Source: Eledone cirrhosa
Taxonomy: Eukaryota
Direction: 5' to 3'
NCBI GenBank assembly: GCA_964016885.1
Contig: OZ024740.1
Coordinates: 304,544,001-304,608,000 of the forward strand
DNA length: 64,000 nt
Position 1 is the stretch's first letter. Each line of letters begins with the position of its first letter. The position numbers were made by a program, and so were the translations under genes. Positions 1 through 64,000 of the stretch are shown piece after piece. The notes under the pieces are model-generated. The model saw only the letters and a list, made by a program, of their open reading frames with translations, was not told the DNA's origin and did no database searches.

Positions 1-3000
1 TACACCCATCTGTTCACTCATTGTTGACTTAAACAGCATCAATAACTGCTACCACTACACCCATCTGTTCACTCATTGTTGACCTAAACAGCATCAATAA
101 CTACTACCACTACACCCATCTGTTCACTCATTGTTGACCTAAACAGCATCAATAACTACTACCACTACACCCATCTGTTCACTCAGCGTTGACCTAAACA
201 GCATCAATAACTACTACCACTACACCCATCTGTTCACTCATTGTTGACCTAAACAGCATCAATAACTACTACCACTACACCCATCTGTTCACTCAGCGTT
301 GACCTAAACAGCATCAATAACTACTACCACTACACCCATCTGTTCACTCAGCGTTGACCTAAACAGCATCAATAACTGCTACCACTACACCCATCTGTCA
401 CTCATTGTTGACCTAAACAGCATCAACAACTACTACCACTACACCCATCTGTTCACTCATTGTTCACCTAAACAGCATCAATAACTACTACCACTAGACC
501 CATCTGTTCAATCATGGTTGACCTAAACAGCATCAATAACTACTACCACTACACCCATCTGTTCACTCATTGTTGACCTAAACAGCATCAATAACTACTA
601 CCACTACACCCATCTGTTCACTCATTGTTCACCTAAACAGCATCAATAACTACTACCACTACACCCATCTGTTCACTCATGGTTGACCTAAACAGCATCA
701 ATAACTACTACCACTACACTCATCTGTTCACTCATTGTTGACCTGAACAGCATCAATAACTACTACCACTACACCCATCTGTCACTCATTGTTGACCTAA
801 ACAGTATCAATAACTACTACCACTACACCCATCTGTTCACTCATTGTTGACCTAAACAGCATCAATAACTACTACCACTACACCCATCTGTTCACTCATT
901 GTTGACCTAAACAGCATCAATAACTACTACCACTACACCCATCTGTTCACTCATTGTTCACCTAAACAGCATCAATAACTACTACCACTACACCCATCTG
1001 TTCACTCATGGTTGACCTAAACAGCATCAATAACTACTACCACTACACTCATCTGTTCACTCATTGTTGACCTAAACAGCATCAATAACTACTACCACTA
1101 CACCCATCTGTTCACTCATTGTTGACCTAAACAGCATCAACAACTACTACCACTACACCCATCTGTTCGCTCATTGTTCACCTAAACAGCATCAATAACT
1201 ACTACCACTACACCCATCTGTTCACTCATTGTTGACCTAAACAGCATCAATAACTACTACCACTACACCCATCTGTTCACTCATTGTTGACCTAAACAGT
1301 ATCAATAACTACTACCACTACACCCATCTGTTCACTCATTGTTGACCTAAACAGTATCAATAACTACTACCACTACACCCATCTGTTCAATCATGGTTGA
1401 CCTAAACAGCATCAATAACTACTACCACTACACCCATCTGTCACTCATTGTTGACCTAAACAGTATCAATAACTACTACCACTACACCCATCTGTTCAAT
1501 CATGGTTGACCGAAACAGCATCAATAACTACTACCACTACACTCATCTGTTCACTCATTGTTGACCTAAACAGCATCAATAACTACTACCACTACACCCA
1601 TCTGTCACTCATTGTTGACCTAAACAGTATCAATAACTACTACCACTACACCCATCTGTTCACTCATTGTTGACCTAAACAGCATCAATAACTACTACCA
1701 CTACACCCATCTGTTCACTCATTGTTGACCTAAACAGCATCAATAACTACTACCACTACACCCATCTGTTCACTCATTGTTGACCTAAACAGCATCAACA
1801 ACTACTACCACTACACCCATCTGTTCAATCATGGTTGACCTAAACAGCATCAATAACTACTACCACTACACCCATCTGTTCACTCATTGTTGACCTAAAC
1901 AGCATCAATAACTACTACCACTACACCCATCTGTTCACTCATTGTTGACCTAAACAGCATCAATAACTGCTACCACTACACCCATCTGTTCACTCATTGT
2001 TGACCTAAACAGCATCAATAACTACTACCACTACACCCATCTGTTCACTCATTGTTGACCTAAACAGCATCAATAACTACTACCACTACACCCATCTGTT
2101 CACTCATTGATGACCTAAACAGCATCAATAACTACTACCACTACACCCATCTGTTCACTCATTGTTGACCTAAACAGCATCAATAACTACTACCACTACA
2201 CCCATCTGTTCACTCATTGTTGACCTAAACTGTATCAATAACTACTACCACTACACCCATCTGTTCACTCATTGTTGACCTAAACAGTATCAATAACTAC
2301 TACCACTACACCCATCTGTTCACTCATTGTTGACCTAAACAGTATCAATAACTATTACCACTACACCCATCTGTTCACTCATTGTTGACCTAAACAGCAT
2401 CAATAACTACTACCACTACACCCATCTGTTCACTCATTGTTGACCTAAACAGCATCAATAACTGCTACCACTACACCCATCTGTTCACTCATTGTTGACC
2501 TAAACAGCATCAATAACTACTACCACTACACCCATCTGTCCACTCATTGTTGACCTAAACAGCATCAATAACTGCTACCACTACACCCATCTGTTCACTC
2601 ATTGTTGACCTAAACAGCATCAATAACTACTACCACTACACCCATCTGTCCACTCATTGTTGACCTAAACAGCATCAATAACTACTACCACTACACCCAT
2701 CTGTCCACTCATTGTTGACCTAAACAGCATCAATAACTACTACCACTACACCCATCTGTCCACTCATTGTTGACCTAAACAGCATCAATAACTACTACCA
2801 CTACACCCATCTGTTCACTCATTGTTGACCTAAACAGCATCAATAACTACTACCACTACACCCATCTGTTCACTCATTGTTGACCTAAACAGTATCAATA
2901 ACTACTACCACTACACCCATCTGTTCACTCATTGTTGACCTAAACAGCATCAATAACTGCTACCACTACACCCATCTGTTCACTCATTGTTGACCTAAAC

Positions 3001-6000
3001 AGCATCAATAACTACTACCACTACACCCATCTGTTCACTCAGCGTTGATCTAAACAGCATCAATAACTACTACCACTACACCCATCTGTTCACTCATTGT
3101 TGACCTCAACAGCATCAATAACTACTACCACTACACCCATCTGTTCACTCATTGTTGACCTAAATAGCATCAATAACTACTACCACTACACCCATCTGTT
3201 GACTCATTGTTGAGCTAAATAGCATCAATATCTACTACCACTACACCCATCTGTTCACTCATTGTTGACCTAAACAGTATCAATAAATACTACCACTACA
3301 TCCATCAGTTCACTCATTGTTGACCTAAACAGCATCAATAACTACTACCACTACACCCATCTGTTCACTCATTGTTGACCTAAACAGCATCAACAACTAC
3401 TACCACTACACCCATCTGTTCACTCAGCGTTGACCTAAACAGCATCAATAACTACTACCACTACACCCATCTGTCCACTCATTGTTGACCTAAACAGCAT
3501 CAATAACTGCTACCACTACACCCATCTGTTCACTCATTGTTGACCTAAACAGCATCAATAACTACTACCACTACACCCATCTGTTCACTCATTGTTGACC
3601 TAAACAGCATCAATAACTACTACCACTACACCCATCTGTTCACTCATTGTTCACCTAAACAGCATCAATAACTACTACCACTACACCCATCTGTTCACTC
3701 ATGGTTGACCTAAACAGCATCAATAACTACTACCACTACACTCATCTGTTCACTCATTGTTGACCTAAACAGCATCAATAACTACTACCACTACACCCAT
3801 CTGTTCACTCAGCGTTGACCTAAACAGCATCAATAACTACTACCACTACACCCATCTGTTCACTCATTGTTGACCTAAACAGCATCAATAACTGCTACCA
3901 CTACACCCATCAGTTCACTCATTGTTGACCTAAACAGCATCAACAACTACTACCACTACACCCATCTGTTCACTCATTGTTGACCTAAACAGTATCAATA
4001 ACTGCTACCACTACACCCATCAGTTCACTCATTGTTGACCTAAACAGCATCAATAACTACTACCACTACACCCATCTGTTCACTCATTGTTGACCTAAAC
4101 AGCATAAATAACTACTACCACTACACCCATCTGTTCACTCAGCGTTGACCTAAACAGCATCAATAACTACTACCACTACACCCATCTGTTCACTCAGCGT
4201 TGACCTAAACAGCATCAATAACTACTACCACTACACCCATCTGTTCACTCAGCGTTCACCTAAACAGCATCAATAACTGCTACCACTACACCCATCTGTC
4301 ACTCATTGTTGACCTAAACAGCATCAACAACTACTACCACTACACCCATCTGTTCACTCATTGTTCACCTAAACAGCATCAATAACTACTACCACTACAC
4401 CCATCTGTTCACTCATTGTTTACCTAAACAGCATCAATAACTACTACCACTACACCCATCTGTTCACTCATGGTTGACCTAAACAGCATCAATAACTACT
4501 ACCACTACACCCATCTGTTCACTCATTGTTGACCTAAACAGCATCAATAACTACTACCACTACACCCATCTGTTCACTCATTGTTGACCTAAACAGCATC
4601 AATAACTACTACCACTACACCCATCTGTTCACTCATGGTTGACCTAAACAGCATCAATAACTACTACCACTACACCCATCTGTTCACTCATTGTTGACCT
4701 AAACAGCATCAATAACTACTACCACTACACCCATCTGTTCACTCATTGTTGACCTAAACAGCATCAATAACTACTACCACTACACCCATCTGTTCACTCA
4801 TTGTTGACCTAAACAGCATCAATAACTACTACCACTACACCCATCTGTTCACTCATTGTTGACCTAAACAGCATCAATAACTACTACCACTACACCCATC
4901 TGTTCACTCATTGTTGACCTAAACAGCATCAATAACTACTACCACTACATCCATCTGTTCACTCATTGTTGACCTAAACAGCATCAATAACTACTACCAC
5001 TACACCCATCTGTTCACTCATTGTTGACCTAAACAGCATCAATAACTACTACCACTACACCCATCTGTTCACTCATTGTTGACTTAAACAGCATCAATAA
5101 CTGCTACCATTACACCCATCTGTTCACTCATTGTTGACCTAAACAGCATCAATAACTACTACCACTACATCCATCTGTTCACTCATTGTTGACCTAAACA
5201 GTATCAATAACTACTACCACTACACCCATCTGTTCACTCATTGTTGACTTAAACAGCATCAATAACTGCTACCACTACACCCATCTGTTCACTCATTGTT
5301 GACCTAAACAGCATCAATAACTACTACCACTACACCCATCTGTTCACTCATTGTTGACCTAAACAGCATCAATAACTACTACCACTACACCCATCTGTTC
5401 ACTCAGCGTTGACCTAAACAGCATCAATAACTACTACCACTACACCCATCTGTTCACTCATTGTTGACCTAAACAGCATCAATAACTACTACCACTACAC
5501 CCATCTGTTCACTCAGCGTTGACCTAAACAGCATCAATAACTACTACCACTACACCCATCTGTTCACTCAGCGTTGACCTAAACAGCATCAATAACTGCT
5601 ACCACTACACCCATCTGTCACTCATTGTTGACCTAAACAGCATCAACAACTACTACCACTACACCCATCTGTTCACTCATTGTTCACCTAAACAGCATCA
5701 ATAACTACTACCACTAGACCCATCTGTTCAATCATGGTTGACCTAAACAGCATCAATAACTACTACCACTACACCCATCTGTTCACTCATTGTTGACCTA
5801 AACAGCATCAATAACTACTACCACTACACCCATCTGTTCACTCATTGTTCACCTAAACAGCATCAATAACTACTACCACTACACCCATCTGTTCACTCAT
5901 GGTTGACCTAAACAGCATCAATAACTACTACCACTACACTCATCTGTTCACTCATTGTTGACCTGAACAGCATCAATAACTACTACCACTACACCCATCT

Positions 6001-8827
6001 GTCACTCATTGTTGACCTAAACAGTATCAATAACTACTACCACTACACCCATCTGTTCACTCATTGTTGACCTAAACAGCATCAATAACTACTACCACTA
6101 CACCCATCTGTTCACTCATTGTTGACCTAAACAGCATCAATAACTACTACCACTACACCCATCTGTTCACTCATTGTTCACCTAAACAGCATCAATAACT
6201 ACTACCACTACACCCATCTGTTCACTCATGGTTGACCTAAACAGCATCAATAACTACTACCACTACACTCATCTGTTCACTCATTGTTGACCTAAACAGC
6301 ATCAATAACTACTACCACTACACCCATCTGTTCACTCATTGTTGACCTAAACAGCATCAACAACTACTACCACTACACCCATCTGTTCGCTCATTGTTCA
6401 CCTAAACAGCATCAATAACTACTACCACTACACCCATCTGTTCACTCATTGTTGACCTAAACAGCATCAATAACTACTACCACTACACCCATCTGTTCAC
6501 TCATTGTTGACCTAAACAGTATCAATAACTACTACCACTACACCCATCTGTTCACTCATTGTTGACCTAAACAGTATCAATAACTACTACCACTACACCC
6601 ATCTGTTCAATCATGGTTGACCTAAACAGCATCAATAACTACTACCACTACACCCATCTGTCACTCATTGTTGACCTAAACAGTATCAATAACTACTACC
6701 ACTACACCCATCTGTTCAATCATGGTTGACCGAAACAGCATCAATAACTACTACCACTACACTCATCTGTTCACTCATTGTTGACCTAAACAGCATCAAT
6801 AACTACTACCACTACACCCATCTGTCACTCATTGTTGACCTAAACAGTATCAATAACTACTACCACTACACCCATCTGTTCACTCATTGTTGACCTAAAC
6901 AGCATCAATAACTACTACCACTACACCCATCTGTTCACTCATTGTTGACCTAAACAGCATCAATAACTACTACCACTACACCCATCTGTTCACTCATTGT
7001 TGACCTAAACAGCATCAACAACTACTACCACTACACCCATCTGTTCAATCATGGTTGACCTAAACAGCATCAATAACTACTACCACTACACCCATCTGTT
7101 CACTCATTGTTGACCTAAACAGCATCAATAACTACTACCACTACACCCATCTGTTCACTCATTGTTGACCTAAACAGCATCAATAACTGCTACCACTACA
7201 CCCATCTGTTCACTCATTGTTGACCTAAACAGCATCAATAACTACTACCACTACACCCATCTGTTCACTCATTGTTGACCTAAACAGCATCAATAACTAC
7301 TACCACTACACCCATCTGTTCACTCATTGATGACCTAAACAGCATCAATAACTACTACCACTACACCCATCTGTTCACTCATTGTTGACCTAAACAGCAT
7401 CAATAACTACTACCACTACACCCATCTGTTCACTCATTGTTGACCTAAACTGTATCAATAACTACTACCACTACACCCATCTGTTCACTCATTGTTGACC
7501 TAAACAGTATCAATAACTACTACCACTACACCCATCTGTTCACTCATTGTTGACCTAAACAGTATCAATAACTATTACCACTACACCCATCTGTTCACTC
7601 ATTGTTGACCTAAACAGCATCAATAACTACTACCACTACACCCATCTGTTCACTCATTGTTGACCTAAACAGCATCAATAACTGCTACCACTACACCCAT
7701 CTGTTCACTCATTGTTGACCTAAACAGCATCAATAACTACTACCACTACACCCATCTGTCCACTCATTGTTGACCTAAACAGCATCAATAACTGCTACCA
7801 CTACACCCATCTGTTCACTCATTGTTGACCTAAACAGCATCAATAACTACTACCACTACACCCATCTGTCCACTCATTGTTGACCTAAACAGCATCAATA
7901 ACTACTACCACTACACCCATCTGTCCACTCATTGTTGACCTAAACAGCATCAATAACTACTACCACTACACCCATCTGTCCACTCATTGTTGACCTAAAC
8001 AGCATCAATAACTACTACCACTACACCCATCTGTTCACTCATTGTTGACCTAAACAGCATCAATAACTACTACCACTACACCCATCTGTTCACTCATTGT
8101 TGACCTAAACAGTATCAATAACTACTACCACTACACCCATCTGTTCACTCATTGTTGACCTAAACAGCATCAATAACTGCTACCACTACACCCATCTGTT
8201 CACTCATTGTTGACCTAAACAGCATCAATAACTACTACCACTACACCCATCTGTTCACTCAGCGTTGATCTAAACAGCATCAATAACTACTACCACTACA
8301 CCCATCTGTTCACTCATTGTTGACCTCAACAGCATCAATAACTACTACCACTACACCCATCTGTTCACTCATTGTTGACCTAAATAGCATCAATAACTAC
8401 TACCACTACACCCATCTGTTGACTCATTGTTGAGCTAAATAGCATCAATATCTACTACCACTACACCCATCTGTTCACTCATTGTTGACCTAAACAGTAT
8501 CAATAAATACTACCACTACATCCATCAGTTCACTCATTGTTGACCTAAACAGCATCAATAACTACTACCACTACACCCATCTGTTCACTCATTGTTGACC
8601 TAAACAGCATCAACAACTACTACCACTACACCCATCTGTTCACTCAGCGTTGACCTAAACAGCATCAATAACTACTACCACTACACCCATCTGTCCACTC
8701 ATTGTTGACCTAAACAGCATCAATAACTGCTACCACTACACCCATCTGTTCACTCATTGTTGACCTAAACAGCATCAATAACTACTACCACTACACCCAT
8801 CTGTTCACTCATTGTTGACCTAAACAG
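1..8827. repeat. Higher-order duplication with a 5,220-bp (95-monomer) period
   Basis: 1-~3607 is repeated at 5221-~8827 with the same rare variants: acctgaacag (741/5961), tgtatcaata (2231/7451), actattacca (2351/7571), agcgttgatc (3041/8261). 95 x 55 minus five 1-bp deletions gives 5,220. Confidence 0.92.
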
Positions 8828-11800
8828 TATCAATAACTACTACCACTACACCCATCTGTTCACTCATTGTTGACCTAAACAGCATCAATAACTGCTACCA
8901 CTACACCCATCTGTTCACTCATTGTTGACCTAAACAGCATCAATAACTACTACCACTACACCCATCTGTTCACTCAGCGTTGACCTAAACAGCATCAATA
9001 ACTACTACCACTACACCCATCTGTTCACTCATTGTTGACCTCAACAGCATCAATAACTACTACCACTACACCCATCTGTTCACTCATTGTTGACCTAAAT
9101 AGCATCAATAACTACTACCACTACACCCATCTGTTGACTCATTGTTGAGCTAAATAGCATCAATATCTACTACCACTACACCCATCTGTTCACTCATTGT
9201 TGACCTAAACAGTATCAATAAATACTACCACTACATCCATCAGTTCACTCATTGTTGACCTAAACAGCATCAATAACTACTACCACTACACCCATCTGTT
9301 CACTCATTGTTGACCTAAACAGCATCAACAACTACTACCACTACACCCATCTGTTCACTCAGCGTTGACCTAAACAGCATCAATAACTACTACCACTACA
9401 CCCATCTGTTCACTCATTGTTGACCTAAACAGCATCAATATCTACTACCACTACACCCATCTGTTCACTCATTGTTGACCTAAACAGCATCAATAACTAC
9501 TACCACTACACCCATCTGTTCACTCATTGTTGACCTAAACAGCATCAATAACTACTACCACTACACCCATCTGTTCACTCAGCGTTGACCTAAACAGCAT
9601 CAATAACTACTACCACTACACCCATCTGTTCACTCATTGTTGACCTAAATAGCATCAATAACTACTACCACTACACCCATCTGTTGACTCATTGTTGAGC
9701 TAAATAGTATCAATAACTACTACCACTACACCCATCTGTTCACTCATTGTTGACCTAAACAGTATCATTAACTACTACCACTACACCCATCTGTTCACTC
9801 ATTGTTGACCTAAACAGCATCAATAACTACTACCACTACACCCATCTGTTCACTCATTGTTGACCTAAACAGCATCAATAACTACTACCACTACACCCAT
9901 CTGTTCACTCAGCGTTGACCTAAACAGCATCAATAACTACTACCACTACACCCATCTGTTCACTCATTGTTGACCTAAATAGCATCAATAACTACTACCA
10001 CTACACCCATCTGTTCACTCATTGTTGACCTAAACAGCATCAATAACTGCTACCACTACACCCATCTGCTGACTCATTGTTGAGCTAAACAGCATCAATA
10101 ACTACTACCACTACACCCATCTGTTCACTCATTGTTGACCTAAACAGCATCAATAACTACTACCACTACACCCATCTGTTCACTCAGCGTTGACCTAAAC
10201 AGCATCAATAACTACTACCACTACACCCATCTGTTCACTCATTGTTGACCTAAACAGCATCAATAACTACTACCACTACACCCATCTGTTCACTCAGCGT
10301 TGACCTAAACAGCATCAATAACTACTACCACTACACCCATCTGTTCACTCATTGTTGACCTAAATAGCATCAATAACTACTACCACTACACCCATCTGTT
10401 CACTCATTGTTGACCTAAACAGCATCAATAACTGCTACCACTACACCCATCTGTTGACTCATTGTTGAGCTAAACAGCATCAATAACTACTACCACTACA
10501 CCCATCTGTTCACTCATTGTTGACCTAAACAGCATCAATAACTACTACCACTACACCCATCTGTTCACTCAGCGTTGACCTAAACAGCATCAATAACTAC
10601 TACCACTACACCCATCTGTTGACTCATTGTTGAGCTAAATAGCATCAATAACTACTACCACTACACCCATCTGTTCACTCATTGTTGACCTAAACAGTAT
10701 CAATAACTACTACCACTACACCCATCTGTCACTCATTGTTGACCTAAACAGTATCAATAACTACTACCACTACACCCATCTGTTCACTCATTGATGACCT
10801 AAACAGCATCAATAACTACTACCACTACACCCATCTGTTCACTCATGGTTGACCTAAACAGTATCAATAACTACTACCACTACACCCATCTGTTCACTCA
10901 TTGTTGACCTAAACAGCATCAATAACTACTACCACTACACCCATCTGTTCACTCAGCGTTGACCTAAACAGCATCAATAACTACTACCACTACACCCATC
11001 TGTTCACTCAGCGTTGACCTAAACAGCATCAATAACTGCTACCACTACACCCATCTGTCACTCATTGTTGACCTAAACAACATCAACAACTACTACCACT
11101 ACACCCATCTGTTCACTCATTGTTCACCTAAACAGCATCAATAACTACTACCACTAGACCCATCTGTTCAATCATGGTTGACCTAAACAGCATCAATAAC
11201 TACTACCACTACACCCATCTGTCACTCATTGTTGACCTAAACAGTATCAATAACTACTACCACTACACCCATCTGTTCAATCATGGTTGACCTAAACAGC
11301 ATCAATAACTACTACCACTACACCCATCTGTTCACTCATTGTTCACCTAAACAGCATCAATAACTACTACCACTACACTCATCTGTTCACTCATTGTTGA
11401 CCTAAACAGCATCAATAACTACTACCACTACACCCATCTGTCACTCATTGTTGACCTAAACAGTATCAATAACTACTACCACTACACCCATCTGTTCACT
11501 CATTGTTGACCTAAACAGCATCAATAACTACTACCACTACACCCATCTGTTCACTCATTGTTCACCTAAACAGCATCAATAACTACTACCACTACACCCA
11601 TCTGTTCACTCATTGTTGACCTAAACAGCATCAATAACTACTACCACTACACCCATCTGTTCACTCATTGTTGACCTAAACAGTATCAATAACTACTACC
11701 ACTACACCCATCTGTTCAATCATGGTTGACCTAAACAGCATCAATAACTACTACCACTACACCCATCTGTTCACTCATTGTTGACCTAAACAGCATCAAT

Positions 11801-11999
11801 AACTACTACCACTACACCCATCTGTTCACTCATTGTTGACCTAAACAGCATCAATAACTACTACCACTACACCCATCTGTTCACTCAGCGTTGACCTAAA
11901 CAGCATCAACAACTACTACCACTACACCCATCTGTTCACTCATTGTTGACCTAAACAGCATCAATAACTACTACCACTACACCCATCTGTTCACTCATT

Positions 12000-14900
12000 G
12001 TTGACCTAAACAGCATCAATAACTACTACCACTACACCCATCTGTTCAATCATGGTTGACCTAAACAGCATCAATAACTACTACCACTACACCCATCTGT
12101 TCACTCATTGTTGACCTAAACAGCATCAATAACTACTACCACTACACCCATCTGTTCACTCATTGTTGACCTAAACAGCATCAATAACTGCTACCACTAC
12201 ACCCATCTGTCACTCATTGTTCACCTAAACAACATCAATAACTGCTACCACTACACCCATCTGTTCACTCATTGTTGACCTAAACAGCATCAATAACTAC
12301 TACCACTACACCCATCTGTCACTCATTGTTGACCTCAACAGCATCAATAACTACTACCACTACACCCATCTGTCACTCATTGTTGACCTCAACAGCATCA
12401 ATAACTACTACCACTACACCCATCTGTCATTCATTGTTGACCTAAACAGCATCAATAACTGCTACCACTACACCCATCTGTTCACTCATTGTTGACCTAA
12501 ACAGTATCAATAACTACTACCACTACATCCATCAGTTCACTCAGCGTTGACCTAAACAGCATCAATAACTACTACCACTACACCCATCTGTTCACTCATG
12601 GTTGACCTAAACAGCATCAATAACTGCTACCACTACACCCATCTGTTGACTCATGGTTGACCTAAACAGCATCAATAACTGCTACCACTACACCCATCTG
12701 TCCACTCATTGTTGACCTAAACAGCATCAATAACTACTACCACTACACCCATCTGTTGACTCATGGTTGACCTAAACAGTATCAATAACTACTACCACTA
12801 CACCCATCTGTCCACTCATTGTTGACCTAAACAGCATCAACAACTACTACCACTACACCCATCTGTTCACTCATTGTTGACCTAAACAGCATCAATAACT
12901 ACTACCACTACACCCATCTGTCACTCATTGTTGACCTAAACAGCATCAATAACTACTACCACTACACCCATCTGTTGACCCAGGGTTGACCTAAACAGTA
13001 TCAATAACTACTACCACTACACCCATCTGTTCACTCATTGTTGACCTAAACAGCATCAATAACTACTACCACTACACCCATCTGTTCACTAATGGTTGAC
13101 CTAAATAGCATCAATAACTACTACCACTACACCCATCTGCTCACTCATGGTTGACCTAAATAGCATCAATAACTACTACCACTACACCCATCTGTTCACT
13201 CATTGTTGACCTAAACAGCATCAATAACTGCTACCACTACACCCATCAGTTCACTCATTGTTGACCTAAACAGCATCAACAACTACTACCACTACACCCA
13301 TCTGTTCACTCATTGTTGACCTAAACAGTATCAATAACTGCTACCACTACACCCATCAGTTCACTCATTGTTGACCTAAACAGCATCAATAACTACTACC
13401 ACTACACCCATCTGTTCACTCATTGTTGACCTAAACAGCATAAATAACTACTACCACTACACCCATCTGTTCACTCAGCGTTGACCTAAACAGCATCAAT
13501 AACTACTACCACTACACCCATCTGTTCACTCAGCGTTGACCTAAACAGCATCAATAACTACTACCACTACACCCATCTGTTCACTCATTGTTGACCTAAA
13601 CAGCATCAATAACTGCTACCACTACACCCATCAGTTCACTCATTGTTGACCTAAACAGCATCAACAACTACTACCACTACACCCATCTGTTCACTCATTG
13701 TTGACCTAAACAGTATCAATAACTGCTACCACTACACCCATCAGTTCACTCATTGTTGACCTAAACAGCATCAATAACTACTACCACTACACCCATCTGT
13801 TCACTCATTGTTGACCTAAACAGCATAAATAACTACTACCACTACACCCATCTGTTCACTCAGCGTTGACCTAAACAGCATCAATAACTACTACCACTAC
13901 ACCCATCTGTTCACTCAGCGTTGACCTAAACAGCATCAATAACTACTACCACTACACCCATCTGTTCACTCAGCGTTGACCTAAACAGCATCAATAACTG
14001 CTACCACTACACCCATCTGTCACTCATTGTTGACCTAAACAGCATCAACAACTACTACCACTACACCCATCTGTTCACTCATTGTTCACCTAAACAGCAT
14101 CAATAACTACTACCACTACACCCATCTGTTCACTCATTGTTTACCTAAACAGCATCAATAACTACTACCACTACACCCATCTGTTCACTCATGGTTGACC
14201 TAAACAGCATCAATAACTACTACCACTACACCCATCTGTTCACTCATTGTTGACCTAAACAGCATCAATAACTACTACCACTACACCCATCTGTTCACTC
14301 ATTGTTGACCTAAACAGCATCAATAACTACTACCACTACACCCATCTGTTCACTCATGGTTGACCTAAACAGCATCAATAACTACTACCACTACACCCAT
14401 CTGTTCACTCATTGTTGACCTAAACAGCATCAATAACTACTACCACTACACCCATCTGTTCACTCATTGTTGACCTAAACAGCATCAATAACTACTACCA
14501 CTACACCCATCTGTTCACTCATTGTTGACCTAAACAGCATCAATAACTACTACCACTACACCCATCTGTTCACTCATTGTTGACCTAAACAGCATCAATA
14601 ACTACTACCACTACACCCATCTGTTCACTCATTGTTGACCTAAACAGCATCAATAACTACTACCACTACATCCATCTGTTCACTCATTGTTGACCTAAAC
14701 AGCATCAATAACTACTACCACTACACCCATCTGTTCACTCATTGTTGACCTAAACAGCATCAATAACTACTACCACTACACCCATCTGTTCACTCATTGT
14801 TGACTTAAACAGCATCAATAACTGCTACCATTACACCCATCTGTTCACTCATTGTTGACCTAAACAGCATCAATAACTACTACCACTACATCCATCTGTT

Positions 14901-17900
14901 CACTCATTGTTGACCTAAACAGTATCAATAACTACTACCACTACACCCATCTGTTCACTCATTGTTGACTTAAACAGCATCAATAACTGCTACCACTACA
15001 CCCATCTGTTCACTCATTGTTGACCTAAACAGCATCAATAACTACTACCACTACACCCATCTGTTCACTCATTGTTGACATAAACAGCATCAACAACTAC
15101 TACCACTACACCCATCTGTTCACTCATTGTTGACCTAAACAGCATCAATAACTACTACCACTACACCCATCTGTTCACTCAGCGTTGACCTAAACAGCAT
15201 CAATAACTACTACCACTACACCCATCTGTTCACTCATTGTTGACCTAAACAGTATCAATAACTACTACCACTACACCCATCTGTCACTCATTGTTGACCT
15301 AAACAGTATCAATAACTACTACCACTACACCCATCTGTTCACTCATTGATGACCTAAACAGCATCAATAACTACTACCACTACACCCATCTGTTCACTCA
15401 TTGTTGACCTAAACAGTATCAATAACTACTACCACTACACCCATCTGTCACTCATTGTTGACCTAAACAGTATCAATAACTACTACCACTACACCCATCT
15501 GTTCACTCATTGATGACCTAAACAGCATCAATAACTACTACCACTACACCCATCTGTTCACTCAGCGTTGACCTAAACAGCATCAATAACTACTACCACT
15601 ACACCCATCTGTTCACTCATTGTTGACCTAAACAGTATCAATAACTACTACCACTACACCCATCTGTCACTCATTGTTGACCTAAACAGTATCAATAACT
15701 ACTACCACTACACCCATCTGTTCACTCATTGATGACCTAAACAGCATCAATAACTACTACCACTACACCCATCTGTTCACTCATTGTTGACCTAAACAGT
15801 ATCAATAACTACTACCACTACACCCATCTGTCACTCATTGTTGACCTAAACAGTATCAATAACTACTACCACTACACCCATCTGTTCACTCATTGATGAC
15901 CTAAACAGCATCAATAACTACTACCACTACACCCATCTGTTCACTCAGCGTTGACCTAAACAGCATCAATAACTACTACCACTACACCCATCTGTTCACT
16001 CATTGTTGACCTAAACAGTATCAATAACTACTACCACTACACCCATCTGTCACTCATTGTTGACCTAAACAGTATCAATAACTACTACCACTACACCCAT
16101 CTGTTCACTCATTGATGACCTAAACAGCATCAATAACTACTACCACTACACCCATCTGTTCACTCATTGTTGACCTAAACAGTATCAATAACTACTACCA
16201 CTACACCCATCTGTCACTCATTGTTGACCTAAACAGTATCAATAACTACTACCACTACACCCATCTGTTCACTCATTGATGACCTAAACAGCATCAATAA
16301 CTACTACCACTACACCCATCTGTTCACTCATGGTTGACCTAAACAGTATCAATAACTACTACCACTACACCCATCTGTTCACTCATTGTTGACCTAAACA
16401 GCATCAATAACTACTACCACTACACCCATCTGTTCACTCAGCGTTGACCTAAACAGCATCAATAACTACTACCACTACACCCATCTGTTCACTCAGCGTT
16501 GACCTAAACAGCATCAATAACTGCTACCACTACACCCATCTGTCACTCATTGTTGACCTAAACAACATCAACAACTACTACCACTACACCCATCTGTTCA
16601 CTCATTGTTCACCTAAACAGCATCAATAACTACTACCACTAGACCCATCTGTTCAATCATGGTTGACCTAAACAGCATCAATAACTACTACCACTACACC
16701 CATCTGTCACTCATTGTTGACCTAAACAGTATCAATAACTACTACCACTACACCCATCTGTTCAATCATGGTTGACCTAAACAGCATCAATAACTACTAC
16801 CACTACACCCATCTGTTCACTCATTGTTCACCTAAACAGCATCAATAACTACTACCACTACACTCATCTGTTCACTCATTGTTGACCTAAACAGCATCAA
16901 TAACTACTACCACTACACCCATCTGTCACTCATTGTTGACCTAAACAGTATCAATAACTACTACCACTACACCCATCTGTTCACTCATTGTTGACCTAAA
17001 CAGCATCAATAACTACTACCACTACACCCATCTGTTCACTCATTGTTCACCTAAACAGCATCAATAACTACTACCACTACACCCATCTGTTCACTCATTG
17101 TTGACCTAAACAGCATCAATAACTACTACCACTACACCCATCTGTTCACTCATTGTTGACCTAAACAGTATCAATAACTACTACCACTACACCCATCTGT
17201 TCAATCATGGTTGACCTAAACAGCATCAATAACTACTACCACTACACCCATCTGTTCACTCATTGTTGACCTAAACAGCATCAATAACTACTACCACTAC
17301 ACCCATCTGTTCACTCATTGTTGACCTAAACAGCATCAATAACTACTACCACTACACCCATCTGTTCACTCAGCGTTGACCTAAACAGCATCAACAACTA
17401 CTACCACTACACCCATCTGTTCACTCATTGTTGACCTAAACAGCATCAATAACTACTACCACTACACCCATCTGTTCACTCATTGTTGACCTAAACAGCA
17501 TCAATAACTACTACCACTACACCCATCTGTTCAATCATGGTTGACCTAAACAGCATCAATAACTACTACCACTACACCCATCTGTTCACTCATTGTTGAC
17601 CTAAACAGCATCAATAACTACTACCACTACACCCATCTGTTCACTCATTGTTGACCTAAACAGCATCAATAACTGCTACCACTACACCCATCTGTCACTC
17701 ATTGTTCACCTAAACAACATCAATAACTGCTACCACTACACCCATCTGTTCACTCATTGTTGACCTAAACAGCATCAATAACTACTACCACTACACCCAT
17801 CTGTCACTCATTGTTGACCTCAACAGCATCAATAACTACTACCACTACACCCATCTGTCACTCATTGTTGACCTCAACAGCATCAATAACTACTACCACT

Positions 17901-20900
17901 ACACCCATCTGTCACTCATTGTTGACCTAAACAGCATCAATAACTGCTACCACTACACCCATCTGTTCACTCATTGTTGACCTAAACAGTATCAATAACT
18001 ACTACCACTACATCCATCAGTTCACTCAGCGTTGACCTAAACAGCATCAATAACTACTACCACTACACCCATCTGTTCACTCATGGTTGTCCTAAACAGC
18101 ATCAATAACTGCTACCACTACACCCATCTGTTGACTCATGGTTGACCTAAACAGCATCAATAACTGCTACCACTACACCCATCTGTCCACTCATTGTTGA
18201 CCTAAACAGCATCAATAACTACTACCACTACACCCATCTGTTGACTCATGGTTGACCTAAACAGTATCAATAACTACTACCACTACACCCATCTGTCCAC
18301 TCATTGTTGACCTAAACAGCATCAACAACTACTACCACTACACCCATCTGTTCACTCATTGTTGACCTAAACAGCATCAATAACTACTACCACTACACCC
18401 ATCTGTCACTCATTGTTGACCTAAACAGCATCAATAACTACTACCACTACACCCATCTGTTGACTCAGGGTTGACCTAAACAGTATCAATAACTACTACC
18501 ACTACACCCATCTGTTCACTCATTGTTGACCTAAACAGCATCAATAACTACTACCACTACACCCATCTGTTCACTAATGGTTGACCTAAATAGCATCAAT
18601 AACTACTACCACTACACCCATCTGCTCACTCATGGTTGACCTAAATAGCATCAATAACTACTACCACTACACCCATCTGTTCACTCATTGTTGACCTAAA
18701 CAGCATCAATAACTGCTACCACTACACCCATCAGTTCACTCATTGTTGACCTAAACAGCATCAACAACTACTACCACTACACCCATCTGTTCACTCATTG
18801 TTGACCTAAACAGTATCAATAACTGCTACCACTACACCCATCAGTTCACTCATTGTTGACCTAAACAGCATCAATAACTACTACCACTACACCCATCTGT
18901 TCACTCATTGTTGACCTAAACAGCATAAATAACTACTACCACTACACCCATCTGTTCACTCAGCGTTGACCTAAACAGCATCAATAACTACTACCACTAC
19001 ACCCATCTGTTCACTCAGCGTTGACCTAAACAGCATCAATAACTACTACCACTACACCCATCTGTTCACTCATTGTTGACCTAAACAGCATCAATAACTG
19101 CTACCACTACACCCATCAGTTCACTCATTGTTGACCTAAACAGCATCAACAACTACTACCACTACACCCATCTGTTCACTCATTGTTGACCTAAACAGTA
19201 TCAATAACTGCTACCACTACACCCATCAGTTCACTCATTGTTGACCTAAACAGCATCAATAACTACTACCACTACACCCATCTGTTCACTCATTGTTGAC
19301 CTAAACAGCATAAATAACTACTACCACTACACCCATCTGTTCACTCAGCGTTGACCTAAACAGCATCAATAACTACTACCACTACACCCATCTGTTCACT
19401 CAGCGTTGACCTAAACAGCATCAATAACTACTACCACTACACCCATCTGTTCACTCAGCGTTGACCTAAACAGCATCAATAACTGCTACCACTACACCCA
19501 TCTGTCACTCATTGTTGACCTAAACAGCATCAACAACTACTACCACTACACCCATCTGTTCACTCATTGTTCACCTAAACAGCATCAATAACTACTACCA
19601 CTACACCCATCTGTTCACTCATTGTTTACCTAAACAGCATCAATAACTACTACCACTACACCCATCTGTTCACTCATGGTTGACCTAAACAGCATCAATA
19701 ACTACTACCACTACACCCATCTGTTCACTCATTGTTGACCTAAACAGCATCAATAACTACTACCACTACACCCATCTGTTCACTCATTGTTGACCTAAAC
19801 AGCATCAATAACTACTACCACTACACCCATCTGTTCACTCATGGTTGACCTAAACAGCATCAATAACTACTACCACTACACCCATCTGTTCACTCATTGT
19901 TGACCTAAACAGCATCAATAACTACTACCACTACACCCATCTGTTCACTCATTGTTGACCTAAACAGCATCAATAACTACTACCACTACACCCATCTGTT
20001 CACTCATTGTTGACCTAAACAGCATCAATAACTACTACCACTACACCCATCTGTTCACTCATTGTTGACCTAAACAGCATCAATAACTACTACCACTACA
20101 CCCATCTGTTCACTCATTGTTGACCTAAACAGCATCAATAACTACTACCACTACATCCATCTGTTCACTCATTGTTGACCTAAACAGCATCAATAACTAC
20201 TACCACTACACCCATCTGTTCACTCATTGTTGACCTAAACAGCATCAATAACTACTACCACTACACCCATCTGTTCACTCATTGTTGACTTAAACAGCAT
20301 CAATAACTGCTACCATTACACCCATCTGTTCACTCATTGTTGACCTAAACAGCATCAATAACTACTACCACTACATCCATCTGTTCACTCATTGTTGACC
20401 TAAACAGTATCAATAACTACTACCACTACACCCATCTGTTCACTCATTGTTGACTTAAACAGCATCAATAACTGCTACCACTACACCCATCTGTTCACTC
20501 ATTGTTGACCTAAACAGCATCAATAACTACTACCACTACACCCATCTGTTCACTCATTGTTGACCTAAACAGCATCAATAACTACTACCACTACACCCAT
20601 CTGTTCACTCAGCGTTGACCTAAACAGCATCAATAACTACTACCACTACACCCATCTGTTCACTCATTGTTAACCTAAACAGCATCAATAACTACTACCA
20701 CTACACCCATCTGTTCACTCAGCGTTGACCTAAACAGCATCAATAACTACTACCACTACACCCATCTGTTCACTCAGCGTTGACCTAAACAGCATCAATA
20801 ACTGCTACCACTACACCCATCTGTCACTCATTGTTGACCTAAACAGCATCAACAACTACTACCACTACACCCATCTGTTCACTCATTGTTCACCTAAACA

Positions 20901-23900
20901 GCATCAATAACTACTACCACTAGACCCATCTGTTCAATCATGGTTGACCTAAACAGCATCAATAACTACTACCACTACACCCATCTGTTCACTCATTGTT
21001 GACCTAAACAGCATCAATAACTACTACCACTACACCCATCTGTTCACTCATTGTTCACCTAAACAGCATCAATAACTACTACCACTACACCCATCTGTTC
21101 ACTCATGGTTGACCTAAACAGCATCAATAACTACTACCACTACACTCATCTGTTCACTCATTGTTGACCTAAACAGCATCAATAACTACTACCTCTACAC
21201 CCATCTGTCACTCATTGTTGACCTAAACAGTATCAATAACTACTACCACTACACCCATCTGTTCACTCATTGTTGACCTAAACAGCATCAATAACTACTA
21301 CCACTACACCCATCTGTTCACTCATTGTTGACCTAAACAGCATCAATAACTGCTACCACTACACCCATCAGTTCACTCATTGTTGACCTAAACAGCATCA
21401 ACAACTACTACCACTACACCCATCTGTTCACTCATTGTTGACCTAAACAGTATCAATAACTGCTACCACTACACCCATCAGTTCACTCATTGTTGACCTA
21501 AACAGCATCAATAACTACTACCACTACACCCATCTGTTCACTCATTGTTGACCTAAACAGCATAAATAACTACTACCACTACACCCATCTGTTCACTCAG
21601 CGTTGACCTAAACAGCATCAATAACTACTACCACTACACCCATCTGTTCACTCAGCGTTGACCTAAACAGCATCAATAACTACTACCACTACACCCATCT
21701 GTTCACTCAGCGTTGACCTAAACAGCATCAATAACTGCTACCACTACACCCATCTGTCACTCATTGTTGACCTAAACAGCATCAACAACTACTACCACTA
21801 CACCCATCTGTTCACTCATTGTTCACCTAAACAGCATCAATAACTACTACCACTACACCCATCTGTTCACTCATTGTTTACCTAAACAGCATCAATAACT
21901 ACTACCACTACACCCATCTGTTCACTCATGGTTGACCTAAACAGCATCAATAACTACTACCACTACACCCATCTGTTCACTCATTGTTGACCTAAACAGC
22001 ATCAATAACTACTACCACTACACCCATCTGTTCACTCATTGTTGACCTAAACAGCATCAATAACTACTACCACTACACCCATCTGTTCACTCATGGTTGA
22101 CCTAAACAGCATCAATAACTACTACCACTACACCCATCTGTTCACTCATTGTTGACCTAAACAGCATCAATAACTACTACCACTACACCCATCTGTTCAC
22201 TCATTGTTGACCTAAACAGCATCAATAACTACTACCACTACACCCATCTGTTCACTCATTGTTGACCTAAACAGCATCAATAACTACTACCACTACACCC
22301 ATCTGTTCACTCATTGTTGACCTAAACAGCATCAATAACTACTACCACTACACCCATCTGTTCACTCATTGTTGACCTAAACAGCATCAATAACTACTAC
22401 CACTACATCCATCTGTTCACTCATTGTTGACCTAAACAGCATCAATAACTACTACCACTACACCCATCTGTTCACTCATTGTTGACCTAAACAGCATCAA
22501 TAACTACTACCACTACACCCATCTGTTCACTCATTGTTGACTTAAACAGCATCAATAACTGCTACCATTACACCCATCTGTTCACTCATTGTTGACCTAA
22601 ACAGCATCAATAACTACTACCACTACATCCATCTGTTCACTCATTGTTGACCTAAACAGTATCAATAACTACTACCACTACACCCATCTGTTCACTCATT
22701 GTTGACTTAAACAGCATCAATAACTGCTACCACTACACCCATCTGTTCACTCATTGTTGACCTAAACAGCATCAATAACTACTACCACTACACCCATCTG
22801 TTCACTCATTGTTGACCTAAACAGCATCAATAACTACTACCACTACACCCATCTGTTCACTCAGCGTTGACCTAAACAGCATCAATAACTACTACCACTA
22901 CACCCATCTGTTCACTCATTGTTAACCTAAACAGCATCAATAACTACTACCACTACACCCATCTGTTCACTCAGCGTTGACCTAAACAGCATCAATAACT
23001 ACTACCACTACACCCATCTGTTCACTCAGCGTTGACCTAAACAGCATCAATAACTGCTACCACTACACCCATCTGTCACTCATTGTTGACCTAAACAGCA
23101 TCAACAACTACTACCACTACACCCATCTGTTCACTCATTGTTCACCTAAACAGCATCAATAACTACTACCACTAGACCCATCTGTTCAATCATGGTTGAC
23201 CTAAACAGCATCAATAACTACTACCACTACACCCATCTGTTCACTCATTGTTGACCTAAACAGCATCAATAACTACTACCACTACACCCATCTGTTCACT
23301 CATTGTTCACCTAAACAGCATCAATAACTACTACCACTACACCCATCTGTTCACTCATGGTTGACCTAAACAGCATCAATAACTACTACCACTACACTCA
23401 TCTGTTCACTCATTGTTGACCTAAACAGCATCAATAACTACTACCTCTACACCCATCTGTCACTCATTGTTGACCTAAACAGTATCAATAACTACTACCA
23501 CTACACCCATCTGTTCACTCATTGTTGACCTAAACAGCATCAATAACTACTACCACTACACCCATCTGTTCACTCATTGTTGACCTAAACAGCATCAATA
23601 ACTACTACCACTACACCCATCTGTTCACTCATTGTTCACCTAAACAGCATCAATAACTACTACCACTACACCCATCTGTTCACTCATGGTTGACCTAAAC
23701 AGCATCAATAACTACTACCACTACACTCATCTGTTCACTCATTGTTGACCTAAACAGCATCAATAACTACTACCACTACACCCATCTGTTCACTCATTGT
23801 TGACCTAAACAGCATCAACAACTACTACCACTACACCCATCTGTTCACTCATTGTTCACCTAAACAGCATCAATAACTACTACCACTACACCCATCTGTT

Positions 23901-26900
23901 CACTCATTGTTGACCTAAACAGCATCAATAACTACTACCACTACACCCATCTGTTCACTCATTGTTGACCTAAACAGTATCAATAACTACTACCACTACA
24001 CCCATCTGTTCACTCATTGTTGACCTAAACAGTATCAATAACTACTACCACTACACCCATCTGTTCAATCATGGTTGACCTAAACAGCATCAATAACTAC
24101 TACCACTACACCCATCTGTCACTCATTGTTGACCTAAACAGTATCAATAACTACTACCACTACACCCATCTGTTCAATCATGGTTGACCGAAACAGTATC
24201 AATAACTACTACCACTACACCCATCTGTTCACTCATTGTTGACCTAAACAGTATCAATAACTACTACCACTACATCCATCAGTTCACTCATTGTTGACCT
24301 AAACAGCATCAATAACTACTACCACTACACCCATCTGTTCACTCATTGTTGACCTAAACAGCATAAATAACTACTACCACTACACCCATCTGTTCACTCA
24401 GCGTTGACCTAAACAGCATCAATAACTACTACCACTACACCCATCTGTTCACTCAGCGTTGACCTAAACAGCATCAATAACTGCTACCACTACACCCATC
24501 TGTCACTCATTGTTGACCTAAACAGCATCAACAACTACTACCACTACACCCATCTGTTCACTCATTGTTCACCTAAACAGCATCAATAACTACTACCACT
24601 ACACCCATCTGTTCACTCATTGTTTACCTAAACAGCATCAATAACTACTACCACTACACCCATCTGTTCACTCATTGTTGACCTAAACAGCATCAATAAC
24701 TACTACCACTACACCCATCTGTTCACTCATTGTTGACCTAAACAGCATCAATAACTACTACCACTACACCCATCTGTTCACTCAGCGTTGACCTAAACAG
24801 CATCAATAACTACTACCACTACACCCATCTGTTCACTCAGCGTTGACCTAAACAGCATCAATAACTGCTACCACTACACCCATCTGTCACTCATTGTTGA
24901 CCTAAACAGCATCAACAACTACTACCACTACACCCATCTGTTCACTCATTGTTCACCTAAACAGCATCAATAACTACTACCACTACACCCATCTGTTCAC
25001 TCATTGTTTACCTAAACAGCATCAATAACTACTACCACTACACCCATCTGTTCACTCATGGTTGACCTAAACAGCATCAATAACTACTACCACTACACCC
25101 ATCTGTTCACTCATTGTTGACCTAAACAGCATCAATAACTACTACCACTACACCCATCTGTTCACTCATTGTTGACCTAAACAGCATCAATAACTACTAC
25201 CACTACACCCATCTGTTCACTCATGGTTGACCTAAACAGCATCAATAACTACTACCACTACACCCATCTGTTCACTCATTGTTGACCTAAACAGCATCAA
25301 TAACTACTACCACTACACCCATCTGTTCACTCATTGTTGACCTAAACAGCATCAATAACTACTACCACTACACCCATCTGTTCACTCATTGTTGACCTAA
25401 ACAGCATCAATAACTACTACCACTACACCCATCTGTTCACTCATTGTTGACCTAAACAGCATCAATAACTACTACCACTACACCCATCTGTTCACTCATT
25501 GTTGACCTAAACAGCATCAATAACTACTACCACTACATCCATCTGTTCGCTCATTGTTGACCTAAACAGCATCAATAACTACTACCACTACACCCATCTG
25601 TTCACTCATTGTTGACCTAAACAGCATCAATAACTACTACCACTACACCCATCTGTTCACTCATTGTTGACTTAAACAGCATCAATAACTGCTACCATTA
25701 CACCCATCTGTTCACTCATTGTTGACCTAAACAGCATCAATAACTACTACCACTACATCCATCTGTTCACTCATTGTTGACCTAAACAGCATCAATAACT
25801 ACTACCACTAGACCCATCTGTTCAATCATGGTTGACCTAAACAGCATCAATAACTACTACCACTACACCCATCTGTCACTCATTGTTGACCTAAACAGTA
25901 TCAATAACTACTACCACTACACCCATCTGTTCAATCATGGTTGACCTAAACAGCATCAATAACTACTACCACTACACCCATCTGTTCACTCATTGTTCAC
26001 CTAAACAGCATCAATAACTACTACCACTACACTCATCTGTTCACTCATTGTTGACCTAAACAGCATCAATAACTACTACCACTACACCCATCTGTCACTC
26101 ATTGTTGACCTCAACAGCATCAATAACTACTACCACTACACCCATCTGTCACTCATTGTTGACCTCAACAGCATCAATAACTACTACCACTACACCCATC
26201 TGTTCAATCATGGTTGACCTAAACAGCATCAATAACTACTACCACTACACCCATCTGTTCACTCATTGTTGACCTAAACAGCATCAATAACTACTACCAC
26301 TACACCCATCTGTTCACTCATTGTTGACCTAAACAGCATCAATAACTGCTACCACTACACCCATCTGTCACTCATTGTTCACCTAAACAACATCAATAAC
26401 TGCTACCACTACACCCATCTGTTCACTCATTGTTGACCTAAACAGCATCAATAACTACTACCACTACACCCATCTGTCACTCATTGTTGACCTCAACAGC
26501 ATCAATAACTACTACCACTACACCCATCTGTCACTCATTGTTGACCTCAACAGCATCAATAACTACTACCACTACACCCATCTGTCATTCATTGTTGACC
26601 TAAACAGCATCAATAACTGCTACCACTACACCCATCTGTTCACTCATTGTTGACCTAAACAGTATCAATAACTACTACCACTACATCCATCAGTTCACTC
26701 AGCGTTGACCTAAACAGCATCAATAACTACTACCACTACACCCATCTGTTCACTCATGGTTGACCTAAACAGCATCAATAACTGCTACCACTACACCCAT
26801 CTGTTGACTCATGGTTGACCTAAACAGCATCAATAACTGCTACCACTACACCCATCTGTCCACTCATTGTTGACCTAAACAGCATCAATAACTACTACCA

Positions 26901-29900
26901 CTACACCCATCTGTTGACTCATGGTTGACCTAAACAGTATCAATAACTACTACCACTACACCCATCTGTCCACTCATTGTTGACCTAAACAGCATCAACA
27001 ACTACTACCACTACACCCATCTGTTCACTCATTGTTGACCTAAACAGCATCAATAACTACTACCACTACACCCATCTGTCACTCATTGTTGACCTAAACA
27101 GCATCAATAACTACTACCACTACACCCATCTGTTGACCCAGGGTTGACCTAAACAGTATCAATAACTACTACCACTACACCCATCTGTTCACTCATTGTT
27201 GACCTAAACAGCATCAATAACTACTACCACTACACCCATCTGTTCACTAATGGTTGACCTAAATAGCATCAATAACTACTACCACTACACCCATCTGCTC
27301 ACTCATGGTTGACCTAAATAGCATCAATAACTACTACCACTACACCCATCTGTTCACTCATTGTTGACCTAAACAGCATCAATAACTGCTACCACTACAC
27401 CCATCAGTTCACTCATTGTTGACCTAAACAGCATCAACAACTACTACCACTACACCCATCTGTTCACTCATTGTTGACCTAAACAGTATCAATAACTGCT
27501 ACCACTACACCCATCAGTTCACTCATTGTTGACCTAAACAGCATCAATAACTACTACCACTACACCCATCTGTTCACTCATTGTTGACCTAAACAGCATA
27601 AATAACTACTACCACTACACCCATCTGTTCACTCAGCGTTGACCTAAACAGCATCAATAACTACTACCACTACACCCATCTGTTCACTCAGCGTTGACCT
27701 AAACAGCATCAATAACTACTACCACTACACCCATCTGTTCACTCATTGTTGACCTAAACAGCATCAATAACTGCTACCACTACACCCATCAGTTCACTCA
27801 TTGTTGACCTAAACAGCATCAACAACTACTACCACTACACCCATCTGTTCACTCATTGTTGACCTAAACAGTATCAATAACTGCTACCACTACACCCATC
27901 AGTTCACTCATTGTTGACCTAAACAGCATCAATAACTACTACCACTACACCCATCTGTTCACTCATTGTTGACCTAAACAGCATAAATAACTACTACCAC
28001 TACACCCATCTGTTCACTCAGCGTTGACCTAAACAGCATCAATAACTACTACCACTACACCCATCTGTTCACTCAGCGTTGACCTAAACAGCATCAATAA
28101 CTACTACCACTACACCCATCTGTTCACTCAGCGTTGACCTAAACAGCATCAATAACTGCTACCACTACACCCATCTGTCACTCATTGTTGACCTAAACAG
28201 CATCAACAACTACTACCACTACACCCATCTGTTCACTCATTGTTCACCTAAACAGCATCAATAACTACTACCACTACACCCATCTGTTCACTCATTGTTT
28301 ACCTAAACAGCATCAATAACTACTACCACTACACCCATCTGTTCACTCATGGTTGACCTAAACAGCATCAATAACTACTACCACTACACCCATCTGTTCA
28401 CTCATTGTTGACCTAAACAGCATCAATAACTACTACCACTACACCCATCTGTTCACTCATTGTTGACCTAAACAGCATCAATAACTACTACCACTACACC
28501 CATCTGTTCACTCATGGTTGACCTAAACAGCATCAATAACTACTACCACTACACCCATCTGTTCACTCATTGTTGACCTAAACAGCATCAATAACTACTA
28601 CCACTACACCCATCTGTTCACTCATTGTTGACCTAAACAGCATCAATAACTACTACCACTACACCCATCTGTTCACTCATTGTTGACCTAAACAGCATCA
28701 ATAACTACTACCACTACACCCATCTGTTCACTCATTGTTGACCTAAACAGCATCAATAACTACTACCACTACACCCATCTGTTCACTCATTGTTGACCTA
28801 AACAGCATCAATAACTACTACCACTACATCCATCTGTTCACTCATTGTTGACCTAAACAGCATCAATAACTACTACCACTACACCCATCTGTTCACTCAT
28901 TGTTGACCTAAACAGCATCAATAACTACTACCACTACACCCATCTGTTCACTCATTGTTGACTTAAACAGCATCAATAACTGCTACCATTACACCCATCT
29001 GTTCACTCATTGTTGACCTAAACAGCATCAATAACTACTACCACTACATCCATCTGTTCACTCATTGTTGACCTAAACAGTATCAATAACTACTACCACT
29101 ACACCCATCTGTTCACTCATTGTTGACTTAAACAGCATCAATAACTGCTACCACTACACCCATCTGTTCACTCATTGTTGACCTAAACAGCATCAATAAC
29201 TACTACCACTACACCCATCTGTTCACTCATTGTTGACATAAACAGCATCAACAACTACTACCACTACACCCATCTGTTCACTCAGCGTTGACCTAAACAG
29301 CATCAATAACTACTACCACTACACCCATCTGTTCACTCATTGTTGACCTAAACAGTATCAATAACTACTACCACTACACCCATCTGTCACTCATTGTTGA
29401 CCTAAACAGTATCAATAACTACTACCACTACACCCATCTGTTCACTCATTGATGACCTAAACAGCATCAATAACTACTACCACTACACCCATCTGTTCAC
29501 TCATTGTTGACCTAAACAGTATCAATAACTACTACCACTACACCCATCTGTCACTCATTGTTGACCTAAACAGTATCAATAACTACTACCACTACACCCA
29601 TCTGTTCACTCATTGATGACCTAAACAGCATCAATAACTACTACCACTACACCCATCTGTTCACTCAGCGTTGACCTAAACAGCATCAATAACTACTACC
29701 ACTACACCCATCTGTTCACTCATTGTTGACCTAAACAGTATCAATAACTACTACCACTACACCCATCTGTCACTCATTGTTGACCTAAACAGTATCAATA
29801 ACTACTACCACTACACCCATCTGTTCACTCATTGATGACCTAAACAGCATCAATAACTACTACCACTACACCCATCTGTTCACTCATTGTTGACCTAAAC

Positions 29901-32900
29901 AGTATCAATAACTACTACCACTACACCCATCTGTCACTCATTGTTGACCTAAACAGTATCAATAACTACTACCACTACACCCATCTGTTCACTCATTGAT
30001 GACCTAAACAGCATCAATAACTACTACCACTACACCCATCTGTTCACTCAGCGTTGACCTAAACAGCATCAATAACTACTACCACTACACCCATCTGTTC
30101 ACTCATTGTTGACCTAAACAGTATCAATAACTACTACCACTACACCCATCTGTCACTCATTGTTGACCTAAACAGTATCAATAACTACTACCACTACACC
30201 CATCTGTTCACTCATTGATGACCTAAACAGCATCAATAACTACTACCACTACACCCATCTGTTCACTCATTGTTGACCTAAACAGTATCAATAACTACTA
30301 CCACTACACCCATCTGTCACTCATTGTTGACCTAAACAGTATCAATAACTACTACCACTACACCCATCTGTTCACTCATTGATGACCTAAACAGCATCAA
30401 TAACTACTACCACTACACCCATCTGTTCACTCATGGTTGACCTAAACAGTATCAATAACTACTACCACTACACCCATCTGTTCACTCATTGTTGACCTAA
30501 ACAGCATCAATAACTACTACCACTACACCCATCTGTTCACTCAGCGTTGACCTAAACAGCATCAATAACTACTACCACTACACCCATCTGTTCACTCAGC
30601 GTTGACCTAAACAGCATCAATAACTGCTACCACTACACCCATCTGTCACTCATTGTTGACCTAAACAACATCAACAACTACTACCACTACACCCATCTGT
30701 TCACTCATTGTTCACCTAAACAGCATCAATAACTACTACCACTAGACCCATCTGTTCAATCATGGTTGACCTAAACAGCATCAATAACTACTACCACTAC
30801 ACCCATCTGTCACTCATTGTTGACCTAAACAGTATCAATAACTACTACCACTACACCCATCTGTTCAATCATGGTTGACCTAAACAGCATCAATAACTAC
30901 TACCACTACACCCATCTGTTCACTCATTGTTCACCTAAACAGCATCAATAACTACTACCACTACACTCATCTGTTCACTCATTGTTGACCTAAACAGCAT
31001 CAATAACTACTACCACTACACCCATCTGTCACTCATTGTTGACCTAAACAGTATCAATAACTACTACCACTACACCCATCTGTTCACTCATTGTTGACCT
31101 AAACAGCATCAATAACTACTACCACTACACCCATCTGTTCACTCATTGTTCACCTAAACAGCATCAATAACTACTACCACTACACCCATCTGTTCACTCA
31201 TTGTTGACCTAAACAGCATCAATAACTACTACCACTACACCCATCTGTTCACTCATTGTTGACCTAAACAGTATCAATAACTACTACCACTACACCCATC
31301 TGTTCAATCATGGTTGACCTAAACAGCATCAATAACTACTACCACTACACCCATCTGTTCACTCATTGTTGACCTAAACAGCATCAATAACTACTACCAC
31401 TACACCCATCTGTTCACTCATTGTTGACCTAAACAGCATCAATAACTACTACCACTACACCCATCTGTTCACTCAGCGTTGACCTAAACAGCATCAACAA
31501 CTACTACCACTACACCCATCTGTTCACTCATTGTTGACCTAAACAGCATCAATAACTACTACCACTACACCCATCTGTTCACTCATTGTTGACCTAAACA
31601 GCATCAATAACTACTACCACTACACCCATCTGTTCAATCATGGTTGACCTAAACAGCATCAATAACTACTACCACTACACCCATCTGTTCACTCATTGTT
31701 GACCTAAACAGCATCAATAACTACTACCACTACACCCATCTGTTCACTCATTGTTGACCTAAACAGCATCAATAACTGCTACCACTACACCCATCTGTCA
31801 CTCATTGTTCACCTAAACAACATCAATAACTGCTACCACTACACCCATCTGTTCACTCATTGTTGACCTAAACAGCATCAATAACTACTACCACTACACC
31901 CATCTGTCACTCATTGTTGACCTCAACAGCATCAATAACTACTACCACTACACCCATCTGTCACTCATTGTTGACCTCAACAGCATCAATAACTACTACC
32001 ACTACACCCATCTGTCACTCATTGTTGACCTAAACAGCATCAATAACTGCTACCACTACACCCATCTGTTCACTCATTGTTGACCTAAACAGTATCAATA
32101 ACTACTACCACTACATCCATCAGTTCACTCAGCGTTGACCTAAACAGCATCAATAACTACTACCACTACACCCATCTGTTCACTCATGGTTGACCTAAAC
32201 AGCATCAATAACTGCTACCACTACACCCATCTGTTGACTCATGGTTGACCTAAACAGCATCAATAACTGCTACCACTACACCCATCTGTCCACTCATTGT
32301 TGACCTAAACAGCATCAATAACTACTACCACTACACCCATCTGTTGACTCATGGTTGACCTAAACAGTATCAATAACTACTACCACTACACCCATCTGTC
32401 CACTCATTGTTGACCTAAACAGCATCAACAACTACTACCACTACACCCATCTGTTCACTCATTGTTGACCTAAACAGCATCAATAACTACTACCACTACA
32501 CCCATCTGTCACTCATTGTTGACCTAAACAGCATCAATAACTACTACCACTACACCCATCTGTTGACTCAGGGTTGACCTAAACAGTATCAATAACTACT
32601 ACCACTACACCCATCTGTTCACTCATTGTTGACCTAAACAGCATCAATAACTACTACCACTACACCCATCTGTTCACTAATGGTTGACCTAAATAGCATC
32701 AATAACTACTACCACTACACCCATCTGCTCACTCATGGTTGACCTAAATAGCATCAATAACTACTACCACTACACCCATCTGTTCACTCATTGTTGACCT
32801 AAACAGCATCAATAACTGCTACCACTACACCCATCAGTTCACTCATTGTTGACCTAAACAGCATCAACAACTACTACCACTACACCCATCTGTTCACTCA

Positions 32901-35900
32901 TTGTTGACCTAAACAGTATCAATAACTGCTACCACTACACCCATCAGTTCACTCATTGTTGACCTAAACAGCATCAATAACTACTACCACTACACCCATC
33001 TGTTCACTCATTGTTGACCTAAACAGCATAAATAACTACTACCACTACACCCATCTGTTCACTCAGCGTTGACCTAAACAGCATCAATAACTACTACCAC
33101 TACACCCATCTGTTCACTCAGCGTTGACCTAAACAGCATCAATAACTACTACCACTACACCCATCTGTTCACTCATTGTTGACCTAAACAGCATCAATAA
33201 CTGCTACCACTACACCCATCAGTTCACTCATTGTTGACCTAAACAGCATCAACAACTACTACCACTACACCCATCTGTTCACTCATTGTTGACCTAAACA
33301 GTATCAATAACTGCTACCACTACACCCATCAGTTCACTCATTGTTGACCTAAACAGCATCAATAACTACTACCACTACACCCATCTGTTCACTCATTGTT
33401 GACCTAAACAGCATAAATAACTACTACCACTACACCCATCTGTTCACTCAGCGTTGACCTAAACAGCATCAATAACTACTACCACTACACCCATCTGTTC
33501 ACTCAGCGTTGACCTAAACAGCATCAATAACTACTACCACTACACCCATCTGTTCACTCAGCGTTGACCTAAACAGCATCAATAACTGCTACCACTACAC
33601 CCATCTGTCACTCATTGTTGACCTAAACAGCATCAACAACTACTACCACTACACCCATCTGTTCACTCATTGTTCACCTAAACAGCATCAATAACTACTA
33701 CCACTACACCCATCTGTTCACTCATTGTTTACCTAAACAGCATCAATAACTACTACCACTACACCCATCTGTTCACTCATGGTTGACCTAAACAGCATCA
33801 ATAACTACTACCACTACACCCATCTGTTCACTCATTGTTGACCTAAACAGCATCAATAACTACTACCACTACACCCATCTGTTCACTCATTGTTGACCTA
33901 AACAGCATCAATAACTACTACCACTACACCCATCTGTTCACTCATGGTTGACCTAAACAGCATCAATAACTACTACCACTACACCCATCTGTTCACTCAT
34001 TGTTGACCTAAACAGCATCAATAACTACTACCACTACACCCATCTGTTCACTCATTGTTGACCTAAACAGCATCAATAACTACTACCACTACACCCATCT
34101 GTTCACTCATTGTTGACCTAAACAGCATCAATAACTACTACCACTACACCCATCTGTTCACTCATTGTTGACCTAAACAGCATCAATAACTACTACCACT
34201 ACACCCATCTGTTCACTCATTGTTGACCTAAACAGCATCAATAACTACTACCACTACATCCATCTGTTCACTCATTGTTGACCTAAACAGCATCAATAAC
34301 TACTACCACTACACCCATCTGTTCACTCATTGTTGACCTAAACAGCATCAATAACTACTACCACTACACCCATCTGTTCACTCATTGTTGACTTAAACAG
34401 CATCAATAACTGCTACCATTACACCCATCTGTTCACTCATTGTTGACCTAAACAGCATCAATAACTACTACCACTACATCCATCTGTTCACTCATTGTTG
34501 ACCTAAACAGTATCAATAACTACTACCACTACACCCATCTGTTCACTCATTGTTGACTTAAACAGCATCAATAACTGCTACCACTACACCCATCTGTTCA
34601 CTCATTGTTGACCTAAACAGCATCAATAACTACTACCACTACACCCATCTGTTCACTCATTGTTGACCTAAACAGCATCAATAACTACTACCACTACACC
34701 CATCTGTTCACTCAGCGTTGACCTAAACAGCATCAATAACTACTACCACTACACCCATCTGTTCACTCATTGTTAACCTAAACAGCATCAATAACTACTA
34801 CCACTACACCCATCTGTTCACTCAGCGTTGACCTAAACAGCATCAATAACTACTACCACTACACCCATCTGTTCACTCAGCGTTGACCTAAACAGCATCA
34901 ATAACTGCTACCACTACACCCATCTGTCACTCATTGTTGACCTAAACAGCATCAACAACTACTACCACTACACCCATCTGTTCACTCATTGTTCACCTAA
35001 ACAGCATCAATAACTACTACCACTAGACCCATCTGTTCAATCATGGTTGACCTAAACAGCATCAATAACTACTACCACTACACCCATCTGTTCACTCATT
35101 GTTGACCTAAACAGCATCAATAACTACTACCACTACACCCATCTGTTCACTCATTGTTCACCTAAACAGCATCAATAACTACTACCACTACACCCATCTG
35201 TTCACTCATGGTTGACCTAAACAGCATCAATAACTACTACCACTACACTCATCTGTTCACTCATTGTTGACCTAAACAGCATCAATAACTACTACCTCTA
35301 CACCCATCTGTCACTCATTGTTGACCTAAACAGTATCAATAACTACTACCACTACACCCATCTGTTCACTCATTGTTGACCTAAACAGCATCAATAACTA
35401 CTACCACTACACCCATCTGTTCACTCATTGTTGACCTAAACAGCATCAATAACTACTACCACTACACCCATCTGTTCACTCATTGTTCACCTAAACAGCA
35501 TCAATAACTACTACCACTACACCCATCTGTTCACTCATGGTTGACCTAAACAGCATCAATAACTACTACCACTACACTCATCTGTTCACTCATTGTTGAC
35601 CTAAACAGCATCAATAACTACTACCACTACACCCATCTGTTCACTCATTGTTGACCTAAACAGCATCAACAACTACTACCACTACACCCATCTGTTCACT
35701 CATTGTTCACCTAAACAGCATCAATAACTACTACCACTACACCCATCTGTTCACTCATTGTTGACCTAAACAGCATCAATAACTACTACCACTACACCCA
35801 TCTGTTCACTCATTGTTGACCTAAACAGTATCAATAACTACTACCACTACACCCATCTGTTCACTCATTGTTGACCTAAACAGTATCAATAACTACTACC

Positions 35901-37550
35901 ACTACACCCATCTGTTCAATCATGGTTGACCTAAACAGCATCAATAACTACTACCACTACACCCATCTGTCACTCATTGTTGACCTAAACAGTATCAATA
36001 ACTACTACCACTACACCCATCTGTTCAATCATGGTTGACCGAAACAGTATCAATAACTACTACCACTACACCCATCTGTTCACTCATTGTTGACCTAAAC
36101 AGTATCAATAACTACTACCACTACATCCATCAGTTCACTCATTGTTGACCTAAACAGCATCAATAACTACTACCACTACACCCATCTGTTCACTCATTGT
36201 TGACCTAAACAGCATAAATAACTACTACCACTACACCCATCTGTTCACTCAGCGTTGACCTAAACAGCATCAATAACTACTACCACTACACCCATCTGTT
36301 CACTCAGCGTTGACCTAAACAGCATCAATAACTGCTACCACTACACCCATCTGTCACTCATTGTTGACCTAAACAGCATCAACAACTACTACCACTACAC
36401 CCATCTGTTCACTCATTGTTCACCTAAACAGCATCAATAACTACTACCACTACACCCATCTGTTCACTCATTGTTTACCTAAACAGCATCAATAACTACT
36501 ACCACTACACCCATCTGTTCACTCATTGTTGACCTAAACAGCATCAATAACTACTACCACTACACCCATCTGTTCACTCATTGTTGACCTAAACAGCATC
36601 AATAACTACTACCACTACACCCATCTGTTCACTCAGCGTTGACCTAAACAGCATCAATAACTACTACCACTACACCCATCTGTTCACTCAGCGTTGACCT
36701 AAACAGCATCAATAACTGCTACCACTACACCCATCTGTCACTCATTGTTGACCTAAACAGCATCAACAACTACTACCACTACACCCATCTGTTCACTCAT
36801 TGTTCACCTAAACAGCATCAATAACTACTACCACTACACCCATCTGTTCACTCATTGTTTACCTAAACAGCATCAATAACTACTACCACTACACCCATCT
36901 GTTCACTCATGGTTGACCTAAACAGCATCAATAACTACTACCACTACACCCATCTGTTCACTCATTGTTGACCTAAACAGCATCAATAACTACTACCACT
37001 ACACCCATCTGTTCACTCATTGTTGACCTAAACAGCATCAATAACTACTACCACTACACCCATCTGTTCACTCATGGTTGACCTAAACAGCATCAATAAC
37101 TACTACCACTACACCCATCTGTTCACTCATTGTTGACCTAAACAGCATCAATAACTACTACCACTACACCCATCTGTTCACTCATTGTTGACCTAAACAG
37201 CATCAATAACTACTACCACTACACCCATCTGTTCACTCATTGTTGACCTAAACAGCATCAATAACTACTACCACTACACCCATCTGTTCACTCATTGTTG
37301 ACCTAAACAGCATCAATAACTACTACCACTACACCCATCTGTTCACTCATTGTTGACCTAAACAGCATCAATAACTACTACCACTACATCCATCTGTTCG
37401 CTCATTGTTGACCTAAACAGCATCAATAACTACTACCACTACACCCATCTGTTCACTCATTGTTGACCTAAACAGCATCAATAACTACTACCACTACACC
37501 CATCTGTTCACTCATTGTTGACTTAAACAGCATCAATAACTGCTACCACT
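12000..37550. repeat. ~14.1-kb higher-order duplication containing nested ~5.4-5.5-kb and 2.25-kb duplications (boundaries approximate)
   Basis: The marker GACCCAGGG occurs at ~12983 and ~27141, and GACTCAGGG at ~18468 and ~32571 (offsets 14,158 and 14,103). CTGTCATTC occurs at ~12424 and ~26582. A 2,252-bp internal duplication is marked by TTGTTAACC (20671/22923) and ACCTCTAC (21191/23443). Confidence 0.85.
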
Positions 37551-39099
37551 ACACCCATCTGTTCACTCATTGTTGACCTAAACAGCATAAATAACTACTA
37601 CCACTACACCCATCTGTTCACTCAGCGTTGACCTAAACAGCATCAATAACTACTACCACTACACCCATCTGTTCACTCAGCGTTGACCTAAACAGCATCA
37701 ATAACTGCTACCACTACACCCATCTGTTCACTCATTGTTGACCTAAACAGCATCAATAACTACTACCACTACACCCATCTGTTCACTCAGCGTTGACCTA
37801 AACAGCATCAATAACTACTACCACTACACCCATCTGTTCACTCATTGTTGACCTAAACAGCATCAATAACTACTACCACTACACCCATCTGTTCACTCAG
37901 CGTTGACCTAAACAGCATCAATAACTACTACCACTACACCCATCTGTTCACTCAGCGTTGACCTAAACAGCATCAATAACTGCTACCACTACACCCATCT
38001 GTCACTCATTGTTGACCTAAACAGCATCAACAACTACTACCACTACACCCATCTGTTCACTCATTGTTCACCTAAACAGCATCAATAACTACTACCACTA
38101 GACCCATCTGTTCAATCATGGTTGACCTAAACAGCATCAATAACTACTACCACTACACCCATCTGTTCACTCATTGTTGACCTAAACAGCATCAATAACT
38201 ACTACCACTACACCCATCTGTTCACTCATTGTTCACCTAAACAGCATCAATAACTACTACCACTACACCCATCTGTTCACTCATGGTTGACCTAAACAGC
38301 ATCAATAACTACTACCACTACACTCATCTGTTCACTCATTGTTGACCTAAACAGCATCAATAACTACTACCACTACACCCATCTGTCACTCATTGTTGAC
38401 CTAAACAGTATCAATAACTACTACCACTACACCCATCTGTTCACTCATTGTTGACCTAAACAGCATCAATAACTACTACCACTACACCCATCTGTTCACT
38501 CATTGTTGACCTAAACAGCATCAATAACTACTACCACTACACCCATCTGTTCACTCATTGTTCACCTAAACAGCATCAATAACTACTACCACTACACCCA
38601 TCTGTTCACTCATTGTTCACCTAAACAGCATCAATAACTACTACCACTACACCCATCTGTTCACTCATGGTTGACCTAAACAGCATCAATAACTACTACC
38701 ACTACACTCATCTGTTCACTCATTGTTGACCTAAACAGCATCAATAACTACTACCACTACACCCATCTGTTCACTCATTGTTGACCTAAACAGCATCAAC
38801 AACTACTACCACTACACCCATCTGTTCACTCATTGTTCACCTAAACAGCATCAATAACTACTACCACTACACCCATCTGTTCACTCATTGTTGACCTAAA
38901 CAGCATCAATAACTACTACCACTACACCCATCTGTTCACTCATTGTTGACCTAAACAGTATCAATAACTACTACCACTACACCCATCTGTTCACTCATTG
39001 TTGACCTAAACAGTATCAATAACTACTACCACTACACCCATCTGTTCAATCATGGTTGACCTAAACAGCATCAATAACTACTACCACTACACCCATCTG

Positions 39100-42000
39100 T
39101 CACTCATTGTTGACCTAAACAGTATCAATAACTACTACCACTACACCCATCTGTTCAATCATGGTTGACCTAAACAGCATCAATAACTACTACCACTACA
39201 CCCATCTGTTCACTCATTGTTCACCTAAACAGCATCAATAACTACTACCACTACACTCATCTGTTCACTCATTGTTGACCTAAACAGCATCAATAACTAC
39301 TACCACTACACCCATCTGTCACTCATTGTTGACCTCAACAGCATCAATAACTACTACCACTACACCCATCTGTCACTCATTGTTGACCTCAACAGCATCA
39401 ATAACTACTACCACTACACCCATCTGTCACTCATTGTTGACCTAAACAGCATCAATAACTGCTACCACTACACCCATCTGTTCACTCATTGTTGACCTAA
39501 ACAGTATCAATAACTACTACCACTACATCCATCAGTTCACTCAGCGTTGACCTAAACAGCATCAATAACTACTACCACTACACCCATCTGTTCACTCATG
39601 GTTGACCTAAACAGCATCAATAACTGCTACCACTACACCCATCTGTTGACTCATGGTTGACCTAAACAGCATCAATAACTGCTACCACTACACCCATCTG
39701 TCCACTCATTGTTGACCTAAACAGCATCAATAACTACTACCACTACACCCATCTGTTGACTCATGGTTGACCTAAACAGTATCAATAACTACTACCACTA
39801 CACCCATCTGTCCACTCATTGTTGACCTAAACAGCATCAACAACTACTACCACTACACCCATCTGTTCACTCATTGTTGACCTAAACAGCATCAATAACT
39901 ACTACCACTACACCCATCTGTCACTCATTGTTGACCTAAACAGCATCAATAACTACTACCACTACACCCATCTGTTGACTCAGGGTTGACCTAAACAGTA
40001 TCAATAACTACTACCACTACACCCATCTGTTCACTCATTGTTGACCTAAACAGCATCAATAACTACTACCACTACACCCATCTGTTCACTAATGGTTGAC
40101 CTAAATAGCATCAATAACTACTACCACTACACCCATCTGCTCACTCATGGTTGACCTAAATAGCATCAATAACTACTACCACTACACCCATCTGTTCACT
40201 CATTGTTGACCTAAACAGCATCAATAACTGCTACCACTACACCCATCAGTTCACTCATTGTTGACCTAAACAGCATCAACAACTACTACCACTACACCCA
40301 TCTGTTCACTCATTGTTGACCTAAACAGTATCAATAACTGCTACCACTACACCCATCAGTTCACTCATTGTTGACCTAAACAGCATCAATAACTACTACC
40401 ACTACACCCATCTGTTCACTCATTGTTGACCTAAACAGCATAAATAACTACTACCACTACACCCATCTGTTCACTCAGCGTTGACCTAAACAGCATCAAT
40501 AACTACTACCACTACACCCATCTGTTCACTCAGCGTTGACCTAAACAGCATCAATAACTACTACCACTACACCCATCTGTTCACTCATTGTTGACCTAAA
40601 CAGCATCAATAACTGCTACCACTACACCCATCAGTTCACTCATTGTTGACCTAAACAGCATCAACAACTACTACCACTACACCCATCTGTTCACTCATTG
40701 TTGACCTAAACAGTATCAATAACTGCTACCACTACACCCATCAGTTCACTCATTGTTGACCTAAACAGCATCAATAACTACTACCACTACACCCATCTGT
40801 TCACTCATTGTTGACCTAAACAGCATAAATAACTACTACCACTACACCCATCTGTTCACTCAGCGTTGACCTAAACAGCATCAATAACTACTACCACTAC
40901 ACCCATCTGTTCACTCAGCGTTGACCTAAACAGCATCAATAACTACTACCACTACACCCATCTGTTCACTCAGCGTTGACCTAAACAGCATCAATAACTG
41001 CTACCACTACACCCATCTGTCACTCATTGTTGACCTAAACAGCATCAACAACTACTACCACTACACCCATCTGTTCACTCATTGTTCACCTAAACAGCAT
41101 CAATAACTACTACCACTACACCCATCTGTTCACTCATTGTTTACCTAAACAGCATCAATAACTACTACCACTACACCCATCTGTTCACTCATGGTTGACC
41201 TAAACAGCATCAATAACTACTACCACTACACCCATCTGTTCACTCATTGTTGACCTAAACAGCATCAATAACTACTACCACTACACCCATCTGTTCACTC
41301 ATTGTTGACCTAAACAGCATCAATAACTACTACCACTACACCCATCTGTTCACTCATGGTTGACCTAAACAGCATCAATAACTACTACCACTACACCCAT
41401 CTGTTCACTCAGCGTTGACCTAAACAGCATCAATAACTACTACCACTACACCCATCTGTTCACTCATTGTTGACCTAAACAGCATCAATAACTGCTACCA
41501 CTACACCCATCAGTTCACTCATTGTTGACCTAAACAGCATCAACAACTACTACCACTACACCCATCTGTTCACTCATTGTTGACCTAAACAGTATCAATA
41601 ACTGCTACCACTACACCCATCAGTTCACTCATTGTTGACCTAAACAGCATCAATAACTACTACCACTACACCCATCTGTTCACTCATTGTTGACCTAAAC
41701 AGCATAAATAACTACTACCACTACACCCATCTGTTCACTCAGCGTTGACCTAAACAGCATCAATAACTACTACCACTACACCCATCTGTTCACTCAGCGT
41801 TGACCTAAACAGCATCAATAACTACTACCACTACACCCATCTGTTCACTCAGCGTTGACCTAAACAGCATCAATAACTGCTACCACTACACCCATCTGTC
41901 ACTCATTGTTGACCTAAACAGCATCAACAACTACTACCACTACACCCATCTGTTCACTCATTGTTCACCTAAACAGCATCAATAACTACTACCACTACAC

Positions 42001-45000
42001 CCATCTGTTCACTCATTGTTTACCTAAACAGCATCAATAACTACTACCACTACACCCATCTGTTCACTCATGGTTGACCTAAACAGCATCAATAACTACT
42101 ACCACTACACCCATCTGTTCACTCATTGTTGACCTAAACAGCATCAATAACTACTACCACTACACCCATCTGTTCACTCATTGTTGACCTAAACAGCATC
42201 AATAACTACTACCACTACACCCATCTGTTCACTCATGGTTGACCTAAACAGCATCAATAACTACTACCACTACACCCATCTGTTCACTCATTGTTGACCT
42301 AAACAGCATCAATAACTACTACCACTACACCCATCTGTTCACTCATTGTTGACCTAAACAGCATCAATAACTACTACCACTACACCCATCTGTTCACTCA
42401 TTGTTGACCTAAACAGCATCAATAACTACTACCACTACACCCATCTGTTCACTCATTGTTGACCTAAACAGCATCAATAACTACTACCACTACACCCATC
42501 TGTTCACTCATTGTTGACCTAAACAGCATCAATAACTACTACCACTACATCCATCTGTTCACTCATTGTTGACCTAAACAGCATCAATAACTACTACCAC
42601 TACACCCATCTGTTCACTCATTGTTGACCTAAACAGCATCAATAACTACTACCACTACACCCATCTGTTCACTCATTGTTGACTTAAACAGCATCAATAA
42701 CTGCTACCATTACACCCATCTGTTCACTCATTGTTGACCTAAACAGCATCAATAACTACTACCACTACATCCATCTGTTCACTCATTGTTGACCTAAACA
42801 GTATCAATAACTACTACCACTACACCCATCTGTTCACTCATTGTTGACTTAAACAGCATCAATAACTGCTACCACTACACCCATCTGTTCACTCATTGTT
42901 GACCTAAACAGCATCAATAACTACTACCACTACACCCATCTGTTCACTCATTGTTGACCTAAACAGCATCAATAACTACTACCACTACACCCATCTGTTC
43001 ACTCAGCGTTGACCTAAACAGCATCAATAACTACTACCACTACACCCATCTGTTCACTCATTGTTGACCTAAACAGCATCAATAACTACTACCACTACAC
43101 CCATCTGTTCACTCAGCGTTGACCTAAACAGCATCAATAACTACTACCACTACACCCATCTGTTCACTCAGCGTTGACCTAAACAGCATCAATAACTGCT
43201 ACCACTACACCCATCTGTCACTCATTGTTGACCTAAACAGCATCAACAACTACTACCACTACACCCATCTGTTCACTCATTGTTCACCTAAACAGCATCA
43301 ATAACTACTACCACTAGACCCATCTGTTCAATCATGGTTGACCTAAACAGCATCAATAACTACTACCACTACACCCATCTGTTCACTCATTGTTGACCTA
43401 AACAGCATCAATAACTACTACCACTACACCCATCTGTTCACTCATTGTTCACCTAAACAGCATCAATAACTACTACCACTACACCCATCTGTTCACTCAT
43501 GGTTGACCTAAACAGCATCAATAACTACTACCACTACACTCATCTGTTCACTCATTGTTGACCTAAACAGCATCAATAACTACTACCACTACACCCATCT
43601 GTCACTCATTGTTGACCTAAACAGTATCAATAACTACTACCACTACACCCATCTGTTCACTCATTGTTGACCTAAACAGCATCAATAACTACTACCACTA
43701 CACCCATCTGTTCACTCATTGTTGACCTAAACAGCATCAATAACTACTACCACTACACCCATCTGTTCACTCATTGTTCACCTAAACAGCATCAATAACT
43801 ACTACCACTACACCCATCTGTTCACTCATTGTTCACCTAAACAGCATCAATAACTACTACCACTACACCCATCTGTTCACTCATGGTTGACCTAAACAGC
43901 ATCAATAACTACTACCACTACACTCATCTGTTCACTCATTGTTGACCTAAACAGCATCAATAACTACTACCACTACACCCATCTGTTCACTCATTGTTGA
44001 CCTAAACAGCATCAACAACTACTACCACTACACCCATCTGTTCACTCATTGTTCACCTAAACAGCATCAATAACTACTACCACTACACCCATCTGTTCAC
44101 TCATTGTTGACCTAAACAGCATCAATAACTACTACCACTACACCCATCTGTTCACTCATTGTTGACCTAAACAGTATCAATAACTACTACCACTACACCC
44201 ATCTGTTCACTCATTGTTGACCTAAACAGTATCAATAACTACTACCACTACACCCATCTGTTCAATCATGGTTGACCTAAACAGCATCAATAACTACTAC
44301 CACTACACCCATCTGTCACTCATTGTTGACCTAAACAGTATCAATAACTACTACCACTACACCCATCTGTTCAATCATGGTTGACCGAAACAGTATCAAT
44401 AACTACTACCACTACACCCATCTGTTCACTCATTGTTGACCTAAACAGTATCAATAACTACTACCACTACATCCATCAGTTCACTCATTGTTGACCTAAA
44501 CAGCATCAATAACTACTACCACTACACCCATCTGTTCACTCATTGTTGACCTAAACAGCATAAATAACTACTACCACTACACCCATCTGTTCACTCAGCG
44601 TTGACCTAAACAGCATCAATAACTACTACCACTACACCCATCTGTTCACTCAGCGTTAACCTAAACAGCATCAATAACTGCTACCACTACACCCATCTGT
44701 CACTCATTGTTGACCTAAACAGCATCAACAACTACTACCACTACACCCATCTGTTCACTCATTGTTCACCTAAACAGCATCAATAACTACTACCACTACA
44801 CCCATCTGTTCACTCATTGTTTACCTAAACAGCATCAATAACTACTACCACTACACCCATCTGTTCACTCATTGTTGACCTAAACAGCATCAATAACTAC
44901 TACCACTACACCCATCTGTTCACTCATTGTTGACCTAAACAGCATCAATAACTACTACCACTACACCCATCTGTTCACTCAGCGTTGACCTAAACAGCAT

Positions 45001-48000
45001 CAATAACTGCTACCACTACACCCATCTGTCACTCATTGTTGACCTAAACAGCATCAACAACTACTACCACTACACCCATCTGTTCACTCATTGTTCACCT
45101 AAACAGCATCAATAACTACTACCACTACACCCATCTGTTCACTCATGGTTGACCTAAACAGCATCAATAACTACTACCACTACACCCATCTGTTCACTCA
45201 TTGTTGACCTAAACAGCATCAATAACTACTACCACTACACCCATCTGTTCACTCATTGTTGACCTAAACAGCATCAATAACTACTACCACTACACCCATC
45301 TGTTCACTCATGGTTGACCTAAACAGCATCAATAACTACTACCACTACACCCATCTGTTCACTCATTGTTGACCTAAACAGCATCAATAACTACTACCAC
45401 TACACCCATCTGTTCACTCATTGTTGACCTAAACAGTATCAATAACTACTACCACTACACCCATCTGTTCACTCATGGTTGACCTAAACAGCATCAATAA
45501 CTACTACCACTACACCCATCTGTTCACTCATTGTTGACCTAAACAGCATCAATAACTACTACCACTACACCCATCTGTTCACTCATTGTTGACCTAAACA
45601 GCATCAATAACTACTACCACTACACCCATCTGTTCACTCATGGTTGACCTAAACAGCATCAATAACTACTACCACTACACCCATCTGTTCACTCATTGTT
45701 GACCTAAACAGCATCAATAACTACTACCACTACACCCATCTGTTCACTCATTGTTGACCTAAACAGCATCAATAACTACTACCACTACACCCATCTGTTC
45801 ACTCATGGTTGACCTAAACAGCATCAATAACTACTACCACTACACCCATCTGTTCACTCATTGTTGACCTAAACAGCATCAATAACTACTACCACTACAC
45901 CCATCTGTTCACTCATTGTTGACCTAAACAGTATCAATAACTACTACCACTACACCCATCTGTTCACTCATGGTTGACCTAAACAGCATCAATAACTACT
46001 ACCACTACACCCATCTGTTCACTCATTGTTGACCTAAACAGCATCAATAACTACTACCACTACACCCATCTGTTCACTCATTGTTGACCTAAACAGCATC
46101 AATAACTACTACCACTACACCCATCTGTTCACTCATGGTTGACCTAAACAGCATCAATAACTACTACCACTACACCCATCTGTTCACTCATTGTTGACCT
46201 AAACAGCATCAATAACTACTACCACTACACCCATCTGTTCACTCATTGTTGACCTAAACAGTATCAATAACTACTACCACTACACCCATCTGTTCACTCA
46301 TGGTTGACCTAAACAGCATCAATAACTACTACCACTACACCCATCTGTTCACTCATTGTTGACCTAAACAGCATCAATAACTACTACCACTACACCCATC
46401 TGTTCACTTATTGTTGACCTAAACAGCATCAATAACTACTACCACTACACCCATCTGTTCACTCATGGTTGACCTAAACAGCATCAATAACTACTACCAC
46501 TACACTCATCTGTTCACTCATTGTTGACCTAAACAGCATCAATAACTACTACCTCTACACCCATCTGTCACTCATTGTTGACCTAAACAGTATCAATAAC
46601 TACTACCACTACACCCATCTGTTCACTCATTGTTGACCTAAACAGCATCAATAACTACTACCACTACACCCATCTGTTCACTCATTGTTGACCTAAACAG
46701 CATCAATAACTACTACCACTACACCCATCTGTTCACTCATTGTTCACCTAAACAGCATCAATAACTACTACCACTACACCCATCTGTTCACTCATGGTTG
46801 ACCTAAACAGCATCAATAACTACTACCACTACACTCATCTGTTCACTCATTGTTGACCTAAACAGCATCAATAACTACTACCACTACACCCATCTGTTCA
46901 CTCATTGTTGACCTAAACAGCATCAACAACTACTACCACTACACCCATCTGTTCACTCATTGTTCACCTAAACAGCATCAATAACTACTACCACTACACC
47001 CATCTGTTCACTCATTGTTGACCTAAACAGCATCAATAACTACTACCACTACACCCATCTGTTCACTCATTGTTGACCTAAACAGTATCAATAACTACTA
47101 CCACTACACCCATCTGTTCACTCATTGTTGACCTAAACAGTATCAATAACTACTACCACTACACCCATCTGTTCAATCATGGTTGACCTAAACAGCATCA
47201 ATAACTACTACCACTACACCCATCTGTCACTCATTGTTGACCTAAACAGTATCAATAACTACTACCACTACACCCATCTGTTCAATCATGGTTGACCGAA
47301 ACAGTATCAATAACTACTACCACTACACCCATCTGTTCACTCATTGTTGACCTAAACAGTATCAATAACTACTACCACTACATCCATCAGTTCACTCATT
47401 GTTGACCTAAACAGCATCAATAACTACTACCACTACACCCATCTGTTCACTCATTGTTGACCTAAACAGCATAAATAACTACTACCACTACACCCATCTG
47501 TTCACTCAGCGTTGACCTAAACAGCATCAATAACTACTACCACTACACCCATCTGTTCACTCAGCGTTGACCTAAACAGCATCAATAACTGCTACCACTA
47601 CACCCATCTGTCACTCATTGTTGACCTAAACAGCATCAACAACTACTACCACTACACCCATCTGTTCACTCATTGTTCACCTAAACAGCATCAATAACTA
47701 CTACCACTACACCCATCTGTTCACTCATTGTTTACCTAAACAGCATCAATAACTACTACCACTACACCCATCTGTTCACTCATTGTTGACCTAAACAGCA
47801 TCAATAACTACTACCACTACACCCATCTGTTCACTCATTGTTGACCTAAACAGCATCAATAACTACTACCACTACACCCATCTGTTCACTCAGCGTTGAC
47901 CTAAACAGCATCAATAACTACTACCACTACACCCATCTGTTCACTCAGCGTTGACCTAAACAGCATCAATAACTGCTACCACTACACCCATCTGTCACTC

Positions 48001-51000
48001 ATTGTTGACCTAAACAGCATCAACAACTACTACCACTACACCCATCTGTTCACTCATTGTTCACCTAAACAGCATCAATAACTACTACCACTACACCCAT
48101 CTGTTCACTCATTGTTTACCTAAACAGCATCAATAACTACTACCACTACACCCATCTGTTCACTCATGGTTGACCTAAACAGCATCAATAACTACTACCA
48201 CTACACCCATCTGTTCACTCATTGTTGACCTAAACAGCATCAATAACTACTACCACTACACCCATCTGTTCACTCATTGTTGACCTAAACAGCATCAATA
48301 ACTACTACCACTACACCCATCTGTTCACTCATGGTTGACCTAAACAGCATCAATAACTACTACCACTACACCCATCTGTTCACTCATTGTTGACCTAAAC
48401 AGCATCAATAACTACTACCACTACACCCATCTGTTCACTCATTGTTGACCTAAACAGCATCAATAACTACTACCACTACACCCATCTGTTCACTCATTGT
48501 TGACCTAAACAGCATCAATAACTACTACCACTACACCCATCTGTTCACTCATTGTTGACCTAAACAGCATCAATAACTACTACCACTACACCCATCTGTT
48601 CACTCATTGTTGACCTAAACAGCATCAATAACTACTACCACTACATCCATCTGTTCGCTCATTGTTGACCTAAACAGCATCAATAACTACTACCACTACA
48701 CCCATCTGTTCACTCATTGTTGACCTAAACAGCATCAATAACTACTACCACTACACCCATCTGTTCACTCATTGTTGACTTAAACAGCATCAATAACTGC
48801 TACCATTACACCCATCTGTTCACTCATTGTTGACCTAAACAGCATCAATAACTACTACCACTACATCCATCTGTTCACTCATTGTTGACCTAAACAGCAT
48901 CAATAACTACTACCACTAGACCCATCTGTTCAATCATGGTTGACCTAAACAGCATCAATAACTACTACCACTACACCCATCTGTCACTCATTGTTGACCT
49001 AAACAGTATCAATAACTACTACCACTACACCCATCTGTTCAATCATGGTTGACCTAAACAGCATCAATAACTACTACCACTACACCCATCTGTTCACTCA
49101 TTGTTCACCTAAACAGCATCAATAACTACTACCACTACACTCATCTGTTCACTCATTGTTGACCTAAACAGCATCAATAACTACTACCACTACACCCATC
49201 TGTCACTCATTGTTGACCTCAACAGCATCAATAACTACTACCACTACACCCATCTGTCACTCATTGTTGACCTCAACAGCATCAATAACTACTACCACTA
49301 CACCCATCTGTCACTCATTGTTGACCTAAACAGCATCAATAACTGCTACCACTACACCCATCTGTTCACTCATTGTTGACCTAAACAGTATCAATAACTA
49401 CTACCACTACATCCATCAGTTCACTCAGCGTTGACCTAAACAGCATCAATAACTACTACCACTACACCCATCTGTTCACTCATGGTTGACCTAAACAGCA
49501 TCAATAACTGCTACCACTACACCCATCTGTTGACTCATGGTTGACCTAAACAGCATCAATAACTGCTACCACTACACCCATCTGTCCACTCATTGTTGAC
49601 CTAAACAGCATCAATAACTACTACCACTACACCCATCTGTTGACTCATGGTTGACCTAAACAGTATCAATAACTACTACCACTACACCCATCTGTCCACT
49701 CATTGTTGACCTAAACAGCATCAACAACTACTACCACTACACCCATCTGTTCACTCATTGTTGACCTAAACAGCATCAATAACTACTACCACTACACCCA
49801 TCTGTCACTCATTGTTGACCTAAACAGCATCAATAACTACTACCACTACACCCATCTGTTGACTCAGGGTTGACCTAAACAGTATCAATAACTACTACCA
49901 CTACACCCATCTGTTCACTCATTGTTGACCTAAACAGCATCAATAACTACTACCACTACACCCATCTGTTCACTAATGGTTGACCTAAATAGCATCAATA
50001 ACTACTACCACTACACCCATCTGCTCACTCATGGTTGACCTAAATAGCATCAATAACTACTACCACTACACCCATCTGTTCACTCATTGTTGACCTAAAC
50101 AGCATCAATAACTGCTACCACTACACCCATCAGTTCACTCATTGTTGACCTAAACAGCATCAACAACTACTACCACTACACCCATCTGTTCACTCATTGT
50201 TGACCTAAACAGTATCAATAACTGCTACCACTACACCCATCAGTTCACTCATTGTTGACCTAAACAGCATCAATAACTACTACCACTACACCCATCTGTT
50301 CACTCATTGTTGACCTAAACAGCATAAATAACTACTACCACTACACCCATCTGTTCACTCAGCGTTGACCTAAACAGCATCAATAACTACTACCACTACA
50401 CCCATCTGTTCACTCAGCGTTGACCTAAACAGCATCAATAACTACTACCACTACACCCATCTGTTCACTCATTGTTGACCTAAACAGCATCAATAACTGC
50501 TACCACTACACCCATCAGTTCACTCATTGTTGACCTAAACAGCATCAACAACTACTACCACTACACCCATCTGTTCACTCATTGTTGACCTAAACAGTAT
50601 CAATAACTGCTACCACTACACCCATCAGTTCACTCATTGTTGACCTAAACAGCATCAATAACTACTACCACTACACCCATCTGTTCACTCATTGTTGACC
50701 TAAACAGCATAAATAACTACTACCACTACACCCATCTGTTCACTCAGCGTTGACCTAAACAGCATCAATAACTACTACCACTACACCCATCTGTTCACTC
50801 AGCGTTGACCTAAACAGCATCAATAACTACTACCACTACACCCATCTGTTCACTCAGCGTTGACCTAAACAGCATCAATAACTGCTACCACTACACCCAT
50901 CTGTCACTCATTGTTGACCTAAACAGCATCAACAACTACTACCACTACACCCATCTGTTCACTCATTGTTCACCTAAACAGCATCAATAACTACTACCAC

Positions 51001-54000
51001 TACACCCATCTGTTCACTCATTGTTTACCTAAACAGCATCAATAACTACTACCACTACACCCATCTGTTCACTCATGGTTGACCTAAACAGCATCAATAA
51101 CTACTACCACTACACCCATCTGTTCACTCATTGTTGACCTAAACAGCATCAATAACTACTACCACTACACCCATCTGTTCACTCATTGTTGACCTAAACA
51201 GCATCAATAACTACTACCACTACACCCATCTGTTCACTCATGGTTGACCTAAACAGCATCAATAACTACTACCACTACACCCATCTGTTCACTCAGCGTT
51301 GACCTAAACAGCATCAATAACTACTACCACTACACCCATCTGTTCACTCATTGTTGACCTAAACAGCATCAATAACTGCTACCACTACACCCATCAGTTC
51401 ACTCATTGTTGACCTAAACAGCATCAACAACTACTACCACTACACCCATCTGTTCACTCATTGTTGACCTAAACAGTATCAATAACTGCTACCACTACAC
51501 CCATCAGTTCACTCATTGTTGACCTAAACAGCATCAATAACTACTACCACTACACCCATCTGTTCACTCATTGTTGACCTAAACAGCATAAATAACTACT
51601 ACCACTACACCCATCTGTTCACTCAGCGTTGACCTAAACAGCATCAATAACTACTACCACTACACCCATCTGTTCACTCAGCGTTGACCTAAACAGCATC
51701 AATAACTACTACCACTACACCCATCTGTTCACTCAGCGTTGACCTAAACAGCATCAATAACTGCTACCACTACACCCATCTGTCACTCATTGTTGACCTA
51801 AACAGCATCAACAACTACTACCACTACACCCATCTGTTCACTCATTGTTCACCTAAACAGCATCAATAACTACTACCACTACACCCATCTGTTCACTCAT
51901 TGTTTACCTAAACAGCATCAATAACTACTACCACTACACCCATCTGTTCACTCATGGTTGACCTAAACAGCATCAATAACTACTACCACTACACCCATCT
52001 GTTCACTCATTGTTGACCTAAACAGCATCAATAACTACTACCACTACACCCATCTGTTCACTCATTGTTGACCTAAACAGCATCAATAACTACTACCACT
52101 ACACCCATCTGTTCACTCATGGTTGACCTAAACAGCATCAATAACTACTACCACTACACCCATCTGTTCACTCATTGTTGACCTAAACAGCATCAATAAC
52201 TACTACCACTACACCCATCTGTTCACTCATTGTTGACCTAAACAGCATCAATAACTACTACCACTACACCCATCTGTTCACTCATTGTTGACCTAAACAG
52301 CATCAATAACTACTACCACTACACCCATCTGTTCACTCATTGTTGACCTAAACAGCATCAATAACTACTACCACTACACCCATCTGTTCACTCATTGTTG
52401 ACCTAAACAGCATCAATAACTACTACCACTACATCCATCTGTTCACTCATTGTTGACCTAAACAGCATCAATAACTACTACCACTACACCCATCTGTTCA
52501 CTCATTGTTGACCTAAACAGCATCAATAACTACTACCACTACACCCATCTGTTCACTCATTGTTGACTTAAACAGCATCAATAACTGCTACCATTACACC
52601 CATCTGTTCACTCATTGTTGACCTAAACAGCATCAATAACTACTACCACTACATCCATCTGTTCACTCATTGTTGACCTAAACAGTATCAATAACTACTA
52701 CCACTACACCCATCTGTTCACTCATTGTTGACTTAAACAGCATCAATAACTGCTACCACTACACCCATCTGTTCACTCATTGTTGACCTAAACAGCATCA
52801 ATAACTACTACCACTACACCCATCTGTTCACTCATTGTTGACCTAAACAGCATCAATAACTACTACCACTACACCCATCTGTTCACTCAGCGTTGACCTA
52901 AACAGCATCAATAACTACTACCACTACACCCATCTGTTCACTCATTGTTGACCTAAACAGCATCAATAACTACTACCACTACACCCATCTGTTCACTCAG
53001 CGTTGACCTAAACAGCATCAATAACTACTACCACTACACCCATCTGTTCACTCAGCGTTGACCTAAACAGCATCAATAACTGCTACCACTACACCCATCT
53101 GTCACTCATTGTTGACCTAAACAGCATCAACAACTACTACCACTACACCCATCTGTTCACTCATTGTTCACCTAAACAGCATCAATAACTACTACCACTA
53201 GACCCATCTGTTCAATCATGGTTGACCTAAACAGCATCAATAACTACTACCACTACACCCATCTGTTCACTCATTGTTGACCTAAACAGCATCAATAACT
53301 ACTACCACTACACCCATCTGTTCACTCATTGTTCACCTAAACAGCATCAATAACTACTACCACTACACCCATCTGTTCACTCATGGTTGACCTAAACAGC
53401 ATCAATAACTACTACCACTACACTCATCTGTTCACTCATTGTTGACCTAAACAGCATCAATAACTACTACCACTACACCCATCTGTCACTCATTGTTGAC
53501 CTAAACAGTATCAATAACTACTACCACTACACCCATCTGTTCACTCATTGTTGACCTAAACAGCATCAATAACTACTACCACTACACCCATCTGTTCACT
53601 CATTGTTGACCTAAACAGCATCAATAACTACTACCACTACACCCATCTGTTCACTCATTGTTCACCTAAACAGCATCAATAACTACTACCACTACACCCA
53701 TCTGTTCACTCATTGTTCACCTAAACAGCATCAATAACTACTACCACTACACCCATCTGTTCACTCATGGTTGACCTAAACAGCATCAATAACTACTACC
53801 ACTACACTCATCTGTTCACTCATTGTTGACCTAAACAGCATCAATAACTACTACCACTACACCCATCTGTTCACTCATTGTTGACCTAAACAGCATCAAC
53901 AACTACTACCACTACACCCATCTGTTCACTCATTGTTCACCTAAACAGCATCAATAACTACTACCACTACACCCATCTGTTCACTCATTGTTGACCTAAA

Positions 54001-56400
54001 CAGCATCAATAACTACTACCACTACACCCATCTGTTCACTCATTGTTGACCTAAACAGTATCAATAACTACTACCACTACACCCATCTGTTCACTCATTG
54101 TTGACCTAAACAGTATCAATAACTACTACCACTACACCCATCTGTTCAATCATGGTTGACCTAAACAGCATCAATAACTACTACCACTACACCCATCTGT
54201 CACTCATTGTTGACCTAAACAGTATCAATAACTACTACCACTACACCCATCTGTTCAATCATGGTTGACCGAAACAGTATCAATAACTACTACCACTACA
54301 CCCATCTGTTCACTCATTGTTGACCTAAACAGTATCAATAACTACTACCACTACATCCATCAGTTCACTCATTGTTGACCTAAACAGCATCAATAACTAC
54401 TACCACTACACCCATCTGTTCACTCATTGTTGACCTAAACAGCATAAATAACTACTACCACTACACCCATCTGTTCACTCAGCGTTGACCTAAACAGCAT
54501 CAATAACTACTACCACTACACCCATCTGTTCACTCAGCGTTAACCTAAACAGCATCAATAACTGCTACCACTACACCCATCTGTCACTCATTGTTGACCT
54601 AAACAGCATCAACAACTACTACCACTACACCCATCTGTTCACTCATTGTTCACCTAAACAGCATCAATAACTACTACCACTACACCCATCTGTTCACTCA
54701 TTGTTTACCTAAACAGCATCAATAACTACTACCACTACACCCATCTGTTCACTCATTGTTGACCTAAACAGCATCAATAACTACTACCACTACACCCATC
54801 TGTTCACTCATTGTTGACCTAAACAGCATCAATAACTACTACCACTACACCCATCTGTTCACTCAGCGTTGACCTAAACAGCATCAATAACTGCTACCAC
54901 TACACCCATCTGTCACTCATTGTTGACCTAAACAGCATCAACAACTACTACCACTACACCCATCTGTTCACTCATTGTTCACCTAAACAGCATCAATAAC
55001 TACTACCACTACACCCATCTGTTCACTCATGGTTGACCTAAACAGCATCAATAACTACTACCACTACACCCATCTGTTCACTCATTGTTGACCTAAACAG
55101 CATCAATAACTACTACCACTACACCCATCTGTTCACTCATTGTTGACCTAAACAGCATCAATAACTACTACCACTACACCCATCTGTTCACTCATGGTTG
55201 ACCTAAACAGCATCAATAACTACTACCACTACACCCATCTGTTCACTCATTGTTGACCTAAACAGCATCAATAACTACTACCACTACACCCATCTGTTCA
55301 CTCATTGTTGACCTAAACAGTATCAATAACTACTACCACTACACCCATCTGTTCACTCATGGTTGACCTAAACAGCATCAATAACTACTACCACTACACC
55401 CATCTGTTCACTCATTGTTGACCTAAACAGCATCAATAACTACTACCACTACACCCATCTGTTCACTCATTGTTGACCTAAACAGCATCAATAACTACTA
55501 CCACTACACCCATCTGTTCACTCATGGTTGACCTAAACAGCATCAATAACTACTACCACTACACCCATCTGTTCACTCATTGTTGACCTAAACAGCATCA
55601 ATAACTACTACCACTACACCCATCTGTTCACTCATTGTTGACCTAAACAGCATCAATAACTACTACCACTACACCCATCTGTTCACTCATGGTTGACCTA
55701 AACAGCATCAATAACTACTACCACTACACCCATCTGTTCACTCATTGTTGACCTAAACAGCATCAATAACTACTACCACTACACCCATCTGTTCACTCAT
55801 TGTTGACCTAAACAGTATCAATAACTACTACCACTACACCCATCTGTTCACTCATGGTTGACCTAAACAGCATCAATAACTACTACCACTACACCCATCT
55901 GTTCACTCATTGTTGACCTAAACAGCATCAATAACTACTACCACTACACCCATCTGTTCACTCATTGTTGACCTAAACAGCATCAATAACTACTACCACT
56001 ACACCCATCTGTTCACTCATGGTTGACCTAAACAGCATCAATAACTACTACCACTACACCCATCTGTTCACTCATTGTTGACCTAAACAGCATCAATAAC
56101 TACTACCACTACACCCATCTGTTCACTCATTGTTGACCTAAACAGTATCAATAACTACTACCACTACACCCATCTGTTCACTCATGGTTGACCTAAACAG
56201 CATCAATAACTACTACCACTACACCCATCTGTTCACTCATTGTTGACCTAAACAGCATCAATAACTACTACCACTACACCCATCTGTTCACTCATTGTTG
56301 ACCTAAACAGCATCAATAACTACTACCACTACACCCATCTGTTCACTCATGGTTGACCTAAACAGCATCAATAACTACTACCACTACACCCATCTGTTCA
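39100..56400. repeat. 9,884-bp higher-order duplication (boundaries approximate)
   Basis: CAGGG at 39983/49867 and CAGCGTTAAC at 44657/54541 share the 9,884 offset. The 165-bp trimer run is also duplicated (45146-46466 and ~55030-56350). Confidence 0.85.
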
Positions 56401-59400
56401 CTCATTGTTGACCTAAACAGCATCAATAACTACTACCACTACACCCATCTGTTCACTCATTGTTGACCTAAACAGCATCAATAACTACTACCACTACACC
56501 CATCTGTTCACTCATTGTTGACCTAAACAGCATCAATAACTACTACCACTACACCCATCTGTTCACTCATTGTTGACCTAAACAGCATCAATAACTACTA
56601 CCACTACACCCATCTGTTCACTCATTGTTGACCTAAACAGCATCAATAACTACTACCACTACATCCATCTGTTCACTCATTGTTGACCTAAACAGCATCA
56701 ATAACTACTACCACTACACCCATCTGTTCACTCATTGTTGACCTAAACAGCATCAATAACTACTACCACTACACCCATCTGTTCACTCATTGTTGACTTA
56801 AACAGCATCAATAACTGCTACCATTACACCCATCTGTTCACTCATTGTTGACCTAAACAGCATCAATAACTACTACCACTACATCCATCTGTTCACTCAT
56901 TGTTGACCTAAACAGTATCAATAACTACTACCACTACACCCATCTGTTCACTCATTGTTGACTTAAACAGCATCAATAACTGCTACCACTACACCCATCT
57001 GTTCACTCATTGTTGACCTAAACAGCATCAATAACTACTACCACTACACCCATCTGTTCACTCATTGTTGACCTAAACAGCATCAATAACTACTACCACT
57101 ACACCCATCTGTTCACTCAGCGTTGACCTAAACAGCATCAATAACTACTACCACTACACCCATCTGTTCACTCATTGTTGACCTAAACAGCATCAATAAC
57201 TACTACCACTACACCCATCTGTTCACTCAGCGTTGACCTAAACAGCATCAATAACTACTACCACTACACCCATCTGTTCACTCAGCGTTGACCTAAACAG
57301 CATCAATAACTGCTACCACTACACCCATCTGTCACTCATTGTTGACCTAAACAGCATCAACAACTACTACCACTACACCCATCTGTTCACTCATTGTTCA
57401 CCTAAACAGCATCAATAACTACTACCACTAGACCCATCTGTTCAATCATGGTTGACCTAAACAGCATCAATAACTACTACCACTACACCCATCTGTTCAC
57501 TCATTGTTGACCTAAACAGCATCAATAACTACTACCACTACACCCATCTGTTCACTCATTGTTGACCTAAACAGCATCAATAACTACTACCACTACACCC
57601 ATCTGTTCACTCATTGTTCACCTAAACAGCATCAATTACTACTACCACTACACCCATCTGTTCACTCATGGTTGACCTAAACAGCATCAATAACTACTAC
57701 CACTACACTCATCTGTTCACTCATTGTTGACCTAAACAGCATCAATAACTACTACCACTACACCCATCTGTTCACTCATTGTTGACCTAAACAGCATCAA
57801 CAACTACTACCACTACACCCATCTGTTCACTCATTGTTCACCTAAACAGCATCAATAACTACTACCACTACACCCATCTGTTCACTCATTGTTGACCTAA
57901 ACAGCATCAATAACTACTACCACTACACCCATCTGTTCACTCATTGTTGACCTAAACAGTATCAATAACTACTACCACTACACCCATCTGTTCACTCATT
58001 GTTGACCTAAACAGTATCAATAACTACTACCACTACACCCATCTGTTCAATCATGGTTGACCTAAACAGCATCAATAACTACTACCACTACACCCATCTG
58101 TCACTCATTGTTGACCTAAACAGTATCAATAACTACTACCACTACACCCATCTGTTCAATCATGGTTGACCGAAACAGTATCAATAACTACTACCACTAC
58201 ACCCATCTGTTCACTCATTGTTGACCTAAACAGTATCAATAACTACTACCACTACATCCATCAGTTCACTCATTGTTGACCTAAACAGCATCAATAACTA
58301 CTACCACTACACCCATCTGTTCACTCATTGTTGACCTAAACAGCATAAATAACTACTACCACTACACCCATCTGTTCACTCAGCGTTGACCTAAACAGCA
58401 TCAATAACTACTACCACTACACCCATCTGTTCACTCAGCGTTGACCTAAACAGCATCAATAACTGCTACCACTACACCCATCTGTCACTCATTGTTGACC
58501 TAAACAGCATCAACAACTACTACCACTACACCCATCTGTTCACTCATTGTTCACCTAAACAGCATCAATAACTACTACCACTACACCCATCTGTTCACTC
58601 ATTGTTTACCTAAACAGCATCAATAACTACTACCACTACACCCATCTGTTCACTCATTGTTGACCTAAACAGCATCAATAACTACTACCACTACACCCAT
58701 CTGTTCACTCATTGTTGACCTAAACAGCATCAATAACTACTACCACTACACCCATCTGTTCACTCATTGTTGACCTAAACAGCATCAATAACTACTACCA
58801 CTACACCCATCTGTTCACTCATTGTTGACCTAAACAGCATCAATAACTACTACCACTACACCCATCTGTTCACTCATTGTTGACCTAAACAGCATCAATA
58901 ACTACTACCACTACACCCATCTGTTCACTCAGCGTTGACCTAAACAGCATCAATAACTACTACCACTACACCCATCTGTTCACTCATTGTTGACCTAAAT
59001 AGCATCAATAACTACTACCACTACACCCATCTGTTCACTCATTGTTGACCTAAACAGTATCAATAACTACTACCACTACATCCATCAGTTCAATCATTGT
59101 TGACCTAAACAGCATCAATAACTACTACCACTACACCCATCTGTCACTCATGGTTGACCTAAACAGCATCAACAACTACTACCACTACACCCATCTGTTC
59201 ACTCATTGTTCACCTAAACAGCATCAACAACTACTACCACTAGACCCATCTGTTCAATCATGGTGGACCTAAACAGCATCAATAACTACTACCACTACAC
59301 CCATCTGTTCACTCATGGTTGACATAAACAGCATCAATAACTACTACCACTACACCCATCTGTTCACTCATTGTTGACCTAAACAGCATCAACAACTACT

Positions 59401-59520
59401 ACCACTACACCCATCTGTTCACTCATGGTTGACATAAACAGCATCAATAACTACTACCACTACACCCATCTGTTGACTCATGGTTGACCTAAACATTATC
59501 AACAGCTACAACAAATTCTA

Positions 59521-59556
59521 ATTAGTTTAATTATGTATTTATTTGTTTTCACTCAG
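59521..59556 (+). promoter_or_regulatory. 3' splice site region (T-rich tract and CAG acceptor; possible branch point TTAAT at ~59527-59531)
   Basis: attagtttaattatgtatttatttgttttcactcag directly precedes the open exon frame. Confidence 0.8.
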
Positions 59557-59748
59557 GTGGACGTGGTAGGCCTCCAAAGAAAAACAAGCCAAAATATGTA
59601 GAATCTGATGAGGATATAGATGAGGTGAAAGCACCAAAGAGACGGAGGCGTGCAGCAAAAGCAGAGGTAGAAGAAGCTGGAAGTAGTGAGTCATCTCCAC
59701 CTGCTCGACGGCCATCAAGAGCAGCTGCAGCAAAGAGAAACAGTTACG
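59557..59748 (+). CDS. Internal coding exon (partial gene) of an AT-hook-containing, nuclear/chromatin-associated protein
   Basis: Acceptor is tatttatttgttttcactcAG (AG at 59555-59556) and donor is TACG|GTAAAT (GT at 59749-59750). Length is 192 nt, phase 1 at both ends, and the frame is open: (xGT)GRGRPPKKNKPKYVESDEDIDEVKAPKRRRRAAKAEVEEAGSSESSPPARRPSRAAAAKRNSY(G..). It is purine-rich and more GC-rich than its flanks. GRGRPPK matches the AT-hook core (RGRP) and PKRRRR resembles a monopartite NLS. The gene cannot be identified from one exon. Confidence 0.88.
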
Positions 59749-59754
59749 GTAAAT
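59746..59754 (+). promoter_or_regulatory. 5' splice donor ACG|GTAAAT
   Basis: GTAA donor where the sequence switches to AT/T-rich composition. Read-through reaches an in-frame TAA about 10 codons later. Confidence 0.75.
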
Positions 59755-61535
59755 TTAGTTTGAAAAACTCCAAATATTAAAATTTCTGTGTAGTCTTTTT
59801 TGTTGTTGTTAGAGGATGTTTTAAAACCCACTGGTATATGAGAAAAGCAAACAAATGAGGCTCTATGCAAAGGAACAAGATTGTAGATGGTTGTTCAATC
59901 TACTAGAAATAGTAGCCAATTTTCCCTAGCTGAAAAAAGTGAAGGGCATATTAGATAATATAGCTTTACATACTCTAAGAAACAAAAAAATGAATATGCT
60001 CATCGCTGGATTACATTACTCTATATATACTATTGTATTTTCATGGTAAAGGCTTTGTCTCACATCATTATCTCATATAATATTGAATCTATGAGATTTT
60101 GATATTATTTATTTTGAAAATCATACCTTAACATTAGTATGCGGGTCCGGTTATAGCCAGTTTGAACAGAAAGAGGTGAAAGAATTCTGGCCAAATACAG
60201 CTGGTTTAAATGCTGAAGGGTTAGTCATAAGTTTGCTCAATTAGGGTGGCCTTTTGATTAAACAACAATGATGGCTAAAGAAGAAAGTAAAATAGTTGAA
60301 AAACTGACAACATTTGTATCTACTGATAGTTAGTTGTAGCAGCAAAGGTTTTATCTACAGGAGTACTAGGAATTTCTAGATGATAGTATGTGTATGTGTA
60401 TATATATATGTGTGTATGTATGGGTATATATATATATGTGTGTCTGTGTGTGTGTGTGTGCTGTTTAGTGGTTTGAATCCTGTCACCATCCTTGCATTAT
60501 GTTCAGAGAAACACCTCACTTTCAATAGTCAAGTCTACCTAACTCCAAATATCTACTATAAGTATTTTATTTCTTCACTATAAGTGGCAACATTGAAATT
60601 GATAAGTGACTTGTTGGTTTCACTGATAAATTTTGTTATATTCATAGAGCAGCTACCTGTAATAGACAAGTATCTCAGATCCACTTACTATTCTAGAAAC
60701 CAGAGTTAAGAAGCACCAGCTAGCTTCCTTATTAAAATAATGAATGAAGCATGAATTATGTAGAGTTACAGATTTAGAAACCTTTATATTTAGCTAGCTG
60801 TGTAGCAGAGCCTACCTGACCATACCTGCTTAAGGTATTTGACCAAACATCTGGGTGATATCCACAGATTCAGCACTCTAGATATACCATTTTTCCATGT
60901 AGTTGGGTTTCATAATGTCCACTCTGACATCAAGTGGTATATTTTGTAGTGTGCAGTATAGCAGCGTTGGCATGTTTCTTTGACATTTTACTTTATTCTT
61001 GTCTATCTGAAGGCTCTATTGCTAGGCATAATGGAAGCAGAAAATATTGACTGTCTGTCTGTTGTGCTTGTTTCTCTACTCATGCCTATTCCAGTACAGT
61101 GTTTTAGGATAGTTAGCTTAATGATGCTACAGCTATTAATTATTAATATCTTGTTGTGATTGAGCAAAAAATATCTAAAAACAGGGTTTGTTCATTTAAA
61201 TGTTTATAGTACTTTGATTAGTGGACAGATAATTGTGAAAATTTGCAGTGTTACAGTAATGTGATACAGTCATAGTATGTTTTGTATTTTTTAAGAGTGT
61301 CTTGTTAATACAGTTTCATGTGATACAGGATGTTAAGAGTTAAAAGGTTTATATGTTTTTTGTATTCCTCAAGATTGGGTGGGAGAAATAACAGTTTTAG
61401 GGTGATATGTATGTAGCTTATGTTACCACTGAGAATGTGGTCAAATTATTTGAAATCAGTGTAGAAATTGAAGCTTAGTTAAAATGTTTAGAAATTGTAG
61501 TTGAAAAAAGTCCATTAGTTGTTCATGAGGACGTC
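59749..61535 (+). other. Unique AT-rich intron-like sequence between the exon and the 40-bp array
   Basis: AT-rich with frequent stops and a microsatellite. No convincing further exon or transposon protein remnant was recognised. Confidence 0.7.
60386..60460. repeat. Compound (TG)n/(TA)n/(TATG)n microsatellite
   Basis: gtatgtgtatgtgtatatatatatgtgtgtatgtatgggtatatatatatatgtgtgtctgtgtgtgtgtgtgtg. Confidence 0.95.
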
Positions 61536-64000
61536 TTGTTTTCTATCTATAGAATGGTACACTGTTGTGTTAACATTGTTCCCTCTTTATAGAATGGTAC
61601 ACTGTTGTATTAACATTGTTCCCTCTTTATAGAATGGTACACTGTTGTATTAACATTGTTCCCTATCTATAGAATGGTACACTGTTGTGTTAACATTGTT
61701 CCCTATCTATAGAATGGTACACTGTTGTGTTAACATTGTTCCCTATCTATAGAATGGTACACTGTTGTATTAACATTGTTCCCTCTTTATAGAATGGTAC
61801 ACTGTTGTATTAACATTGTTCCCTCTTTATAGAATGGTACACTGTTGTATTAACATTGTTCCCTCTTTATAGAATGGTACACTGTTGTATTAACATTGTT
61901 CCCTATCTATAGAATGGTACACTGTTGTGTTAACATTGTTCCCTATCTATAGAATGGTACACTGTTGTATTAACATTGTTCCCTCTTTATAGAATGGTAC
62001 ACTGTTGTATTAACATTGTTCCCTCTTTATAGAATGGTACACTGTTGTATTAACATTGTTCCCTCTTTATAGAATGGTACACTGTTGTATTAACATTGTT
62101 CCCTCTTTATAGAATGGTACACTGTTGTATTAACATTGTTCCCTATCTATAGAATGGTACACTGTTGTATTAACATTGTTCCCTATCTATAGAATGGTAC
62201 ACTGTTGTATTAACATTGTTCCCTCTTTATAGAATGGTACACTGTTGTATTAACATTGTTCCCTCTTTATAGAATGGTACACTGTTGTATTAACATTGTT
62301 CCCTATCTATAGAATGGTACACTGTTGTGTTAACATTGTTCCCTATCTATAGAATGGTACACTGTTGTATTAACATTGTTCCCTATCTATAGAATGGTAC
62401 ACTGTTGTGTTAACATTGTTCCCTATCTATAGAATGGTACACTGTTGTGTTAACATTGTTCCCTATCTATAGAATGGTACACTGTTGTATTAACATTGTT
62501 CCCTCTTTATAGAATGGTACACTGTTGTATTAACATTGTTCCCTCTTTATAGAATGGTACACTGTTGTATTAACATTGTTCCCTATCTATAGAATGGTAC
62601 ACTGTTGTGTTAACATTGTTCCCTATCTATAGAATGGTACACTGTTGTATTAACATTGTTCCCTATCTATAGAATGGTACACTGTTGTGTTAACATTGTT
62701 CCCTATCTATAGAATGGTACACTGTTGTGTTAACATTGTTCCCTATCTATAGAATGGTACACTGTTGTGTTAACATTGTTCCCTATCTATAGAATGGTAC
62801 ACTGTTGTATTAACATTGTTCCCTATCTATAGAATGGTACACTGTTGTGTTAACATTGTTCCCTATCTATAGAATGGTACACTGTTGTGTTAACATTGTT
62901 CCCTATCTATAGAATGGTACACTGTTGTGTTAACATTGTTCCCTATCTATAGAATGGTACACTGTTGTGTTAACATTGTTCCCTATCTATAGAATGGTAC
63001 ACTGTTGTGTTAACATTGTTCCCTATCTATAGAATGGTACACTGTTGTATTAACATTGTTCCCTATCTATAGAATGGTACACTGTTGTGTTAACATTGTT
63101 CCCTATCTATAGAATGGTACACTGTTGTATTAACATTGGTCCCTATCTATAGAATGGTACACTGTTGTGTTAACATTGTTCCCTATCTATAGAATGGTAC
63201 ACTGTTGTATTAACATTGTTCCCTATCTATAGAATGGTACACTGCTGTGTTAACATTGTTCCCTATCTATAGAATGGTACACTGTTGTGTTAACATTGTT
63301 CCCTATCTATAGAATGGTACACTGTTGTATTAACATTGTTCCCTATCTATAGAATGGTACACTGTTGTATTAACATTGTTCCCTATCTATAGAATGGTAC
63401 ACTTTTGTGTTAACATTGTTCCCTATCTATAGAATGGTACACTGTTGTGTTAACATTGTTCCCTATCTATAGAATGGTACACTGTTGTATTAACATTGTT
63501 CCCTATCTATAGAATGGTACACTGCTGTGTTAACATTGTTCCCTATCTATAGAATGGTACACTGTTGTGTTAACATTGTTCCCTATCTATAGAATGGTAC
63601 ACTGTTGTATTAACATTGTTCCCTATCTATAGAATGGTACACTGTTGTATTAACATTGTTCCCTATCTATAGAATGGTACACTTTTGTGTTAACATTGTT
63701 CCCTATCTATAGAATGGTACACTGTTGTGTTAACATTGTTCCCTATCTATAGAATGGTACACTGTTGTGTTAACATTGTTCCCTATCTATAGAATGGTAC
63801 ACTGTTGTGTTAACATTGTTCCCTATCTATAGAATGGTACACTGTTGTATTAACATTGTTCCCTCTTTATAGAATGGTACACTGTTGTATTAACATTGTT
63901 CCCTCTTTATAGAATGGTACACTGTTGTATTAACATTGTTCCCTCTTTATAGAATGGTACACTGTTGTATTAACATTGTTCCCTATCTATAGAATGGTAC
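61536..64000. repeat. 40-bp satellite/minisatellite tandem array, ~61 copies, open at the right edge
   Basis: Monomer CCCTATCTATAGAATGGTACACTGTTGTGTTAACATTGTT has an exact 40-bp period with no indels. Main polymorphisms are CCCTATCTAT/CCCTCTTTAT and GTGT/GTAT. Confidence 0.99.

Follow-up and report, generated by a model that had tools for sequence, protein, structure and literature searches.

How does a short coding exon come to lie between two long satellite arrays, and what have those arrays made of the gene to which it belongs? The stretch of DNA analysed here (the window, 64 kb without N) raises this question directly. An initial annotation, made from the letters of the window, had read it as a lone exon of a chromatin-protein gene whose introns had each become gigantic by amplification of their own repeat. 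The features of the window are these:

1..59509, + strand: 3' half of the 55-bp array of intron 6; the start of the array lies outside the window, 61,157 bp to the left
59510..59556, + strand: unique last 47 bp of intron 6, containing a pyrimidine tract and the AG acceptor, which is used in contig X4
59557..59748, + strand: APLF-like gene, seventh of 12 coding exons; 192 nt, phase 1-1 (exon mapping and contig X4)
59749..61535, + strand: 5' unique part of intron 7, with GT donor
near 60011-60223: high-copy dispersed repeat in intron 7
60391-60441: TA/TG microsatellite in intron 7
61536..64000, + strand: start of the 40-bp array of intron 7; nearly all units carry an acceptor-like motif

An exon of an APLF-like gene

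Most of what had been claimed for the exon and its surroundings stands. The exon is intact, preceded by AG and followed by GT, with one frame open and neither an ATG-started nor a stop-ended reading. Upstream lies a pure 55-bp satellite, present in 1,084 copies in the window at 96% matches (Tandem Repeats Finder) and with no non-satellite insert within 1-59495, which ends 47 bp before exon 7; this short spacer also contains a candidate branch-point-like motif. The preceding exon does lie more than 59.5 kb upstream, since intron 6 measures 121,619 bp. The claim of a 40-bp satellite downstream was right about the array but not about its position, which begins 1,787 bp past the donor and not at the exon.

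With its flanks, exon 7 has one match in the 3.0-Gb genome, in which the window is C1:304544001-304608000. Its peptide shares 90% identity with a 607-aa Argonauta hians protein (P0002) named aprataxin and PNK-like factor, a match that would place the genome among the octopods. P0002 maps to collinear plus-strand exons spanning 215 kb around the window. The gene model, whose exon boundaries were set by hand, has 12 exons, a frame of 613 aa whose only stop is the terminal one, and GT-AG ends at 11 of 11 introns. Its protein is identical to P0002 in 529 of 616 aligned columns (86%), with exons 1-3 at 85-100% identity.

The product is a chromatin and DNA-repair protein, as the expectation of a chromatin-protein gene had implied, and is APLF-like in combining an FHA domain with two PBZ fingers. 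Residues 3-100 of P0002 have the FHA domain of human APLF as their best PDB match (E 5e-19), and Pfam FHA matches in the protein fall below the cut-off when taken alone. Two tandem PBZ zinc fingers are found in P0002 (PF10283, two stretches, E 2.5e-20); in the octopod's own protein the PBZ motif occurs at 472 and 528, and the C-terminal part matches the APLF PBZ pair. The last 50 residues are 26% D/E with a Trp at 590, and this tail did not align to human APLF. Exon 7 itself encodes a low-complexity linker, both basic and acidic, in which Pfam recognised no family when the exon peptide was scanned by itself and whose GRGRP motif we take to be AT-hook-like. A search of the octopod protein for R..P.W, which we assume to be the Ku-binding pattern, gave no match (Trp occurs only at 353, 362 and 590), and because this motif was not found we call the gene APLF-like and not APLF. 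The likeness to human APLF, in the part of the source drawn on here (PMC5207133; PDB 5w7w, 2kqb), consists of an N-terminal FHA domain, tandem PBZ fingers and perhaps an acidic C-terminal part, whereas the octopod protein has no R-x-x-P-x-W in its mid region and a longer linker that was not alignable by the tools used.

Both junctions that had been predicted, at 59557 and 59748, are used in the spliced-looking contig X4. This contig of 1,924 nt matches 59556-59748 and nothing beyond, without a single difference. On each side of the match 30 loose letters are visible, and these are the last 30 nt of exon 6 and the first 30 nt of exon 8. X4 is one contig from one study, a second sample under the same organism label; it carries no RNA record and is taken as RNA because it joins exons. 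We considered a retrocopy as its source and found this unlikely, since contigs of X1-X3 carry intron flanks at exon 7 and the assembly holds no second copy.

In a related organism (B, run X5), 15 positions of exon 7 differ. Of these, 14 fall on the third base of a codon and 13 are synonymous, where the expected synonymous share is 24% (136 of 567 possible changes; P = 5.5e-7, uncorrected for transition bias). Exon 7 is real, used and under purifying selection. It had also been allowed that the exon might prove to be an orphan duplicate. Such an orphan, or a pseudo-exon stranded between satellites while the real gene lies elsewhere, is extremely improbable given the single genome match, the splicing to both neighbours, the collinearity of all other exons and the excess of synonymous differences just described. 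The APLF-like gene is thus intact and single-copy, and exon 7 is one of its internal, spliced exons. The X5 contig extends only 30 loose letters upstream of the exon, inside the unique spacer, and is uninformative on the array of organism B.

Two arrays in two introns

The idea that each intron carries its own repeat is borne out for introns 6 and 7, which hold different arrays; of the gene's 11 introns, only these 2 are array-filled. Intron 6 is 99.2% array, and intron 7 (14,291 bp) is 87.3% array; the remaining nine introns measure 1.7-35.9 kb and contain no array above a few hundred bases. In full, the 55-bp array is a gap-free 120,667 bp of 2,197 copies and the 40-bp array 12,483 bp of 312 copies, at 40% and 34% GC respectively, on the 443-Mb scaffold C1. 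Between the end of the 40-bp array and exon 8 (window coordinate 74040) there are 21 bp. The DNA left outside the arrays is therefore divided unequally, with 905 bp (intron 6) and 1,787 bp (intron 7) on the donor side and the 47 and 21 bp already given on the acceptor side, an asymmetry that we noticed post hoc.

A k-mer check of locus specificity, as had been proposed, found both monomers confined to this locus, with genome counts equal to local counts: 1,239 and 1,239 for an exact 24-nt word of the 55-mer, 1,968 and 1,968 for a second word of the 55-mer with 2 mismatches, and 262 and 262 for an exact 21-nt word of the 40-mer. On the opposite strand, the words of both monomers had no match in the genome.

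Unequal exchange is an established process in tandem arrays, and the internal structure of the 55-bp array bears traces of duplication at a larger scale than the unit. Only 146 distinct units occur among 2,196, which lie 2.4% from consensus. Exact adjacent duplications involve blocks of 95, 86, 57, 46 and 41 units (2-5 kb), arranged head-to-tail with a lag equal or near equal to their length, and an exact repeat of 133 units (7.3 kb) recurs at lag 180. No fixed higher-order repeat was found in this array, the best lag identities being 0.13-0.14 versus a background of 0.04. Variants are recurrent and shift gradually along the array, with singletons at 17 of 75. This pattern is consistent with recent growth in place, probably by the copying of multi-kilobase blocks.

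Exact internal repeats of this length, up to 133 units, are also what would be seen if the array's size were a product of assembly, with haplotypes or blocks joined in tandem and the real intron 6 much shorter or longer. The array's length is that given by the assembly, and at another locus, discussed below, scaffolding is probably imperfect. We nevertheless judge this explanation rather unlikely. There is no N in the 294 kb around the locus, the recurrent variants change gradually with few singletons, and the unit exists nowhere else and must therefore lie between exons 6 and 7. In addition, DNA contigs of X1-X3, which may come from the assembly's own sample, cross the exon-side edge without a loose end.

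The two arrays differ in the splice-like sites that they present. By a crude count, neither donor-like nor acceptor-like sites occur on the sense strand of the 55-bp array (0.0 per kb each). The 40-bp array has 24 acceptor-like and 0.1 donor-like sites per kb, and 296 of its units carry an acceptor-like motif with a donor-like partner almost absent; X4 uses the true acceptor of exon 8 and not these decoys. The 55-bp array further contains 34 canonical poly(A) hexamers (9 AATAAA and 25 ATTAAA), which might favour an mRNA made without transcribing the array, by trans-splicing of two pre-mRNAs or by an internal restart. This is very unlikely, however, because the exons stand in order on a single strand and their introns have ordinary GT-AG ends, and because read-through of far larger satellite introns has been shown in Drosophila, in the part of that study used here (PMC6508621).

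As to where the units came from, a search of about 0.53 Mb of non-array DNA for a seed of the 55- and 40-mers returned only microsatellite-like or weak matches (best E 0.015 and 0.42), and the 38-mer of a nearby array had a diverged copy in the region (E 0.009, same search). Comparison of three units with the 12 exons of this one gene and their 30-nt flanks gave no exon-derived unit (best 22 bits, E 0.1).

Tandem arrays elsewhere in the genome

Our survey took ten-kb stretches from 38 preset positions, 20 at even spacing along C1 and 18 on C2-C11, a small sample weighted to C1. Eight of the 38 were at least 95% tandem array (95% interval 10-37%), and these eight have eight different main units of 19-101 bp. 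Arrays of 4 kb or more made up 21.7% of the 380 kb surveyed. It is likely that locally grown repeat arrays fill about a fifth of the genome.

A second comparison concerned genes. From 72 myosin-head matches we chose 8 loci with large gaps, and only 2 of these 8 contained arrays of 10 kb or more. One is a myosin-IX gene on C3, confirmed with an Argonauta ortholog. It has 8 collinear exon matches over 315 kb and is known here from genome sequence. Array makes up 62% of 275 kb examined (of 320 kb) in this gene, in 11 different units of 26-59 bp, the largest array spanning about 81 kb if the gaps between the examined pieces are counted in. There is a strand switch within this gene, where scaffolding is probably imperfect. 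By comparison, Rad50 and 9 of 9 multi-exon chaperonin loci, 10 housekeeping loci in all, are compact, with spans of at most 33 kb that are to be read as floors. Array-filled introns are thus not the rule in this genome.

Two generalizations from the APLF-like gene were rejected. Units are not generally locus-specific, since neither of two other units tested was single-locus: the C6 45-mer had 1,641 genome matches versus 480 local ones, as scattered single copies, and the L069 19-mer was also found on C1. One of these two is a fragment of a dispersed repeat. Nor is there general selection against splice decoys, as the sense strand of most myosin-IX arrays is rich in donor-like sites.

The survey bears on whether the 55-bp array is functional, for example by delaying or gating APLF expression or by binding RNA proteins in the manner of a Y-loop. 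Intron 6 is about 22 times the mean intron of Octopus minor (5.4 kb in the part of the genome report cited, PMC6279123), and the 55-bp array shows no splice-like site on its sense strand, both of which could point to such a role. Against it, about 22% of the bases sampled lie in arrays whose units are unrelated, and the units here are young and unique; a weaker point is that a related Logan protein, P0003, reads 38 codons upstream of exon 7 that are unlike any frame of the unit. We consider a function of this kind quite unlikely.

The flanking arrays are instead probably explained by near-neutral local tandem amplification inside introns, where neutrality is inferred from the commonness of arrays. 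A short unique intronic stretch would first have been duplicated; unequal exchange or copying associated with repair would then have enlarged it and, in doing so, homogenised the units. Spreading would halt at the edge of the splice signals, 47 and 21 bp short of the acceptors. Exon 7 may then be recognised by exon definition, because the 55-bp unit has no sense-strand sites and the decoy acceptors of the 40-bp unit have no donor partner. On this view Pol II would also cross the 121.6 kb of intron 6 without a break, as the spliced product suggests. The same process is likely at work across the genome, of whose habit the APLF-like gene is likely one case.

Significance and comparison with known systems

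Our findings bear on how introns become very large. Here a demonstrably spliced gene has come to giant introns by a route for which neither a build-up of transposons nor a Y chromosome is needed. As either unit is diagnostic of its own locus, the two arrays could serve as single-locus FISH and k-mer probes for studying how 100 kb of pure repeat is traversed by Pol II and the spliceosome, and at what rate arrays change. The size and annotation of cephalopod genomes are also concerned: in one octopus, RNA-seq introns were limited to 20 kb during annotation, in the part of the paper cited (PMC9795677), and a gene of such structure would therefore be split. The single gene is a good example and not a new mechanism; the genome-wide habit is the more interesting lead.

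Minisatellites (VNTRs) and macrosatellites have units of 10-100 bp that grow via unequal exchange and gene conversion, and typical VNTRs are well under 20 kb. The 55-bp array shares with them a single-locus unit and reaches 2,197 copies. Octopus genomes were already known to be repeat-rich, given the 5.4-kb mean introns and 14.7% simple repeats of Octopus minor (PMC6279123, as excerpted), and in the open-access literature we found no account of single-locus arrays this large in cephalopod introns.

The initial annotation had drawn a parallel with the Drosophila Y-linked genes kl-3 and kl-5, for which the part of Fingerhut et al. (2019, PMC6508621) considered here describes introns of about 99% satellite in a functional, correctly spliced gene. 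The parallel is apt for a satellite-filled intron in a spliced gene, but it makes the gene look more exceptional than it is, given that about 22% of the bases sampled lie in long arrays and that only 2 of 11 introns are array-filled. The Drosophila introns consist of megabases of simple 5-bp satellites (AATAT, AAGAC) on the heterochromatic Y, whereas the octopod intron, at 121.6 kb, holds 0.12 Mb of a complex 55-bp single-locus unit. Furthermore, kl-3 and kl-5 are spermatocyte-specific and need Blanks and Heph, while the octopod case is a DNA-repair gene.

A closer counterpart may be the sequence stuttering of chicken dot-chromosome genes, so far as the cited part of Hron et al. (2026, PMC12954441) describes it. 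There, as here, an intron has a private unit, tens of bases long and expanded locally, and arrays of local origin are confined to introns while coding exons stay intact; local origin, with one or several units per intron, is found in the APLF-like gene and probably also in myosin IX. The differences lie in scale and setting. The chicken example intron measures 1.6-2.9 kb and lies on GC-rich microchromosomes, whereas the octopod figures are 12-121 kb and 34-40% GC, in regular head-to-tail arrays on a 443-Mb scaffold and outside any GC-rich dot-chromosome setting. Occasional exon-derived units occur in chicken, in contrast to the APLF-like gene, where none was found. Extensive variation in intron length between individuals is also described there (PMC12954441, same part).

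The best reading is that the genome habit resembles chicken stuttering at a far larger scale more than it does Drosophila Y-loops. We lean slightly toward a broader view, in which the octopod lineage would be subject to genome-wide local tandem amplification: thousands of unrelated 20-100-bp units may have grown to 10-100 kb and more, filling about one-fifth of the genome and making satellite-filled giants of ordinary expressed genes, with a separate unit for each intron. Gene lengths would then be hypervariable between individuals, and the whole would form an AT-rich invertebrate counterpart of avian sequence stuttering, 10-100-fold larger.

Intron 7 and tandem repeats around the APLF-like gene

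The 40-bp array that begins within the window (61536-64000) and fills most of intron 7 of the APLF-like gene is built from a unit resembling a 3' splice site, with 296 copies acceptor-like, and the true acceptor lies only 21 bp past the end of the array. The unit may have originated from the true-acceptor region. Elsewhere in the gene, a short, diverged 48-bp tandem patch precedes the 55-bp array of intron 6, and introns 1 and 10 each carry a similar patch; it is possible that these 48-bp patches represent small seeds of the same local tandem amplification proposed for the large intronic arrays. Two further arrays flank the gene on its scaffold (C1 of the Eledone cirrhosa assembly, G000), and the 27/28-bp unit recurs in a second, short patch at C1:304423578.

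C1:304414001-304419697, 27/28-bp unit array, at least 5.7 kb, upstream of the gene
C1:304481983-304482446, 48-bp tandem patch, past the exon 6 donor and ahead of the 55-bp array
Window 60011-60223, dispersed repeat of very high copy number in intron 7, with contigs from three runs reaching depths in the millions
C1:304665372-304674416, 38-bp unit array, 9 kb, downstream of the gene

Intronic arrays and a strand switch in the myosin-IX gene

The 5' introns of the myosin-IX gene on scaffold C3 (C3:886078-1201001) contain 11 different tandem arrays with units of 26-59 bp, the largest spanning approximately 81 kb. The two parts of this gene lie on opposite strands:

C3:640524-1201001, minus strand, N-terminal exons, residues 1-1075
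C3:1763183-1798149, plus strand, C-terminal exons, residues 1270-1969, 0.56 Mb past the start

This strand switch probably reflects a scaffold piece placed in the wrong orientation, or possibly a real inversion.

Units at multiple sites and scaffold sizes

Some units occur at more than one place. Exact matches to a 19-bp unit number 19,392; they all lie on a single strand and are spread over at least two scaffolds. The 45-bp unit of an array on C6, flanked by two myosin-head exon matches, is also scattered in more than 1,100 further copies, so this array was seeded by a fragment of a dispersed repeat.

C1:279407886 onward, 19-bp unit
C5:60.0 Mb, 19-bp unit
C6:99966272-100003949, 45-bp unit array, 37.7 kb

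The scaffolds themselves indicate a very uneven karyotype, with four at 379-443 Mb followed by others of 135, 103 and 94 Mb and the remainder smaller, perhaps as a result of fusions.
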